Positions 1-64,000 of a stretch of DNA of 64,000 nucleotides are shown piece after piece. The translations under genes and the position numbers were made by a program. This DNA comes from an uncultured delta proteobacterium (GTDB taxonomy: Bacteria; Myxococcota_A; Polyangia; Fen-1088), in the NCBI GenBank assembly GCA_963796685.1, contig CAWCMR010000011.1, positions 224,001 through 288,000 on the forward strand, read 5' to 3'. The notes beneath the pieces were generated by a model, which saw nothing but the letters and a program-made list of their open reading frames with translations, was not told the DNA's origin and made no database searches. How positions within the stretch are numbered: position 1 is the first letter of the stretch; each line of letters opens with the position of its first letter.

Positions 1-315
1 GCGCCGGCGGGCGGCCTCCGAGGGCGCCGTGAGAGTTGGTTGCCCGAACCTGGGCCCGGCTCGGGGTCACCCAACCGATCCCGACCCCATGCCGAGTTCC
101 CTGGCGAGAGGGGTGTGTGAGGTCTCCGTCCGATGACGGGGGTCCATGGGACTGCGGGGGCGAATCCGTCAATTTCTGTCGATGCTGGTTCGGGGGGCCG
201 AAGTTACGTTGGGTTGAAGAGGCGCCCGTCGTTCGGCACGGGCCCGTTCGGACACGTTGCCATCGATGCGCAAAGCCATGGATCGACCTCCCGGCCGGGC
301 CAGGACGGGCCAGGC

Positions 316-1543
316 GTGGATATACCGCGCCGCAGCTGGCGGAGGGCGACCACCAGGGTAGGGAGTCGAAGGACCGGGGTGCCGGTGGCCCTGGTCGTCT
401 TGGTGGCGTTGTTCACCGGGACGGTCCGGGCGAACGGCGCCGAGCCACTGTCTCAGTCCCAGGCTCCGGGCACCTTGATCAGCGACCAACCTGTGACAGC
501 TCCCGGCGTCGACGGGAAGGCCTACCTTGTCAGCTATTGGTCTCAGTCCGAACAAGGCTCGGCCGTCGATGTGACGGGCATGGTGTTCGTGCCTTTCGGA
601 TCGCCTCCAGACAGAGGCTGGCCCGTCGTGAGCTACGGACACCCCACCGACGGCATGGCATCGTCGTGTGCTCCGTCGCTTGACCCGTCGACCGACGTAC
701 CGAACGTCAACGACATGCTCGAGCGGGCTGGGAGGTCGTCGCCTCGGACTATCAGGGAGAGACCAATCAAGCGATTGCATCCGCAGGCGGTCTGCAGCCG
801 CACGGGGTGAACATCCCCACGGCGCGCAACATCGTTGACATCGTGCGGGCCGCATCCAGTTTCCAGAACCCACGCCAGCACTCAGTATGTGGTCTGGGGT
901 TACTCACAGGGGAGCTGGGGCGGCAACCGTTGTCGCCAGTATGGCCGCCACGTACGCTCCGCAGTTGAATCTGGAAGGTGTGGTGGCCACGGCGCCGCCG
1001 TCCGGTCTCGTCGAAGACTTCTTCGGGTCGCCGACCGACGCTGCCTCGCCTTTCACGCTGATGTACGTAGCCGGTTACAACGCCGCCTACGGGAGCGCCG
1101 TCGTCCCCCTCGACCTGACACCTCTCGGCATGCGCTTCTACAACGATCTCAGCTACGACTGCTATGACACGCTCGCGTCGGAGATCAGCCAGTACCAGGT
1201 CGATCAGGTCTTCACCACGACGACTCCCACGCTCTTCTTCGCCATCCTCCTCGCCACCAATGACCCCTGGTTCATCCCCCAGGCGACCAACACCCCGGTG
1301 CTCCTCGTCCAAGGATCAGCGGACACGACCGATACGCCCCTCGACACATGGTTTGTCGACGCACACCTGTGTGCCGTCGGCCAGGACACGACGATGTGGG
1401 AATACCCGGGCTCGACCACAACGACATCGTCGGCTCGTCGATGGGAGACGTCGAACATTGGATCGCCGATCGATTCGCCGGCGCCGGCAACCCCGACCCT
1501 TCACCGCCCGACGGGAGTCGGGCATACAACAATCGGCGTGTAA
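316..1543 (+). CDS. Secretory lipase (LIP-family alpha/beta hydrolase), frameshifted
   Basis: Signal-like segment, VVSYGHPTDG motif, VWGYSQG nucleophile elbow at ~890-912, PVLLVQGSAD, then GLDH. Split over ORFs 133..810, 835..1167, 887..1543 and 1348..1629. Start uncertain. Confidence 0.8.
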
Positions 1544-2063
1544 CTGACGCTCGAAGGCGAAGCTCCCCTGGGCGAGCGCGGGCTTCGGTGCCGCCGGTGG
1601 GCAGCGAACCCGGGGATACGAACCGGTAGCTGCACGGGAGCGGAGGAGAGGTCCCGACTTCGCGATCTGGCAGAGCGCATTCCGGACCCCATCCGAACCG
1701 GAATTCGCCCTCGTCCGAGACAGGACCGCGGCGCCAGAACCAATCTTCGTTGACCTGCTCTACGGCGATCACCAGGGGAGACAGCGCATCATCAGCCGGT
1801 TCTCCTGCTCCCCCGAAGCGAGGGCGGATGGATCGCAACGGTGTCGAGGCATCGGAACGTCGACCGCCCCGACCCTCGCTGACGGTAGGGCGCGCTCGGC
1901 CCTCTCAAGGGTCCCCAGGATCGTTGATATCCCCAGTCGCGACGTGCGCCAGCACAGCGTCACGGATCTCGGCGCGGCAACCGGAACTGACGCTGCGGCA
2001 GACGCACGACGGCGCGATACTGGTTTCAGATCGCTTCAGCACCATCGGCTAGGAGGTCCGGCC

Positions 2064-2363
2064 ATGGCAGTCGGTGTGCAGATTGATTACCGGGACGTTT
2101 CGCTCGAACAGTACGACGAGGTCGTAGAGATCATGGGCCTTCTCCCCGGTGGCCCCCCACCTTCGGGAGTCATCTTCCATTGCGTGACCAAGACCGATGA
2201 CGGCATTCGCATTATCGACGTGTGGGAATCGCGCGAGGCCCTCGTGGCATTCCAAGAGGAAGAGATTGCTCCCATCTTCCAAAAGATCGGTGTGTCGGAT
2301 CCGCCCGAGACCACCTTCTTCCCGGTGCACAATTATTTCGTGACAAGGAAGAGCGGCCCCTGA
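2064..2363 (+). CDS. Small dimeric alpha-beta barrel (ABM-like) protein
   Basis: AGGAGG RBS at 2051; IIDVWESRE motif; homolog at 40952. Confidence 0.75.
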   Translation: MAVGVQIDYRDVSLEQYDEVVEIMGLLPGGPPPSGVIFHCVTKTDDGIRIIDVWESREALVAFQEEEIAPIFQKIGVSDPPETTFFPVHNYFVTRKSGP

Positions 2364-2667
2364 TCGCAGTCGGGGTGGGGGCTGCTCAGATCGTCCGATC
2401 CCCTGGTCCGAGGTGTCCCGCACGAGGCGGGACCCCCCCCGAAGGTGCGACCGTTCCCTCGCTGGTGCCGCTCGGTGCCGGGCCGATGCCCGCCCGGGCC
2501 CTTCGTGGTGGACCCCGCTTTGGGGCACGGGAGCCGAAGAGCTTCTCGTAGCGCCGCCGTCGCCGGCGGGCCCTGCTCACCGTTTCCTATCACGGCGTGA
2601 CAACCGGATCACGTCTCGGGCCGATCTTCGTACCGATGCCTTGGGGCACGGAACGGGGAGGCGAATC

Positions 2668-3130
2668 ATGACAGGGCCGATCGAACGGATGCGGGCACGA
2701 TGGAGTGTGACCAATCCCGCCACGCGGTTGTGGTGGTGGGCAGTAGCTGCCTTCTGTCTGGCGGGCATGCTGCTCATCGGTGGTGTGTGGCCGTCGCCAG
2801 CTCCATTTGTCCGAACGTCGAAGGCGTCACGGTGATATCGAACGGGACAGTCATGACACCGGTGCCCTCAACGCCACCCACCCCGGCCCAGCAGGCAGCC
2901 ACCAACGAGCTTGTGGCCGCGGTCGACGAGGGTGTGGAGCAGTACTCGAACGTCGCGGTCGCCGAGGCCGACGGGTACCAGCCGACCTCGGCCTCGGCGT
3001 GGTCCTATGACCCACTACCTCGACCGCTCGGTGATCGAGGACGGCGACGTGCTCGACCCTTCACAGCCATCCGCGCCGATGTCCGCCAACACTGGCAATC
3101 GTTTCCTACGTGCCGCTCACAAACGGGACC
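2668..3130 (+). pseudogene. Truncated secreted/membrane-anchored hypothetical protein
   Basis: TM segment, then AVAEADGYQP and THYLD..VLDPSQPS in three frames; stops against the convergent DUF998 gene. Confidence 0.45.
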
Positions 3131-3131
3131 C

Positions 3132-3965
3132 TCATCGCGCTCGGGCAGTAGGCGGTCGCGGGTCCGGCTCGAGAACCCGTTGTGGGCCAGGCATCGATAA
3201 CGCCCGCTCCTGGTATTGCTCGGAAGCAGGCTCGTCGTCCGTGGCACCGAGCGCGACCGATCGTACGACAACCAACGTAGCTACGGCCATGGTGATCGCA
3301 ACCCGCTCGGTCAGGCCGCGCACGGCGGTCGGGCTCATCTCGAAGCCCACTATCGCGAGGAGCTGGGCAGCGGCAAGGACCTGAACCCGTCGTGCCTGCG
3401 CCGCTGTCCGGAATCGTTGACCGAGAGCACCACCGAGGAGAAAGCTGGCGGCGGGCAACGTGAGGCAGACGATCAACATGCCGATGCCGTGCACCCTGCC
3501 GTCTGAGGTCTCGAGAACGTGAGGATGATCGGTGTTGTACCCGGCATCGAGAAACAAACCGACCGCCGTGCAGCCGAGCAGGAGGAGCGAGAAACGCCAC
3601 AGCCGGGATATCCTGAATCGGAGGAACAGGCTCGTAGCTGTGCTCAGGACCGCAATCCCCAGAGCGGCAAACGCGACACGCATCAGCCAGCCGTCCCTGC
3701 CGAGCGAGTATTCGCTGATGGTGTGCTCTGCAGGGTTCAAGTTCCCTCGAAGACCGTGCAAGGCCAAGACGACGGCGACGAACAGTGCAAGCCCGGCGCC
3801 ACCGAGCAGGTGGATCCGTCTGTTCCAGTCGGATCTTCCGGAAAGATGGGAGTCCTTCGCGTGGTGTGACGCGTCGGCCGCCACGTCGGGAAAGCGCGCG
3901 TGCTCGCTGTTGATTGTCCGCCCGAAGACAGAGAGCGGGCGCTCCTGGTGCTCGGAGAGTGCCAC
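3132..3965 (-). CDS. DUF998 family membrane protein
   Basis: NPAEHTISEYSLG motif, several TM helices, GLTERV; GGAGG RBS. Confidence 0.8.
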   Translation of the reverse strand: MALSEHQERPLSVFGRTINSEHARFPDVAADASHHAKDSHLSGRSDWNRRIHLLGGAGLALFVAVVLALHGLRGNLNPAEHTISEYSLGRDGWLMRVAFAALGIAVLSTATSLFLRFRISRLWRFSLLLLGCTAVGLFLDAGYNTDHPHVLETSDGRVHGIGMLIVCLTLPAASFLLGGALGQRFRTAAQARRVQVLAAAQLLAIVGFEMSPTAVRGLTERVAITMAVATLVVVRSVALGATDDEPASEQYQERALSMPGPQRVLEPDPRPPTARAR

Positions 3966-4168
3966 GCCTCCTCCCGATGACCCGTGGCTTCAGCCGACCC
4001 CGGTCATTGTCGCGCGATGGTCAAGGCCACGCCAGGGCTTTTGTCCGGCATTCTCGGACGTTGGAGGGCCAGCGGCCTCGAGGGCGGCGCGGGCGCGGGT
4101 TCCCGAGGGGAGCTGATTCGGGCCGGCTGGTCGGCATTCGCGTCGCGACCGGCGCGAGGATCTCTGGA

Positions 4169-4560
4169 GTGTTGATCCGCATCGAAGCTTCAGAACTGAG
4201 CGGTCGTAGGTGCGGGCCAGGACCGGACTTTCCGGATGGTCACGAGAACGTCCACGTTGCCATTCAGGACCGCAACGGCCAGCGGGACCTCTTCGGCTCG
4301 GCGCCGGCCGATGTGGAGTCTGCGGTTTGGGAGTTGGGTTGCGCCGAGGTTCATCTACATGACCTGGGATGCCGTCGACGCCGGGGGCGGCTTCTCGATG
4401 TTTCGTCAGGCCAAGCTCTGGCTCGATACCGCTCCGCTGATGTGATGGAGACTGCCGGTGACCTGGGCTTCCTGATCGGACGCCTTGGACGTTCAGACGA
4501 GCAGGGCTGGCCTCTCCGTGCTTTGGTCCGGCCTCCGACGCATCGAATGGTGGGCACGCT
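4169..4560 (+). pseudogene. DUF5990-like protein, frameshifted and internally deleted
   Basis: LIRIEASEL..HENVHVAIQ, then RFIYMTW..FSMFRQAKLWL and VRPP in different frames. Confidence 0.6.
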
Positions 4561-4633
4561 CCGCGTCGTAGGCGTCGTAGGCGTCGAACCGGCAACTGCG
4601 GGACATCGCCGTCAGGCCGATGATCAGGAACCG

Positions 4634-5146
4634 CTACGCGTCACGTGGTGCCGTCCGGTCGTCGAGATGGAGCTGGAGCAGGACGAGGTCCAACCACCGA
4701 CCGAACTTGGCGCCGATCTCAGGCATCCGGGCCACCTCGACGAAGCCCAGTGGTTGGTGGAACCGAATGGACGTCTCGTTCGTACCGTCGATGGCGGCGA
4801 CCATCGTGTGCTTGCCGCTTTGCCGCGCTTTGTTGATGAGAGCTCCCATGAGGCTTCCACCGATACCCGTGGTCCACCGGTCCTCTCGCACGTGGATCGT
4901 GTTCTCGACGGTGAACCGGTAGCCGGGTCGCTTCACGACGTCGCGGAACCACCCGTACGCGGCGACACCGAGGACCTCGCCTTGCTCGTCGGCCACCAGG
5001 ACCACCTCGTGTTGATCCAACCACTCCAAGATGCTGGCCGGCGTCTGCGGTCTCTCGGTCCACTCGATTGTCGTCGTGGCCAGGTGCGCGTTCAGGAGTG
5101 CCGCAATCGCAACGGCATCGGTGGGGGCGGCAGGCCTGATGATCAC
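4634..5146 (-). CDS. GNAT N-acetyltransferase (Pat/YncA-like)
   Basis: YRFTVENTIHV, GIGGSLM, NETSIRFH..GF, GAKFGRWLD. Confidence 0.9.
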   Translation of the reverse strand: MIIRPAAPTDAVAIAALLNAHLATTTIEWTERPQTPASILEWLDQHEVVLVADEQGEVLGVAAYGWFRDVVKRPGYRFTVENTIHVREDRWTTGIGGSLMGALINKARQSGKHTMVAAIDGTNETSIRFHQPLGFVEVARMPEIGAKFGRWLDLVLLQLHLDDRTAPRDA

Positions 5147-5290
5147 CCCAGGATTTTCGCAGAACGCGTCTGGCTCCGAGCAACCGACCCCGCACCCCAT
5201 CGCCGGCAGGCAAGGGTTTGCCAATAGGAGCACCTGAGGTCACCGGTCGGAGTGGCAACTGGAGTCGGACCTGGCTCGTATTCTCTGGAG

Positions 5291-5704
5291 ATGGATTGGA
5301 CCATCCGACCGGGTCGAATCTCAGATGTCGAGTTCGTACTCCGGCTCTGGGTGGAGGGCCAGGCCGAGCCCGGTCATACCGACGACGCCGACAGTCTCAG
5401 GCGACTCATCTCCCATGACCCTTCAGCACTGATCCTTGCCGAAGACGACGGCCGCCTCGTCGGCTCGGTGATTGCCGTGTGGGACGGGTGGAGGGGGTCG
5501 ATCTACCGGTTGGTCGTCGCTCCCTCCTACCGCCGCCACGGACTGGCGGGCTGCTTGCTCAACGAGGCGGAAGCCCAGCTACAGGCGGCGGGGGCTGTCC
5601 GCCTGCAGGCAATCGTCGTGGAGACCCAGTCGATGGCGGCGGGCTTTTGGCACGCCAGCGATTGGGAAGAACAGAGTCATCGACTCCGCTTTGTGAAGGG
5701 TTGA
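5291..5704 (+). CDS. GNAT N-acetyltransferase
   Basis: WDGWRGSIYRLVVAPSYRRHGLA acetyl-CoA motif. Confidence 0.88.
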   Translation: MDWTIRPGRISDVEFVLRLWVEGQAEPGHTDDADSLRRLISHDPSALILAEDDGRLVGSVIAVWDGWRGSIYRLVVAPSYRRHGLAGCLLNEAEAQLQAAGAVRLQAIVVETQSMAAGFWHASDWEEQSHRLRFVKG

Positions 5705-5738
5705 TCCTGCCCGGTGTCACGTGCGTGTCTGGGCCCGT

Positions 5739-6810
5739 TCAGCCCAAGCGCATCGCCCAAGCTGCGATGGCGGTACGGGCACCTCGAGCAAGGCCGAGTG
5801 TGATCTCCCGTGCTGGCAGGGATTCGGCCAGGCTGTGCGTTTCGCCCGCCCAGAGGTTGATCAGATCCGGGTCGCCGACAGCGCGACCGTGGGCGCGAAG
5901 CGGCGCCGTGAGATGGTTGACCTCGGGATAGGCCCGGGGCGCATCCTTGCCGTACTCGTTGTGAAGCCGGTTGGAGATGCCGCGGGCCAGGCGCCCGCTG
6001 AAGGCGCGCGTGAGCACGGTCGGTGCGTCGGTCGCGGTGGCGACGCGTTGTGCGTCCGAGGTTCCGGCCTCGGGAGCTCGCAAGTAGGCGGTGCCGATCT
6101 GTGCGGCGCCGGCGCCCGCCACGAGCACGGCCGCGAGTGCGGACCCGGTCATGATCGAGCCGGCCGCGATCAGCGGCAGGTCCACCGCGGCCCGAACGAG
6201 CTGGAGAGCCGCAAGCAAGGTGAATTGCGATTGTGAAGTCGTCGTCGACGAACACGCCACGGTGCCCGCCGGCTTCGACGCCCTGAACGATCAGCGCGTC
6301 GGCTCCGGCCGCGGAAGCTTGGCGGGCCTCGTGCGGTGAGGTAACCGTCAGCCACACCTCCGATCCGGCCGCTCGAAGCTGTTCGATCGCCCGGTTCGGC
6401 GGTATGCCGAACGTGAACGACACAACCGCCACCGGTGCTCGCTGCAAGATCTCGATCTTTGCGTCGAACCAGTCGTCGTCGAAGCGCGGTGGCGCGAGTT
6501 CCACTCCGACATGCTGGGCCTCGACCCGCAGCTGGTCTGCGTACGCCTGCACCGCTTTTGGATCCGCGGGTTTGTCACCACCGACGAAGACGTTGACGCC
6601 GAAGCGGTCGATTTGGGCCCGGGTGGTGGCGATGTCTTGTTGCATGCGCTCGGGTGTGAGGTAGCCGGCGGCCAGGAATCCGAGGCCCCCGGCTCTGCTC
6701 ACCGCCACGGCCAGCGCCGGAGTGGATGGTCCGCCCGCCATAGGCGCTTGGATAATCGGCACGGCCAGGCTTTCGAGGACGCGGCTCGTGTTGGGAGGGC
6801 TTTGGGTCAT
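5739..6810 (-). CDS. Nitronate monooxygenase family protein (frameshift at ~6235)
   Basis: PIIQAPMAGG, QGVEAGGHRG, QIGTAYL, TRAFSGRLARG, LWAGE. Confidence 0.9.
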
Positions 6811-6945
6811 CTCAGCCGTTCTAGCGTCTCCGATACAGGCGAATGACGTCGCTGGTCACATCGAGCCGGGGTCTCCAGGTCTGCGCCTGTGCTCGTAGCC
6901 GGTGAGTGTTCGGGGCCCGCGCTGACCCGTACAGACCGCGCTGGG

Positions 6946-7523
6946 TCAGTTCCAGCGTGGCGCTCGTGGTTGGCCGTGCCGCCGGTACCGGCGAGGGCCG
7001 AACCAAGGCGACCAGTACCAGGCAGCGAAAAGACCAAGGCCGACGACGCCGACGATGAACACCAGCAAGGCAAGGGGAATGAAATTCGACGCCCGCGACA
7101 TGCGTGCCCACGATCGGCAGGCCTAGGGAACGGGGGGTCAAGAGCCGCCGGATCGGCCCGGTCCGGCGACGACCCGTCGGGTCGCGAAAGCAATGGAGCT
7201 GCTGCTTCGACCGCTCACCAGTGCCAATCCGGCGCCGAGAGTCAGCAGGGCCAAGACGACCCCGAGGACGATGGCAATAGGTGCGCTGCCCAGAGAAGGA
7301 CGGTCGGGGCGGAGGAACTCGTCACACCCCGAGCCGCCGCCCACGAGGCTGCGAAGCGCCGAGGATCGAACGCGCTGTTCCCGAGCACGTCTTCGGGCGA
7401 CCCTCCCTCGGCCTCTGCTTCCTCGAGATCGGCGGTGAGGTCGGCGGCCATCTCGTTGGCGACGGGATCCGGGACACCGAGTCGCCGCCACTCCCGGCGG
7501 CACTCATCGACGAACTCATTCAC
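6946..7523 (-). CDS. PadR-associated membrane protein (frameshifted)
   Basis: N-terminal EWRRLGVPD..EMAADL..DPRRFAASWA domain plus two TM helices; GTGA overlap with the padR-family stop. Confidence 0.65.
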
Positions 7524-7874
7524 GGCATTACCTCCGCTTTGACCAGACCGAGAGCACCATCGACGGCGTCACGGGCCGCCTGCCATTCGCCGACACCGGC
7601 CTCGAGCGCCCGCTCACCTTCGGCCGAGAGGCTGTAGTACTTGCGCGGCGGGCCCGCCGTTGCTCGCCGCCCGGTGGGTCTCGACCAGGCCATCGCGCTC
7701 CAGCCGCCCGAGGAGCGGGTAGATCGACCCCTCCCCGACGATGGAGAGGCCGCGCGCCCGGAGCCGCTTGGTCATCTCGTAGCCGTAGGCGGGCCCGTCT
7801 CCCATGACCGCCAGCAGGCAGAGGTCGAGGACGCCCCGAAGGAGCTGGCTCCGGCGCCCCTCTGCATTTCCCAT
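7520..7874 (-). CDS. PadR family transcriptional regulator
   Basis: LLRGVLDLCLL, YGYEM, EGSIYPLLGRLE; RKYYSL follows a frameshift. Confidence 0.9.
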
Positions 7875-7956
7875 GCACCACAAGATACCGTTTGCTATTG
7901 TGCACTGCAAGGCACCCGGCCACCGAAGGGTATCGTCAAAGGAGATTGACCAGCGG

Positions 7957-8937
7957 ATGACAACCACCACGCTGCCCAATCCCTCCCATGACCAGGCCGG
8001 TGATGGCCACTGGGCCGTCGAGACCCATGGGCTGACCAAGCGCTTCGGCGACACCGTCGCCGTCAACGGCGTCGAGCTCCTCGTCCCCCGGGGGTGCGCC
8101 TTCGGCTACCTCGGGCCCCAACGGGGCGGGCAAGACCACGCTCATCCGGGTCCTGCTGGGCCTGACCCACGCCGACGCCGGCACGATGTCGCTGCTCGGC
8201 TACCCCGTGCCCAAGCAACGCGCCGCCGCGCTGGCGCGGGTCGGGGCCATCGTCGACGAGCCCCGCTTCCACGGCCATCTGACCGGGCGGCAGAACCTCC
8301 AGCTCCTCGCGGCGGCGCGAGAGCCCGCCGCGCGGGGCGCGCATCGGCCCGTCCCTCGAGCGGGTCGGCATCCTCCATCGCGCCGACGACCGGGTGGCGA
8401 AGTACTCCATGGGCATGCGCCAGCGCCTCGGGGTGGCCGCCTGCCTGATCGGGGACCCCCAGCTCCTGATCCTCGACGAGCCCATGAACGGGCTCGACCC
8501 CGCCGGCATGCACGAGATGCGCGACATGATCCTGTCGCTCGTGGCCGAGGGCCGCACCGTGGTGCTGTCGTCGCACCTCCTCGACGAGGTCGAGCGCACC
8601 TGCGACGCCGTGGCCATCGTGGACCGGGGCAACGTCATCCGCCAGGGGCCGATCTCCGAGCTGCTGGCGGGGACCTCGGTGGTGCTCCAGGTCGAGTGCT
8701 CCGAGCCCGACCGGGCCCGAGCCCTGCTCGACGGCACCGCCCTCGGGGGCGACATCGAGCTCGGGCAGCTGGGACTGGGGATCACCCTGCCGGCGGGGAC
8801 GCCGACGAGACGTCATCGCCGAGATCAACCGGGTGCTCGTCGAGGGGGGCATCTCGGTGTACCGGCTCCAGCAGATCCAGGCCTCGCTCGAATCGTGGTT
8901 CTTGCAGGTCACGAGCCGACTGGGGGCCGCCGAATGA
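7957..8937 (+). CDS. ABC transporter ATP-binding protein (frameshifted)
   Basis: Walker A region YLGP(N)GAGKTT, YSMGMRQRLG signature, LLILDEPMNGLDP, SSHLL. Confidence 0.9.
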
Positions 8938-10124
8938 CGACGATGTCGCCCGCCCGCGCCCCGCACCGCCTCGCCCCGGGGCACCGGGCGCCGACCACCG
9001 GGGATCGTGGGTCCCGACCGCTGGCCATGATCACCACCCGGTTCATGGAGCTGCGCAAGCGGCGGGGACTGATGATCGCCCTCATGCTCGTCACCATCGG
9101 CATCCCCACCGTCTTCTTCTCATCCGGCTGCTGCTCCACGCCATCGCGCCCAACTCCTACGGACCCGCCGGCGGCTACGACATCTACACCGGGCTCGTGG
9201 CCGGGGTGCTCTACGTCTTCGGCTTCATCGTGGCCGCCACGCTCGGGGCGACGGCGGGATCGATCGACCTCACCGAGGGCATGTTCCGCCACCTGGTGGT
9301 GACCGGCCGCTCCCGGTTGGCGCTGTACCTGGCCCGCATCCCCGCCGGCCTGGGCATCATCGTGCCGCTGGTGGCCATCGGCTTCACCATCGTGTGCGCG
9401 GTGTGCGTGTTCGCGGCGCCCACCCAGCTCAACTTCCAAGGCGTCAACGTCCCCACCGGCCTGTCCCAGGCCGGCCTCGAGAACTGGGCCGCCGGGCACA
9501 GCACACCAGGTCATCTGCGACTTCAACTTCAGAATCGGGCCGAACTCACCGATCGCGCCGGTCGCCAACGCCGTCCCGTGCGGCCAACGGCCCGGGCGGC
9601 CCGGTCAAGATCGGTCCTCCGGGCGCCCAGGGTCACACCGCAACCCACCCAGGCCCAGATCAGGCAGGCCGCTCGCCTCATCGCGCAGCATGGACTACTC
9701 CGACTACGCCCGGGTGTTCCTGTACCCGTCGGACTCACTGATGATCAAGAGCGGGCTGTGGCTCGAGCTCGAAGCGGTCATCGGGTTCGTCGTCGGCCTG
9801 GGGCTCGGATCGCTCATCGGCCAGCGAACCGTCGCGGTGATCCTGATGATCGTCCTCGAGATCGTCCTGACGCCGATCTTCTCTCGGGCGCACATCCCCC
9901 ATCTGATCAACCTCCAGCGCGCCGTGGTCGGTCTGGCCACAGCCCACCTGGCGCCGGGCGGGTCTCCCCGTCCTCGGCGGGGGCGGAGGGGGCCCAGGGG
10001 GAGGAGCCGGGAATCCCGGCATTGGTGCCGGAGTCGACCACCGTAGCCGTCTGCGTGATCGTCGCCTGGCTGGTCGGCTGGACCGTGCTCGGGGCGTGGC
10101 GCATGATCAGAACGGGACGCCTGA
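8934..10124 (+). CDS. ABC-2 type permease (frameshifted)
   Basis: ATGA-coupled to the ATPase; TM helices; DLTEGMFRHLVVTGRSR; ends ..RDA*. Confidence 0.8.
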
Positions 10125-10380
10125 GAAACGCTCACGAGCGACCCGGACAGTGGATCCGGCGTGTGAGGATTGCGTTCGTCCCACAGCTCGAGCGCCCGGG
10201 CCAGGGACTCAGGCAGCACAGGAGCACCACCTGGACGAGATCGAGCCATACCTGTACGCCGGCGATACCGCCATGCACATCGCCGGCGCCCGGCTACTGC
10301 CGGTTTCGTGTGGTGCTGACACCCCCTGGAGAACCCCTGCCCGGGGGTCTCGACATGGTCCGAACTGGAGTCGATCCTGA

Positions 10381-10617
10381 TCAGCCTTCGGGAAACGCAG
10401 CAAAGTCACGCTTGGCCTTCTTGTACCACCCCATTCCCTTGATGGGATTCTTCCAACGGCCCTTCATCTCCTTCAAAGCCTTTTCGTGCGTCGTGTCACC
10501 CTTGGCGACCATTTCCTTGAGATGGCGATCTTGCGCCTTGATGACCTCGTCTGCGGTCATGCCATGGTGCTTCAGATCGCACGGGCCACCCAATTGTTCA
10601 CACGTCATCGTCTTCAT
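10381..10617 (-). CDS. Small DUF1059-like Cys/His protein
   Basis: MKTMTCEQLGGPC..ADEVIKAQDRHL; ATGA overlap with the upstream sigma factor. Confidence 0.75.
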   Translation of the reverse strand: MKTMTCEQLGGPCDLKHHGMTADEVIKAQDRHLKEMVAKGDTTHEKALKEMKGRWKNPIKGMGWYKKAKRDFAAFPEG

Positions 10618-11558
10618 GAGTCTCGCTTCCTTTCGCATGTCGAGCCGTCGCTTGAATACTCGGCTGGTCGGTGCCCATCATCTCCTTCAGAGTTCGCCCG
10701 TACACGGACTACTTCCATGGTTGCCAGGACGTCTGGATCGGCAATCAACTCGACCTCGCGTACCAGGCCCGCCCCGACATGGAAGACGAAGGCCACCTTG
10801 ACGGCCCCGGCTTGGATCCAGGCGGCGCCGAGCTCACCGTCGATGGTGACAGGCGCCGCCCCCCGGGCACCGTTGAGCCGGGCGGCCACGGCGGCGGCAC
10901 CGCCGTAGACGGCATCCGTACCCATCCTCTGGCCGACCAGGTCGGCACGCATCACCGCGTCCGGTGCAAGCAGCGACAACAGGGTGCCGAGGTCCCCGCC
11001 CCGGGCTGCAGAGAGGAAGGCGTCGACGACGCGGTGGCTCTCGGCGCGCGCCGCCTGCGACGCGTCCGGCTCCGGCACACCCCGAACCTTGCGCCGGGCC
11101 CGGCTGGCCAACTGGCGTACGGCGGTACCCGAGCGCCCCATGATCTCGCTGATCTCGTCGAACGGATACCCGAACACATCGTGCAACACGAAGGCCGCTC
11201 TCTCAGCGGGTGCCAGAGTGTCGAGGACGACCTGCATGGCGTCGCCCATCTTCTCGGCGAGGAGCGCGTCGGCCTCCGGGTCGAGCGTTACGGGTTCGGC
11301 GGGCGCCCCGGACTCGGCCACCGACCTGGTGCGTCGCTTGCGGAGGTGGTCGAGGCACAACCGTGTGACGACGGTCGTCAACCAGGCAGGCACGTCGTCG
11401 ATGTCGTCGGTGCGGGAGAACCGAAGCCAGGTCTCCTGCACGACGTCGTCCGCGTCGGCATTCGACCCGAGTATCCGGATGGCGATCGCAGTCAGCCGGG
11501 GCCGTTCGCCGTCGAAGTCGGTCACGTCCGTCAATCGTGGCAGGTCTACGTTGGTCAT
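10614..11558 (-). CDS. ECF41 (SigJ/SigI-like) sigma factor with SnoaL-like C-terminal extension
   Basis: DADDVVQETWLR, AWLTTVVTRLCLD, ERAAFVLHDVFG, RQLASRARR, C-terminal AFLSAARGGD..DPD. Confidence 0.9.
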   Translation of the reverse strand: MTNVDLPRLTDVTDFDGERPRLTAIAIRILGSNADADDVVQETWLRFSRTDDIDDVPAWLTTVVTRLCLDHLRKRRTRSVAESGAPAEPVTLDPEADALLAEKMGDAMQVVLDTLAPAERAAFVLHDVFGYPFDEISEIMGRSGTAVRQLASRARRKVRGVPEPDASQAARAESHRVVDAFLSAARGGDLGTLLSLLAPDAVMRADLVGQRMGTDAVYGGAAAVAARLNGARGAAPVTIDGELGAAWIQAGAVKVAFVFHVGAGLVREVELIADPDVLATMEVVRVRANSEGDDGHRPAEYSSDGSTCERKRDS

Positions 11559-11566
11559 ACCCTTTT

Positions 11567-11593
11567 GACGCAGGCCGAGGCGGAGATGTGACA
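11567..11593 (-). promoter_or_regulatory. ECF41 autoregulatory promoter TGTCACA-N16-CGTC
   Basis: Minus strand reads TGTCACA tctccgcctcggcctg CGTC, 8 nt before the ATG; matches the known ECF41 consensus. Confidence 0.8.
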
Positions 11594-11679
11594 GGCACTC
11601 TCGTTGACACACCGACCTGCCTCTATCCGAGCAGGTTGGCTCGGCGCCACAAGGGGAGTTCAGCCGCTCTGGTGATCTT

Positions 11680-12078
11680 CAACCGCCGCCGGCCACCGCC
11701 CGCAGCCCGGCCATTGCGTCCCGCATGACGTCGGCGCGGGCCCGGTCGTCGTTCCCGCTCGACTACCGTTCCAAGGCGACGCGCAAGACCGTCATGCCTG
11801 CGTGGGCAGCCAGGCTGGCTTGGGGCTCACCCACGCCTCTGTGGTGCAGTGCCGTTGCCACCCGCCGCGGCATAGTCGGCCAGCTTCGCCAACTCCCGCT
11901 CCCGCAGCTCGGGGTTGGCGGCGATGACGGCGTGTCGCTGGTGGGCCAGGTCCCGGCGGAACTCGCCGAGCATTGCGGCGGCCGCGGCGAGTCCACAGGC
12001 AACGGCGTCGAGGGGCCCGTCCTGCGCCGGCGCCTCGGCCACGCCGACCACGATTCGCTCCTGGAAGAGGGCAGACCC
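11680..12078 (-). pseudogene. TetR family regulator, C-terminal remnant (HTH lost)
   Basis: APAQDGPLDAV..VIAANPELRERELAKL..LHHRGV; no N-terminal HTH; internal stop at 11763. Confidence 0.7.
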
Positions 12079-12820
12079 GCATCGGGCTGGATCGGTTCGG
12101 CCGTGGTGATCCACCTGGCGTTCCAACACGAGGTGGCCTGGAGCGGCAACTTCGCCGCTGCCGCGGCGGCCGACCGGCGGGCCGTAGAGGCCATGGGCGC
12201 GGCCCTGGCCGATTCCGATCGACCGTTGGTCCTCGCCTCGGGCGTGCTGGGGCTGACAGCGGGTCGGGTGGCGACCGAGGACGACGGGCTCGTGTCCAGC
12301 GCCGCCGTTCGGGCCAGCCCCGCCGGGCGCCCGGTCGGCCACCGCCCTCCTCAGGCTGTCGTTGAGGGGCATTGGCGTCCGCTCCTCGGTGCTGCGCTTC
12401 CCCCCGACGGTCCACGGCGACGGCTACCACGGCTTCCTGGCCACCCTGGTGGGCGTCGCCCGCCAGCGGGGCGTGGCCGGATACGTGGGCGACGGGGCCA
12501 ACCGCTGGCCCGCCGTGCACCGCTCCGATGCGGCCCGCCTGGCGCGCCTGGCCGTCGAAGCCGCCCTCGCCGGCTCGGTCTTGCACGCAGTGGGCGACGG
12601 GGGTGTCCCCTTCCGCGAGATCGCCGAGGTGATGGGCCGGCACCTCGAGATCCCGACCGCGTCGGTGGCTCGTGCCGACGCCGTCGCACATTTCGCCCAC
12701 CTGGGCCACTTCGTCGCTCTGGACAGTCCGGCCGCCGCCGCCATCACCGGGGAGCAGCTCGCATGGGTGCCGAGCGGACCCAGCCTGCTCGAAGATCTCG
12801 AGCAGGACCACTACCGCTAA
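12079..12820 (+). pseudogene. Atypical SDR / NAD-dependent epimerase remnant
   Basis: ASGWIGSAVV is fused directly to IHLAF, so the first strand and an internal block are missing; GDGANRWPAVHRSDAARL; LLEDLEQDHY. Confidence 0.75.
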
Positions 12821-12916
12821 GAGAAGGGCGCGGTGCAGCGCCTCTCCGGTCGGGCTGTCGAGGCGAGATCGACGGTTCCGGGGCTGACACCGGCTGGGCC
12901 GGGGATTCTTCGCTGT

Positions 12917-13474
12917 CTAGCGAAGTTGCTCCGAGAGGATCTCCCCGCAGAGCCCGAGGCACTCGTCGCAGATCGTTGGCGGCTTCTGCTCTTGGCGAGT
13001 TGGCGCGGACACGAGAGCTTGCACCTGGGTACGTGCTTTTCCGCAGAACGAGCACGGAAGCTGACTGCCGGTGGGAACAGGTCGCATGGTCGGATCCTTC
13101 GCCGGTCGCCCTGAAGCGGTGACACCGACGGCGGCCAAGATGCAGGGGTCGCAGATGTACACGCCGGGCCCCGCCACGAGCTTGCGGACCTGTCGTTGCT
13201 CGCGCCCACAAAATGAACAGACCCGCTGGGTCGTGGGTTCTTGGCGACGTCGTCGCCGCCACCGGCGAACGCCTCCGTCCTCGATGATCTGGTGGATGCG
13301 TTGGTGGCTGATGCCCAGGGCTTCGGCCACCTCGCGGATCGATGCGCCCGCCAGGTGCAGGCGTCGGACCGTTCGGCGGTATTCCGCCTTGGCTCCCTCG
13401 AGCAGGTCCTCGAGCTCAGCGATCCGGCCCGCCGCGGTGGATGCCTCAGTCAACAGGTCTTGATCGACCGGCAT
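12917..13474 (-). CDS. HTH protein with two tandem ClpX-type C4 zinc fingers
   Basis: [21 protein letters not shown] (HTH); [18 protein letters not shown] and [15 protein letters not shown]. Confidence 0.85.
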
Positions 13475-13497
13475 CTGTCTATCTTACATAGACAGAT
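13473..13497. promoter_or_regulatory. Perfect inverted repeat, probable operator
   Basis: ATCTGTCTAT-cttac-ATAGACAGAT overlapping the start codon of the HTH/zf-ClpX gene. Confidence 0.65.
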
Positions 13498-13594
13498 TGG
13501 CCGGCCAAGCGCTTGGTGCATGACCAGTACAACCACCGCGAACTGTGCCGAGAGCGAATTCGGGCATACCTCAGGGTGGAGGTTGATCGATGAC

Positions 13595-15124
13595 TCAGCC
13601 CACGTACTTGTTGAGGACCGAAACGGTGGGGGACGTGGCACTGGAACTGCCTGGAATCTCGCCGGATGCCGATGGATTGAATGTCAATGCGAACGAGTTC
13701 GACCCGGTGATGCCCCCGCACGCCACGATCTGGCCGGTCATCGACGGAGAGTTTGCGTAGGAGGCCTCCCCGGGCGTGTACAGAAAGACGACCAGGCTCG
13801 ACGCGAAGCTGGACGAGTTCGAGACCGAGATGTCCACGGCGGACGTGCTGCACGCGACACCGGGACTGGCTAGGAGCGAGAAGTCGTGCACCGTGGCAGT
13901 GGTGGACGCATAGGTGTCGGAGCCCACGGTTTTGTAGCTCTGCACTTCGAGGACGGTGTCGGCGTTGAAGCTGAACGTTTGCGCCCGGGAGTACGAAGGG
14001 CTACACGAGGTGGCGTCGTAGACGGTCTTGCTGGCCTCGGTGCTGATTGCGGTCATGAACGGGTCGGCTGCACCGCTGGAGTTGCTCTTGAAATATGTCG
14101 CGCAGTTCGCCGACGCCACGTCGACCACACTCCACCCCTGGGACAGCCACGTGACGTCGCTCGGGTTGAGCACCGGGAAGCTCACCGCCGCAGGCATGGT
14201 CTGGCTGGAGAGAGCGAGATCGCCAGAGGTCTTTGTGCCCGGGCTGATGCTCGATCCCCCGGCCAGGGTGATCGTTCCCGACGCGGCGGTGTCGCCCTTG
14301 ATATTGGCAGAGCCGGCCAGAGAGATGTTGCCGCTTGTCTCGGTGGCGGTCCCGGTGACCTCGGCCGAACCGCTCATCGTCAGCGGTCCCGCGTAGGAGA
14401 TCAGATTGCCATTGACCGTCGCACTGTTACCCAGTGTCACCGCACCAGAAGCCGTCAGACCTCCGATGCTGCAGCTACCCGTGAAGTTGACGGTTCCGTA
14501 GGTCGTCACCGAGCCTGGCGAGGTGTCGCCATTGCCGCAGGTCATCGTTCCCCCCGAGTAGATGTTGGCGACATTGGAACCCGAATTGGTCAGGGCGGCC
14601 GCACCGGTGAGGTCCAGAGCGTTGGTCGTGAAGAGGGCGTAGCCGAGTGCCTGGGCGGGCGTGGACGTGGTGGCGATGGCGACGGTCTCGTGCATGGTCG
14701 CAGCCGAGCCGTGGGAAGTCGTTCCCGTCGAGGCAATCGTGGCCGTCGCGGGGGCGGTGACCCCACCAAGCGTCGATCCGCTGCACGTCAGGGGGCTGGG
14801 GTTGGTGCCGCTCGGGTAGTACGTCACGGTGCCCGAGTACGAAGAGACGGCCCCCGGTGCCGTGAGTGAACCGCTAAAGGCACCACACGGCAGATTGGTA
14901 TACACCGACACGTTCCGCATGGCGCTCAATTCGACGGCGAGTCCACTTTGGGCGGCGAGCGAGGACTGGGACGTAGTGCCGAATTGCGTCGAGAGCGTCC
15001 CGGAGAAGTCACTGACCGTGAGAGCCACGACGAGGGCGCCCATGAGGAGCATCGAGACCATGAGCACCATCACGAGGGCACTGCCGCGCTCGTCGCCATG
15101 CACCTGCCTCCGGGGTGCGGTCAT
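13595..15124 (-). CDS. PilX-like minor pilin with large Gly/Ser/Thr-rich beta-helical domain
   Basis: ERG|SALVMVLMV prepilin-like site without E5; SSLAAQSGL; repeated G-x-V/I-x-L turns; ATGA-coupled to the upstream gene. Confidence 0.75.
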   Translation of the reverse strand: MTAPRRQVHGDERGSALVMVLMVSMLLMGALVVALTVSDFSGTLSTQFGTTSQSSLAAQSGLAVELSAMRNVSVYTNLPCGAFSGSLTAPGAVSSYSGTVTYYPSGTNPSPLTCSGSTLGGVTAPATATIASTGTTSHGSAATMHETVAIATTSTPAQALGYALFTTNALDLTGAAALTNSGSNVANIYSGGTMTCGNGDTSPGSVTTYGTVNFTGSCSIGGLTASGAVTLGNSATVNGNLISYAGPLTMSGSAEVTGTATETSGNISLAGSANIKGDTAASGTITLAGGSSISPGTKTSGDLALSSQTMPAAVSFPVLNPSDVTWLSQGWSVVDVASANCATYFKSNSSGAADPFMTAISTEASKTVYDATSCSPSYSRAQTFSFNADTVLEVQSYKTVGSDTYASTTATVHDFSLLASPGVACSTSAVDISVSNSSSFASSLVVFLYTPGEASYANSPSMTGQIVACGGITGSNSFALTFNPSASGEIPGSSSATSPTVSVLNKYVG

Positions 15125-15801
15125 GTCCAACCCTCCTGTGTGACGGCGGTGGCACACGAGACGGTGGGGCTCGACGAGTAGGGGGTGTCGAAGGCCGAGA
15201 TCGACCCCTTCAGGGCGACCGACTGGGACGTATTCGAATAGGTCTCCATCGCCTGGAGGTCGAGTGCGAGCTCCTGGGGGGAACCGGTGGTCACCGTGGG
15301 AAGCGAGAACGGGGCCGTTGAGGAGTTCACGATCTTCGAAGCGATCGGGATCCATTGCGGGACGGCGTCGCCAACGACCCAGTTCGTCGGCCACGTCTGC
15401 TCGGAGAGCACATGGGTGGTGGTGTTCACCATCCACTGATCCCATTGCGTCGTGCCAAAGGCCCCGGACAGCACTCGGACGGCGAAGCCGGATGCGACCG
15501 TTGGCCCGGCCGACGTCATCTGCGTCGGCAGACAAATCTGGCTGGCCGATTCGACTCGACTCTGGAGGTCCTCCAGTGCCGTTCTCACCTGGGCCGAACC
15601 AGCGGCGGTGCCTTGCGTGTAGGCACTCGAGTCGGTGACCGCCTTGATCGCAACGGGGACCATGAACAGCAAGATCAAGGTGACGGTCATCGCCATGGCT
15701 AGTTCGATGAGCGTGAAGCCATCACTGCCGGCATGTCTCGGTGTCTGGAGGACACGGGTCGGGGCGGACTTGCGATCGCGCCGGTCCCACAGGGGTGTCA
15801 T
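15121..15801 (-). CDS. PilW-like type IV minor pilin
   Basis: DG|FTLIELAMAM class III signal peptide. Confidence 0.85.
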   Translation of the reverse strand: MTPLWDRRDRKSAPTRVLQTPRHAGSDGFTLIELAMAMTVTLILLFMVPVAIKAVTDSSAYTQGTAAGSAQVRTALEDLQSRVESASQICLPTQMTSAGPTVASGFAVRVLSGAFGTTQWDQWMVNTTTHVLSEQTWPTNWVVGDAVPQWIPIASKIVNSSTAPFSLPTVTTGSPQELALDLQAMETYSNTSQSVALKGSISAFDTPYSSSPTVSCATAVTQEGWT

Positions 15802-16356
15802 GGGGCGGCGATCTCGGTCTCGCCCACGACCTGTCCCGTCCCTCCCAGTGCAGAAGGCCAGGTCACGATCACGATGACCGTGACAATGCCGTTGGAGATC
15901 GACTCAGGATAGGTCATCACCTTGTAGGGGATGCCCACCGTCGTCGTCGTGATATGAGGCACCAGCGGGCTCTCTGAGCAAATTGGCGTTCGTGGTGGCG
16001 AGGGTCGCTCCCGTGAGCGTGAGGGTGTAGGTCGAGCCGCTCACGTGGATGTTCGGGTCGCTGGAGAGCGTGTCGACGCTCGGGTTCAGGCCCGCTGTGA
16101 GATCGGCGAACGGGAGGGACGTCACGTCGGCCACGTCAGCCGAGACCAGGGTGTAGGCGACCGAACGCTGTTGGGCAATCGACGCCGCCACCGTCGACGC
16201 CATCGTCCCTGAACCCGCAGCCAGAATCACCACCGCGAACAGCGAGGACGCCATGAGCACGTCGAGCATGACGAAGCCGCCGTCGGGGGGGCGGTATCCA
16301 TGTCGGGTCCGGCGCCGCGACGCCCAGGCTCGCGCGCTCTTCCGGGAGTGCCACAT
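15798..16356 (-). CDS. PilV-like type IV minor pilin (frameshift at ~15978)
   Basis: GG|FVMLDVLMA (D at +5); C-terminal VTVIVIVTW..ETEIAAP*; ATGA overlap with the next gene. Confidence 0.75.
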
Positions 16357-16774
16357 GACCCGTGTGAGGACACGTGAGACGCAGGAGTCAGCCCGCGGCT
16401 GACTGGTGCATCGTGCACCACGCACTCCCTGCATCCTCGTGCACTCCCTCCGTGCCGTACCTAGCAGAACCGGTAAAGCATCGGCTCGTGATCCACAAAA
16501 CTTGAACAACGAGCCCCCTCGAGTTGGGGTTCGTTCGCCTATGCAATTAGCGGTGGGGAGTTGGGGATGACACTTGGTGCGGTTCGATCCGAGGAGCCTC
16601 AAGGTGTGCCCGGTGCGGGCCGAGAGAAGAGCGGGGCCTTCGTCCTACCCCTTGCCATCCATAGCAGCGACCCCCGGCTTGTCACGGGGGTCGTTGCGCG
16701 TCGGAACCGCTCCGGTTCGTGGAGCGGTGCCCGCTCCTCGATGCGCTCGGGCCCAACGACCGGGGCCGTCCCGG

Positions 16775-16808
16775 GGTTGTAACACGCCAGCCCCTTGGAG
16801 CGATGTCA
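16775..16808 (+). promoter_or_regulatory. Putative ECF promoter, copy 1
   Basis: GGTTGTAAC-N17-CGATGTCA; both boxes and the spacing are identical to the copy at 17927. Confidence 0.7.
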
Positions 16809-16814
16809 ACTCCT

Positions 16815-17123
16815 GTGCTCAATCCCCACGGCTTCAACCAAGACAGCGCAGATGTCTTCTTCACCAGGAGATCTCCTGCCAAGACTGCTCCGAGGAACCT
16901 AAGGGTGGTGAAGGCCACGGCTCCCTCGGCGGCAACGTCACCGCAAGATCACGAAACGGTCGCCTTCATGGACGCTTCCGGTTCGCTGTGGGCGAAGCAG
17001 CCTTCGGTGGCAGCGTCCACATCGTGGCTGACCGCTCTTCGATTTCGGTATCGACCCAAGGTGCCGAGAACATCGTCTGACCGAGTACAACGACGCCTGG
17101 CTTCCACTCGCGTGAAGAGGTAG
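16815..17123 (+). CDS. Small hypothetical protein, possibly leaderless
   Basis: In-frame GTG just downstream of promoter copy 1 (alternative ATG at 16803); no recognised domain. Confidence 0.35.
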   Translation: MLNPHGFNQDSADVFFTRRSPAKTAPRNLRVVKATAPSAATSPQDHETVAFMDASGSLWAKQPSVAASTSWLTALRFRYRPKVPRTSSDRVQRRLASTRVKR

Positions 17124-17387
17124 CGGCTGGGAAGAGGAGGTCTTCCAGGCGCGGCCGGGCTCTCATCAGCGGGCCCCCTGTTACCAAACCGATGGCCATT
17201 CCCCACCCTGCTGGCACCTGGCTGCGGCCAAACAGCATCGCGGGGCGTCGAAGCCGAGACAGCGCACCAGTGAGCCTAAGTGTCCGAACCTTCAGGGCGT
17301 CAGGCACCGCGCTGGCTTCCGTGGTCCGTGGTTTCGGACGTTACCGTTGGGCTTCAGTTGTTATGGCCGTGTGCCGATAAGGAAGGG

Positions 17388-17942
17388 ATGGATTCTGCGC
17401 CGTCGGGAAACATCCTGGACGCCGCTCGGGCCGGCGACGAGTGGGCCACCACCTGCCTTTTCCGCACCTCAAATCCGGCTCTGCTTCGATACCTCCGTCA
17501 TCACACGCCGGACGTCGCAGAAGACCTGTTGGCAGAGACCTGGTTGGCGGCCGCCAAGCACCTCCCTGCATTTCAGGGCGACGCAGACGACTTCCGGGCC
17601 TGGCTCTTTACCGTGGCACGGCGTCGGGTTGCCGATCACTATCGGCGACGGAACCGTCGACCACGCTCTGTGGACTTGGATCCCGAGATGCTCCCGCCCG
17701 CACCCCATAGGACCGATGAGTCGGCGCTCGGTACGGTGTCAGCACAGAGCGCCATCGTTGCGTTGGTTCGCGATCTCCCCGCTGACCAGGCAGAGGTCGT
17801 CTTGCTCCGGGTAGTGGCTGATCTGAGTGTGGAACAGGTGGCCAAGATGACGGGGCGGAGTCCTGGATCGGTACGGGTCCTCCAGCACCGCGCCCTTCGA
17901 CGCCTTGAAACCCGGTGGGCCAGGGAGGTTGTAACGCCGTAG
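17388..17942 (+). CDS. ECF RNA polymerase sigma-70 factor
   Basis: AEDLLAETW, FRAWLFTVARRRVADH, LPADQAEVVLLRVV..GSVRVLQHRALRRL. Confidence 0.92.
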   Translation: MDSAPSGNILDAARAGDEWATTCLFRTSNPALLRYLRHHTPDVAEDLLAETWLAAAKHLPAFQGDADDFRAWLFTVARRRVADHYRRRNRRPRSVDLDPEMLPPAPHRTDESALGTVSAQSAIVALVRDLPADQAEVVLLRVVADLSVEQVAKMTGRSPGSVRVLQHRALRRLETRWAREVVTP

Positions 17943-17960
17943 CGGGTTCTGGCGATGTCA
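17927..17960 (+). promoter_or_regulatory. Putative ECF promoter, copy 2 (overlapping the sigma 3' end)
   Basis: GGTTGTAAC-N17-CGATGTCA, 8 nt before the anti-sigma ATG at 17969. Confidence 0.7.
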
Positions 17961-17968
17961 GGGGTGAG

Positions 17969-18895
17969 ATGAGCCCAGATCCCTTCGACGACCGCACCGC
18001 GGATGCGTTCCTGACCGGGGCCATCGCCCCCACCGACGCGCCCCTTGGCTACCGGTACGCCGCCGACCTGATCCGTGCCGCCCGCTCGCCCGCCTCGACG
18101 GGGGAGCTCGCCGCCGAGGACCAGGTCGTAGCCACCCTCCTCGCCGCGGCTCGGGAGGCGATCCCTCGGGTCGCGAATCCCAGGAGGCACACCCTCGGGA
18201 AGATCCTCACCCTCAAAGGGGCGGTTCTCGCTTCCATCATCTTCGGGGGAGGCGTCGCGGTCGCAGCCACGGGGGGTGTGCCGACGCCCGTTCGGTCGGC
18301 GATCTCTGCGGGTCTCTCCGCGGTGGGATTGGCCCCTTCACACGCCGCCGGTCCCCCCACCATACCCGTGGACCGCCCCGGGCCCACCGGTACGACGACG
18401 AGCGAGCCTCGGAACCCAGGAGCGAGTACGAATGCGGGTGACCTATGCCCACCGAACATGGTCATCTCCGACTCGAGTGCGGGGGCAGGCGGCGTGACGA
18501 CGACCCGGCCGGGGTCCTCGACGGCAAGGTGCATCCCGGTGGAACCTGCCGTGGTCCCCGCTCTTCCCGAGGGCAATAGCGGTTCGAACACTCCTGCACC
18601 CAACGGCAACTCGAACGGAGCGGTTGCGAATCTGCCCGCTCCTACCACAACCACAGCGCCGCCCAAGAACCCGTCACATGGTCCACCGGCCGGGACGCCC
18701 AATGGACCGCCCACAACAGCAATCACCACGACTACTACCACGAACGCCACGACTGTCCCGGCTCGAAGTGGGAACAACGGAAATGGGAACAACAACGGCA
18801 AGGGAAACGGGAACGGGAAGGGCAACAGCAGCGGGAAAACAGCGGCTATCCGAAGCTCGGCCATCGTAAGCGCCGTGACAGAAGAAGCGTCATGA
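17969..18895 (+). CDS. Probable membrane anti-sigma factor with Pro/Thr-rich and Gly-Asn-Lys low-complexity tail
   Basis: Directly after the sigma gene; cytoplasmic N-terminus, TM (GAVLASIIFGGGVAVAATG), tail ending GNNGNGNNNGKGNGNGKGN. Confidence 0.7.
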   Translation: MSPDPFDDRTADAFLTGAIAPTDAPLGYRYAADLIRAARSPASTGELAAEDQVVATLLAAAREAIPRVANPRRHTLGKILTLKGAVLASIIFGGGVAVAATGGVPTPVRSAISAGLSAVGLAPSHAAGPPTIPVDRPGPTGTTTSEPRNPGASTNAGDLCPPNMVISDSSAGAGGVTTTRPGSSTARCIPVEPAVVPALPEGNSGSNTPAPNGNSNGAVANLPAPTTTTAPPKNPSHGPPAGTPNGPPTTAITTTTTTNATTVPARSGNNGNGNNNGKGNGNGKGNSSGKTAAIRSSAIVSAVTEEAS

Positions 18896-20421
18896 CCTCG
18901 TCACGGCTCCAGGTCTCCGCCGAGACGATGAACCCAAGAGCATTCCTGGCCCGGGTGGGGCGGCAACCACAGGAGGCTGGCTACTCGCTGATCGAAGTCG
19001 TCGTTGCCCTCGGTCTGCTGGCGATCACGCTCTTGCCCTTGGCGAGCGTCTTCTATGGGGCAGAGGCAGCGAATTCGGCAAACCGCGAATACGGCGATGC
19101 CATCGCGATCGCTGACGGCCAGCTCGCCCAGGCTGGTGGCGTGACGTACGCGAACCTGGGCTTCTACGTATCCCAGTCACCGCCATCGGCGTACCGCGGG
19201 CAACCTACCGTCATCCTGGGGACGGCCCCACCGGCAGGGGAGTCCGCGCAGATCGCACTCACCAGCACTCCTCAGCAGGTCGGTTCAATTGTCTACACGG
19301 CGCAGAACTACGTGGTGTGGGCAGCCGGATCGGGCGGAGACAGCTGCGCCTACAAAGAAATCTACGCCGTGGTGTCGTGGAATGAAGCTGGGAAAACGGC
19401 GCAGGTCATCCAATCCACCCTCGTCTATCCAGGGGGACTCGGAAAGTACACCGGCTCGCAATGTGTGAATTTCGTCGTTTCCACGACGCAAGGCTCGACA
19501 ATGGCATCGGTGGCGTCGGGCGGCTTCCCCGGGGTTGTGGTGGGAATGGCCGTGTCGGGAACCAACGTCGCGGTCGGCACGACCGTGGTGTCGTTGTCGG
19601 GCAACACCCTGGTTCTCTCCCAGGCAGCCACCGGAACAGGCAGCCAGACCCTCACGTTTGGTGCCGGGACGTCGGGCTCCGATGTCACGCCCGACAATGT
19701 CTCGGGTCTGGCCGTGGCCGTGCCGGCTGATCCGGCGGGAGAAACCCAACTCAATCTCAGCTGGACCGCCCCGCTCGACACGCCGGGATACTTCGTCGCC
19801 GAGTGGGCGCCGGACCCCGGGGGCCAGGGGCATTTGGCGTTTCCCGATACGACCGGGACGTCTTCGGCGTGGGCGCCTACCGGATCATCGACGAGCGGTT
19901 CCATTCTCGCCACTGCCACGACGTTCACTGTGACCGGCCTGGCACCGAGCACCGCCTACTGGTTCGAGATCGTGTCCTTCTCGACGGGTGGAGATCAATG
20001 GGCCGTCTCTCAGACCTGGGTCACGGCCGCCACGCTTTCGCCCCCGCCGCAGCCGTGTGCGCTCAATACCTTGACCGTCAGCCAAGCCGGTCAGACTTCT
20101 GGTCAGGCCACCGTGGCGAAGAGCAGCGGTGACCTCATGCAGCCCATCACGATGACGGTGACGTACTCGGGCACCTGCACGGCCGGCGCGGACGCCGTGA
20201 CGGTGGCGGCCTCGTCGAGCGGGGCTGATCCCGGATCTCCGTACACCCTGTCGTGGGGAACGAACCAGTACACCTACAACCTGCCGACCGGATTGTGTCC
20301 CGTCGGGACGGGTTTTATCACCGGCACCCATACCTACACGGTCTCACACAACGGCGTGGTCACGAGCCTGACGGCGCAGGTGTCCTTTAGCCAGGACAAG
20401 AAGGGGACGCCGGCATGTTGA
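18892..20421 (+). CDS. PilV-like prepilin with FnIII and additional beta domains
   Basis: AG|YSLIEVVVALG; FnIII motifs LNLSWTAP and TVTGLAPSTAYWFEIVS; ATGA-coupled to the anti-sigma gene. Confidence 0.85.
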   Translation: MTSSRLQVSAETMNPRAFLARVGRQPQEAGYSLIEVVVALGLLAITLLPLASVFYGAEAANSANREYGDAIAIADGQLAQAGGVTYANLGFYVSQSPPSAYRGQPTVILGTAPPAGESAQIALTSTPQQVGSIVYTAQNYVVWAAGSGGDSCAYKEIYAVVSWNEAGKTAQVIQSTLVYPGGLGKYTGSQCVNFVVSTTQGSTMASVASGGFPGVVVGMAVSGTNVAVGTTVVSLSGNTLVLSQAATGTGSQTLTFGAGTSGSDVTPDNVSGLAVAVPADPAGETQLNLSWTAPLDTPGYFVAEWAPDPGGQGHLAFPDTTGTSSAWAPTGSSTSGSILATATTFTVTGLAPSTAYWFEIVSFSTGGDQWAVSQTWVTAATLSPPPQPCALNTLTVSQAGQTSGQATVAKSSGDLMQPITMTVTYSGTCTAGADAVTVAASSSGADPGSPYTLSWGTNQYTYNLPTGLCPVGTGFITGTHTYTVSHNGVVTSLTAQVSFSQDKKGTPAC

Positions 20422-21071
20422 TCGCCGCAGATCGCTCCCTTGGTCTCCGTGGCCGCCAGCCTCGCAGTGAAGAAGGAACGACACTGGTCGAGCTCCTGGT
20501 GGCGTCCGGGCTCTCTCTGGTGATCTTGACGTTGATGACGACAATGTTGACGGTGTACGCCAAGGCGGATACCGCAACGGTCAACAACGCCAACGCGGCC
20601 GCCAACGTCCGGCTCGCCCTGCTGGCCCTCCAGCACGACATCCAGTCAGCCAACCCACTGGCAACTCTGTCGACCGTGGCGACGTACAACGACGAACTCC
20701 AGCTCACCGTCCAACCGTCCGGGCAGCTGATCACCTGGCAGTACAGCTACACGACAGCGAACTGTCCCGGCACTTCTTCGACCTGGTGTGGGACCCTGAC
20801 ACGTCAGGCCGGCTCGAACACGCCCGTGACCGAGCTCACCGCCGTGACAAACGGCGACCCGTCGAACGGTGGTCTGCCGGTCTTCAGCTACTACGACCAT
20901 TGCGCGATCAACCAAGTGACTGAGCCCCAGGCCACGCCGGCCAGCGTCAGCGCCGCTACCACCGTTGTGCAGATCACCCTCTCCGTAGCGAATCTCAACT
21001 CGGCACCGTACGGGACCACCACCAGGGTGAACCTGATGAACCAACCCCCAGGAGCAAGCCGATGCGGCTGA
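20415..21071 (+). CDS. PilW-like type IV minor pilin
   Basis: EEG|TTLVELLVASG; LQHDIQSA; VFSYYD; overlaps both neighbours. Confidence 0.85.
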   Translation: MLIAADRSLGLRGRQPRSEEGTTLVELLVASGLSLVILTLMTTMLTVYAKADTATVNNANAAANVRLALLALQHDIQSANPLATLSTVATYNDELQLTVQPSGQLITWQYSYTTANCPGTSSTWCGTLTRQAGSNTPVTELTAVTNGDPSNGGLPVFSYYDHCAINQVTEPQATPASVSAATTVVQITLSVANLNSAPYGTTTRVNLMNQPPGASRCG

Positions 21072-22392
21072 ATACAGCGCTACGCCCATCCACTCGACAA
21101 CGAGGAGCCGGCGAGGGCGGCCAGACGCTTCCCATCGTCATGGCCGTCGTGCTGGTGGTCGTGCTCCTGAGCGTGGCATTGTTCACGCGGGTCAGTGGCG
21201 ACTTCAGCAATACCAATCTCGAGACCAAGATCCAGCAAGCCCGCTCGTTGGCGCAATCGGGAGTTGCCGACGCACTGTTCCAGATCGACCAGCAGGGAGC
21301 ATCTCCATCTTCGTTCTGCAACGAGCCGAACAGCGGCGGCAAATGCACGCTGAGCAGCGTCCCCAACGCTCCTGGAACCGTGTACACGGCCCGGTACAAC
21401 CCCACAAGCGGTGCATACACGGTGCTGTCCCAAGGGACGGTCCGCAATATCTCCTATGCCGTGCAGACCACGGTGAAACAGACTCCGATCTTGACCAATG
21501 CCGTCTACGGGGGAGCCTTCGTGACCTTCGACGGTAAATCGAGCACGAGCGTGACCGTGACCGATCCCTACGGGAACGCGATACCTGGTGCCACCGCCGC
21601 CATCGCAGTGGGCCCTGGAGGGACCCTGACATGCAACGGCCCCGCTGATCCCAACGCCACATACGTCAACTATGGCGGGTCGATCTCGAAGTGCACCCCG
21701 TATCAGAACCTGGGTCCCATCTACGCTCCGCAACAGCCGACGCAAACGTGCCCTGCCCCGGCCAACCCATATGGTGCGCCGCCGACGCCTTGTCTGCCAG
21801 CAACGGCCTCGGCGTGCACGAGCATGAGTCCGGCTGTCACTGGCTCCGACGCGGCTGGCTACACGGTCACCGGCCCGGCCACCCTCGAGCCGGGCGTCTA
21901 CGTCTGTCGAGGTGGCCTCACGATGACCGGAACCGTCAACATCGACTATGCGCAGAGTCCGCAACAGAACAGCGGCAGGGTCGAGATCTACGTATTCCCC
22001 CCGTGGGTTCCACGACGTCTCCGAACGTCAATTTCGCAGGCTCGACGGTGAACGCCTGCGAGCCTCCTCTCGGGACCGGTACGGGCACGTGCAAGGGGGG
22101 ATTGGTTGGCGATCCGACAGACCTCGAGATCTACGCCTGGGGTAGTGGTACCGCCGGATTGGGTGCGTCCCAAGTCAACGCCGTCTTCTGGGGCCCGGGC
22201 ATGAACCTCACACTCAACGGCTCATCCAACAACCTGACGTGGACCGGCGGTCTCATCCTCGGCGGCATCACCGCCAACGGGCATCCGAGCTTCGCTCTCA
22301 ACTTCGACCAGCGACTTCAGAGTGAGTACCAGCAGTCCAGCTGGCAAATCTCCAACTTCCTCGAGATCAGTCCCGGATTCTCCATTCCATGA
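21062..22392 (+). CDS. PilX-like minor pilin with C-terminal beta-rich domain (frameshift in the C-run at ~22000)
   Basis: EGG|QTLPIVMAVV without E5; QARSLAQSGVADALFQI; LEPGVYVC; tail GDPTDLEIY..WTGGLILG..FDQRL..WQISNFLEI. Confidence 0.78.
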
Positions 22393-22610
22393 CCTCAGTG
22401 ACTCAGACCCGTCCGGAGACCATCGCAAGGGGTCGCTCCGGGCATTACTGAAATCCAGATATCAATCACACGGCTCGACGCTGACATCCAAGCATCCCCA
22501 TGTCGATAAGAGGTCCTCGATCTCCGCACCAGGCGCACCAAAGTTGAAGCGGAGCTCCGTGCAATGCGGTGGTCGCTCTCCTGTCGTGAACTCCCGGTTA
22601 GCATTGTCGG

Positions 22611-23507
22611 ATGCAAGCACCCGCGGGCGCGCCCGAGTGGCTGGAGGTCATGACCGCGGCCGAACGACCCGACCTCTGGGAGCAGACCCTCGCCGACAAC
22701 CTGTTTCGCGCCGTCTGGCCCGAGTACAACCTTCACGGGAGCGACACGTGGAAGTACTTCCCGGCCACCTTCCCGGCCCACGCGGCGTTGCAGGTCCTGT
22801 TCGTCGACAAGCGCACCGAGCGCATCATCTGCCGGGGGCGGACCATCGGCATTCGCTGGGACGGGAGCCTTCGCTCCCTGCCTCACGGCATCGACGACGC
22901 TGGTCTGCGTGCCCTCAACGAGTCCCGCCCGCCCACGGCCGTCTGCGCCCTTGCCGCCGAGGTCGACGACGAGTACCAGCGTTTTGGCCTGAGCGAGCTG
23001 CTCTTGCGGGCCATGGCCATGGCCACCGTGGCGACTGGGCTCTCCCGGCTCGTCGTACCGGCGCGCCCGTCGATGAAAGAGCGCTACCCGCTCATGCCCA
23101 TCGGTCGCTACGCCGCTTGGCGCCGCGACGACGGGCTGCCCTTCGACCCGTGGTTGCGGGTGCACGTCCGGCTCGGGGCGCGCATCTTGCGACCCGAGCC
23201 GCGGTCGCTGCGTATTGACGCCACCGTGGAGAATTGGGAGCGCTGGACGGACATGTCGTTCCCGGTGAACGGTACGTACGTGTTCCCCCGCTGCCTGGCG
23301 CCGCTCACCGTTCGCGGCGGCCGAGGGAGATATTGGGAACCCAATGTGTGGGTGGAGCACGACACGAGCACGGTAGAGGTGCCACCGCGCGTGGCGCTGC
23401 CCGACGCGATCGGAGGTGGCGGCGCCAGCGGGCCGCTGGGCCTCCAGGTGCGCCAGGTGCGGGGGCAGCTCGGGCGGCTCACGCGCCGCCTGGGCCTGCG
23501 TCGCTGA
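22611..23507 (+). CDS. GNAT-like putative acyltransferase
   Basis: YQRFGLSELLL, VPARPSMKERYP, PFDPWLRVHVRLGA, YWEPNVWVEH. Confidence 0.75.
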   Translation: MQAPAGAPEWLEVMTAAERPDLWEQTLADNLFRAVWPEYNLHGSDTWKYFPATFPAHAALQVLFVDKRTERIICRGRTIGIRWDGSLRSLPHGIDDAGLRALNESRPPTAVCALAAEVDDEYQRFGLSELLLRAMAMATVATGLSRLVVPARPSMKERYPLMPIGRYAAWRRDDGLPFDPWLRVHVRLGARILRPEPRSLRIDATVENWERWTDMSFPVNGTYVFPRCLAPLTVRGGRGRYWEPNVWVEHDTSTVEVPPRVALPDAIGGGGASGPLGLQVRQVRGQLGRLTRRLGLRR

Positions 23508-23757
23508 CGGGGCGCAGGCCGGAACGCACCGGGGGAGCGGACAATTGGGGGGTTGTGAGCCCGGCACGGCCCGATCGGGCGTCCAACCTCCGGGTCGAGC
23601 GCCGTGCCTGGTTTCGGGTGGTGCCGCCGGCTGAGGCGGGGTCGGATGAGGTTTGTGAATGCGTTGACGACCCTGTGAGGTATCGTGCCCACTCTGTGTA
23701 GGGTGTAGAACCTCGCTGTCCAGCTCAGATTCACAGCAGGTCTGACGTGCGCCGCAA

Positions 23758-24538
23758 TCAGCCCGCTCGGGCCACGATGATGTCCTGGCGGGCACCCATC
23801 GTGCCGACGCGTCCCGACCACCTCCCATCGTGAACAGCGGTCACTTCCATGCGAGCGTCAGCCAGCATCCGCGGAGCCGTCGAAAGCGAGATCCCAATTG
23901 CTTGTCGATCGTCGCCCGGCCTTGCCGTCCAGTACCCGTCGCGTCGAACAAATTCCCGGTCTGGTTTCGGATCGGTTTCGTCCTCGCGGATCAAGAACCA
24001 GGTGCTGTACAAGCGACCACCCGGAACGAGCACTCGGTGCGACTCTCGTATGTAGTTGCGGATCTCGGCGGGATAGAGGTGCGTGAAGACCGAGGTCGCG
24101 ATCACGAAGGAAAAGGATTGGTCCTCGTACGGGAACCGGAAGTTCTCTGATGACGAGGAACCGCCGGGGTTGTACATGTCGGTCTCGAGGTCGACGTGTT
24201 GGAAGTGAAACGATGGCCTACGCCGACTGATCTTCTTTTGTGCCCAAGCGATCATCTCGGCGTCCACGTCGAATCCGTCGTATCGCGGCCGACTCATCGA
24301 GGTACTCCAGCAGCGGGATGGCTATGCGACCGACGCCGCAGCCGATGTCGAGCACACGCTCGTTGGGCTTCAAACCACCCAATTCGATGAATCGATGACG
24401 GCTCTCGACTCCGACCCTGGGGAAGCTGCCGCCAACGTGCATTCGCATGTGACGGGGAGGCAACAGCGGGTTCCGCAGCCTGGCCACGGCATCAGCAGCC
24501 GAATGTCGGGCAGAACTGGCCCAAAGACCGACGGCCAC
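23758..24538 (-). CDS. Class I SAM-dependent methyltransferase (frameshift at ~24290)
   Basis: VLDIGCGVGRIA, YDGFDVD, SVFTHL, RVLVPGG. Start approximate. Confidence 0.85.
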
Positions 24539-24912
24539 CTTGATCGACCTGCTCGGCGGACTTCCACTCACCACTCGACCTCGTGCGCTGGATTGACCAT
24601 CAATGCCCGTCGGCGGCAGCGCTCGCCGAAGCAGGAACGGCCATTCTGCCATGCCGCCGCCTGCAACAGCCGGGGCGGCGGTCGCGATCGGCGTCGCCTC
24701 ACCGTGCTCACCATGGTCGGGCTGACCGAGGAATGCGTCCAGACCGACCCGCTATGAACGACCGCAGGTCGGTCGACTCGGAAACGGAGGCAGCGCTGCT
24801 TGCCTGCCACGTCGTGGTCCGTATGGCTTCGAGATCGTCGATCCATCCCCCCTTCGCCCCGGGAGCTCGTCGATCCCAGGCGAGGGTCTTCCGTACTCGA
24901 CGGAATCCGGCC

Positions 24913-25890
24913 TCAGACCGTGATGACGACTTTGCCTCGAGCATGACCTCCTTGGAAGTACCGGAGGGCCGAGGCGGCATCGCTCAGCAGGAACGTCCGG
25001 TCAATGGCCGGTGTGACCTTCCCTGCTTGGAGGAGTTCCCGGAGCACCGCCAAGTCGGCCGAGTTCTCCTTCGCGCCCAGAATGCCCAGCTTCTGGCTCA
25101 CCAGCGGAGAAAGCACGATCCCCCGCAGTTGGCGGTCGAAGCCACCGAGCCACCGTCCGTCGGTCTCGCCCCCGACGATGACGAGTCTGCCTTGCCGAGT
25201 GAGGGCTCGGCGGAGGTGTGACAACCCGCTGTTGCCCGCAATGTCGAGGATCGTGTCGTAGTGGTGCTCGCCGTCGGCGAAGTCGTCGCCTGTGTAGTCG
25301 ACGACCCGATCGGCACCGAGGGCCCGGACCAGGTCCATCTTGGCCGAACTGCACACGCCGGTGACCTCGGCACCGAAGGCCTTGGCGATCTGGATGGCGA
25401 AAGTCCCTACCCCTCCCGAGGCGCCGATGATCAGCACCTTCTCCCCAGCCCGCACCTTGGCGCGGTCACGGAGGCCCTGCAACGCGGTGACGGCGGACAC
25501 GGGGACCGCCGCCGCCTGCTCGAAGGAGAGGTTGGCTGGCTTGAGAGCGAGGAGTCCCGCTCGAGCGCGGCCGTACTCGGCGAAGGAGCCGTCGCAGGTT
25601 CCGTAGACCTCGTCGCCCGGCTCGAATTCGGTCACGCTCGAGCCGACGGCCTCGACGGTGCCGGCCAACGACCGGCCCGGGTTGGGTGCCTTGGGTCGTC
25701 GGAACCCGTAGCCCATGATACGCATGAGCCTGGGCAGGCCCGTCATCAGATGCCAGGTGCCTCGATCCACACTGGCGGCCCGTACCCGCACGAGGACTTC
25801 GTGGTCGTCGATGGTGGGCCGGGCGATCTCCTCAAACCGCAGGACATCCTCCGGCACGGTGCCGTACGCGTCTTGGACGATCGCCTTCAT
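24913..25890 (-). CDS. NAD(P)-dependent MDR-family alcohol dehydrogenase / quinone reductase
   Basis: [34 protein letters not shown]. Confidence 0.92.
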   Translation of the reverse strand: MKAIVQDAYGTVPEDVLRFEEIARPTIDDHEVLVRVRAASVDRGTWHLMTGLPRLMRIMGYGFRRPKAPNPGRSLAGTVEAVGSSVTEFEPGDEVYGTCDGSFAEYGRARAGLLALKPANLSFEQAAAVPVSAVTALQGLRDRAKVRAGEKVLIIGASGGVGTFAIQIAKAFGAEVTGVCSSAKMDLVRALGADRVVDYTGDDFADGEHHYDTILDIAGNSGLSHLRRALTRQGRLVIVGGETDGRWLGGFDRQLRGIVLSPLVSQKLGILGAKENSADLAVLRELLQAGKVTPAIDRTFLLSDAASALRYFQGGHARGKVVITV

Positions 25891-26714
25891 CGCCTCGGCG
25901 CCGGGGGTCTGGGCGTCGGCTCGATCGAGTCCTCGAACGTTGGGGTCTTCGTCGGTTCGTTCTTCGCTGTCATCGGGCTTGGTCCGATGGAGTCGTGGTG
26001 AGATCCCAGGGTGACGTGGCGTCCCCGGATCACGAGCCAGAGCGCGAACACGAACTCGCCGATGCCCGTGATCGCGGAGATGTCGGACGAGGAGCCTCGG
26101 ACGAGCGCTCGCATGACCGTGTCGAACACGTAGCCGAAGCCCGCGATGGCGAGCAGGACACCCAGCAGCCTCGGGACATACCCCGACCGGTAGGCGAGAA
26201 AAGCCAGGACGAAGAGGTTCAAGCCGAAGAGGACGAGGCCAGCGTCCCAGATATTGGTGAAGGTATTGATGTGCCGGAGCCCCTGCGCGGGGAGATGGAG
26301 CACCCCGGCGAGCTGGCTGAGGGCGGCGATGAAGACCCCGGCGTACGCGACCCGGAGCCACGCCGAGAGCTTCGTCAGAGCTTCGCTCACCGGCTTGAAC
26401 ACCCGATACAGCGACCATGCGACGACGACATCGAGCGCGGCCACGAGGTAGAGGCTCAGGGTTCCGAACCGGAACAGGCCCTCGTGGTCGGCAATCTTCG
26501 AGGCTGTCCGGGCGGCATTCCCGGGTACGACGAGCCCTTTCACGGCGAAGAGATACCCGAAGGCCGAGAGCAGGGACATGAGCAGAAGTCCGACGCCCGC
26601 AATGGTGCTGGCCTGGTGAATCGACCGGTTCGCATCCCGGGACGGGATCATCGTCTCGACGCCGACGGACCGGATCGCCAGCTCGGTGGGCCGGTTGAGC
26701 GTTGCTGTCTGCAT
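25887..26714 (-). CDS. DUF4386 family membrane protein
   Basis: [40 protein letters not shown]; GGAGAG RBS. Confidence 0.82.
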
Positions 26715-26735
26715 GGTCTCTCCGATGGTCGTTGG

Positions 26736-26772
26736 CTTACGTTGTAAGGTCATGGTATGCTTACGTCGTAAG
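26736..26772. promoter_or_regulatory. Paired TetR operators CTTAC-N3-GTAAG
   Basis: CTTACgttGTAAG at 26736 and CTTACgtcGTAAG at 26760, between the divergent TetR and DUF4386 genes. Confidence 0.7.
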
Positions 26773-26803
26773 GTTGTCAAGTCCGATCCAGGAGGCAGCG
26801 AAG

Positions 26804-27481
26804 ATGGCCCCGCCGTCGAAGTCCGACACGAAGCCCCGCAGGTCTCTGAGTAGGGATCGGGTGCTCCTCGGGGGGGTTGCTTTCGCCGACGAGCACGGGA
26901 TCGCATTGCTCAGCATGCGCAAGCTCGGCGAAGCCCTCGGGGTCGAGGCGATGTCGCTCTACAACTACGTGGCCAACAAGGACGAGCTTCTCGACGGCAT
27001 GGTCGACCTGGTCTTCGCCCAGATCGACCTGCCCACGAGCGGAGGCGACTGGAAGCCGGCGATGCGTGAGCGGGCGCAGTCCGCCCGCCAGGCGCTGCGA
27101 CGCCACCCCTGGGCGATCGCTTTGATGTCGACCCGGACCTCACCGGGCCCGGCCACGCTCCGACACCACAACGCCGTCATCGGGAGCCTCCGGGCGGCGG
27201 GCTTTTCGGTGGCGATGACCGCACACGCGTTCTCCGCCCTCGACAGCTACATCTACGGTTTCGCGTTGCAAGAGGCCACGTTGCCCTTGGGCGAAACCGA
27301 GGAGGAGACGGTCGAGGTGGCGCAGGCGATGATGGCGCAGGTCCCCGCCGACGAGTATCCCCACCTCACCGAGTTCACCACCGAGCACGTCCTCCAGCCC
27401 GGCTACGACTACGCCAAGGAGTTCGAGTTCGGGCTCGACCTGATCCTCGACGGCCTGGACAAGACCCGCGACACGATCTGA
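26804..27481 (+). CDS. TetR/AcrR regulator (TetR_C type)
   Basis: [28 protein letters not shown]; [12 protein letters not shown]. Confidence 0.93.
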
Positions 27482-27516
27482 ACGGTGCGTCACGGCGACG
27501 AGCACACTCCCTACCG

Positions 27517-28050
27517 TTGTGTGATGTTGCCACGGGGCGGTCCGCTTTTGGCGAGGCACGCGGTGGCCAGAGAGGTAACAATCGACCTGTGGATCGGGGA
27601 GACAAGAAGAGGGCGCTGTATCCAGGAGGCCGGCCGACCCAGGAGGCAAAGGCGATCCACCGGCGTTTCATCGCCGGGCCTCTTCCTCGCATTCTTCCCA
27701 TCGCGTCGGTGCTGGAGGTCCGTGGGCAGAAGAGCGGACAGGCCATCCGAATCCCTCTGGTGATTGTCCGCTATCGGGGTTCGTGGTATCTGGTCTCAAT
27801 GTTCGGAGAACAGTCGAACTGGGTGAAGAACGTTCGCGCCGCAGACGGCGAAGCCGTGTTGACCCATGGGAGACGCCGACCGGTGCGACTCTTCGACGTT
27901 CCGGTGTGTGATCGGGCGCCCATCATAAGGCGCTATCTGTTGTTCGCGGCGGGAGCGAGACCCCACATGCAAGTCGGGTGGAGGGCACCGTTGTCGGCGT
28001 TCAAGGCCGTGGCGGCGAACTACCCCGTTTTCCGAGTGGGACCTGGGTGA
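27517..28050 (+). CDS. Deazaflavin-dependent nitroreductase (DDN-like) family protein
   Basis: LEVRGQKSG, SNWVKNVRAA, YPVFRV. Start uncertain. Confidence 0.75.
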   Translation: MCDVATGRSAFGEARGGQRGNNRPVDRGDKKRALYPGGRPTQEAKAIHRRFIAGPLPRILPIASVLEVRGQKSGQAIRIPLVIVRYRGSWYLVSMFGEQSNWVKNVRAADGEAVLTHGRRRPVRLFDVPVCDRAPIIRRYLLFAAGARPHMQVGWRAPLSAFKAVAANYPVFRVGPG

Positions 28051-28166
28051 CGACCCGCTCGCACCCGTGCCGTGTCGCGCCAACATCCCCGGCCCATGTC
28101 ATCGGCCAGGAACAACGCGGGTCTCGGGTGCAAGCCGCTCACCCGGTGTCTATGGTGAACTCGACC

Positions 28167-28625
28167 ATGACCATGAAGCTCGAGATCTCCCGTGACATCG
28201 CCGTTTCGCCCGCGGTGGCCTATGCCGCCATCTCGGACGTCACACGGATGGGTGAATGGTCCGAGGAATGCTATGCATGCGAATGGCACGACGGCTATGA
28301 CGGCCCGGTCGTCGGAGCGACCTTCGACGGGCACAACCGCCATGGTGAGCACGAGTGGACCACGCAGGGAAGGGTCATCGAGGCCGACCCCGGGTGGGGG
28401 TTCGCCTTCGAGTGCTCAATGATGGATATCCATTACTCGACCTGGGGGTACCGCATCGAGCCCACTGCGTCGGGATGCCGGGTGACCGAGTGGAACGAGG
28501 ACTTGCGGCCCGAGTCCGCCATGGAGTTCAGCAGGAAGGTCTCTGGTGTGGACGACCGCACGGAGCGGAATCGTCGGACCATGAACGGCACCCTCGAGCG
28601 CCTCGCCGTCGCCCTTGAGAACTGA
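28167..28625 (+). CDS. SRPBCC family protein
   Basis: ISDVTRMGEWSEEC, GATFDGHNR, TLERL. Confidence 0.88.
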   Translation: MTMKLEISRDIAVSPAVAYAAISDVTRMGEWSEECYACEWHDGYDGPVVGATFDGHNRHGEHEWTTQGRVIEADPGWGFAFECSMMDIHYSTWGYRIEPTASGCRVTEWNEDLRPESAMEFSRKVSGVDDRTERNRRTMNGTLERLAVALEN

Positions 28626-28687
28626 TCGACTGCCTCTGTGCGGCCCAATGATGGGCACGGCCCGCTATGTGGCGGTTGACACTTGCA

Positions 28688-29791
28688 TCAGGGCCTATAC
28701 ACGAATCCCGGGAATATGGTGTACGCAACGAGCACCAGCACCATGGCCGCCGCACTAGATGCAACAAGCACTTGAAAGCGCTTGGCGGTGAGGACGATCG
28801 CGGCCCCGGCAACGAGCGGAAACGCGCTCAGGAGAAGGCGAGGTGTGAGCCACAATGCCGAGTCGAACATGACCGAGGCGAAGAACGGGAGGGTGAAGGC
28901 CCACCAGGTACCCGGAACGCGGGCTCGATGCATCAACCACAGGCCACCGAAGGCCACCGCCACAGACAAGGTCTCGACGGCTGTGACTCCTGACCAGGTC
29001 GTGAACCACTGCCATGGAGCGAGAAGATCGAAATGATGGCCCCACCCGCTCCGTTCGGCATCGAACCAGGCGAAGGGCGTTCCCACATGGGCCCAGAGGT
29101 AGAGGCAATACGAGATGAATCCCGACGAAGCGAGGGCCGGGGCGATCCACGCATGGCGCTCCCTGGCTCGCCACGCTCCCCATCCAGCGGCAACGACGAT
29201 GGGAAGCGCGAGAGGAGCCGTAGCCGTAGCCAGTGCACCGATCAAGCCAGCGGCAAGCCACCGGCGCCGGTCGACCATGATCAGCGCAACAGCACAGAGC
29301 GAGATCGCCAGGCCTTCTGCATAGGCGGGACTGAGAAACGCTGCGCCGGGGGCCAGCGCGACGAGCCAGCCGGCGCGTACGCCCGTCTGCGTGCCGGCCC
29401 TGTCACGTGCCAACGCACCGACGGCCAGGCATGCGAAGGCCCCCGTCAGCAGTGAGACCGTGGCCCCACCCATGGACCAATTGTTGCCAAATAGTGGTGC
29501 AGTGGCCCGGACCAGGAGTGGGTAGAGCGGAAAGTAGGCAATGAGCGACGAGCCATGGTCCGTCACCACCGTCGGATAGCCGTGGGCGGCGATCCTCAGG
29601 TAGTAGGTACCGTCCCATATGCCGGTGAGACGGATGATGGTTCGATGCGGGCCGTATATGTCGAGCAGGACTCCGAACACGACCAGCCGACTCACCAGAT
29701 AGACGGCAAGAATCGGGGCGATGAAGGTGGGTCGGGTCGCGTGCGCCTGACTCGCACCAGGCAGGGCGTCGACTACCAGCCGATCTTGCAC
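28688..29791 (-). CDS. PIG-V-like (GT-C) mannosyltransferase family membrane protein
   Basis: WDGTYYLRIAAHGY, AYFPLYPLL, AYAEGL, many TM helices. Confidence 0.82.
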   Translation of the reverse strand: MQDRLVVDALPGASQAHATRPTFIAPILAVYLVSRLVVFGVLLDIYGPHRTIIRLTGIWDGTYYLRIAAHGYPTVVTDHGSSLIAYFPLYPLLVRATAPLFGNNWSMGGATVSLLTGAFACLAVGALARDRAGTQTGVRAGWLVALAPGAAFLSPAYAEGLAISLCAVALIMVDRRRWLAAGLIGALATATAPLALPIVVAAGWGAWRARERHAWIAPALASSGFISYCLYLWAHVGTPFAWFDAERSGWGHHFDLLAPWQWFTTWSGVTAVETLSVAVAFGGLWLMHRARVPGTWWAFTLPFFASVMFDSALWLTPRLLLSAFPLVAGAAIVLTAKRFQVLVASSAAAMVLVLVAYTIFPGFVYRP

Positions 29792-30001
29792 CGCAACCCC
29801 CTCGGTTCCATCTTGGCCTACTTGCCCAGAGTGAGAAATGGGTCCTGGGACCCATAAGACGGCCTACCTTCCCGATCCCCATCAGCGCTGATCGTTTCAG
29901 GGCAGGTCGAGGCGCCCTTCAGGTCGCTCGGGTCCTGACCTCGCTGGGATCGCCCGCCCGGGACACGCAAACCTCGGGGAGGGGCCTGTCGGTGGCGACC
30001 A

Positions 30002-31660
30002 TCAAGGGGAAGCAATGTCAAATGCGCCCTTTGGTGCCACGGCAGTGAGGGTCACTTTGGGAGACCCGCCTCCCTCTGGACAGATGCTGGTCAGTGTCGC
30101 ACTTGTGGAGAGGGCTGAGTTCGTATTCGGCGGATCGGAGACAACGCGGGTCGTATTGATGCATCCGTGGGTGGTGTCTCTGACGGCGTCGTAGTCTCCC
30201 CAGCCCACGCCGAAGTAGGCGGACTGCCCGGGTGACAGGGGCACATTGTGGGGACCCGGGTCGTTGATTTGGTAAGAGGCGCCGTATGAGACGCCTATGG
30301 TCTCGACAGATCCGGACATGCCGAGTGCCTGAAATCCTGGGTATCCGAAGATCGAGCATGCCGTGCCGGAGATATTCGCCAGCCGGAAGAACGCGCCCGC
30401 CTGGCTTGCGAGACCTCGCAGCGTCTTGTCCAGGCTGAGCCGCAGCTGGTTGGCACGGCATCCTGTCGTTGGTTCCGGCGGTGACGCGATCTCTGTCCAC
30501 GTGTTGCCGTCGGTGGTGCGCCACAGGCCGTCTCCGGCTGCGGCCCAGCCATGGTCGGCGTCGAGAAATGAGACGTAGGGCGGACCGAGCGCGTCGCAAT
30601 TCGGATCGTTGTAGGCAACGTGCCAGTGCAGCCCACCGTCGGTCGTGGCGAGCAGTCCGCCCCGGTCCTCAGCAAGCCAGGCGCGGTCAGGCTCCGAGGC
30701 GAGGACGCTCAGCGGACCGAATTCGCCAACCGGGGAGATGGTCCCAGTTCCCTGGTTGGGACTTCCGTCGTTCGCAGACGCCATGAGGGCCCAGTGCGCC
30801 CCGCCGTCGTGTGACCGGTAGACCCACTTGGCGGACATGTCGGTCGCTGGTTGTCCGAATTGGACCAGCCATAGGTCACTCTCAGAGAGAGCCACCAGGT
30901 CGGACCAGTCGGCTACCCCCGTGCAGCCTTGGGGGAGGGAGAGCCTCTCCCAGGTTCTCCCGCCGTCTTCGGTCCGAGCCAGATCTCCGGGCTTCGAGCC
31001 GCTCGGGGCGTTCTGCCCACAACCCAGGACGTACGCCACGTCGACGCTGACCCGGGTCAGGAGCGACGGCTCGGGTATTGGTGGTTGGACTGTCTTCAGC
31101 CAGGTGATCCCACCATCGGTGCTGGACTGCAGCACATTCGACGACGAAATCGCCCAGATGCTGGTGCCGATCGGCGACACGGCCTCAGAGCCCGAGTCGA
31201 GGCTCAGAGATAGCGACCAACGCTGTCCTCCGTCGTGGGTGACGTCGAGGCCTTGGGAGCCCCAGGCGTAACCGTCGTCGACGTCGATGAACTCCAGGGT
31301 GGAGGCCCATGCCGGAAGCGGCGTCGGCGTGGCAACCTGCCACATGGCTCCGCCGTTTTCGGTCACAACGAGCTGTTGAACTGGCGACAGCTCGGTCGTG
31401 TCGAACTCAATGAGTCCATAGCCATGGGTCGATGAGATGAAGGAGAGCGGCCCCACTCGGTACCCCGGCACCGGCGTCCCGGCCGTGAGAGGAGGGGAAG
31501 GATTCTGAGGACCTGTCGTCTCCGGAGACGTCGGAGATGATCCAACCTGCGATGAGGTAGACGATGTCGTGGCACGTGAGCTTCGGGGCGAGGAGCACGA
31601 CGTACCAAGACCAATCAGGATTGCGACGACGATTCCGAGAACTTCAAGACGGCGAACCAT
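30002..31660 (-). CDS. Secreted/lipoprotein BNR-repeat beta-propeller with C-terminal DUF4232-like domain
   Basis: Repeated (S/T)xDGGxxW Asp-boxes; C-terminal CRANQLRLS..NISGTACSIFGYPG..LSPGQSAYF. Confidence 0.8.
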   Translation of the reverse strand: MVRRLEVLGIVVAILIGLGTSCSSPRSSRATTSSTSSQVGSSPTSPETTGPQNPSPPLTAGTPVPGYRVGPLSFISSTHGYGLIEFDTTELSPVQQLVVTENGGAMWQVATPTPLPAWASTLEFIDVDDGYAWGSQGLDVTHDGGQRWSLSLSLDSGSEAVSPIGTSIWAISSSNVLQSSTDGGITWLKTVQPPIPEPSLLTRVSVDVAYVLGCGQNAPSGSKPGDLARTEDGGRTWERLSLPQGCTGVADWSDLVALSESDLWLVQFGQPATDMSAKWVYRSHDGGAHWALMASANDGSPNQGTGTISPVGEFGPLSVLASEPDRAWLAEDRGGLLATTDGGLHWHVAYNDPNCDALGPPYVSFLDADHGWAAAGDGLWRTTDGNTWTEIASPPEPTTGCRANQLRLSLDKTLRGLASQAGAFFRLANISGTACSIFGYPGFQALGMSGSVETIGVSYGASYQINDPGPHNVPLSPGQSAYFGVGWGDYDAVRDTTHGCINTTRVVSDPPNTNSALSTSATLTSICPEGGGSPKVTLTAVAPKGAFDIASP

Positions 31661-31871
31661 CGCTCAATGCCGAGTCAAAGGTAGCAGGTCCATGGTGTCT
31701 TCACGCTTCACGATACGGCTACGTTGGCACGCGCTCTAGATCCCAGACGAGGTGCTCCTTGCCGTGCGGAACGCAGAAGTGGCGCAGATCGTGTTGGGTA
31801 ACGCATGAAAAGTCCTGGGGCGAGGCTTGCGCCTCACCCCAGGACCAGCTGCCAATGCCCTGGGACTTCGC

Positions 31872-32507
31872 CTATGGAAGCTTGATCATCCCGTGGGTCG
31901 CCACGAGCTTCTTGAGCCCATGCTTTCCTGCCGCTAGACCAGCGACCGCCAAGGCGCCTTCCGCACTGTAGGCGAAGCTGTGGTCGACAACAGTGCCCGC
32001 AAACGAGCCTGTGACCTTGCTCGGCCCAGCCGCTGCGGGGTTGGGGAGCTCAAATCCCACGTTGGGATCGAAGGCCGAGGCGGCGCCAGCGAGCGTGATC
32101 GTGCTGGTGGTGAACTTGGTCTTTGCCAAGCCGTGCTTTCCCTTCCAGGCGATGGTCAGGTGCACCGGGCTGGTGATTCCTTGGAGCAACCCGTTGACTC
32201 CGGTTCCTCCACCGGCAAAGGTTCCCGTGAGCTTGCCCTGGGTGATCGTGTCCGTAGAGCCGGTGACGGTGCAACCCGTCACCTTGCCCTTGACGTTGAT
32301 CGTGGCACCACCAGTATTGAGCGTCAACGGCGGAACGAACGAGATCTTGACGTTAACGCCGGTGCAACTCACCACGCCCGTGGCCGCCCCGAGGAACGGG
32401 GGTGGCTTCGGGGTCTTGGCCAGAGCCGGAGCTTGGAGGAATGCCACACTCGTCATCGGAAGCGCGAGTGCAAGCACCCCCATTAGGATCTTGCGACGCA
32501 TATGCAT
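31872..32507 (-). CDS. Secreted hypothetical beta-rich protein
   Basis: GAGGAGG RBS; Sec signal (..APALA); Gly/Thr-rich with two Cys. Confidence 0.7.
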   Translation of the reverse strand: MHMRRKILMGVLALALPMTSVAFLQAPALAKTPKPPPFLGAATGVVSCTGVNVKISFVPPLTLNTGGATINVKGKVTGCTVTGSTDTITQGKLTGTFAGGGTGVNGLLQGITSPVHLTIAWKGKHGLAKTKFTTSTITLAGAASAFDPNVGFELPNPAAAGPSKVTGSFAGTVVDHSFAYSAEGALAVAGLAAGKHGLKKLVATHGMIKLP

Positions 32508-32887
32508 AGTTCCTCCTCTAGTTCGACGCTGGGTGGACGCCCCACTGCGATGCCCCCGCCCCCCAAAATGTGACGCTGAAACAACGCACCCATGTCACCG
32601 TCGCGCCGGTGTTCGTGGTCGAACAGGGCCGTTCGACACCACTCTTGTTCCTCGCCCGTTTGCAGCGTTCGGTCCGACACGGAGAGAGGGCCCAGGGAGT
32701 CAAAAGCCGTCTCGCTGAGTCTCTCGGATCGGTGATCACCGATTGCCGGGTGCGAGCCTCTTGTGCAGAACCCCAAATTGCATTGGTCGGTCGCCGGATC
32801 GTGCAAGCCAGGCAGGCTGTCGGAGCGCCGGACTGATCGCCGATCGTGTGCGAGTCGTGCGTCCGAGTCGGTGCCCCGGTTCCCTTG

Positions 32888-33238
32888 TCACCCAGGAGAG
32901 CGCTCGACTAGCTCGTACAGCTGACAGGCAGGAGCGAGAAAGTGAACATAGCGTTCCCCTCCGTTATTCACGGGCTGGTTGACCGCGATACCGACGGCAC
33001 GTAATTCGACCACAGCCCTGTCAAGGTCATCGACCAGGAAGCCGATCGAGCGCTCGGTGAGACCCATTCCCCCGGGAGATGCAACGGCAAAGGTCGACCC
33101 GTCTGGAAGTCGAAACAGGTCCGCCTCGACATCTGGCGAGTCCATCTTCTCTAGACCCAGGATCTCACTCAAGAAGGTGCACATCTGACCACGTTGCTCC
33201 GTCGATGTTCCGGCGAATATCGGCCCGTAGATGTTCAC
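32888..33238 (-). CDS. VOC / glyoxalase family protein
   Basis: FLSEILGL, IGFLVDDLDRAVVELR, YVHFLAP..LYELVE. Confidence 0.82.
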   Translation of the reverse strand: MNIYGPIFAGTSTEQRGQMCTFLSEILGLEKMDSPDVEADLFRLPDGSTFAVASPGGMGLTERSIGFLVDDLDRAVVELRAVGIAVNQPVNNGGERYVHFLAPACQLYELVERSPG

Positions 33239-33658
33239 AGATCAGTCCCCCCACCTGAATGATGCGTGAGTTCGACCACGGCCCCACGATATGGCGGACC
33301 GGGATTGTGGCGCTCTTGGACCCCGAGATCCCCAACGTGGATTTGCACTCGGGCGGTTACCCCGGGTTTGGCTCCTATCTGACCTGGACGAATGACTAGG
33401 ACCAGCCACCCAGTGCCGATGGAATCGGCGATATCGGGGAGTGTAAGCCCGGTAGTTCCTTGAGTCCGATACCGATACCCGTCATTTGCGCGTTGCTCCG
33501 CCCCCGAGAGTGGTGCTGGCACCAAGGCGGAACGAGGGGCTGACCACCTTGGTCCTTGCTCTCGGTTGCGGCACACTTTCGTTCGAGGCGCTCGAACCAG
33601 CCTCGGAAGCGCGACGTCGGCGGGAGCGTAAATTGCAGCTGTTCGGTGGTCCCTGGGC

Positions 33659-36190
33659 ATGACCAGGAAGGTTCTGCGCCTCGCGACCTACCGGTTTCGA
33701 TCCACCTTTGACCGCCGGCGGGGTGGGTACCTGGCGCTGATCCTTCTTGTCGGCCTAGTGGGAGGCGTGGCCATGGGTGCCATCGCCGGTGCCCGGCGCA
33801 CGCAGTCCTCGTACCCGGTCTACCTGGCCAGCACCAACCCGTCGCAGGTGCAATATTTCACCGAGTTCGCCCCCAGCACGAACATCGGGTACTCGGCCGG
33901 TATCGACCGCGCCGTCGCACGCCTCCCGTACGTCAAGCGCGCCTCGGTCGTCGTCGGGTTCGACGGCAACCTCCAGCCCCTCCAGTCCCTCCGCATGGCC
34001 GGGCCACCCGGTGAGGCGCCCCCCGCCTTTGAGGGCGGTCTCAACGGGGAGTACTTCAGCGTGGACCGGGTCACATTGCGCCAGGGGCGCATGGCAAACC
34101 CCCGTCGTGACGAGGAGTTCGTCATGTCGGCCGGAGCGGCGGCGGAATACGGATTACACATCGGCTCGACGCTCCGACTGGGCTTCTTCACTGACTCTCA
34201 GGCGGCCTCGCCCACGTTCGCCGGATACCCCACCGACAAGCCCTATCTGGCCATCAACATGAGGCTGGTGGGAATCATCGAGGCGACCCAGCAGGTCATC
34301 GAGGACGACGACTCCGCATTGGGCGACCAACTTGCCGTCGTTACGCCGGCGCTCACCCGCCGCCTCGCGACGTGCTGCGCGTACTACTCCTATGACGCCC
34401 TGCAACTCGAGGATGGCACCCTGCACCAGGCCGCCGTGACCAGGGCCGTCGAGAAGATCGTTCCCAGCGAAAGCCTCGGGCCCAGCGGGGGAGCCCAGAC
34501 CAACGCCCCCATCATTGCCAAGGCGGAACGGGTCATCCGGCCCGAGTCGATCGCCTTCGGCGTGTTCGGGTTGATCGCGGCCCTTGCCGCGCTCGTAATC
34601 GGTGGCCAGATGGTCGCACGCCTCGTCCGACGCAACGCCGACGACGCCGCCGTGCTGCGGGTCCTCGGTGCTGGCCCCATCATGACCGCAGCCGACGGGC
34701 TCCTGGGGACCGTGGGCGGTCTGGTGGGAGGGGCGCTGCTGGCCGTGGCCGTGGCGGTGGCCTTGTCCCCGCTGGCGCCGATCGGCGCGGTGCGTCCGGT
34801 CTATCCCGACCCGGGCATCGCCTTCGACTGGACGGTCCTCGGCGCCGGCTTCGCCGTCCTGGTCGTCGTGCTGGGCGCCGTGGCCTTCTGATGGCGTACC
34901 GAGCGGCTCCGCATCGCGCCACGGCCTACCTCGAGGCAGGGGCCGCGCGCAATGCGAGCTTGGCCCGGGTCGCGAATGGCGTCGGGGCTCCTGCCTGCCG
35001 CGATCGAGGGTATCCACTGGGCCCTCGGCGGCGGTTCGGCCCGCGACGCGGCACCGGTGCGCTCGGCGGTGCTCGGCGCTGTCCTTGCCGTCGTGGTCAT
35101 CGTCACCTCTGTCACCTTCGGCGCCAGCCTCAATGCCCTCGTCTCTCGGCCCGCGTTGTACGGATGGAACTGGAACTACGCGCTGCTGGCGGGGTTCTCC
35201 GGCGCCGAGGACCTGCCCGCTGCGCAGACGGCTGCGCTCTTCGACCACGACCGCGATGTGGAGCACTGGGCCGGCGTGTACTTCGAGCGCGTGCAGCTCG
35301 ACGGGGTCGACGTGCCCGCCCTGGCCCTCGCTCCCCAGTCCAAGATCGAGCCCAGTCCACTGACGGGCCATGGTTTGCGATCAGACAACCAGGTCGTGCT
35401 GGGCGCAGCCACCCTGGCCAAGCTCCACAAGCATCTGGGCGACACCGTCATGGCCGACACCGGGGGACCGACCCCACGCGGCTCGCATCGTCGGGACGGC
35501 GACTCTGCCCACCATCGGCGGCGTCGGGGGATCCTCGAGCTCCAGATGGGGACGGGGGCCGTCGTCTCCCCATCGCTGTTTCCGGCCGCCGATCTCAATC
35601 AGCAGGGGAGCGCGCTCCCGGGACCGAACGCCGTGTTCGTCACCACCCGGCCCGGTGTGCCGCCCGCGAAGGCGCTCGCCTCCCTCGAACACATCGACGA
35701 GGTCCTGAGCCGACCCGCCACACAGGACGCCCCGGCCAGTGGTGTGGTGTCGGTACTGCGACCGGCCGAGATCACGGATTACCGATCCGTGGGATCCACC
35801 GCGTCCGTGCTGGCTGGCGTCCTGGGCGCGGGGGCCCTGGGGGCGCTGGGCCTGACCCTCGTAGCTTCGGTCCGCCGCCGGCGCCATGAACTGGCTCTCC
35901 TCAAGGCACTCGGGTTCACGCAGGCCCAGTTGGCAGGGACCGTCGCCTGGCAGGCTTCGGTGTCCGGCGCCATCGGCGTCGTCGTCGGTCTGCCCCTCGG
36001 CATCGCCCTGGGCCGGTGGTTGTGGACGCTCTTCGCCCGAGGGATCTCGGCGGTCCCCGATCCCACCGTGCCGGTTGCGTCCATGGTCCTCATCGCGCTC
36101 GGGGCGCTGGTCTTCGCCAACCTCGCGGCCGCTGTTCCCGGACGAATCGCCGCCCGCACGTCTACGGTGATCTTGTTGCGGACCGAGTGA
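33659..36190 (+). CDS. FtsX/MacB-like ABC permease (frameshifted)
   Basis: AGARRTQSSY, two FtsX-type TM bundles, RRRRHELALLKALGFT. No ATPase nearby. Confidence 0.82.
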
Positions 36191-36236
36191 TGTCCGAACG
36201 AGACACGAGGTCGATCCCGTAGGTCCCAAACCACGA

Positions 36237-36869
36237 TCATTCAGAGAGTTCGTACGTGACTGCGACGGTGCAGCTCACGGTGAGGTTGCCAGGCTCGACC
36301 TGAAGGTGCGTGGCGACGGACCCAGACGCTCTCGTTGCAAACCCGCGATACGGAGGATCAGTCGTTGATGACCCCTCATCGATGGAAAGGGTCCGCCCCA
36401 AGCGACCGCCCGCTGCCTCTGCAAGCTCAGTCGCCCTGGTGCGGGCGTCGTTCATGGCGGCAACTCGTGCCTCCCGTTTCAGAGGCACGGGATCGGCAAT
36501 GGCGAGCTGGAGGGCCCGAATCTGAAGGGAATCACCTGCCACAGATACAAGGCCCGCAATATGGTCGTCCAACTTGGTGAGCTGTCGGATGGTGATCTCG
36601 AGCTGGTAGCTGGCCACCCTGGCCGTGACCGTTTGCCTGCCCTGATCGAAGAAGTCCTGGACGCTAAGTCCGGTGGTCCGGAGGTCGCCGGGGGCCAGAC
36701 CCGTCGTCTTCAACGATTCAGAAACCTGCGACGAGAGGGTGCCGACACGGGATACCGCATCGGCGACGGTATTGGCCATCACGTTCAGGGCTGCGTGAAC
36801 GATGCAATGGTCGGGAAGGCCACGGACGGCCCCTTCGCCCACTACCGACAAGCGCGCTGGCTCGGCCAT
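36237..36869 (-). CDS. SIMPL domain (DUF541) protein
   Basis: LSVVGEGAVRGLPD, AMNDARTRATELAEAAG..LG, VEPG..VSCTVAVTY. Confidence 0.88.
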   Translation of the reverse strand: MAEPARLSVVGEGAVRGLPDHCIVHAALNVMANTVADAVSRVGTLSSQVSESLKTTGLAPGDLRTTGLSVQDFFDQGRQTVTARVASYQLEITIRQLTKLDDHIAGLVSVAGDSLQIRALQLAIADPVPLKREARVAAMNDARTRATELAEAAGGRLGRTLSIDEGSSTTDPPYRGFATRASGSVATHLQVEPGNLTVSCTVAVTYELSE

Positions 36870-37575
36870 GTGAAACGGTAACCCCGTTGCATGACAGCTT
36901 CAACGTGGAGCCCCCGATGGGTGCGGGTCGAAGGTGGGTATCCCCACGGCTGCCAGCGGGATCGACCTGCGGGCCGTCCCCGCGAATTGCGAGGCGAGGG
37001 AGACATCTGGCTGCACCAGAGGTCCCGGGGAACTCGAGTGGCGGCGTGGGCGTATACGTCTGGTCCGGGAAAGACGAGTCTAACATTCCGCCCATTGACG
37101 ACCGTGCGGCATACCTCTTCGTGCTTCGATGTCGTTTCGGCCCTGTGCTCTTCCGGTCATCGGTCGTCCGCGTCCGGGAGTCGCGCGCGATACTGCATGT
37201 GTGCACCATCGAGGGATCCGTGTGTCGGTGTTGACGGGTCGGGGTCGTCGTACAAGATGGCATCGAGCAAGGATGCTCCGCCCGAGACTTCTCGCCGAGA
37301 CGGCTCCGCACTCACGTCATCCCCACTTTGCCCAGGAGCGAAGGTGTGGCCGCACGCCCAAGTACGGTCTCGCCACCCTCAAAGGCTCGACGAAGCGCGA
37401 TCCGGACGATATCGCTCATGACCAGGATGTCAGCGTCATTAGCCGTGGTCTTGACGGTCCCGCAAGCCACACCCGGGCTCCCTTCACTCTTCGGTCACGG
37501 GCAGCATCTTTCGTTTCGCGAGACGAGGCCAGTGCCAAAGGTCCCATCGTCCCGACCGTTACCGGGGCGAGATGA

Positions 37576-38710
37576 CTACTGGGTGATAGGCACCTGCCAA
37601 CTGAGCGACGTCCCGCCAGCCTCCCGGGTTTCGATTGCGAACTGTCCATGCAGCTTTTCTGCCCGACGTCGGAGATTGGCGAGGCCGAGCCCCCCCTCGG
37701 TCGCCCCTGCACCGTCGAGGCCCCGGCCATCATCGGTGACTTGAAGTCGACAAAGTCCGTCTTTCACGGTGACAGAAACACTCGCTTTGGTGGCCTGGGC
37801 GTGACGCCCAATGTTGGTGACCGCTTCTCGGATGACGGCGAGAAGATGCTCAGCGAGCTCGCCCGATGCCATGGTGTCAACGGGACCATCAAAGGAGACC
37901 TTGACATCGAACCCGACCACCGGCGTGAGGTTACGAACGAGGGAGAGGATGCTGGAACGTATGCCGGAATCGATCTCCGTCGATCCGAGCTCGAAGATCG
38001 TCGAGCGGATCTGGCGGATCGTATCGTCGATGTCACGAATGACGTTTTTGAGCCGATCGGCGGTTCCCGGCGCCTCGGCTCCTGCGATGCTGTGTAGGGT
38101 CAGTCCGGCGGCGAATAGTCGTTGGATGACATTGTCGTGCAGATCCCGGGCCAAGCGATCTCGATCGTCGTATACGGCCAGTTGTTGGATCCGCTTATGG
38201 AGTCCGGCGTTCTCGATGGCGATTCCTGCTGCGAGAGCCAGGGCCACGACGAGTGATTCGTCGTCGAAAGTGAACTCGGACCAACCGAGCTTGTTCGTGA
38301 GGTAGAGGTTCCCGTAGACCTCGTCGCGCACCTTGATGGGTACTCCGAGAAACGACGTCATCGGAGGATGGTTCGCCGGGAAACCGAAGCTGTCAGGGTG
38401 GGAGCCGAGGTCCGCCAGCCGTAACGGCTCAGGATCGGTGATGAGGAGTCCGAGAACGCCTTGCCCTGTTGGTCGAGCACCGATCTTCTGTTCTTGCTCG
38501 GGATCCAGGCCCACGGTGATGAATTCGGCCAGTGCGGTCCGTTCGTCGTTCAAGACGCCGATGGCCCCATACTGGGCGCCGGTCATCGATCGCGCTCTCC
38601 TCGATGAAATGCCGCAGCAAGGTGGGGAGATCGAGATCAGCCTCCAACTGGAGCGTCGCTTCCAGGAGGCGACGCAGTTTTGCGGGATCCTCGATCGACC
38701 GATACGGCAT
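37576..38710 (-). CDS. GAF-domain sensor histidine kinase, DevS/DosT-like (frameshift at ~38595)
   Basis: AQYGAIGV, GFPANHPPMTSFLGVPI, RLARDLHDNVIQRLF, EAVTNIGRHA, GLGLANLRRRA. Confidence 0.9.
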
Positions 38711-38845
38711 GACGCTCCCATATTTCGGCGTCGCCGGGGTCTGGGGCGAGGTCAGGGTCAGGAGCTTACCTGTAGAGGGGGCTCACCAGCCATCGGGGCC
38801 GTTCCGTTGTGTTCTTGTCGCGCGATCCCTGGATGCAGCCGAGTC

Positions 38846-39505
38846 TTAGGTTGCCGTCCCGTCCAACGTGATGCCAAATTGCAGTTTGGACCCGCTGACG
38901 GCGTCCTGTCCTGTGATCAACAGCGTGTTCAGATAATGGCCGGGCGAACTTGGACAGAATTGGACCTGCGCACCGCAGCTCCGCCCGGGCATGAGCGTCG
39001 TCGTACAAGTGTTCGACGGGACGCTGTAGACCCCGATGGGATGGACCACGATGGAACTGACCGCAACGCCACCGGTGTTGGTGATGGTGACGGGCACGAT
39101 GGGCATGGGCTGATACGGGGGAGGAGTCGAAGGAAACTCAGCCGTCGACGGCGTGATGTGCAACGTGACCGCCGCCGCGATCGTGGTGGTCGTGCGGGCC
39201 GCAGTAGTTGGAGGACTCGTGGTGGGCGGAATGGTCGTCGGGGATGGCACCGTTGTTGCGACGAGCGCCGTCGTGGGTACCGGCCCAACGGTTGTCGTCG
39301 TGCCTGACGAGTGTTCGGTGGTGCTGGATGGATGTTGCCTAACACTCGACGAGGCGACGACCCGTGGCGTGCCGTGACCGGCGAAGGCCCAAGCGTTGAC
39401 ACCCACCAACCCGAGCACAACGAACGCAAGCAACAAGACGGCCACGAGCCGGCGGCGAGGGGGTTTGTGGGTCACCGCTCCGTCTCGGTCCCGGGCAGGG
39501 TCCAT
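38846..39505 (-). CDS. Membrane-anchored Thr/Pro-rich protein with C-terminal Ig-like domain
   Basis: TM, Thr-rich linker, VTITNTGG..LMPGRSC..VQFCP..LDGTAT. Confidence 0.65.
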   Translation of the reverse strand: MDPARDRDGAVTHKPPRRRLVAVLLLAFVVLGLVGVNAWAFAGHGTPRVVASSSVRQHPSSTTEHSSGTTTTVGPVPTTALVATTVPSPTTIPPTTSPPTTAARTTTTIAAAVTLHITPSTAEFPSTPPPYQPMPIVPVTITNTGGVAVSSIVVHPIGVYSVPSNTCTTTLMPGRSCGAQVQFCPSSPGHYLNTLLITGQDAVSGSKLQFGITLDGTAT

Positions 39506-39595
39506 GTCGGGATAATCGGCTCACCCCACAAGATTCTTGAACGGATGGGCTCGTCGGCCCCTCGCTCGACCTGGACCCCGGGATTCGGAGCTGCC

Positions 39596-40351
39596 TCAGG
39601 TGATGGCCAGAGCCCTGTCATGAGCCGCTGATATTGCCCCCACCAAGCGGTATCCCAGCAAGGTCAGCATGGTCTCCAGTCCGATCTGAATCACCAAGAG
39701 CCCGATTCCCAGGCCGTGGGCCTCGGCGAGAAGCACGACGAGCGCCACGTTGACGATGCCCGTGAGAATCAGAAGCAGCCAGGTGTGCAGCACCATCGTC
39801 CTGTTGGGGTCTCCAGGGGGCAGGCAGTCTCGAAGTGACTGATAGGGGAACCAAAACTGCACGATAGGAATGAGATACGAGCCCACACCGAGGGCAGGAG
39901 ATCGCCTTGCGGGGTACCTGAGCCGCTGGGCCGTGATTGCGGCGCGGTACTGCCAGATGACAAACAGGATCTGCACAAGAAGGGAGAAGGGCACGAGGAT
40001 CAAAGGCCACTCAGGGTTCCTCGGCTGTGGCAACTGAGATCCGATACTTGGGTTGTCGATCAGAAGGCGAAGCTCATGGAAGTACCTGGCCCAACTGGAT
40101 GAAGTGACGAGGTCGATGAGGGCGGTTGCGCCCCCGAGGACCGGATAGGCGATCGTAGCTTTCTTGGCCCATGGCAGTATGTGTTGTTCCTCAACGTTGG
40201 CGCTCTGAGCCCAGGACCAGCCCATTGCATCGGATGCTGCTGGCGCGGTGTGTGCGGTCCAAGCCACACCGTCCCACCAACGCAACAAGTACCCATCTGA
40301 GGGGTCGGGATACCAACCTGGAGGAGCACCTGGGACGGTCACAAAGTTCAA
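39596..40351 (-). CDS. DUF2510/DUF4328 domain membrane protein
   Basis: PPGWYPDP..LRWWDGVAWT; GSYLIPIVQFWFPYQ. Confidence 0.82.
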   Translation of the reverse strand: MNFVTVPGAPPGWYPDPSDGYLLRWWDGVAWTAHTAPAASDAMGWSWAQSANVEEQHILPWAKKATIAYPVLGGATALIDLVTSSSWARYFHELRLLIDNPSIGSQLPQPRNPEWPLILVPFSLLVQILFVIWQYRAAITAQRLRYPARRSPALGVGSYLIPIVQFWFPYQSLRDCLPPGDPNRTMVLHTWLLLILTGIVNVALVVLLAEAHGLGIGLLVIQIGLETMLTLLGYRLVGAISAAHDRALAIT

Positions 40352-40429
40352 GGTTAGAGCTCTGACGGAATCCCGCCGACGATGAGGTGCCGCGCCTAAG
40401 GCATCGGCGCAACCAGTGCTGGGTGGTGG

Positions 40430-40627
40430 TCAGTGTGAGTTTGGATCAGGGATATCGATCCGATGCCGGTCTGTGATCCGTCTCGAGGTCCGTCGTCCGA
40501 GCATCAACGAGCCTGCGACGAGAGACGCCACTCCGAGAACGGCGGATAGCTCGCCGAAGATCGTAAAGGCCAGAAGGAAGGTGAGCACCAGAAGCACTGC
40601 ACCGAGAACAATCAGGACGACGGCCAT
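40430..40627 (-). CDS. Small two-TM membrane protein
   Basis: Two hydrophobic helices with a basic tail. Confidence 0.45.
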   Translation of the reverse strand: MAVVLIVLGAVLLVLTFLLAFTIFGELSAVLGVASLVAGSLMLGRRTSRRITDRHRIDIPDPNSH

Positions 40628-40951
40628 GAGGCGAGGTAGATCGTTGGGGGATGTGCCGCGCAAAGGTCGGAGCCTTCCGGTTGTCTTGTTGAAATTCTCG
40701 GTCGGTCGATGAGCCAGACCGTGGTCGTTCCCAACGAAGCGGGTCTGCTTGTGCCCATGTCGATGCATCGTGCGCCGGGACGCGTTTGCGCCGGGGTTTG
40801 GAGACTAGGGCGCTGTAACCATCGTATCGGGGCATCTCGTCCACCCAGCGGCGATGACCGGTCCGACACAATCGGCGGACGAGCACGAGTCGTCGAGCTA
40901 TCCTGCGCTGGGGTAGCAGGGCACACCCCATGACCCACGAGGAGCGTCCCA

Positions 40952-41251
40952 ATGCCAATCGGAGTGCGCATCGATCTCCCCGGTACCACATTGGAGTGGT
41001 ACGACGAGGTCATCGAGGCTGCCGGTTTCCTTCCCGGCGGACCGATCGTGACCGACGCGTTATCTCACTGGGTCACTACCACGGAGGATGGCATTTGCAT
41101 CGTTGAGGTGTGGGAATCCCGGGAGGCGTTCAGAAGTAACGCCCAGCACAGGACGGGTCAGATCAAGGACGAAGTTGGTTTTCCCGTTGCTACCACGATC
41201 GAGTTCTTCGACATTCACAACTACCTGCCTGGCAGGCCACGAAGGGCGTGA
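40952..41251 (+). CDS. Small ABM-like protein, homolog of 2064..2363
   Basis: GAGGAG RBS; shares YDEV.E..G.LPGGP, VWESREA and FF..HNY. Confidence 0.75.
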   Translation: MPIGVRIDLPGTTLEWYDEVIEAAGFLPGGPIVTDALSHWVTTTEDGICIVEVWESREAFRSNAQHRTGQIKDEVGFPVATTIEFFDIHNYLPGRPRRA

Positions 41252-41589
41252 CCGAGGGCGGGAATCTGTTCTGCGCCCAGATCGGCTGCGTTCGCTCGGG
41301 CCAGGATGCTCACGTACCCACCCGGCATCATCTCAAGTCGACAACTTGGCGGCCCGGAGAGCGATCGTCGTGACAAAGGTTGAGTCTGCAGGCTCCCACC
41401 TCCCGTGAAGGTGGCGCAGATTGCTTTGGCAGTGTCGTTGCCTGCTGGCCTCATCGGTTTGGTCTCGCTGATCATGACAAGGGTCGACTCCCGAAGAGGG
41501 TCACCAACCGATCCGACATCTCCTGAGGGTGCTCAAAGCCCGAGGATCGGTTTCCCAATCAGGGGAGTCGGCTTCTTCCTTTCTCAAGG

Positions 41590-41800
41590 CAACGAGATCG
41601 GCAGACTGGGGTGACGGTCAATACGAACTGGCCGGTACCGCACCAGAGTTCGATGACGACCGACGACTCGCCGAGCCCAAACGAGCGCAAGAGTTCGACC
41701 TCGACGTCTGCGCGGCTGTCCATCTTCCCGTCATATCGCTCGACATGGGCGATATCGAGATTCTCCCGACCGGCGCCGGCCAGTTCATCAAGCAGCCCTC
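41590..41800 (-). pseudogene. Class I SAM methyltransferase N-terminal fragment
   Basis: Hand translation LLDELAGAGRENLDIAHVERYD..SVVIELWCGTGQF; degenerate motif I, truncated. Confidence 0.55.
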
Positions 41801-42170
41801 CGGGGCGTTGAGCGCTGGTCGTTCACCCGGTAAATGAGTGTCATAGTGCCAGCCGTTGGATCGTCGTGCTGGAGAGGATGGCTCGATTTGAGGCGGCTAG
41901 CCCGAGGGTGCCAGCCCGACCGCTGCGTTGGTCCCACCGGCGAGGGCGGTAAGGCGACCGGTACACGGTGATCCCGAAAGAGGATCAAAGGGTCCCCAGT
42001 GCCGCTGAGGTGGCATCATCGGGGCCGTGAGAAACACGCCGTCCGGGCAGCGCGTTGGAGTCCTGGATCTGATCGCCCGGCCTTCCCGTCACGGCAGAGT
42101 GGTCTTGTCTGTTGTGAAAGGACACGTAGGCTTGTTCCCGTAGTTCGCCCCAAGTTGACGGAGGCGTGAA

Positions 42171-42391
42171 ATGAACAAGACAGAAGATCGAATCCGAAGC
42201 GAGAGCGCAGAGCTTCGTCGTCTCCTTGAGAAACACCAGTGGGGCGGACTGACGCCAGCAGGTTCCAACGGTGTTGCCCCGAATGTGCAGGAGCGGCGCC
42301 CCCTTTCGGTGGTGGCCATCGTTCGGGCTGTGCCATCGCGAAAGCGTTGGACGTAGAAGCAGACGCAGGAGAAGGAACCGAGCAAGGCTGA
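42171..42391 (+). CDS. Small putative Zn-binding protein (frameshifted)
   Basis: GGAGG RBS; LRRLLEKHQW, then after a shift CPECAG..GHRSGCAIAKAL. Confidence 0.5.
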
Positions 42392-42534
42392 CCGGCTAGC
42401 CGACCGGGTCAGCTCACGTCCTGCCAGCTCCTCCCAGCGTGGCGCCCGGGCCGTCCTGGACGCGGATACGGTGCAGAGCTGGATCAGAGATGCAACTGGC
42501 AATGCCGTCGAACAAAGCATGAGGTGGGGTTAGG

Positions 42535-43620
42535 GTGAGCTTCACGCCGTACGACCGGCCCGTTCGAGCCGCTTTCGTGGGCCTGGGCCGCATCTACGAC
42601 CTAAATATCCGCGCCTATGTCGGCAATCCCGACGTCGAGGTGGTGGCCCTGGTCGACCCCAGCGAGGAGCGTCGAACGCACCGCCAGCGCGGACTGGCGC
42701 GGTGTAAACGCGCCTGGTGGGCGAGCTGGCCACAAGTGATGTCGAGGTTGACGCAGTCGAGCCGTTGTTACCCATTCCGCTGCACACAGAAGGCGTGATC
42801 GAGCTTCTGCACCATGGGTGGCACGTCAACTTGCAAAGCCAATGTGCAACAACCTAGCTGATGCAGGGGAATGCTGGCCGCCGCCAGTGCCAATGACCGA
42901 CTGTTGAGGGTCATGGAGAACTACATCTTCTACGAGCCGCTGGTCAGGCTGAAGGAAATCGTGGCCTCTGGCGAGCTGGGCGAGGTTACCGGGTACCACA
43001 TGAAGACGGTGGGTAGCGGGCCGGGGGTCGGGACGTCCCACGAGCAGTTACGAGTGGCAATTTCAGCAGATGCGTTGGGCCGCGGCATCCTCGTATTTGA
43101 CGACGGGTGGCACAAGCTGGCGACGGCCATCTGGCTCTTCGGCTCCATCGTGAGGTGCGGGCATGGGTGGGGGCCACTGAGATTGTGCGTGGCGTGGAGA
43201 CGATGCTCCAGCACCATTGTGTGGGAGCACGACAACGGGGTGCGCGGGGTTTGGGACATCGTACTGGCGATCGACATGTACCTACGGTCGACTACTACAC
43301 CAACAAGGCGCAGGTTGGGAAGTCGACGGGCGGCGCGGCTACGCTCGTTCGAACCGGTGCACGGGTCGAGGCATCCAACAACCGAGCCTCGAGGTGTACG
43401 CCGATGGGGAGATGCGCTCCTCCATGCCCTCGATGACGACTGGGCCGCAGCTTCCGCGTTCCGGCCGCCACTGGCTCCGCTGGCTCCACACCGGCGATGG
43501 ACCGTTGCTGTGGAGCCGGTACTGAAGCTGTCGATGTACTGCGATTCGCCCTGGCTGCCTACGCGAGTTGAGTGCCAGTGGTGGTGTTGGCGTGGACCCG
43601 GCGTCGCTCTTGTAGCTACC
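42535..43620 (+). pseudogene. Gfo/Idh/MocA oxidoreductase, heavily disrupted
   Basis: VRAAFVGLGRI, VVALVDP, QKPMC-like segment, VMENYIFYEP, FDDGWHK; many frame breaks. Confidence 0.75.
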
Positions 43621-43942
43621 CATCGATCGCGGCCCACATGGAGCGGAGAACAGCTCCTGGGAGCGTTTCAAGGTGTCGCGAGTTCGTGTCAACACGTGCT
43701 GGCGTGTCACGTGTGGGAGTTCCTCGACGCAATATCATGGGCTCGTCGTGACTGCGGCATGGCTGTGTTCGCGCGCCGGAACTGGCGATCGTCTGCTCCA
43801 CGCCAAATCGCCGGTCCGAAAGTGGACGGTTTCCGTGTTTCAAGGGTGGCGGGAGCCAAAAGACTCCGTCGCTACCCCCAACAATCGGATCCTGAACACT
43901 CCGAGCTTCAATTCGATGAACACCCACTCGTCCGTTTGTTCG

Positions 43943-43969
43943 TGGAGCGGGCGCAAATGCTTTGAACCC
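43943..43969 (+). repeat. tmRNA-3'-like attachment site A (degenerate)
   Basis: TGGAGCGGGCGCAAATGCTTT-GAACCC aligns with the sites at 57578 and 59442 with one base missing. Confidence 0.65.
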
Positions 43970-44141
43970 GCCTCCAGCCGGCCTCGGGCAGTCGGAGGAC
44001 TGAGAACCATCTTCGCCCCCAGCAACAGCGCGGCGGCGGCTTCGGTGTTGAGGACGTTCAAACCCGGATGACGTCTCATTGTGCGACAACGTGAACGTTG
44101 TCGATTTCGTCGGTCTTTCTTGGCTAGGGGAGTCGGACTCT

Positions 44142-44356
44142 TCAGCCCGGCGATTTGCTTCGGCGTAGCCACCGCTTGGGTGGCGGATAGACGAACCTGG
44201 CAATCGTCGCCAACACCCAGGAGAGGGCAGCCCACGAACACGAGCAGAATGTTGTGGAGCCTTCCGTTCTTCGCCTTCACAGCGGCGAGTGCAAGGAGAT
44301 CCCCGCGCCAGGAAACAGCCGATGCTGTAGACCCAATAGTTCTGCTGCTTCAACAT
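44142..44356 (-). CDS. Small membrane protein (frameshifted)
   Basis: NYWVYSIG..ILLVFVG..WVLATIARFVYPPPKRW across frames. Confidence 0.55.
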
Positions 44357-44847
44357 GTGTCGCGACTCCTCTCGTCAGTCAACAGGCCAAGCGTCTTCCC
44401 AGGAAGCGATCATTCTCGACACGATCATCGTCCTATGAGGAGGCTGTACCCCGTTGCCGATCGGGGATGCTCGCGGCCGAACGCACGACGAGCGGATCTG
44501 AAATCGCTGGTCGTGAACGGAACCATAAACGTGCCGGTCCCGATTGGGGTCGGGTCCGGAGCCGACCGAGGCGCGGGAATCCTGATTCGGGGATGCGCCG
44601 GTGATTGAGGCAATATCTCCAGCATATGCCGGTAATCGGTGATCCCGACGCCGGTCCTCCATCAACGCCGACCAGGGGTCGGCATTGATGGGAGGGTGAA
44701 CCGCTCGCGAGCGGCAAGCGGTCAGCTGTCCCGGCCAGGAGCGGTGTACACGTGACCCGGCTGATTAGGGGTCTGGAGAAGATCGGCATTCGGTCCGAAC
44801 GTCGGCGACTGGTTTTCGGCGTGAGGCTCAAGGGGCATGCTGTATTG

Positions 44848-45524
44848 GTGGCTTCCCACAGAGCGATTCGGACAAGAGTTCAACCGGTAGGAGCCGGGGA
44901 GACCTGCCGCCGGATTCTGGTTGCCCTCCCGAAGTGGTTCGGCATCCCAGCTTCAGTTGAGGATTACGTCGCCACCGCCAATCGGTCTCCAACTGTCATT
45001 GGTTCACTCGGAGATGCCGATGTGGGGCTTCTCACGCTCGTGAGACATAGCCACTACGCCGCCGAGATCTATGTGATGGCCGTGCTGCCGGAGGTGCATC
45101 GCCAGGGCATCGGGCGGGCGCTGCTCAGGCACGCCGAATCCATATTGGCTGCCGACGACGTGGAGTTTCTTCAGGTCAAGACTCTTCCTCGAGCAAGGCC
45201 GACGACGGGTACGACAAGACACGTGCCTTCTACCTCGCTTGCGGCTTCCGGGCACTAGAGGAGTTCCCAGACCTGTGGGGACCTGAGAACCCGGCTCTGC
45301 AGATGATCAAGGCGGTCCCTCCACCGGCAGGCGTCGATGGTGCCGAACCGACACGTGCTCAAATCGGCCGCCCCAAGACGGGTGAACTCGAACAACCAGT
45401 CCACGGGTTTAACGGTCGTGAGGCCAGCGGTTTAGGCGGCCTCGAACCAGTCCCGACTCGGCCCGTCGGGGGCCGAGCACGGCGGACGGATTCAGCGCAT
45501 CGATGGGACCATCGACGGTCATAG
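44848..45524 (+). CDS. GNAT N-acetyltransferase (frameshifted)
   Basis: LPKWFGIP, HRQGIGRALL, LQVKTL, TRAFY..GF..LEEF..NPALQMIK. 3' end uncertain. Confidence 0.82.
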
Positions 45525-45572
45525 GTCGTTTGAGCTCGGGCTAAATGCTGGACGAGCGCCGCAGATACGCTC

Positions 45573-46047
45573 TCAGACGGAACCTTCCCCCGCGTCCAAC
45601 GTATCGAGCAACACCCTCAGTGCCGAGAACGCCGCCTCCCCGAGTTCAACACGCAGACGCGTTCTCGATCGCCCGGGCTGCGGCGCGCTGGCGCGCCAGA
45701 TAATCGATCCCTCGGGGGGTCAAGGTTACCGACCTCTCCCTCTTGCTGGTCGTCGAATCGGCCACCGCGACGTAGCCGCCATCAAGAAGACTTGCAACGA
45801 CCTTGCTAGCACCCTGCCGAGTGATGCCGAGTTCGCGTCCGATGGCGGAGATGGTTGATCCCGCCTCACCCGAGCACACGCGCAACACACGACCGTCGGG
45901 AAACCTGCGCTCGCCGAACCCCGCTTCGGCCATGGCATGGTCGAGGCGAAGCTGATAGCCGAGCCAGGCCCGCCGGAGTGCCCCTCCCAGGCCGGGTGAT
46001 GCCGACGGACCGTTCGATGCGTCGGCGTCGGGTGCCACGAGAGACAT
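45573..46047 (-). CDS. MarR family regulator
   Basis: TISAIGRELGITRQGASKVVASL..GYV..RERSVTLTPRG; frameshift near the 3' end. Confidence 0.82.
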
Positions 46048-46118
46048 GTTAGCAAACTGTGAACTTAGTTGACAGTGTGTCCATGGCGCCCGATACTTCG
46101 AGTATGCGGCGGGAGGGG

Positions 46119-47677
46119 ATGCACGATTCACCGAAGATCAGCACGACGAGGCGCCACGGCCGCCGTCGTCTCGAGCGGCGTCGCTGTCATGGCGCTGGCA
46201 CTCAGCGCCTGTAGCGGCTCGCCCTCGGAACCGGTCGCCTCCTCCGAGCGGGTGACCGGCGGTCCGACGGGGCACTACGTGGTGCCGGCGGGGATCCACA
46301 AGATCAAGCACATCATCGTCATCGAGCAGGAGAACCGCTCCTTCGACAGCTACTTCGGCACCTATCCGGGCGCCGACGGGCATCCCGATGCGAGAACGGC
46401 GTGCCGACCGTCTGCGTGCCGGTGCCGACCGGAGGCTGCCAGGCGCCCTACCACGACACCGCCGATGTGAACGGCGGCGGTCCGCACAACGTGCGCGGCC
46501 GCCCGGATCGACGTCGACGGCGGCAAGATGGACGGCTTCGTCTACGCCGCCTCGGGGGTGAAGAAGGGGTGCGGGGCGAACGTCAACGACCCGGCCTGCT
46601 CGAACTCGGCGGCACCCGACGTCATGGGGTACCACACGGCGGCCGAGATCCCGAACTACTGGACCTACGCCAAGGACTTCGTGCTCGACGACCACATGTT
46701 CGAGCCGGTGAAGTCGTGGTCGCTCCCCGACCACCTCTACCTCGTCTCGGGCTGGTCGGCCAAGTGCTCGAGCCCGGCGCCGTCGAGCTGCAGCAACCAG
46801 ATCAAGGGTCCCTACACGCCGCTGCAGATGCAGGAGTACGTGGACCAGGCCATGGCGACCGGGACGGCCGACGGTCACCAACGCCTGGACCGACATCACC
46901 TGGCTGCTCTACAACAAGCACGTCCCCTGGGCCTACTACGTCCAGACCGGGGACCAGCCCGACTGCGAGAACGACGGAGCGGTCGCGTGCGCCCCGGTCG
47001 CCCAGAGCTATCAGACCCCCGGGATCTGGAACCCGCTCCCCCTCTTCGAGGACGTCCAGAAGGACCACCAGCTCCGCAACATCCAGCCGCTCGACAACTA
47101 CTTCACCGCCGCCAGGAAGGGAACGCTGCCCTCGGTCATGTGGATCGCACCCTCCCAGGCCGACAGCGAGCACCCTCCGGCGAGCGTCCACCAGGGGCAG
47201 GCCTACGTCACCGCGCTGATCAACGCCGCCATGAAGAGCCCCGACTGGGACTCGACGGCCATCTTCTTGCAGTGGGACGACTGGGGGGGCTTCTACGACA
47301 GCGCGGTGCCCGCCGGCGGTGGACCAGAACGGCTACGGCCTGCGGGTCCCGGCACTCGTCATCTCGCCCTATGCCAAGCGGGGCTACATCGACTCCCAGA
47401 CGCTCAGCAGCGACGCCTACCTCAAGTTCATCGAGGACGACTTCCTGGGCGGCTCCCGGCTCAACCCCAAGACCGACGGACGCCCGAACCCAGGGCCGAC
47501 GTCCGCGAGGACGAGAAGGTCCTCGGCAACATGCTGCAGGACTTCGATTTCAACCAGAGGCCCCGGGCACCGGTCCTGCTGGCGACCAACCCCGCGACGG
47601 ACTCCCCCACCATCCCGGCGTACTTCAGCGGAAAAGGGCCCTGCGTCGGCTGCACGGCGACGCCGCCGAGCACCTAA
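46119..47677 (+). CDS. Phospholipase C / phosphoesterase family lipoprotein (frameshifted)
   Basis: LSAC lipobox; KIKHIIVIEQENRSFDSYFG, DSEHP, WDDWGGFYD, GLRVPALVISPY. Confidence 0.9.
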
Positions 47678-47744
47678 GGGGCCCGGGGCGGTCCGATGGT
47701 TGCGCCCCGCCCGAGATCGGGCCCTCCGATGCGAGAGTGGCGTT

Positions 47745-48200
47745 ATGACTCCAGAGACGGAAGAAACGCCGAGCCAGGACTTTGACGTCTTGGTGATGCG
47801 CTTCGTTGGGATCGGCCACTTTGCAGTTGACTTCAATCTCTACGGAAGCGTCGGCAGGTACGCAACCCTCACCTTGAGACCAACCGACTTTCGGATACAG
47901 AAGACCAATCGTCACGGCATGCCCAAAGAAGGCAGTGCCGCCTTCCCAACGTTATGGACTTGGAGGTTGACGGAGATTCGCTCTGCACGGGTCTTCAAAA
48001 GTCCGTGGTGGATACGGATGGCCGGGATCAACGCAAGCTACCCGTCTGGAATGGTGTTGGACATGGGAGCTTCGGGTTGGAATCTACTGCTCTTCAGTCG
48101 GCAGTTGGACTCCCTGCTCCAAGCCTTCGGCGATCAAGGCGTGGGCATTGCAAAGAACCCAAGAACGCTCACACCGCTGGTATTTCGCCGCGAGATTTAG
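47745..48200 (+). CDS. Hypothetical protein
   Basis: Clean 151-aa ORF with lower GC than its neighbours; no recognised domain. Confidence 0.55.
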   Translation: MTPETEETPSQDFDVLVMRFVGIGHFAVDFNLYGSVGRYATLTLRPTDFRIQKTNRHGMPKEGSAAFPTLWTWRLTEIRSARVFKSPWWIRMAGINASYPSGMVLDMGASGWNLLLFSRQLDSLLQAFGDQGVGIAKNPRTLTPLVFRREI

Positions 48201-48525
48201 CTATCGCTGGTTTCTTCACGTCCTTTCTGATCGACTCCGAAGGTGCCTCTCGGGACTGCCACATATCAAAGCAAGCCAGAGTCACGCCGGTGGGGGTCAA
48301 CGGCATACTCCTTCGCGGAGCACCCCGGCGAAATGGGTCCGTGATTTCCCGGGAACGTCGCGGAACGCCCTCGATCTCGCAGCTCAGTTGCTCGTGATGT
48401 TCCCCGGGAACGCTGGGGACACGTTCGGGCAATGTCCCCCGTTTCCCCCCACCGTAGGTGGGGAACCCGGAGCGGGACAGAAGCGCAGGACGCCATGGAT
48501 CGCCTCTGCCAGTAGCGCTAGCCTT

Positions 48526-48849
48526 GTGACGGTGCTTGCCAGGGTTCTCACCTTTTACTCCGAGAGCGCAAAGATGCCGGACCTTGTCGAGTCATTGCGC
48601 TCCGAACTCCCGGCGGCATACTCCTCACTCCCGAGCTTTCGTGGGGCGCTTGTCTTGGAGAAGACGGGTGGTAACCACATCATCGCCCTGACGTTGTGGG
48701 AGAGCGAAGACGGATTGAACGACAGCGAGTCCACCGCCGACGCCTTCGCCGATCGAATCGGAGAGGAAATCGGGCACTCGGTGACGCGCAACGTCTACAA
48801 CGTCATTGGATCGATTGGCTTTGGTCCCGACACGAATACGGGTGAGTAG
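48526..48849 (+). CDS. Antibiotic biosynthesis monooxygenase-like protein
   Basis: LPSFRGALVL..IALTLWESED. Confidence 0.7.
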   Translation: MTVLARVLTFYSESAKMPDLVESLRSELPAAYSSLPSFRGALVLEKTGGNHIIALTLWESEDGLNDSESTADAFADRIGEEIGHSVTRNVYNVIGSIGFGPDTNTGE

Positions 48850-48928
48850 CTTGCAGCCACTGCCAAGCAGCTCGCCGAGCCTGTCAAGACAGTGGCCGAC
48901 ACGCCGGACGGGCTGCTCTAAGAGGTGA

Positions 48929-49339
48929 ATGATGCCGGTCATCGTCGTTACTCGGCTCCGACTGAAGGACTCAGCATTCTCGGAAGAGTTCTTCGCGAGC
49001 GCACTTGTGGTCGTCGAGCAGGCGAGCATCTCGGAGGGCAATCTCGCCGCCGATGTTCTCGCCGACGCCAATGACACGTATTGGACACGCACGGCCTGGC
49101 GAGGGCGTGATTCGATGAACGCCTTCGTAGGGGCGGAGCCCCACCTGGGGACGATGGGTCACATCGCAGAGTGGTGCGATGAGGCGACCTTCGTCGACTG
49201 GGACCAGGCAGGTTCGGAGCTACCTGATTGGGAGGCGGGTTATGAGCGCCTTGTCACCGAGGGCCAGGGAGCTAGCCTCACCCATCCCTCCGATGCTCAC
49301 ATGACCCGCGCTTTCCCGGCCCCAGTCGTGCCCTCGTAA
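48929..49339 (+). CDS. DUF3291-like protein
   Basis: GAGGTG RBS; YWTRTAW..SMNAFVGAEPHLGTM..WCDEATFVDW. Confidence 0.75.
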   Translation: MMPVIVVTRLRLKDSAFSEEFFASALVVVEQASISEGNLAADVLADANDTYWTRTAWRGRDSMNAFVGAEPHLGTMGHIAEWCDEATFVDWDQAGSELPDWEAGYERLVTEGQGASLTHPSDAHMTRAFPAPVVPS

Positions 49340-49393
49340 TCATGGCGCACTGAGGACGATGTTCGCCGAACCCCGACTCCAGGAGGAAACCCC

Positions 49394-49817
49394 ATGACCC
49401 CCGAGGACTTCCCCGTCGTGTTCGCCGAAGGTTGGGCTCTGGACAAACCCGGACCGTTCCTCGACTACTTCCGGCCCCTCATCCACGACAACGCCACGTT
49501 CGTTCAGCCGATGTTTCCTGACGCTCACGGGCCAGCTGAGGTGGAACACATGTTTCGCAAACTGTTCTCGCTCTTTCCCGATCTCCCGCGCCGAAACTCG
49601 GCGCTTTGCGGTTCATGGGGATACCGTGTTCATCGAATCGGAGTGCACCAACAACGTACGAAAGAGAGCCATTCGGTTCACGGTACGCGATCGGTTCGTA
49701 ATTAGCGATGGCAAACTCTTGGAACGCCAGTCTTACTCCGATCCGTTGCCAGTCATCGTTTCTGTTCTCCGACGCCCGACAATGTGGCGTGGTGCCCTTC
49801 GCAGCCGGACGCTCTGA
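49394..49817 (+). CDS. SnoaL-like / NTF2 family protein (frameshifted)
   Basis: AGGAGG RBS; FAEGW, HDNATFVQP, DRFVISDG..ERQSYSDP. Confidence 0.78.
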
Positions 49818-50349
49818 AGCGGCACATATTCGGTGCGGGCTCCCGTGCGCCATTCCGGTTCCGACCGGCGCCTTGCACCAGGCAGGTCCGACCGGGTGAG
49901 CGTACAATGAACCCCGGTGGGCCTTCTACGATCGGCGGCAAGTGAAACTGAGTCCTGGAAGACAACCATCGCCAAGGACATCGGTTTCGTAGCCCTGATC
50001 TCTTGGCCTCTGGCCTTGACATGGGGCTTCCCATTTGAATCTGGACCTGGCGTACTGGTGTGGTTGTCGGCGCTGTCGCTGAGGTTTTGTGGCTAGCAGT
50101 CCTTGCTGTCGTTTACAGCTGGCACCACGGACGCCATTCCGCTCATCAATAACTGGTTCTACGCGAGCCTCGACAACGTCGAGTGCGGAGCGCAGATTCG
50201 GGACTCCCGTGCGCCATTCCGGGGCCGTCCGGCACCGGAACCAGGATGATCCCGGACACCATCAGGGCCGTAGGCTGCGCCGTCAACACGGTGATGCCAC
50301 GGCGATCCTCACATCGGCACATCGCCTGGCCAAGTAGTTGACTGGTGGC

Positions 50350-51017
50350 GTGCCCAGGGTCATCGGAGTGGTACTTGGCGGGTTGTTGGCCACGCTACTT
50401 CTGGCAGCCTGTGGTGCTCCAAGTTCAACCGCTGGCATTGCCACCACCTCGCCATCCACCACCTTGCAACCCACAACGTCGTACACAACCACGACCGTGA
50501 CCACCGCGTCGGCGAACCCTACGCTCACCTGCGATTCGCCTTCCAGTCGGGCGATCTACGACGGCAACGGTCTGCGTTTCGACTACCCGGCTTGCTGGAC
50601 GCCGACCCACAACGACGAGGTGTCGACGTTCTCGACCTCGCTCATCGACCTGAGCAACGAAGCGATGCACGATCCCTGCACGACCACAGGGTCCTCAACC
50701 GCCTGCGGCTGGCCGCTGACCAAGCTCGCTGCCGACGGGGTGTTGGTTCGCTGGAGTTCAAACGGCGGACCAGGATGGAGCCTCCAACAGCACCCGGCAC
50801 GTCGCTGACCGTCGGTGGCCTGCCTGCTCGTGAACAGGTCAGCCAGCCGGGGACTGCGGCTCGATCGGTGCCGACGAGACAATCGCAGTCGAGGCGGCTC
50901 GTACCGTTCCGTGACAACTACTACGCCATGACGGCCTGTCTGCGTGGACCCGACCTAACCCAAGCAGCCTCGCTGGTGCAGCAGATGCTGACGTCGACAA
51001 CCTTTACCTACCCGTAG
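50350..51017 (+). CDS. Lipoprotein (frameshifted)
   Basis: LLLAAC lipobox, Thr-rich linker, LRFDYPACW, ACLRGP..MLTSTTF. Confidence 0.7.
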
Positions 51018-51175
51018 CCGGTTAGCGCCAGTGGAGAAACGGGTACTCGGGAACCGTGCGCCATGCCGGCTCGGACCCGGCGCCGCCTGCACGCTGATCC
51101 CGACCTACGTTGCGCGCCTGTACCGGTGCAATCCCGAATGGTCATGGGTGCTCATGGGGTACAGAATGATGTCCA

Positions 51176-51664
51176 GTGGCGCGGGAGGAAGCTAACCCGG
51201 GCCGTCAGCGGAACGCCGAGATGCTCTCGACCGAGGACATCGAGCAGCTTCACGCAAGGGTGAATCCCCCTAGGCCCGAACCCAAATCGGTTGTCAACTC
51301 GGTCTTCCAGATGGGAATGGCCATCGGAGGGATTTTGCGGCCCTTACGGGACAGGCCAACCAGAACACCCGGCGAGGAAGCCAACGCTCAACAGGCGCTG
51401 CGCTTACCCGGCATCGCACACCTAGTGCTGCTAACAGCCGGTCTCCTTGGCGGCATTCTCTGGCACATCTTCTCGGGCGGGGAGTTGGCGATCGACCTCG
51501 CCGCTGGGGTGGGGTTCAGCATGGTCGGGGCACTGACGCTCATGATGTTGGGCCTCGTCATGGGCGCCTTTGTAAAGGTGATGGCGAGCATGATGCGGAC
51601 GGAGCGGCCAACCGATACGCCTGCTGGTGCTTACTCGTCGGGCTCAACGGCAAGGGCTACTTGA
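51176..51664 (+). CDS. Hypothetical membrane protein
   Basis: Two to three TM segments. Confidence 0.5.
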   Translation: MAREEANPGRQRNAEMLSTEDIEQLHARVNPPRPEPKSVVNSVFQMGMAIGGILRPLRDRPTRTPGEEANAQQALRLPGIAHLVLLTAGLLGGILWHIFSGGELAIDLAAGVGFSMVGALTLMMLGLVMGAFVKVMASMMRTERPTDTPAGAYSSGSTARAT

Positions 51665-51691
51665 CCCCGGCGATACCCGTAACCTGGTGGC

Positions 51692-52351
51692 GTGACCGAC
51701 TGGGCTTCGGCGGCGACGGCAGGGGGAACGTTGGTCCTGGCGGTGGCAACCTTCGCCTCGGTTCGATCTGCCAATCGTGCGGGACGCAATGCCGAGCAGG
51801 CGCTCCAGGTTGGACTGCGTCCCGTACTTTCGCCTCCCGTCCTCACGAGACGGTCCAAAGATCCGGTGGGGAGACGACCACTGGGCCCCTTTGTCGAATG
51901 GCCGCGCCGTTCTCGAGGAAGAAGGCGGCGTCATCTACATGGCCATGTCCCTTCAAAACGTAGGGGCTGGTATCGCAGTCCTGCACGGTTGGAGGATTGA
52001 CGTTTCGGAAATCCTCAATCCGAACGCCTCTCTCGATGAGATGCAAAGCGCGGTACAAGTTCGTCCCGATCCAACCTCCTTCCGTCCGCAGACCCGCGAC
52101 CTGTATTCGCCCCCCGGCGAAGTCAGCTTCTGGCAGGCGGCCATCAGAACCCTCGACGACCCGGACCGGGCTTGCGTGGAAGCGGCAATGGGCGGGCACA
52201 CCCCCTGATCGTCGACTTGCTCTACGGCGACCATGAGGGTGGCCAGCGCACGATCAGCCGTTTCTCGATCACTCGGTATCCCGGTAACGACGATGAATGG
52301 TTTCCCACCGTCGTACGGCACTGGTACCTGGATCGAGACGACCCTCGGTAG
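51692..52351 (+). CDS. Hypothetical membrane-anchored protein (frameshifted)
   Basis: TLVLAVATF..RPVL, LQNVGAGIAVLHGW, DLLYGDHEGGQRTISRF across frames. Confidence 0.65.
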
Positions 52352-52858
52352 GAACCAAGCAGTCTGTCTGGACTAAGCCTTCTTGTGACGTCACCTCTTG
52401 GGAGCTACACAAACGACGCCCCGCTTGGGATGCCGTCGATACGCAGGCATGCCGAACTCACGGCGCTGGCGCATATTCTGTGCGGTCTAAACCGGTCGGG
52501 CACCCGCTCGACCTGTCCGGCGCCGGATCCCGACGGGGGCCGGGTCGACCTGTCAGTGATGACGGTGGCATGCTGTTCCCACCAGATGTGCTGCCGCCGT
52601 CTTCAACAGGGTACGGAAGCCAAGGCTTTCGTCCAATACTCACCGAGGAAAATTTCGGGGCGATCCGACCTGGTCTGTAAACGCAACATCTCCTCCTGAG
52701 CCGCCAGTGGGCGAGTGCGCTGGTGGATAGGTGTGAGCCATGGCGGCTCCGATCGGCGCCCGAGTCAGGTGATACAGACCTAAGGTTGGCGGGGCTGATC
52801 CCCGGGTTGAGGTTCGCTGCCCATTGCGACAGTCGCTAGCTTCTGTGAACCTTCTTCC

Positions 52859-53080
52859 ATGTCGATGTATCCCGGTGGTACCGGGGGAATTGCGGTACTC
52901 AATGGCGGTCCGATGGACGGACGGGAGCACGCAATCGATGGTGATACGGACGAACTCTGTGTTGTCATGACCGATGGTCAGCAGCATCGCTACCGGCGTA
53001 CCATCGACGTTCAAACTCTGCCAGACGGTCTCTCGGCGCCCGTGTTTGCTTGGACAGGTCGCTACTACGGTCCGAAATGA
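52859..53080 (+). CDS. Small DUF5988-like protein
   Basis: AVLNGGPMDG..HRYRRT..VFAWTGR. Confidence 0.6.
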   Translation: MSMYPGGTGGIAVLNGGPMDGREHAIDGDTDELCVVMTDGQQHRYRRTIDVQTLPDGLSAPVFAWTGRYYGPK

Positions 53081-53201
53081 CCAACGCGACGCTGGCCTAC
53101 CCTGTAGCCCGCAGGTGGGGGGTGGGGGCGGACCTGCCTAGGTTCGGAGACACCGTGATGGTTGATCTGGCATCCGACGCTATAACTCGGGCCGATCTTG
53201 C

Positions 53202-53747
53202 TCAGAGGCAGCGTTCGGCGACGATGGGGGCCACGTACCTTGCTGCCGGAGCGTCCTCTGACCCCTCTCCCGGCAACGGGCCCAGGGCGAACTCCACCGC
53301 ATCGAGAAGCGCTCGATTCGTCACGGGCATCCGCGTGGCCCCCCACTCACCTTCAAACAGGGGTGCAAACAGTGTTAGCACCTCGGCTGGAGCTTCGATG
53401 ATGAACGGGGTCTCGGGGTGCAGGTACCGGTGTGCGGCGACAACGTCCCACGAGCACTTGCTGTCAAGAGCGAGCGAAGTAACCACCACGTCGGCATTCA
53501 AAACCAGATCACACTGCCCGGAGGTAACGAGCGGACAAAGCCGACCTCGTGAGCCTGCAGGACCGGGGCACCACGCGACCTCGTACCCGTTTTCTTCAAG
53601 ATGGCGCCAGGACGCGTAGGCCTCGACTACGTCCGGCTCTTGGATAAGTACGCGGGGTCGGGTGTGTCCAGTTCCGACGGCGCCACCTCGGGGCTGCCAA
53701 TGCCGGGCGAAATCCCTTCCGAGCCACCTGTGGTTCCACATTGCCAC
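53202..53747 (-). CDS. Stand-alone receiver-like protein with Cys motif
   Basis: RVLIQEPD, LEENGYEVAWCPGP..CPLV..C..ADVVV, MPVT..LLDAV. Start uncertain. Confidence 0.6.
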   Translation of the reverse strand: MAMWNHRWLGRDFARHWQPRGGAVGTGHTRPRVLIQEPDVVEAYASWRHLEENGYEVAWCPGPAGSRGRLCPLVTSGQCDLVLNADVVVTSLALDSKCSWDVVAAHRYLHPETPFIIEAPAEVLTLFAPLFEGEWGATRMPVTNRALLDAVEFALGPLPGEGSEDAPAARYVAPIVAERCL

Positions 53748-54726
53748 CCTCCTTTGCCAAAACCAGTCCGGGCCCCCTCTGGCAGCATCAACCCGGACCT
53801 TGACGGGCAGTAGAGGCTTTCGTCCCTGACTTCGGATCGACTCCTAATGAGCCTGTGACCTACCCACACGTCCCAGCGACTCGGGCCAAGCGGCGCAGGG
53901 GCATGTGGGCCTATGTCGTCGACGCCCGGTCCCAGGGGCCTCCCGGCAAATCGAGTCGCCCGACATTGTGACCGGGTCCGACCGTTTGCGTTTCGGGGGT
54001 GGCAGGCGAGCACTTCAGCCGGGCGCTCGAACCATAACGGGCGAGCAGGCCGAGGCCTTCCCCCTGAGTCCGAAACGGGTGATGCGCTCCCTTAGGAACG
54101 GAGCCGCGCGAACCGGCTTGAGCATCCTGCTCCCGGGCGATCGCGAGATCGCTGTGGGATCATGGCGCGGGCGAAATGCCGCGCCCGGTGGATTGTCAAC
54201 GGAAGCGTGCAGCTAGGAGGTGATCTCACCTATGACCGCGGAGTCAGCTTCGGATCGTCAACAGCAGTGGGCACTGGTCGTGCGACCACGTCGGGATACC
54301 GGACCTCGCTAGCAATGAGGACGCTCGGGAAGCGCTGATCGGGGCACTCCAGGGCCAGCTTCAGGAGAATGGATGGCAGAGCCTCACACGGGGTACTGCT
54401 GAGCCGATTGTTGACGCTCTAATGGCGTTGGGGGCAAGCGGACATCAAGGCTACCCCTCGCTCCCTCCAGATGTGGCCTATCGACTCATCGACAAGGGAC
54501 TCTCGGTGGTTGACCCCGAGCACCTTGTCTTTGACATGATGTTTGAATACCCCCCAGAGGTTGTCGAGGCAGTTGAGCAAATGCTGGTCCGGGTTAGCCA
54601 ACATCCGCGCGCGAACAACCGCTCGGCGAATGATTCGACCTCACCGCAGCCTGGCTGTCCCTCTCGAAATTCACCGTCACCAGCCCGCTTCGCTCGGCTC
54701 TATCCGATCTCCCAAGGAGTGAAGAC

Positions 54727-55686
54727 ATGACGACGACGCTCCCTTCCCAAATGGCTGCGCTCCTCGCCCGGGAGGAAGACCAAGCTCCTGACCGCATGAG
54801 TGTTGAAGAACGCTCACGGCCGGAACCTCGGATCGGCGACGTCTTGATTCAGGTTGGCGCGGCGAGCTTTACTCCGACCGAGTTGCAGTGGCCGTCGACG
54901 TGGGTGGACCGCTCCGGCAGGGACCGTCGGCCGGTGATACCCGGTCACGAAGTTTCAGGGACCGTAGTCGGCCTCGGATATGGCACCACGGGATTTGGCG
55001 TCGGTGACGAAGTGTTTGGCCTGACCGACTGGTACCGAGACGGTTCCCTTGCTGAGTTCGTGGCAGTGGAGGCCAGGAACCTCGCCACCAAGCCCGATTC
55101 CTTATCCCACGTTGACGCAGCAGCGTTCCCTATGGCCGCGCTCACGGCGTGGCAGGCACTTTTTGTTCACGCCGACCTCAAAGCTGGACAGAAGGTGGTT
55201 ATCCACGGTGCGGGCGGGGGCGTGGGGGCATTGGCCGTGCAGCTCGCAGTCAGCGCGGGTGCCCGAGTGATCGGGACTGGCAGGGCCGAAGCGCGCGACC
55301 TGGTGCTGCACCTGGGGGCAGAGCAGTTTCTCGACCTTGCTCACGACGCGTTGGACGAAGTGAAAGGCGTGGACGTCGTGTTCGACCTAATCGGCGGAGA
55401 TGTCGTCCACCGCTCATGGCCAATGCTTCGACCCGGCGGCTCGATTGTCTCTATTGTCGAGGCACCCAATGCCGAGCGAGCCGACGTGAACAGCCTGCTC
55501 TTCGTCGTCGAACCGAACCGTAAACAACTGACAGAGCTGGCTCGACGAATCGACACCGAATCCCTCCGTCCAGTTGTGGGCAACGTCGGTACTCTGCACG
55601 ATGGACCTCGTCTTTGGGCGGAAAAAATCGCGGGTGGCATACCTGGCAAGGTCGTGCTCACTTCATCGAGCCCTGCCGTGGGGTAA
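54727..55686 (+). CDS. NADP-dependent MDR oxidoreductase
   Basis: AAGGAG RBS; IPGHEVSG, ALTAWQALF, IHGAGGGVG, GKVVL. Confidence 0.92.
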   Translation: MTTTLPSQMAALLAREEDQAPDRMSVEERSRPEPRIGDVLIQVGAASFTPTELQWPSTWVDRSGRDRRPVIPGHEVSGTVVGLGYGTTGFGVGDEVFGLTDWYRDGSLAEFVAVEARNLATKPDSLSHVDAAAFPMAALTAWQALFVHADLKAGQKVVIHGAGGGVGALAVQLAVSAGARVIGTGRAEARDLVLHLGAEQFLDLAHDALDEVKGVDVVFDLIGGDVVHRSWPMLRPGGSIVSIVEAPNAERADVNSLLFVVEPNRKQLTELARRIDTESLRPVVGNVGTLHDGPRLWAEKIAGGIPGKVVLTSSSPAVG

Positions 55687-55993
55687 AGGAGATGTTGGTG
55701 GTGGACGAGGAGCGCACACGAGTGCCAGGGCAGGTGGGCGGTTGCTGTGCGCTCCCCGTGTCCTCGGCTGCGTCCGACAAGTTGCACCGGAGTTGGGAAC
55801 CGGGCCGATTGGCGACCCGCGCAGTACGCGTCCGTGACACGATAGCGGATAGGTCAGATCGGAGATGCGTCCGTGACCTTGGGACTAACTCGGCCTTGGC
55901 AGACGGAGCACCCCGCCCGAGTCTGGGTCAACTCGGTCCCCCGAAACGCTAGGTACCATTCCCGAAGAGGCTGAGGGCAGCGGGAGGGCGGCG

Positions 55994-56430
55994 ATGGCGG
56001 TCGACGTGACAACCGAGATCATGATTGAACGACCAGTCGAGGTCGTGGCTTTGTATGCCGGTGACCCGTCCAAGGCACCTTCCTGGTACGAGAACATCAA
56101 GTCCATCGAGTGGAAGACCGACCCCCCTCTGAGGGTGGGATCAAAGGTGGCATTCGTCGCTCATTTCTTGGGCGGGAACTCAACTACACGTACGAAATAG
56201 TCGATCTTGTCCCCGCTAAGCGCCTCGTCATGCGTACCGCTGAGGGGCCATTCCCCATGGAGACCACCTACGCCTGGTCCGCCGTCGAGGGATCGACCCG
56301 AATGACGCTGCGAAACCGAGGAGAGCCGTCGGGATTCTCCAAGCTGTCTGCACCCATCATGGCTATGGCGATGAAGCGAGCCAACCGCAAGGATCTCGAC
56401 CACCTGCGGATTCTCCTCGAATCACAGTAG
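55994..56430 (+). CDS. SRPBCC family protein (frameshift at ~56178)
   Basis: [32 protein letters not shown]. Confidence 0.85.
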
Positions 56431-56552
56431 TCCCTCGGCTCATTTCGGGGCCATCCGCGCAACTTGCAAGGCCGGATGGATCGATTCCGCGGATAATCGG
56501 GAATATGCCTGTTGCCTGTTCCACGCCACCGGAGCCACCGTCGCGCAGACCG

Positions 56553-57059
56553 CTACGGTGTCGTGGAGCTGACCTGTAGCTCGGGCGATCGAGTCAGGGT
56601 CTGGAGAACGACGCAGTACCGTTCCGTCGTTTCGATGAGGGCATTGAGCTCATCCTCCGAGGCAGAACTCTTGAGGTCGAACGACAACCGGATCGAGGTA
56701 AACCCGACGGCGGCATTTCGATCGACCCCCAGCGTTCCACGGAAATCAAGATCGCCTTCCGCCCGGACGATGCCCTCGACTTCAAGACCCCGGTTCGTGG
56801 CGACGGACCGAAGTGTCACACCAGCACACGCCACCAACGCCTGAAGCAACATGTCTCCAGAGCAGGCGAAGCTGCCATCGCCCCCAGTCGCCGGGTGAAG
56901 GCCGGCCTCAACCATTGCTCGACCGGTCGCCACGGAGCAGGTCACTGCTTCGCTCCCGAGACGGCCCTCAGCCTGCAAGGTGATCATGGCGGTCACCGGG
57001 TCCTCTCGATACCGAGCCTTCAAGGGAGCCTGGACTTCCTTCAGATCCTCAGCTTTCAT
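56553..57059 (-). CDS. OsmC family protein
   Basis: AGGAGG RBS; AGLHPATGG, LVACAGVT, TERYCVVLQTL. Confidence 0.92.
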   Translation of the reverse strand: MKAEDLKEVQAPLKARYREDPVTAMITLQAEGRLGSEAVTCSVATGRAMVEAGLHPATGGDGSFACSGDMLLQALVACAGVTLRSVATNRGLEVEGIVRAEGDLDFRGTLGVDRNAAVGFTSIRLSFDLKSSASEDELNALIETTERYCVVLQTLTRSPELQVSSTTP

Positions 57060-57248
57060 GTGAGCCTCCTGGACTCCCCCGGCCTTTCCTTGACCCGGTG
57101 GGGGTGACCGGAATGTGTAGTTCTCCGTCGGGTCCAGTGCAACGGTGAGAGTCCGGCCAGGTAGCGCATACTGGGGGGGGGTATATCTAGTGATCCCGGG
57201 CGCATGATGTATCGCCGTGGTTGGGCGGAACGTGCCGTTCGCAGCGCG

Positions 57249-57586
57249 TGTGGAGGCTGTAGAACCGAAGTCGGCGATGCCAATGGGAATTGGAAGGGGG
57301 GCGAACGCGACACAAGGCCGGCTCCGTGATGGTGCGAGTCCCCGGGCGCCCGCGGGCCGGAAAGAGCCCTTACGTATTCGAACACATCCTGGTGGCGGAA
57401 GGACTGCTCCGGACGCATCTCGTGGAGGGCCTACCGGAGATCCTCGAGCTGTGGACGCGTCCACAGCCCTCAGGCATCCGAGTGAGCGACGCCGTAACGT
57501 GGGCGCGGTCGATCTACGACCGTTACGTGGATGTCGGTGCACCTCCAACTGTGCTCACGGTCTCCCCTGAGCATCCTTGGGGCTAA
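57249..57586 (+). pseudogene. HNH endonuclease remnant, copy A (5' truncated, active-site segment deleted)
   Basis: Highly similar to 59745-60116; YVFEHILVAE present; the ETVHHINAIRD segment is absent; ends PEHPWG*. Confidence 0.85.
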
Positions 57587-57605
57587 CGGGAATGCTTTCG
57601 AACCC
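57578..57605 (+). repeat. tmRNA-3'-like attachment site B
   Basis: TGGGGCTAACGGGAAT-GCTTT-CGAACCC versus tmRNA end TGGAGGTGGCGGGAAT-CGAACCC. Confidence 0.8.
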
Positions 57606-57847
57606 CGACGCCGCCCTCCTCATCCTCCTTGGTCTGGAGAAATAGCAAGGGCTGCCATCCGGGGCCGATGAAGTCGGGGATCCCGAGCGTGCCCGACCAG
57701 CGGTGGCTCATGCGTCCCTGGTCGAGCGGCCGGGTGACCTCGATCAGTTCTGAGGGGCTCGCCTGGGCTCACAAGGCCTCTGACCGGGATAGCTGGCGGT
57801 TGGTCAGGAATCACCACCGGAGGTCCCGGCGAGCCAAACTGAAGCCC

Positions 57848-59185
57848 GTGGATCGACCCGAGACCCGGTACGCCGCGGTTGATGACGCTGACATCGCATA
57901 CCAGGCCACCGGTGACGGTCCTCTCGACTTGCTGTTCTGCTACGGCTTCGGCAGCGCCATCGACCTTGGCTGGGACGAGGCCACCACGTACCCCGAGTTC
58001 TATCGCCGCCTGGCCTCGTTCAGCCGACTCATCCTCTTCGATCGGCGAGGAACGGGAGCCTCCGACCCCATTTCCGCCGGCGTCTTCCCCACCTGGGAGT
58101 CGTGGGCCGAGGATGCCGGCGCTGTCCTCGACGCCGTCGACGCCGAGCGGGCGGTTCTTTTCGGCGCCCTCGACGCCGGGGCGCTGGCAGTCCTCTACGC
58201 CGCCATGCACCCCGAGCGGGTGCAAGCCTTGATCCTGCTCAACAGCAGCGCCCGATTCTGCCGAGACGAGGACTACCCCATCGGCGTAGCACCCGAGGCG
58301 CTCGAGACATTGATTGGCATTGTGGAGCAGGCGTGGGGAACCCGCCAGCTCGTCACTGCCGTCAATCCAGCCATGGCCGACGATGATGCCTTCCTGGAGG
58401 CCGTAGCTCGTGTCATGCGGGCGGCGGCGACCCCGCGTCGAGCGGCGACCCAGTTTCGCTACCTCTTGAGCAACGTCGACGTCCGTCCGGCACTCGACCT
58501 GGTGCAGGTGCCAACCCTCGTCCTAAGCGTGGCAGAGAGTGTCTTCGTGCCCGTCGAGCAGGGGCGCTACTTGGCCGAGCACATTGTCGGTGCCCGATTC
58601 GTCGAGCTTCCTGGGGCTGAGGTCGGCCTCTCTCCTCCGCTGCTTGGTATCGTCGACGAGATCGAGGAGTTCGTCACGGGCGAGCGTGGCACGGCCGATG
58701 TCGACCGAGTCCTGGCCACGGTGCTGTTCACCGACATCGTCCGGTCGACTGAACGAGCCGCCCAGTTGGGTGACCGGCGCTGGCGATCGCTACTTGATGC
58801 CCACGATCGCGCCGTGCGGGAGCAGTTCCGACGCTTCCGGGGTCGGGAGGTGAAGACCACCGGGGACGGTTTCCTGGCGTCATTTGACGGGCCGGCACGC
58901 TCTATCCGCTGCGCCCAGGCCATCGTCGAAGCCACCCGCTCGCTCGGCGTCGATGTCCGGCTCGGCCTGCACACAGGGGAGTGCGAGGCTCGCGGCGACG
59001 ATCTCGGAGGGCTCGCCGTCCATATCGCGGCGCGCGCGGGCGCGTTGGCCGACCCGGGTCAGGTCCTCGTATCGGGTACCGTCAAGGACCTGGTCGTGGG
59101 ATCGGGCATCGAGTTCAACGACCGCGGCGAGGAGGAGCTGAAGGGCGTACCTGGGTCGTGGAGGTTGTTCGCCGTGAGACAGTGA
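57848..59185 (+). CDS. Alpha/beta hydrolase-adenylate cyclase fusion (LipJ/Rv1900c-like)
   Basis: PETRYA, FDRRGTGASD; cyclase motifs VLFTDIVRST, TGDGFLA, GLHTGE, AVHIAAR, LKGVPG. Confidence 0.92.
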   Translation: MDRPETRYAAVDDADIAYQATGDGPLDLLFCYGFGSAIDLGWDEATTYPEFYRRLASFSRLILFDRRGTGASDPISAGVFPTWESWAEDAGAVLDAVDAERAVLFGALDAGALAVLYAAMHPERVQALILLNSSARFCRDEDYPIGVAPEALETLIGIVEQAWGTRQLVTAVNPAMADDDAFLEAVARVMRAAATPRRAATQFRYLLSNVDVRPALDLVQVPTLVLSVAESVFVPVEQGRYLAEHIVGARFVELPGAEVGLSPPLLGIVDEIEEFVTGERGTADVDRVLATVLFTDIVRSTERAAQLGDRRWRSLLDAHDRAVREQFRRFRGREVKTTGDGFLASFDGPARSIRCAQAIVEATRSLGVDVRLGLHTGECEARGDDLGGLAVHIAARAGALADPGQVLVSGTVKDLVVGSGIEFNDRGEEELKGVPGSWRLFAVRQ

Positions 59186-59441
59186 CCGACTGGATATCCG
59201 CGGTGACATCCAAGTAGGCGGGCATCCTGTACGTGCCGGTCCCAGTCGGACCTTGCCTGCTGGCCGGCACAACCGTCGGGTAGCGCATACTCGGGGATCC
59301 CGGTGGGGTCGCGGATCTTCAGGTCGCGAGCAAGATCACCGGTTTGTAACCGAGTCAGCGTCCGGTCCACCTCCCCGGTATGCCATCACGAAGATTTTGC
59401 GTCGCAGGGATTCGAAAGAGCGCGGTTACCTCTGGGACGCG

Positions 59442-59469
59442 TGGTACTAGCGAGAATGCTTTCGAACCC
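59442..59469 (+). repeat. tmRNA-3'-like attachment site C
   Basis: TGGTACTAGCGAGAATGCTTTCGAACCC shares GAATGCTTTCGAACCCC exactly with site B. Confidence 0.8.
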
Positions 59470-59615
59470 CAGCGACCTCTTCTTCGCACTGAAGGATCTG
59501 ACTGGCAACAAGAGGCCCGATAGCGGTATTCGCCTCCGTCAAGTTGCCCTCGACCCAAGTCTTTGCACCGACAGCACCAAGTTCTCGTCGATACACCCCC
59601 GAGCTACCGTCGGTC

Positions 59616-60116
59616 ATGCGTGAGAGGCAGTGCAAGGAATGCGAGAGGATCTTCCAGCCATCCAGTAGGCATCTCCGGTGTCCTGCCTGCAGGGCCAAGG
59701 ATCTGTGTGCTTGTGGGAAGGCAAAGCAGACAGAATCAGAGACATGTGCAGGCTGTAGAACCGAAGTCGGCGATGCCAACGGGAATTGGAAGGGGGAGAG
59801 AAGGCGACACAAGGCCGGCTCCGTGATGGTGCGAGTCCCCGGCAACCCGCGGGCGGGAAGGAGCCCTTACGTATTCGAACACATCCTGGTGGCGGAAGGG
59901 TTGCTCCGGAGGCATCTCGTGGAGGGCGAAACGGTCCATCACATCAACGCCATCCGAGACGAACCCGTCCTGAGAAGGTCGAACTCTGAACGCGGCCACA
60001 GCTCTCAGGTATCCGCGTGAGCGACGCTGCAAATTTGGACGCGGTCGACCTACGACCGGTACGTGGATGTCGGTGCACCTCCAACGGTGCTCACGGTCTC
60101 CCCTGAGCATCCTTGG
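59616..60116 (+). pseudogene. Zn-finger + HNH endonuclease, copy B (frameshift/stop after the HNH motif)
   Basis: CKEC, CPAC, CACG, CAGC; NGNWKG; YVFEHILVAE..ETVHHINAIRD; the Trp codon of copy A is TGA here. Confidence 0.88.
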
Positions 60117-60424
60117 AGCAGGTTCAACGTTTCTTGAACCCTCTTTCCGATCCTGACACAAGGCTGGATCTCGAACGCCTTCACAGAGTCTTCGCAGGTC
60201 ACGGGTCATCTTGGCTCGACAGTGGCCCTCGTCTACCGACCCCGAGGCAGCGGCAGGTTCACCTCAGCGAGGGGGATCGCGGCAGGCTTGTGGCTGCCTA
60301 TCTGGCTGGCGACACCGTCAGGAACCTGGCTAACACTTTCCAGCTCCATCGTGGAACGGTAAGCGAGATTCTGTCCCGCCATGGTGTGATTGATCGGCCG
60401 CATGGGCCTCGCCCAAAACGGTAG
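60113..60424 (+). CDS. Small helix-turn-helix protein starting inside site D
   Basis: LVAAYLAGDTVRNLANTFQLHRGTVSEILSRHGV; N-terminus EQVQRFLNP is encoded by the site. Confidence 0.8.
   Translation: MEQVQRFLNPLSDPDTRLDLERLHRVFAGHGSSWLDSGPRLPTPRQRQVHLSEGDRGRLVAAYLAGDTVRNLANTFQLHRGTVSEILSRHGVIDRPHGPRPKR
60114..60141 (+). repeat. tmRNA-3'-like attachment site D
   Basis: TGGAG then GAACCC at the same N19 spacing; HNH-repeat similarity ends at this TGG. Internal bases are more divergent than in B and C. Confidence 0.7.
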
Positions 60425-60532
60425 CCGGGGGTTAGATCGAACGTCGCTACGGTGTCAGTGGCTGAGATCGTCAAGCGGTGAAGGCCTCTAGTCACTGTTC
60501 TCTCCACCGCTTGCAAAAGCCGATTCCCTGAC

Positions 60533-60850
60533 TCAGTTGCCAGGAAGTGCGCCAGGTTCGGCGCCGCCGAAGACAGCTGCAATCCGGTCAAGGTGACGCG
60601 CCCAGAGTTGGTGATGGAAGGCGGCATCCTCCGCGCTCAGGCCGGAGAACTGGACCCTCACAGTTGTGCTGTCACCCGTCGGGATGAGGGTGATCTCAAT
60701 GAGTGCAGGTGTCGTCGTCTCGTTGTCGGTTCCGTGACGGTCCCATTCCATGACCAGGCGGTGCGGGCGATCGACTTCGATGTAGCGGCCAGTGATCGCA
60801 GTCCCGCCAAGGTCAAGGTGGAACATGTTCCCCGGCCGAGGAGTCGTCAT
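60533..60850 (-). CDS. SRPBCC/AHSA1-like protein (N-terminally short)
   Basis: GRYIEVDRPHRLVMEW, W..HLDRI; ATGA overlap with the SDR gene. Confidence 0.72.
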   Translation of the reverse strand: MTTPRPGNMFHLDLGGTAITGRYIEVDRPHRLVMEWDRHGTDNETTTPALIEITLIPTGDSTTVRVQFSGLSAEDAAFHHQLWARHLDRIAAVFGGAEPGALPGN

Positions 60851-61776
60851 GAAATGAAGCGGTGGATGGCCTCATTGGCGTGGTCCTGAAAGGACGGGTT
60901 GGCCAGATCGGGGAAGATATCCGCTTGGTCGACCAAGGGACCCGTCAATTTGTTGGCCGCGCTGGCGTAGAACACACCACTCAACAGAGTCGGATCGATG
61001 ACGCCGTCGACGAGTCGCTTCGAGCCCACTTCAAGGTCGTGGGAAATGCCGAGATGGGGCATGATGTGTTTGGCCGCAAAGCGCAGCGGTAGCGCTGCGC
61101 CGCCGGCGGCTTCGGTGCCCGTGGTGTTGCCGGGGCTCACAGTGATAAAGCGTAGGTCGGGGTATTGGCGCGCCAGGTGGGCCATCCATAAGGCCCCGAT
61201 GTACTTGACCTGACCGAAGGCGAGATTCCGATCAAATTTTCTGTCAGCGAAGTAGCTGCCGTCGATGACGGTAGTGAGTTCGTCGGTAGAGGTTGAAGCA
61301 AAGGTGGGCCGTTTGAACCCCAACTTCGGTATTCCCCTGGCTGCTTCACTCGCGGCGAACACCGCTACCTCGCGAAGTCGGTTCTGGGTCAGGAGCCCTT
61401 CGAGGAGAACGGCGTGACCGAGAGCGTTCGTTGCGAACAGTTTGGTAGTCCCGTCAGCGGTCAATTCCATCAAGGTCTTGCTGCCGATTACACCAGCGTT
61501 CATGACCAGGGCGTCGAGGGTTCCGTCGATGGCCGCTAGGCCGGCGCGGACCGAACCAAGATCGGCGACGTCCATCAGAATGATGTCGAAGATGTGTCGG
61601 CCGGTCATGGCTTCGAGATCGGCCTTTGCCATTGTCGCTCGATTCTTGTTCCGGCACGCCAGATAGATGCGGCCCATCTCAGGACGTAACGCCAGTTGCC
61701 GGGCCACATCCTTGCCGATCCCGACGTTGGCGCCCGTGATCAGTACCGTCTTTCCTGGGCCGTTGAGGTCAGTCAT
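60847..61776 (-). CDS. SDR family oxidoreductase
   Basis: VLITGANVGIG, LACRN, VMNAG, VSPG. Confidence 0.9.
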   Translation of the reverse strand: MTDLNGPGKTVLITGANVGIGKDVARQLALRPEMGRIYLACRNKNRATMAKADLEAMTGRHIFDIILMDVADLGSVRAGLAAIDGTLDALVMNAGVIGSKTLMELTADGTTKLFATNALGHAVLLEGLLTQNRLREVAVFAASEAARGIPKLGFKRPTFASTSTDELTTVIDGSYFADRKFDRNLAFGQVKYIGALWMAHLARQYPDLRFITVSPGNTTGTEAAGGAALPLRFAAKHIMPHLGISHDLEVGSKRLVDGVIDPTLLSGVFYASAANKLTGPLVDQADIFPDLANPSFQDHANEAIHRFIS

Positions 61777-61803
61777 ACGTTGCTCTATCCCCTCGCTGCA
61801 AAT

Positions 61804-61853
61804 TGGGTGGCGCAACCCATTCTGACCTTTCGACACTGGGTTGTCAAACCCAG
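61804..61853. promoter_or_regulatory. Paired TetR operators TGGGT-N6-ACCCA
   Basis: Two palindromes (61804-61819 and 61837-61852) between the divergent SDR and TetR genes. Confidence 0.7.
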
Positions 61854-61874
61854 AATTTCAGCTAACATCGGAGC

Positions 61875-62480
61875 ATGGTCAACGAGACGAGTGACCGGCC
61901 GAGGCTCACCCCCAAGGGAGCACGCACCCGGGCACGAATAGTGGAGGAGGCCGCCGCCCTTATCCATGAGCGCGGGGTTGCGGCCACCACCTTGGAAGAC
62001 GTCAGGGTGGCGGCGGAAGTCAGTGGCTCTCAGATGTCCCACTACTTCCCCGGCAAGAACGATCTCGTGCAGGCGGTCATCGACTACCACGCCGACGCCA
62101 TCGTCAATCGCAATCGGCAGGCGCTCAGCAGAGCGAACGGCGTCGAAGCCTGGCGGAACATGGTGATCACGGCAGCGAAGCGCACCAAAGCAAAGGGGGG
62201 ATGCCAACTTGGCTCGCTCGTTAGCCAACTCGCCGAGAGTGACCCCGAGGCCCGAGCGCTCATCGGGGCAGGGTTCGCTGAGTGGGCAGCCGCTATCGGC
62301 GATGGACTCAGATCCCTTCATGCCGACGGCAAACTCCGGTCCGACATCGATCCGGACGACCTTGCCACTACTCTGCTCGCCGCGCTCGAAGGAGGGCTTC
62401 TACTCGGTCAGGTACTTCGGAGTTCCCGCCCGATCGAAACTGCGGTCGATACCCTCCTCGCCCTCGCCATTGGCAGATGA
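61875..62480 (+). CDS. TetR/AcrR regulator (NemR/LmrA-like C-terminus)
   Basis: TRARIVEEAA..TTLEDVR..HYFPGKNDLV; GGCQLG. Confidence 0.92.
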   Translation: MVNETSDRPRLTPKGARTRARIVEEAAALIHERGVAATTLEDVRVAAEVSGSQMSHYFPGKNDLVQAVIDYHADAIVNRNRQALSRANGVEAWRNMVITAAKRTKAKGGCQLGSLVSQLAESDPEARALIGAGFAEWAAAIGDGLRSLHADGKLRSDIDPDDLATTLLAALEGGLLLGQVLRSSRPIETAVDTLLALAIGR

Positions 62481-62538
62481 GGCCAAGCGGCGCAAACAGG
62501 TGTTCGCGATCGCCGAACTACACCAATGTAGTTACCCG

Positions 62539-62888
62539 TGGAGGTGGCGGGAATCGAACCCGCGTCCTTCGGCTTCTCATCGGGCCTTCTCCGAGCGCAG
62601 CCGGCAGCTAGAGTCTCGGGACCCCCGCCGCCGCCGGCGAATTCGAGGGTCCCCAACCGACTTTTGGTGTCCCCGGCGGCCAATCGGTGGAACCGCTCGG
62701 GTAAGCCCCGCTAGATGACGCCCGCTACCGGCCTGCAGGGCTGAGACCGGACGGACGGGCTACTTATTAAGCAGCCAGCGCGAGCTGAGGCTCGGCATTT
62801 GTTTTTTGTTCCGGCTCTTTAACGTGGCTCCGGAGACCACGGCTCGCTTCTCCCGAATTGACGACCAAAGTCGAAACCGATCACCCCC
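62539..62888 (-). ncRNA. ssrA: tmRNA; tag reading frame AEPQLALAA** (62767-62796); full CCA not encoded
   Basis: 5' GGGGGUG pairs with 3' CACCUCC-A including G3.U70; T-arm GGUUCGAUUCC; LAA-stop tag; immediately downstream of smpB. Confidence 0.97.
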
Positions 62889-62955
62889 TGTGTCTGTGTC
62901 GGGTCCCATCCTACCGGCGGGTGCAGGGCGCTGAGCCCGACGGGGGACGTAGGAT

Positions 62956-63512
62956 TCAGTCGTATTCCTTGCGGGCCCCCCGGCCCACGCTCTTGCCCGG
63001 CCGCGAAGCGGGCCTCGCGCGCCGCGTCACGCTCGGCGTCGCGTGTGGCGATGGCGTGGCGCTTGTCGTAGAGGCGCCGGCCCTTGGCCAGGGCCAGCTC
63101 CACCTTGGCCCGGCCGTCTTTGAAGTAGATCGAGAGGGGCACGAGCGTGAGGGCCTTCTGCTGGGTCTGGCCCATGAGCTCGTCGATCTCGTCGCGGTGC
63201 AGGAGGAGCTTGCGCCGGCGCTCGGGATCATGGGCGCCGAAACCCGCGGCGTGCTCGTAGGGGGGGATGTGCACCCCGAGCAGCCAGGCTTCGCCTCCCT
63301 CGACCCGCGGCGTAGGCGTCGGCCAGGGTGACCCGCCCGGCCCGCAGGGACTTCACCTCGCTTCCCTGCAGGGCGAGGCCACATTCGTAGGTCTCGAGGA
63401 TGTCGTAGTCGTGGCGGGCGCGACGGTTCCGGGCGACCGTCTTGATCCGGTCGGTGCCGTCGTCGGGGACGCGGCGCGACGCCCGACGTCCCGGTCCTTT
63501 CGCTGCGGCCAC
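62956..63512 (-). CDS. smpB: SsrA-binding protein SmpB (apparent frameshifts)
   Basis: [53 protein letters not shown]. Confidence 0.97.
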
Positions 63513-63586
63513 CCGCGGAACGGTACCCGGCGTCACGCCTGCCGGGTCCGTGCCGGGGGCGAAGGCCCCCGGTACCCTCGATGGGC

Positions 63587-64000
63587 ATGCTCCGCCTGCC
63601 CGCCCACGTCTACGCCGAGATCGTCGGCCACTGCCTGGGCGGGCTCCCCGACGAGGCGTGCGGGCTGCTCGGGGGCGACCCCGCCACGGGCGACGTGGCC
63701 GGTGCTACCCGACCCGCAACCTCGCCGCCTCGGCCAAGCTCTACACCGTCGACCCCGCGAGCACCTCCGGGCCGACCGTGACGCCGAGTCCCGCGGCATC
63801 GAGATCATCGGCGTCTTCCACTCCCACACCCACACCGACGCCTACCCGTCGCCCACCGACATCGCCCAGGCTCCGATCCCGGCTGGCACTACGTGCTCGT
63901 GTCGCTGCGCGACAGCCATCCGATGGTGCGGTCGTACCGCATCCGCGGCGAGGTGGTCGAGGAGGAGCCGGTGGTGGTCGAGCCCGGTGAGCCCGCCGTG
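63587..64000 (+). CDS. mec: M67/JAMM metallopeptidase (Mec-like), runs off the window
   Basis: PDEACGLL; [15 protein letters not shown] (HxH-x7-SxxD); HYVLVSL. Confidence 0.85.

Follow-up and report, generated by a model that had tools for sequence, protein, structure and literature searches.

Look-alikes of the tmRNA 3′ end stacked behind ssrA as probable scars of serine-recombinase integration, interleaved with an HNH gene

The window, the whole 64,000-nucleotide stretch of DNA analysed here (C11:224001-288000), lies within the Acidimicrobiales-like part of a chimeric contig. It holds a tmRNA gene next to smpB, and the conserved neighbourhood on the smpB side stops at the tmRNA 3′ end, whose plus-strand TGGAGG starts at 62539. 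Behind this end, all on the same strand, look-alikes of it are found at 57578, 59442, 43943 and, more weakly, 60114. The features of the locus are as follows.

43943..43969, plus: attP-type arm, degenerate through loss of one base, with the motif at letter 19
43970..57248: older block with GNAT, MarR, split phosphoesterase, zinc ADH, split SRPBCC and OsmC genes
57249..57577, plus: HNH_3 gene copy A (by homology), 5′ end cut off, internal deletion
57578..57605, plus: attP-type arm of the GCTTT family (53.5 bits), directly adjoining the flank of HNH copy A
57629..59185, plus: alpha/beta-hydrolase and adenylate/guanylate-cyclase gene, cargo of the 57578 unit
59279..59441, plus: conserved left-flank module, directly left of the 59442 arm
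59442..59469, plus: attP-type arm of the GCTTT family (39.2 bits), opening a 0.67 kb unit
59616..60113, plus: HNH_3 gene copy B (by homology), broken, at least two frame changes
60114..60141, plus: weak attP-type arm, TGGAGC followed by CTTGAAC at letter 20
60142..62538: tmRNA-adjoining unit, no recombinase, right end lacking a TTCGAAC arm
60113-60424, plus: HTH ORF of this unit, weak call (E 0.01)
60533-60850, minus: AHSA1/SRPBCC gene of this unit
60847-61836, minus: SDR gene of this unit
61875-62480, plus: TetR gene of this unit
62536..62888, minus: tmRNA gene (Rfam, 150.4 bits; 62538-62888 by ARAGORN), tag AEPQLALAA
63011..63437, minus: smpB in two reading frames (frameshift or assembly indel)

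Every string quoted for these sites in the initial annotation was recovered at its position and on the same strand, as was the difference in spacing from the tmRNA gene (N19, or N18 at 43943, versus N14). A weight matrix built from 10 sites in relatives only and run over the 14.6 million positions of the 7.3 Mb assembly places 57578 (matrix start 57577) and 59442 (59441) first, at 53.5 and 39.2 bits, with the next match at 15.1. The site at 43943 reaches 21.7 bits with one matrix column deleted, the best unrelated site reaching 13.7, and is the outermost boundary still recognisable, 18.6 kb from the tmRNA end. Of the boundary sites first proposed, 60114 does not pass the matrix (−25.6) and is a weak look-alike in which 7 of 9 motif letters match. 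The exact 16-mer GAATGCTTTCGAACCC has two copies in the 7.3 Mb assembly, both inside the window (reversed control 0). Matches to the bare pattern TGG-N19-GAACCC number three in the window, where 0.74 would be expected, a count also attained by 4 of 100 shuffles; all three matches fall inside 57578-60141. The GCTTT-type site contains GGAG plus ATG and a short ORF; the 57578 arm continues into a conserved leader of about 150 nt with a 17-codon ORF (57592-57645), and a small ORF (59456-59623) begins within the 59442 arm. Since the sites are conserved beyond what is expected of dead scars and may encode a small ORF, they may be functional in their own right.

The gene content of the units stands as first described, with the HTH as a weak call and the HNH genes identified by homology. 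The initial annotation had missed that two of the four boundaries take their left flank from a duplicated HNH pseudogene: a 335-375 nt repeat (57249-57583 and 59745-60119, 81% over 375 columns) is the broken HNH gene, and the sites at 57578 and 60114 start directly behind its two copies, the TGG of the site being a Trp codon of the HNH gene. The 60114 site is the junction of the copy B flank with the tmRNA-proximal unit. The window copies have no Pfam match of their own; an intact homologue in genome G176, 89% identical to copy B, matches HNH_3 (PF13392) with 35.7 bits against a cut-off of 24.8. In copy B, the last 40 nt contain a hairpin together with CACCTCCAA (60076-60084), which repeats the tmRNA acceptor end in inverted orientation; both hairpin and inverted repeat (57540-57548) are retained in copy A. 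The HNH gene is free-standing and convergent with tmRNA and abuts the discriminator base; its family abuts tmRNA or a tmRNA-like end in 8 of 10 carrier genomes of one sample, as do seven of seven close homologues in another. The 59279-59441 module adjoins attP-type arms immediately on their left in the window, in G362, in G361 and in two metagenome contigs, and 57160-57177 also holds a short remnant of it. The right ends of the units are mutually unrelated, genes lie on both strands, and no unit in the window has a recombinase-side TTCGAAC arm at its right end.

Comparison with relatives provided a view of the same site family in other surroundings. Among 57 genomes of the nearest family, six contain the exact 17-mer of the GCTTT type (reversed control 0/57), and 14 of 26 metagenome matches contain the full site. 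As in the window, the site lies downstream of tmRNA on the equal relative strand in G176 (1.1 kb), G362 (0.7 kb), G361 (20.5 kb), G360 (41.6 kb) and contig L212 (4.7 kb); in G353, with three copies within 8 kb, and in G368 there is no tmRNA nearby. Different cargos stand behind the same site in different genomes, and a homologue of the hydrolase-cyclase gene is also found behind a GCTTT arm in G364. Homology between relatives begins or ends exactly at TGG, and presence and absence between genomes have their breakpoints at the repeats. The HNH flank joins real tmRNA exactly at TGG in 17 loci (G176 and G362 among the relatives), and joins a site with cargo instead in the window, G360, L181, L202/L204/L220 and L217. 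Window positions 59441-60118 match the site-to-tmRNA unit of G362, which abuts tmRNA, at 87% over 682 nt. These comparisons of ssrA flanks bear out the initial proposal that attP-type half-sites are joined to the TGG of the tmRNA 3′ end in units stacked behind ssrA. The circular junctions it had proposed to look for were not seen in contigs of four runs, which are blind to rare forms. Weakly in line with presence and absence at the repeats, one contig from run X8 joins 60095 to 62534 (side 25).

A recombinase at the expected place was found in relatives. G361 encodes a protein of 504 aa that has Resolvase, Recombinase and Zn_ribbon_recom domains and stops right at the tmRNA 3′ end. Homologues 96-98% identical likewise abut this end in G366 and G369, and more distant homologues lie directly against genes for tRNA-Ala, Val, Tyr, Ser and Arg; ARAGORN places a tRNA or tmRNA at 22 of 30 recombinase loci. 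G361 and G369 contain two intact islands with both ends read, and their homology runs inward from exactly TGGTGC...TTCGAAC while the left flanks are unrelated. All sites share TGG, and counting from there the first base of the TTCGAAC-like motif is letter 20 in 57578, 59442, 60114, the G361/G369 island ends, the G361 site and G362 U1, and letter 19 in 43943; in the tmRNA 3′ end, which is the attB-type arm (ATCGAAC), it is letter 15. The motif thus lies 5 bp further out in attP-type than in attB-type arms, a shift published for the half-sites of large serine recombinases (LSRs) in the sections of Rutherford et al. (2013, PMC3783163) on which we draw. The recombinase-side arm also carries TTCGAACTC. 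Arm spacing in the two islands equals that of the GCTTT type and the inner letters differ; the GCTTT 17-mer is absent from G366 and G369, and among the recombinases found none uses a GCTTT-type arm. Symmetry would place the central dinucleotide at letters 3-4, but these letters vary across the sites (GA, GG, GT or GA): tmRNA has GA, the island end of G361/G369 has GT. The array itself is free of recombinases, as first noted: tblastn found no LSR in the window or the Acidimicrobiales-like contig part (PF07508 matches C9 only), in a search of an assembly that excludes the remainder of this organism's genome, and none was found in the older block 43970..57248. The initial annotation had argued from a tyrosine-integrase background; the enzyme type is most likely an LSR.

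We consider it likely, at roughly 70%, that LSR integration, repeated at the tmRNA 3′ end, left these sites as hybrid att scars, and that an HNH gene also directed at this end came to lie between them; that an LSR made the window junctions, and in what order, we infer from sequence comparison. An LSR family would insert islands right at the 3′ terminus of the tmRNA gene, leaving attP-type (P′) half-sites in hybrid junctions. Each insertion would put new DNA between tmRNA and the older DNA behind it and push older junctions outward, which would explain why the sites are aligned on one strand behind ssrA. The claim that the newest unit lies next to tmRNA fits G361, where tmRNA is adjoined by an intact island that carries its recombinase, with an older site 4.8 kb beyond this island. 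The modified tmRNA end would then be no product of decay: the putative zinc-ribbon motif TTCGAAC, a T-loop sequence, would simply be set 5 bp farther away from the crossover in attP-type arms. An HNH_3 endonuclease gene would have been acquired at the tmRNA 3′ end at least twice and displaced twice by island insertions, giving the two HNH-flank/site junctions, and the window units would later have lost recombinase gene and recombinase-side arm. LSR excision requires a recombinase-side arm, and in no unit of the window are both att sites intact. Lacking both recombinase and this arm, the units are probably fixed remnants, immobile at present, and may not be whole islands.

More tentatively, and on balance doubtfully, the HNH_3 homing-type gene and the serine-recombinase islands could be selfish elements competing for the last tmRNA bases. 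The HNH 3′ end has a hairpin and an exact inverted acceptor-end copy, which covaries with tmRNA, and the conserved island arm may double as the translation start (GGAG-ATG) of the first island gene. Serine recombinases normally refuse hybrid sites; stacks might grow nonetheless if the arrival of an HNH gene erased the recombinase-side arm of the previous island and restored a usable site.

The close tie of the HNH family to t(m)RNA 3′ ends (8/10 genomes; 7/7 close homologues) also suits an array made by the HNH endonuclease itself, by intron-less homing in which a cut at the tmRNA 3′ end is repaired by copying HNH plus cargo, the tmRNA-like site serving as a short far-side homology arm. HNH units do have GCTTT sites on their left (window, G362, G176), and HNH flanks have them on their right (window, L181, L202, L217). 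However, units with the same site often lack HNH (G364, L212, G353), the window HNH copies are broken, and homing explains neither the constant 5-nt spacing nor the corresponding arm at the LSR end, so that we regard this origin as unlikely. An active integron-like system, in which site-opened mobile cassettes are moved by a recombinase in trans, is improbable; the initial annotation had called the array integron-like, with the recombinase supplied in trans or since deleted. Integrons have leader ORFs linked to attI, which the GGAG, ATG and short ORF of the site recall, and different cargos do follow the same site across genomes; yet there is neither an IntI-like gene nor an attC-like element at the right ends, which are mutually unrelated, orientation is mixed, and contigs of four runs, in which rare forms are invisible, contain no circular junction. 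Without the recombinase-side arm needed for LSR excision at these right ends, the units are not cassettes excisable in trans.

For remnants of tyrosine-integrase islands with decayed direct repeats speaks that ssrA is a classic target of such enzymes (in the parts of Nawrocki et al. 2025, PMC11915505, considered here) and that a tyrosine integrase adjoins the second tmRNA of the assembly (C21). This origin is very improbable, as independent decay would not produce one identical 5-nt insertion in the window, in 6 of 57 related genomes and at 14 metagenome sites, and Phage_integrase (PF00589) is absent from every array examined: the assembly has 51 matches, none of them in the window, and none lies between site or HNH and tmRNA in G361, G360, G176, G362 or G118. 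Local duplication plus chance, in which the sites would be by-products of tandem HNH duplication with an accidental likeness to tmRNA, can draw on the repeat that ends at 57578 and 60114 and on the 4 of 100 shuffles that reach three pattern matches, but is scarcely credible and was rejected, being contradicted by the 17-mer distribution, the metagenome sites and matrix scores and ranks far above chance, as well as by the occurrence of the site family in many other genomes with different flanks and by relatives whose HNH flank meets real tmRNA at the same TGG.

On the reading as LSR scars, old serine-recombinase integrations would be recognisable from sequence alone by the 5-bp offset of the motif relative to the target gene, a mark that would outlast the recombinase and allow practical mapping of scars at tRNA and tmRNA genes. 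The recombinase family exposed here has a presumed zinc-ribbon motif coinciding with the universal T-loop sequence, and this may explain why close relatives of the enzyme target tmRNA and several tRNA genes. The HNH gene, whose inverted repeat covaries with tmRNA, offers a further lead that can be tested separately.

Several known systems invite comparison. LAGLIDADG homing endonuclease genes inside group I introns of the tmRNA T-loop, as treated in the relevant part of Nawrocki et al. (2025, PMC11915505), are likewise selfish nuclease genes tied to the tmRNA gene, whereas the HNH_3 gene here is free-standing, lies outside the tmRNA gene and has an acceptor-complementary inverted repeat. With integrons the array shares its ordered, one-sided layout at a fixed site and a recombination site per unit boundary, but not IntI, attC or a uniform gene orientation, and its units hold several genes. 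LSR half-sites, in the sections cited above (PMC3783163), resemble those here in that the attP-type motif is 5 bp more distant from the crossover than its attB-type counterpart and in that both attP arms contain inverted motif copies; that rule comes from a Listeria phage integrase and synthetic sites, while ours is read from natural junctions only. The nearest known case, judged by the portions of McMurdie et al. (2011, PMC3146451) on which we rely, is that of the tandem ssrA islands of Dehalococcoides: several islands are stacked downstream of ssrA, bounded by copies of the ssrA 3′ end that adjoin a conserved motif not alignable to ssrA, a serine recombinase acts as the integrase, and 15 islands without an integration module are discussed as cis-mobilisable or fixed. 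The downstream position, the common strand and the boundaries at ssrA-end copies all recur in the window. In Dehalococcoides the repeat is a plain 20-bp copy with insertion in the T-loop, whereas here homology breaks at the last three gene letters, the island arm resembles the complete 3′ end but is shifted by 5 bp, the phylum is another and an HNH gene also uses the site. This kind of island pile-up is already known; its range widens here from Dehalococcoides to Acidimicrobiales, a new bacterial group.

ARAGORN and Rfam place a single tmRNA gene in the window, with a frameshifted smpB just upstream of it, and at the gathering threshold Rfam reports no other structured RNA there. The features on which the following analysis draws are:

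62536/62538-62888, minus strand, tmRNA gene (ARAGORN and Rfam; tag AEPQLALAA)
57592-57645, small leader ORF
59456-59623, small leader ORF
57540-57580, stretch with a hairpin and the inverted copy of the tmRNA acceptor end
60076-60116, stretch with a hairpin and the inverted copy of the tmRNA acceptor end

The plus-strand reading of the tmRNA 3' end is TGGAGGTGGCGGGAATCGAACCC, with its first letter at 62539. The four look-alikes of this end reported in the initial annotation are all confirmed, each in the quoted form and all sharing one strand, at 2425 nt (60114), 3097 nt (59442), 4961 nt (57578) and 18596 nt (43943) from the tmRNA end. The pattern TGG-N19-GAACCC was found three times in the window, against 0.74 expected, and the exact 16-mer GAATGCTTTCGAACCC has two copies in the 7.3 Mb assembly, both inside the window. 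A weight matrix trained on 10 sites from other genomes only, and scanned over 14.6 million positions, gave its top two scores at 57577 (53.5 bits) and 59441 (39.2 bits), with the third-best at 15.1; when one matrix column was deleted, 43943 scored 21.7 and the top unrelated site 13.7. Site 60114 fails the scan (-25.6). A 36-nt direct repeat (GGGCTCCCGTGCGCCATTCCGG..., family D2) is also present in four copies, 69-100% alike, at window positions 49837-52760.

Sites 57578 and 59442 belong to an attP-type half-site family, the GCTTT sites, that recurs in relatives. Among 57 genomes of the nearest family, 6 contain the exact 17-mer GGAATGCTTTCGAACCC (reversed control, 0 of 57). G353 has three copies on one strand within 8 kb, and the full (G/T)TGGAGCTA(G/A)CGGGAATGCTTTCGAACCCC context is present in 14 of 26 metagenome-contig matches. 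The flank left of the TGG is one of a few recurrent kinds: at the 14 metagenome sites it is HNH sequence in four and HNH-like in a fifth (L224), the module (the conserved left flank at 59279-59441 in the window), reading ...GGGATTCGAAAGA..TTACCTCTGGGA.C, in two, TTCATGAACAC repeats in five and another flank in two. Flanks of the HNH and TTCATGAACAC kinds are also found immediately behind real tmRNA genes elsewhere. A repeated GTGTTCATGAAA motif immediately follows tmRNA in several relatives and elsewhere adjoins GCTTT sites on their left side (L087, L088, L055, L141, L139, L207, L213 and L214); this motif could represent the attachment site's native flank arm. Window positions 53842-54020 are 78-87% identical to G353 DNA (L174 18404-18131) that borders a GCTTT site on its left side, and the ...GCGCTCGAACCATAAC that follows them is perhaps another decayed boundary. 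In the window, in genomes G176, G362, G361 and G360 and in metagenome contig L212, the site is downstream of tmRNA and has the expected strand; in G353 and G368 it is not in the expected place relative to tmRNA, and some of the relatives' copies lie far from tmRNA.

To the right of the site a conserved leader is followed by varied cargo. The site and the 17-codon ORF at 57592-57645 are strongly conserved, the ORF's stop codons (TAG, TAA or TGA) align at a single position, and a 5-nt "insertion" yields an ATG nine bases past GGAG. Type-1 units code for MLSNPDDALLTLLELDK-like peptides, two other leader types have only MLSNP in common, and copies from G176, G353 and G357 have lost the ATG or carry it out of frame. 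Two further readings were rejected: a structured RNA, as RNAalifold on 18 type-1 units recovered only a hairpin resembling a T-arm (-15.4 kcal/mol on one strand, -6.2 on the other), and coding on the tmRNA strand, where an open frame ends ...GVRKHSR-stop but its upstream part is unconserved and the frame variable.

The HNH flank derives from a gene present twice in the window. One sequence stands at both 57249-57583 and 59745-60119 (81% agreement across 375 columns), and its translation is an HNH_3-type endonuclease; copy B (59616-60113) has its full length but changes frame at least twice, and copy A (57249-57577) is without the 5' part and the HH..N core. An intact protein from G176 is 89% identical to copy B and matches Pfam HNH_3 at 35.7 bits. 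At sites 57578 and 60114 the TGG is supplied by the Trp codon close to the end of the HNH gene. In G176 and G362 the real tmRNA comes next after the HNH flank ...CCCCTGAGCATCCT, the two joining exactly at TGG, which bears out the earlier proposal that TGG marks the true tmRNA-end position. A candidate third HNH remnant left of 59442 was rejected, since just 18 nt match, 57160-57177 with 59279-59296 (score 31; the highest among shuffles was 27), and this match belongs to the module, not to HNH.

Of 301 genomes sampled from the order, 10 have an HNH homologue, which is convergent into a tmRNA or tmRNA-like 3' end in eight of the ten (six by ARAGORN, two by sequence reading); in G118 the gene lies 7.7 kb behind tmRNA, and in G178 there is no tmRNA within 18 kb. 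In a class-level sample, 18 of 401 genomes had HNH matches, and all seven close ones abut tmRNA. A distant branch (40-52% identity) is convergent and just behind tRNA-Gln/tRNA-Glu(CTC) pairs at 9 of 11 loci (L190-L196, L198, L199), with an ordinary terminator hairpin between HNH and the tRNA pair and no acceptor-complementary repeat. All 17 tmRNA genes abutted by HNH (L144, L177, L129, L130, L132, L134, L135, L054, L073, L090, L119, L183-L188) are followed by an exact inverted copy of the tmRNA's own last 8 nt, located 28-43 nt downstream within the HNH 3' coding end, around a hairpin; it was found at 0 of 58 HNH-less loci. Four of the loci have variant acceptor ends (CAGCTCCA in two, CAGGTCCA and CATCTCCA in one each), with which the inverted copy covaries and the encoded residues change. 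The inverted copy is a candidate terminator, trailer-pairing element or nuclease site. Direct tmRNA-end repeats upstream of HNH were significant in only two (L127 and L073) of 10 HNH-tmRNA loci. A literature search for an HNH or homing gene beside the tmRNA gene brought up no matching paper.

Phage_integrase has no match in the window and 51 in the assembly, the nearest on contig C11 at 9.5 kb, and none lies between the site or HNH and tmRNA in G361, G360, G176, G362 or G118. A Recombinase domain search identified in G361 a 582-codon frame ending against the tmRNA 3' end, with a 504-aa protein that contains Resolvase, Recombinase and Zn_ribbon_recom domains. Relatives of this recombinase abut tmRNA in G366 and G369 (96-98% identity) and in G116 (43%); homologues at 48-68% identity adjoin tRNA-Ala, Val and Tyr genes, and more distant ones tRNA-Ser, Arg and Val genes. 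Matches were obtained in 24 of 57 genomes, with a tRNA or tmRNA in 22 of 30 fetched loci (ARAGORN). C-terminal fragments abut tmRNA in loci L053 and L063, and the G360 array contains a fragment of 91% identity. As GAGTTCGAATACGA encodes the recombinase C-terminus ...SEFEYE, the last codons of the gene are the recombinase-side arm, which the units of the window do not have.

Homology between G361 and G369 starts precisely with TGGTGCTGCGTTGTCGCTATTCGAACTCC, which lies 15.7 kb from tmRNA in the first and 19.1 kb in the second; the DNA on its left is unrelated, and this boundary is the far end of an intact island. Counting letters from the T of TGG, a TTCGAAC-like motif starts at letter 20 in the G361 and G369 island ends, the G361 GCTTT site, U1 of G362 and window sites 57578, 59442 and 60114, at letter 19 in 43943 and at letter 15 in tmRNA genes; recombinase-side arms have TTCGAACTC at the mirrored place. 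For a Listeria phage integrase and synthetic sites, Rutherford et al. (2013, PMC3783163) described the same 5-bp difference, with the motif further from the crossover in attP-type than in attB-type half-sites. Because the base preceding TGG goes with the flank and the letters following it go with the arm, the crossover must fall within TGG, and the symmetric placing of the two TTCGAA motifs suggests letters 2-4, without fixing the dinucleotide.

Comparison with relatives locates several breakpoints. Window positions 59441-60118 match G362 with 87% identity across 682 nt, a stretch that opens with the site's first letter and runs through to tmRNA, and the module left of 59441 matches a G362 segment 2.35 kb further out, where a different tmRNA-like arm, GTGGAGGTGGTGCC...TACGAAC, follows. 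Positions 57578-57681 and the cyclase gene match G364. The smpB-side neighbourhood is kept in relatives and ends at the tmRNA 3' end; beyond the array there is no synteny with G176 or G362, so its outer limit is not definable. In a read-derived check the best run contained 0.16 of the sampled words. The contigs of four runs, which leave several parts uncovered and in which rare excised forms are invisible, showed no circular junctions. In run X8 one contig passes from 60095 to 62534 by way of 21 other letters (side 25); it probably represents a relative in which HNH adjoins tmRNA.

Besides the window copies, the assembly has another tmRNA, unrelated to that of the window (contig C21), and another smpB, which is intact (C25). 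The tmRNA genes of the assembly's genus are as long as the C21 copy (358 nt) and nearly equal it in Rfam score, and a megablast-level search of genomes of that genus found no window tmRNA apart from a 30-nt end match. The nearest relatives of the window SmpB are from Acidimicrobiales genomes, tetranucleotide usage changes at about C11:210-218 kb, 6-14 kb ahead of the window start, and insertion sequences are common to the first 200 kb of C11 and the main contigs. On these grounds C11 is chimeric and the window part comes from an Acidimicrobiales-like organism, whose remaining DNA is outside the assembly, which limits all "same genome" statements. The phosphoesterase (46528-48200), SRPBCC (55889-56430) and smpB (63011-63437) genes are split over two frames, and single-base indels relative to contigs of other runs occur at 60095, 60224, 60425, 61856 and elsewhere; the split smpB, phosphoesterase and SRPBCC genes and HNH copy B may reflect assembly indels rather than real decay. 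The main genome carries near-identical clusters of several tyrosine recombinase genes on four contigs (C11:3.7-9.5 kb, C10, C12 and C25), and the G368 assembly has two full-length tmRNA genes on its contigs C3 and C4 (150 and 153 bits).

We favour reading the sites as hybrid att scars of repeated integration by a large serine recombinase at the tmRNA 3' end, and infer the following order of events for the window array. An HNH unit (module, site and HNH) would first have stood at tmRNA, as in G362; a cyclase-carrying island with a leading GCTTT arm would then have entered between the HNH flank and tmRNA, a second module-site-HNH unit would have replaced the tmRNA-proximal part of the cyclase island, and another unit (60114-62538) would have inserted, the recombinase end being lost on each occasion. 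G361 shows the same logic, and there the newest island has remained complete. Among published cases the nearest is the Dehalococcoides ssrA island stack (McMurdie et al. 2011, PMC3146451), with a serine recombinase and 15 module-less islands.

Follow-up and report, generated by a model that had tools for sequence, protein, structure and literature searches.

A conserved HTH gene beside a tmRNA gene and the putative recombinase half-site at its start

The first 27 bases of a small helix-turn-helix (HTH) gene beside a tmRNA gene appear, from comparison with its homologues, to be the P' half of an attachment site that a large serine recombinase (LSR) uses to move an integrative element. We regard as fairly probable the whole model, in which this gene start is the P' half-site of an LSR element directed to tmRNA and tRNA genes at their 3' ends. 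The window, as we call the whole stretch of 64,000 nucleotides that was analysed, belongs to contig C11 of its assembly. A sequence-only reading had described four att-like sites in it, at 57577, 59441, 60113 and 43942, and their positions and translations were confirmed:

57577..57645 (+): site 57577 (relic s1), TTGGGGCTAACGGGAATGCTTTCGAACCCC, read as LGLTGMLSNP..; decayed open reading frame (ORF), stop after 22 codons
59441..59623 (+): site 59441 (relic s2), GTGGTACTAGCGAGAATGCTTTCGAACCCC, read as VVLARMLSNP..; decayed ORF of 60 codons without the HTH
60113 (+): site 60113, TTGGAGCAGGTTCAACGTTTCTTGAACCC, read as LEQVQRFLNP..; intact ORF, 103 aa
60113..60424 (+): HTH gene, 103 aa, TTG start; single-HTH branch of a bipartite-HTH family
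60113..60139 (+): codons 1-9 of the HTH gene, putative attP-derived P' half-site with a TGGAG core and distal TTGAACC
43942..43972 (+): site 43942 (s4), GTGGAGCGGGCGCAAATGCTTTGAACCCGCC, read as VERAQML and a stop, one base short; possible outermost decayed site, uncertain

By sequence comparison the ORF at 60113-60424 is a real, conserved gene under purifying selection, of an Actinomycetota bipartite-HTH family. Eighteen homologues share 49-78% identity with the 103-aa protein across 91-99% of its length, and codons 10-100 show 95 synonymous versus 65 non-synonymous differences. The predicted structure has its HTH at residues 50-90 (pLDDT ~87). Against the homeodomain-like Pfam profiles HTH_23 and HTH_38 the single-HTH protein (P0001) scores 16 bits, with the cut-off at 27, and its two-HTH relatives exceed the gathering cut-off; the match of the family to NCBIfam HTH_Cbp1 is sub-threshold. 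Foldseek returned no match for P0001 at E<=1e-3. For a two-HTH member the best fold matches were 2lvs (Cbp1; E 1e-3) and, more weakly, 1u78 and 6pax (Tc3/Pax), so that its modelled fold resembles the CRISPR repeat-binding protein Cbp1 and the bipartite DNA-binding domains of Tc3/Pax; the family differs from these in sequence membership, in its additional N-terminal motif, and in its context. Two longer fused forms (184-200 aa) carry no catalytic domain, and a plasmid collection yielded one partial match.

The claim that the att-like sites double as the start of the HTH gene holds, and the start seen at 60113 is common to all homologues. Family members start GTGGA(G/C).., encoding V-E-[VL]-x-x-x-[YLF]-S-N; 12/12 distant genes have the GTGGA(G/C) start, and the motif is found in 42 of 48 representatives. 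Homologues begin at the motif rather than downstream of it, the remaining six representatives starting inside it. Between pairs of genes, synonymous differences in codons 2-9 number 0/24 and 0/48 in two gene groups, compared with 95/273 and 118/588 elsewhere, and only 4/92 and 1/99 eight-codon windows in these groups are likewise free of them. The codon for Ser-8 is TCN in 11/11 genes, and serines elsewhere are AGY in 22/85. This absence of synonymous change points to constraint on codons 2-9 at the DNA level; AT-rich or structure-poor 5' codons could be part of its cause. An ordinary regulator with a conserved N-terminal peptide, whose tRNA-end likeness and boundaries reflect frequent recombination at the locus and no dedicated site, would draw on two observations: VEV in a GC-rich genome yields GTGGAGGT unaided, and most HTH loci have no tRNA nearby. 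That a convergent tRNA or tmRNA lies within ~6 kb at only 7 of ~27 HTH loci also counts against the LSR model. Already disfavoured, that explanation is extremely improbable in view of the zero synonymous change and of the exact empty sites, common right-end motifs, and constant order (HTH, LSR, then tDNA) described below.

The intact gene forms the left end of a cassette behind the tmRNA gene:

60114..62538 (no strand): inserted cassette, 2425 bp, comprising HTH gene, AHSA1 fragment, SDR, TetR, and right-end motif
60533..60850 (-): 5'-truncated AHSA1/SRPBCC gene fragment, covering 30-124 of the 125 positions of the Pfam AHSA1 profile
60820..60831 (no strand): perfect palindrome GGAACATGTTCC at a cargo-inversion breakpoint
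60847..61836 (-): short-chain dehydrogenase (SDR) cargo gene, Pfam adh_short; 92% DNA identity to locus L006
61875..62480 (+): TetR-family regulator cargo gene, Pfam TetR_N/TetR_C_13; 93% DNA identity to L006
62489..62538 (+): right-end motif R1, with inverted repeats GAAC..GTTC and GAACTACA-N4-TGTAGTT; putative attP-derived P arm
62539..62543 (+): TGGAG core at the tmRNA 3' end, repeating 60114-60118
62536..62888 (-): tmRNA gene (ARAGORN; Rfam RF00023, 150 bits)

This cassette lies exactly between the tail of an HNH gene and the tmRNA 3' end, which share the letters TGGAG only. The empty site is present in relatives G550, G723, G791, and G680 (the HNH tail of G550 runs from ..gagcatcct straight into TGGAGGTGGCGGG), and a peat metagenome contig (run X3) carries the joint 60113->62539 with its five shared letters; all sequencing runs were available as contigs, and none held more than 14% of the words. 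The insertion is thus precise, with the very short shared core characteristic of LSR elements. The 46-nt motif R1 occurs once in the assembly and is conserved in eight loci, beside tmRNA, tRNA-Ala, HTH starts, or relic starts; its hairpins show no compensatory changes in the eight copies, in which conservation of structure and of sequence are not separable. At the Rfam gathering threshold the tmRNA was the only match in the window. The AHSA1/SRPBCC fragment is cut by a junction at 60826/60827. The SDR-TetR cargo is 92-93% identical to that of G418, compared with 81% for the tmRNA and 70% for the smpB region, and appears to be mobile across hosts.

The spacing of the distal motif (T)GAACC distinguishes the two partners. 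GAACC stands at 24 in the HTH start, s1, and s2 and at 19 in the tmRNA end, which places it 5 bp further from TGGAG in the former, and same-element pairs in G567 and G525 show the same 5-bp shift (21-27 versus 16-22). According to Rutherford et al. (2013, PMC3783163), an attP half-site of an LSR has its distal (zinc-ribbon) motif 5 bp more distant from the centre than an attB half-site has, and the sites described there also share with ours a short crossover core. By this rule the HTH start is attP-like and the tmRNA/tRNA end attB-like.

To the left of the intact gene, sites 57577 and 59441 look like the left ends of older cassettes with a decayed HTH gene, and the earlier claim that only the copy at 60113 remains intact stands. 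The following features accompany them:

57217..57586 (+): HNH pseudogene, copy A; 5'-truncated, with a frameshift and the HNH motif deleted
57629..59185 (+): alpha/beta-hydrolase and adenylate/guanylate cyclase cargo gene (Pfam), in cassette 57577-59440
59617..60138 (+): HNH_3 endonuclease pseudogene, copy B; TGA nonsense codon and frameshift, its last ~75 nt being right-end motif R4

A 16-mer, GAATGCTTTCGAACCC, has only two occurrences in the 7.3-Mb assembly, both at sites of the 57577/59441/60113 type in the window, and 57578-57631 shows 87% identity with the left terminus of G550's HNH cassette; with the start at 60113 common to all homologues, these facts place the three sites beyond chance. 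Site 43942 is weaker, because the 3' end of a Gfo/Idh/MocA-like ORF (42871-43965) runs through it in the same frame and a loose pattern of this kind has 22 matches in the assembly; it could be a site that has decayed or a coincidence. Another candidate, on contig C6 (107198), was judged a chance match with no HTH behind it, and tblastx synteny to the left of the array gave noise only. Many genes in the assembly are split, so some of the apparent decay may be indel error.

One HNH pseudogene tail occurs in two copies (57217-57586 and 59617-60138), which precede sites 57577 and 60113 respectively, a feature that the sequence-only reading had missed. The tail of copy B abuts the tmRNA in G550 and others, and ends a cassette in G723. 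One might invoke homing, in which the tRNA-like site is cleaved by an HNH endonuclease and cassettes are copied in during repair, the HTH protein being the DNA-binding half of a split homing enzyme or an immunity factor. HNH_3 genes do adjoin the tmRNA end in G550 and in the window, and in phage family phrog_7545 the HTH portion is matched by members of the HTH family and the nuclease portion by the HNH protein. The two copies in the window, however, are pseudogenes, HNH homologues occur only at the tmRNA in four genomes and the window and are absent from the rest of the HTH loci (98 loci, 611 kb), and homing would predict neither the conserved right-end motifs nor the 5-bp rule; we consider it very unlikely.

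LSR genes accompany the family elsewhere. The sequence-only reading had proposed checking whether homologues adjoin recombinase genes or tRNA/tmRNA ends: the tRNA/tmRNA link was found, as was an LSR in relatives, but at the other end of the element, and none in the window. Full elements in related genomes run from the left junction through HTH gene, cargo, and LSR gene to the tRNA or tmRNA, an example being the 10.6-kb element G643:C15, which ends at tRNA-Val; wherever HTH and LSR share a contig the HTH gene is upstream on the same strand (7/7, at 9-44 kb). A convergent tRNA or tmRNA follows the LSR gene directly in 19/24 plus 4/4 loci (23/28), and in G490 an ORF with Resolvase, Recombinase, and Zn_ribbon_recom domains runs into the tmRNA end. 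An LSR is present in 10/16 HTH genomes versus 34/385 others (44/401 in all); six of the 16, including the closest HTH carriers G418 and G419, have no homologue at E<=1e-70. Searches for a recombinase found none in the window, none on the rest of C11 beyond 9.5 kb, and none between tmRNA and smpB in relatives G419, G492, and G644, and a tblastn search of 32 HTH loci with 28 recombinases gave two partial matches and no recombinase. Because LSR elements with the same target occur in relatives and no recombinase in the window, the window cassettes are best described as LSR-less and cis-mobilizable-like: both junctions are kept, a recombinase is lacking, and autonomous relatives share the target. 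They may answer to another enzyme, since the P arms of LSR elements have GGTTCGA at -22..-16, where R1 and R2 of the small cassettes have (C)GAACT. The tandem junctions (P arm against P' arm) also count against the LSR model, as their formation calls for recombination of the attP x attR type, a reaction not carried out by LSRs in vitro (PMC3783163).

Under the LSR model, a recombinase that recognises tmRNA and tRNA genes at their 3' termini would move an integrative element with the HTH gene at its left end, and the window cassettes, having lost the LSR or never had one, would be non-autonomous. Crossover would fall at the GG of TGGAG, so that the left partner supplies the start codon NTG (GTG after the P arm or a tRNA flank, TTG here). 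The proposal that the first base of the start codon comes from neighbouring DNA agrees with what the junction between N and TGGAG entails: the base is G in most loci, T in the window, A in L016, and C in L006 and L009. Codons 1-9 being also half of the docking site for cassettes, insertion or excision would rewire the start of the gene. Excision would yield a circle in which the 3' end of the recombinase gene meets the HTH start, and HTH expression should accordingly differ between circle and integrated form. (Locus L010 was rejected as an excised circle; its ends, 87% alike, belong to two tandem cassettes.) Our best guess is that the HTH protein binds the element ends or controls the recombinase, as directionality factor or regulator.

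The narrower proposal of the sequence-only reading makes the protein a classical recombination directionality factor (RDF), with an output that depends on whether the element is integrated or excised and a loss that fixes older cassettes; this seems to us possible but less likely than not. The protein is small, DNA-binding, element-encoded, and sited at the att site, its start codon and upstream DNA come from the neighbour, its gene would follow the LSR gene in the circle, and the relic copies have decayed. The role is nevertheless putative. Foldseek gave bipartite HTH matches only, like Cbp1 and transposase DNA-binding domains, and the comparison with RDFs produced no Xis-type winged-helix match; to our knowledge, LSR systems share no RDF fold. 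Neither a promoter scan upstream of the window HTH gene nor inspection for a Shine-Dalgarno signal gave a candidate. In L009 a second HTH gene is intact, with a CTG start, so that decay of second copies is not the rule.

We know of no phage attP that forms the first codons of a conserved gene, and a literature search for one found no report. SCC composite islands include ccr-less elements stacked next to the target gene. The array is unlike an integron in that an IntI tyrosine recombinase is absent beside it (no PF00589 match on C11 beyond 9.5 kb). It resembles in layout the ssrA-specific islands of Dehalococcoides, which, according to McMurdie et al. (2011, PMC3146451), stand in tandem behind ssrA with a serine recombinase (DsiB) module at the island edge, 15 of 31 being without an integration module and suggested to be cis-mobilizable; here too tandem cassettes lie behind a tmRNA gene, without a recombinase in the window. 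Those islands have a 20-bp direct repeat and T-loop insertion, whereas here five bases are shared at the extreme 3' end, tRNA-Ala/Val/Ser are also targets, cassettes measure 0.7-2.7 kb, and a conserved HTH start would be the half-site. Cis-mobilizable elements, as reviewed in PMC5704250, keep attL and attR, lack an integrase, and stack at tRNA genes, and the likeness extends to kept att sites and accretion beside the target gene; they are usually viewed as decayed ICE/IME, whereas here a family-wide core gene stays at the left end. Prochlorococcus tycheposons, in the preprint's account of their islands (bioRxiv 10.1101/2020.12.28.424599), resemble the array in lying beside tRNA and tmRNA genes with tandem junctions and carry niche-gene cargo; unlike the window cassettes, they have integrases of their own, of tyrosine type.

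The HTH gene was found in 0/88 genomes of the bin's order and 0/400 of its class, counts that are uninformative because C11 is probably mis-binned: same-genus genomes match its smpB at no more than 66-72%, and the bin holds a second smpB on C25.

Taken as a half-site, the gene start accounts for the N-terminal peptide conserved across a large, uncharacterised HTH family as the imprint left by a DNA site. It supplies numerous natural attP/attB pairs for serine integrases directed to tRNA genes, a kind of enzyme sought for genome engineering, together with a testable case of a gene start rewired by site-specific recombination, and it shows how small accessory-gene cassettes that bring no recombinase with them, bearing regulators, dehydrogenases, restriction, or toxin-antitoxin genes, accumulate behind tmRNA and tRNA genes. 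More speculatively, and with considerable doubt on our part, the family may mark an undescribed, large Actinomycetota class of tRNA/tmRNA-targeting LSR elements in which recombination builds the start of the element's own control protein, excision creating an LSR-HTH operon and integration a new HTH start codon and promoter, with LSR-less cassettes forming integron-like arrays served in trans. If so, such elements would physically record whether they are integrated or excised.

The window is GC-rich (about 0.60-0.73), and the four att-like sites described from its sequence alone, at 57577 (s1), 59441 (s2), 60113 and 43942 (s4), read as had been reported. Only site 60113 opens an intact ORF (P0001, a 103-aa helix-turn-helix [HTH] protein); the frames from 57577, 59441 and 43942 stop after 22 codons, after 60 codons without the HTH, and after 7 codons, respectively. 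The sequence-only reading overlooked the HNH-endonuclease pseudogene copies that precede 57577 and 60113, one each, and the numerous frame-split genes (phosphoesterase, smpB, OsmC) across 40-64 kb, where decay or indel errors are therefore common. The main features are:

57217-57586: HNH-endonuclease pseudogene copy
59617-60138: HNH-endonuclease pseudogene copy, with blocks 80-96% identical to the other, ending at CATCCTTGG
62489-62538: right-end motif R1, immediately before the tmRNA end
62536-62888, minus strand: tmRNA gene, adjoining smpB

The phosphoesterase gene is broken over four frames (46069-48200), OsmC lies within an over-long ORF (56553-57548) and smpB is split (62819-63588); these would be either a run of pseudogenes or assembly indel errors. 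The contig, C11, looks mis-binned on sequence comparison.

The 60113 ORF is a real gene with a conserved start. P0001 has 18 homologues (96-178 aa, 49-78% identity), whose alignment is conserved from exactly V-E-Q-V-Q-R onward, while the longer N-termini called for some are unrelated to one another. Across codons 10-100, the window and two other loci (L006 and L008) show 95 pair differences that are synonymous and 65 that are not, as expected of a protein under purifying selection. A wider search from a 20-member alignment returned 595 cluster representatives at E<=1e-30, with many long multi-repeat proteins among the top matches, and 9364 at E<=1e-10, a tail that surely includes unrelated HTH proteins. 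From 150 listed representatives, 48 short single-stretch ones were compared. The motif [VM]-E-[VL]-x-x-x-[YLWF]-S-[NK] is present in 42 of them (V in 32, M in 10), at residue 1-2 in 24 and after unrelated extensions in 18; the remaining six start at a methionine within the motif. Most members have two HTH repeats and the window's branch one, and the atlas clusters are for the most part from Actinomycetota.

No curated family matches: Pfam gives only HTH_23/28/38, with P0001 under the cut-off, and the NCBIfam Cbp1 score is far under its own. The AlphaFold model of a two-HTH member (L009:3443-3883; pLDDT 80.5, residues 1-30 at 49-58) matches Cbp1 (2lvs, E 1e-3) and has weak matches to the bipartite domains of Tc3 and Pax; that of P0001 (pLDDT 67, residues 1-8 <50) has no structure match at E<=1e-3. 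Nothing among the family's structure and profile matches resembles a Xis-type factor.

The start of the HTH gene is also a DNA site. GTGGA(G/C)(G/C)T opens all 12 distant genes inspected. At L029 and L041 the first 16 bases are identical to a complemented tRNA-Ala 3' end (as in L011); five additional bases and then TC(G/A)AACC follow. In two groups of close genes, codons 2-9 show synonymous differences in 0/24 and 0/48 pair comparisons, versus 95/273 and 118/588 elsewhere, and zero synonymous change is reached by only 4/92 and 1/99 sliding eight-codon windows. Among 13 distant genes, Ser-8 is TCN in 11/11 (AGY elsewhere in 22/85) and Lys-9 is AAA in 3/3 (elsewhere 17/65); the numbers are small. 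Most loci have a G immediately before the shared core, TGGAG; L016 has A there, the window T, and L006 and L009 have C. In L009, an intact 147-aa two-HTH gene stands behind R1 with CTG replacing GTG. The central idea of the sequence-only reading, one site that also serves as gene start, is correct.

The same position is a cassette boundary. R1 is a conserved 46-nt motif (ACGCGAAC-N4-GTTCG, then CCGAACTACA-N4-TGTAGTT), present once in the assembly. Elsewhere it precedes tRNA-Ala (L011/L012), a tRNA-like end (L007), HTH starts (L010-L012, L016) and further family starts (L006, L009). An empty site occurs in G550, whose tmRNA shows 90% identity: there TGGAGGTGGCGGGAATCGAACCC follows straight on the tail gtggatgtcggcgcacctccaacggtgctcacggtctcccctgagcatcct. 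Similar tails stand at the tmRNA end in G723, G791 and G680, making 4/21 tmRNA loci examined. In a contig from metagenome run X3, 62539 follows directly on 60113 without the 2425 bases in between, and five letters fit both sides; it is a single contig from a relative, its shorter side 24 letters, and is not proof of excision in the window's strain.

Other end types were also seen. L006 carries, at 100-180, three tandem copies of GTGGAGGAGGCGT (core repeats) behind a right-end motif of the R2 type. CG(T/C)TACTCAAACC(N2) directly precedes three family genes (L109 5691, L109 17160, L063 [reverse] 346) and is a copy of the site's own distal part, another right-end type. A further tmRNA 3' flank has a hairpin ending CGCCACCTCCA, which repeats the final 11 bases of the tmRNA in inverted orientation, and then GTTTCATGAACAC twice, abutting the tmRNA end; this flank shares CACCTCCAACGGTG with the window's HNH tail and occurs at:

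L020 1380-1500 (G419)
L021 1380-1505 (G418)
L085 (G450)
L090 (G492)

No recombinase was found in the window (Pfam, 69 ORFs within 40-64 kb; PF00589 and PF00239 across the assembly), and tblastn of 32 HTH loci with 28 recombinases of the bin, a rough test, gave only two partial matches. The bin has 51 PF00589 hits and, in several places, clusters of at least three adjacent tyrosine recombinase genes (C10:128933-150498; C11:3771-9538; C12:29376-35217; C25:679384-683852), resembling recombinase-in-trio elements.

A serine recombinase is linked to the family elsewhere; Dehalococcoides ssrA islands use such enzymes (PMC3146451). Genome G490 holds two family genes and a frame of 620 codons that encodes Resolvase, Recombinase and Zn_ribbon_recom domains and reaches and crosses the junction at TGGAGGTGG of the tmRNA end. 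This gene (L113 664-2523) and an HNH gene in G550 (L097 1309-1968) have no stop before the junction and enter the tmRNA gene; DNA across the junction thus also helps to determine their C-termini. Homologues (E<=1e-70) occur in 44/401 sampled genomes of G490's order; our counts rest on this one sample, of which two to seven genomes are unpublished and enter only tallies, and all relatives compared are metagenome-assembled. The search gave 25 loci, of which all but L135 were scanned. In 19 of these 24, a convergent tRNA or tmRNA directly adjoins the 3' end of the recombinase gene (Val 7, Ser 5, Ala 3; tmRNA, His, Arg and Gly 1 each), and three of the other five sit at contig ends; four further loci all have one. 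The recombinase is present in 10/16 genomes with an HTH match versus 34/385 others, a comparison with non-independent kin and no P value. In all seven one-contig cases (G581, G643, G707, G472, G525, G567, G440) the HTH gene precedes the recombinase gene by 9-44 kb on the same strand. The closest HTH carriers, G418 and G419, have no homologue of this recombinase at E<=1e-70.

In serine integrases the zinc-ribbon motif lies 5 bp nearer the centre in attB than in attP (Rutherford et al., PMC3783163). In the tmRNA end GAACC begins at base 19, against base 24 in the HTH start and in s1 and s2 (23 in s4); in G567 and G525, where HTH start and tRNA belong to one element, the motif occupies 21-27 of the former and 16-22 of the latter. 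Its inverted form, GGTT(C/T)(G/T)A, stands at -22..-16 in recombinase-side arms at 5/7 junctions listed, a symmetry that would place crossover at the GG of TGGAG. R1 and R2 have (C)GAACT where the arms on the large-serine-recombinase side have GGTT(C/T)(G/T)A; enzymes of another clade may therefore act on the small cassettes.

The window's SDR and TetR genes are 92-93% identical to those of G418, versus 81% for tmRNA and 70% for the smpB region (HTH 79%), which suggests that cargo moves between hosts. G419, an Acidimicrobiaceae genome, shows 88% identity to the window's tmRNA and 82% to its smpB; same-genus genomes show only 66-72% for smpB and no match to the tmRNA, and another smpB-like locus lies elsewhere in the bin (G000:C25:264470-264602). 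The window's cargo is inverted relative to L006 and L010-L012, with a breakpoint at the palindrome GGAACATGTTCC (60820-60831), where an AHSA1 gene is also truncated. Cargo at other loci includes RibD_C, DUF3224, GNAT, ECF sigma, type I restriction-modification, PIN, SocA/Panacea and AbiV-like genes. The tRNA-Ala-adjacent cassette (L011 2288-4735; L012 1364-3811) holds a full HTH gene, ~1.2 kb (DUF3224), 84 nt from the 3' part of a second HTH gene, and RibD_C; given that fragment, cassettes also recombine within the HTH gene.

On the most likely reading, the HTH start represents the P' half of an attP used by a serine recombinase. The array in the window would then consist of cassettes that lack a recombinase and have accumulated by accretion, in the order HNH-A, s1 cyclase cassette, s2 HNH-B, HTH cassette, tmRNA. 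The geometry predicts that expression of the HTH gene would depend on the integrated or excised state.
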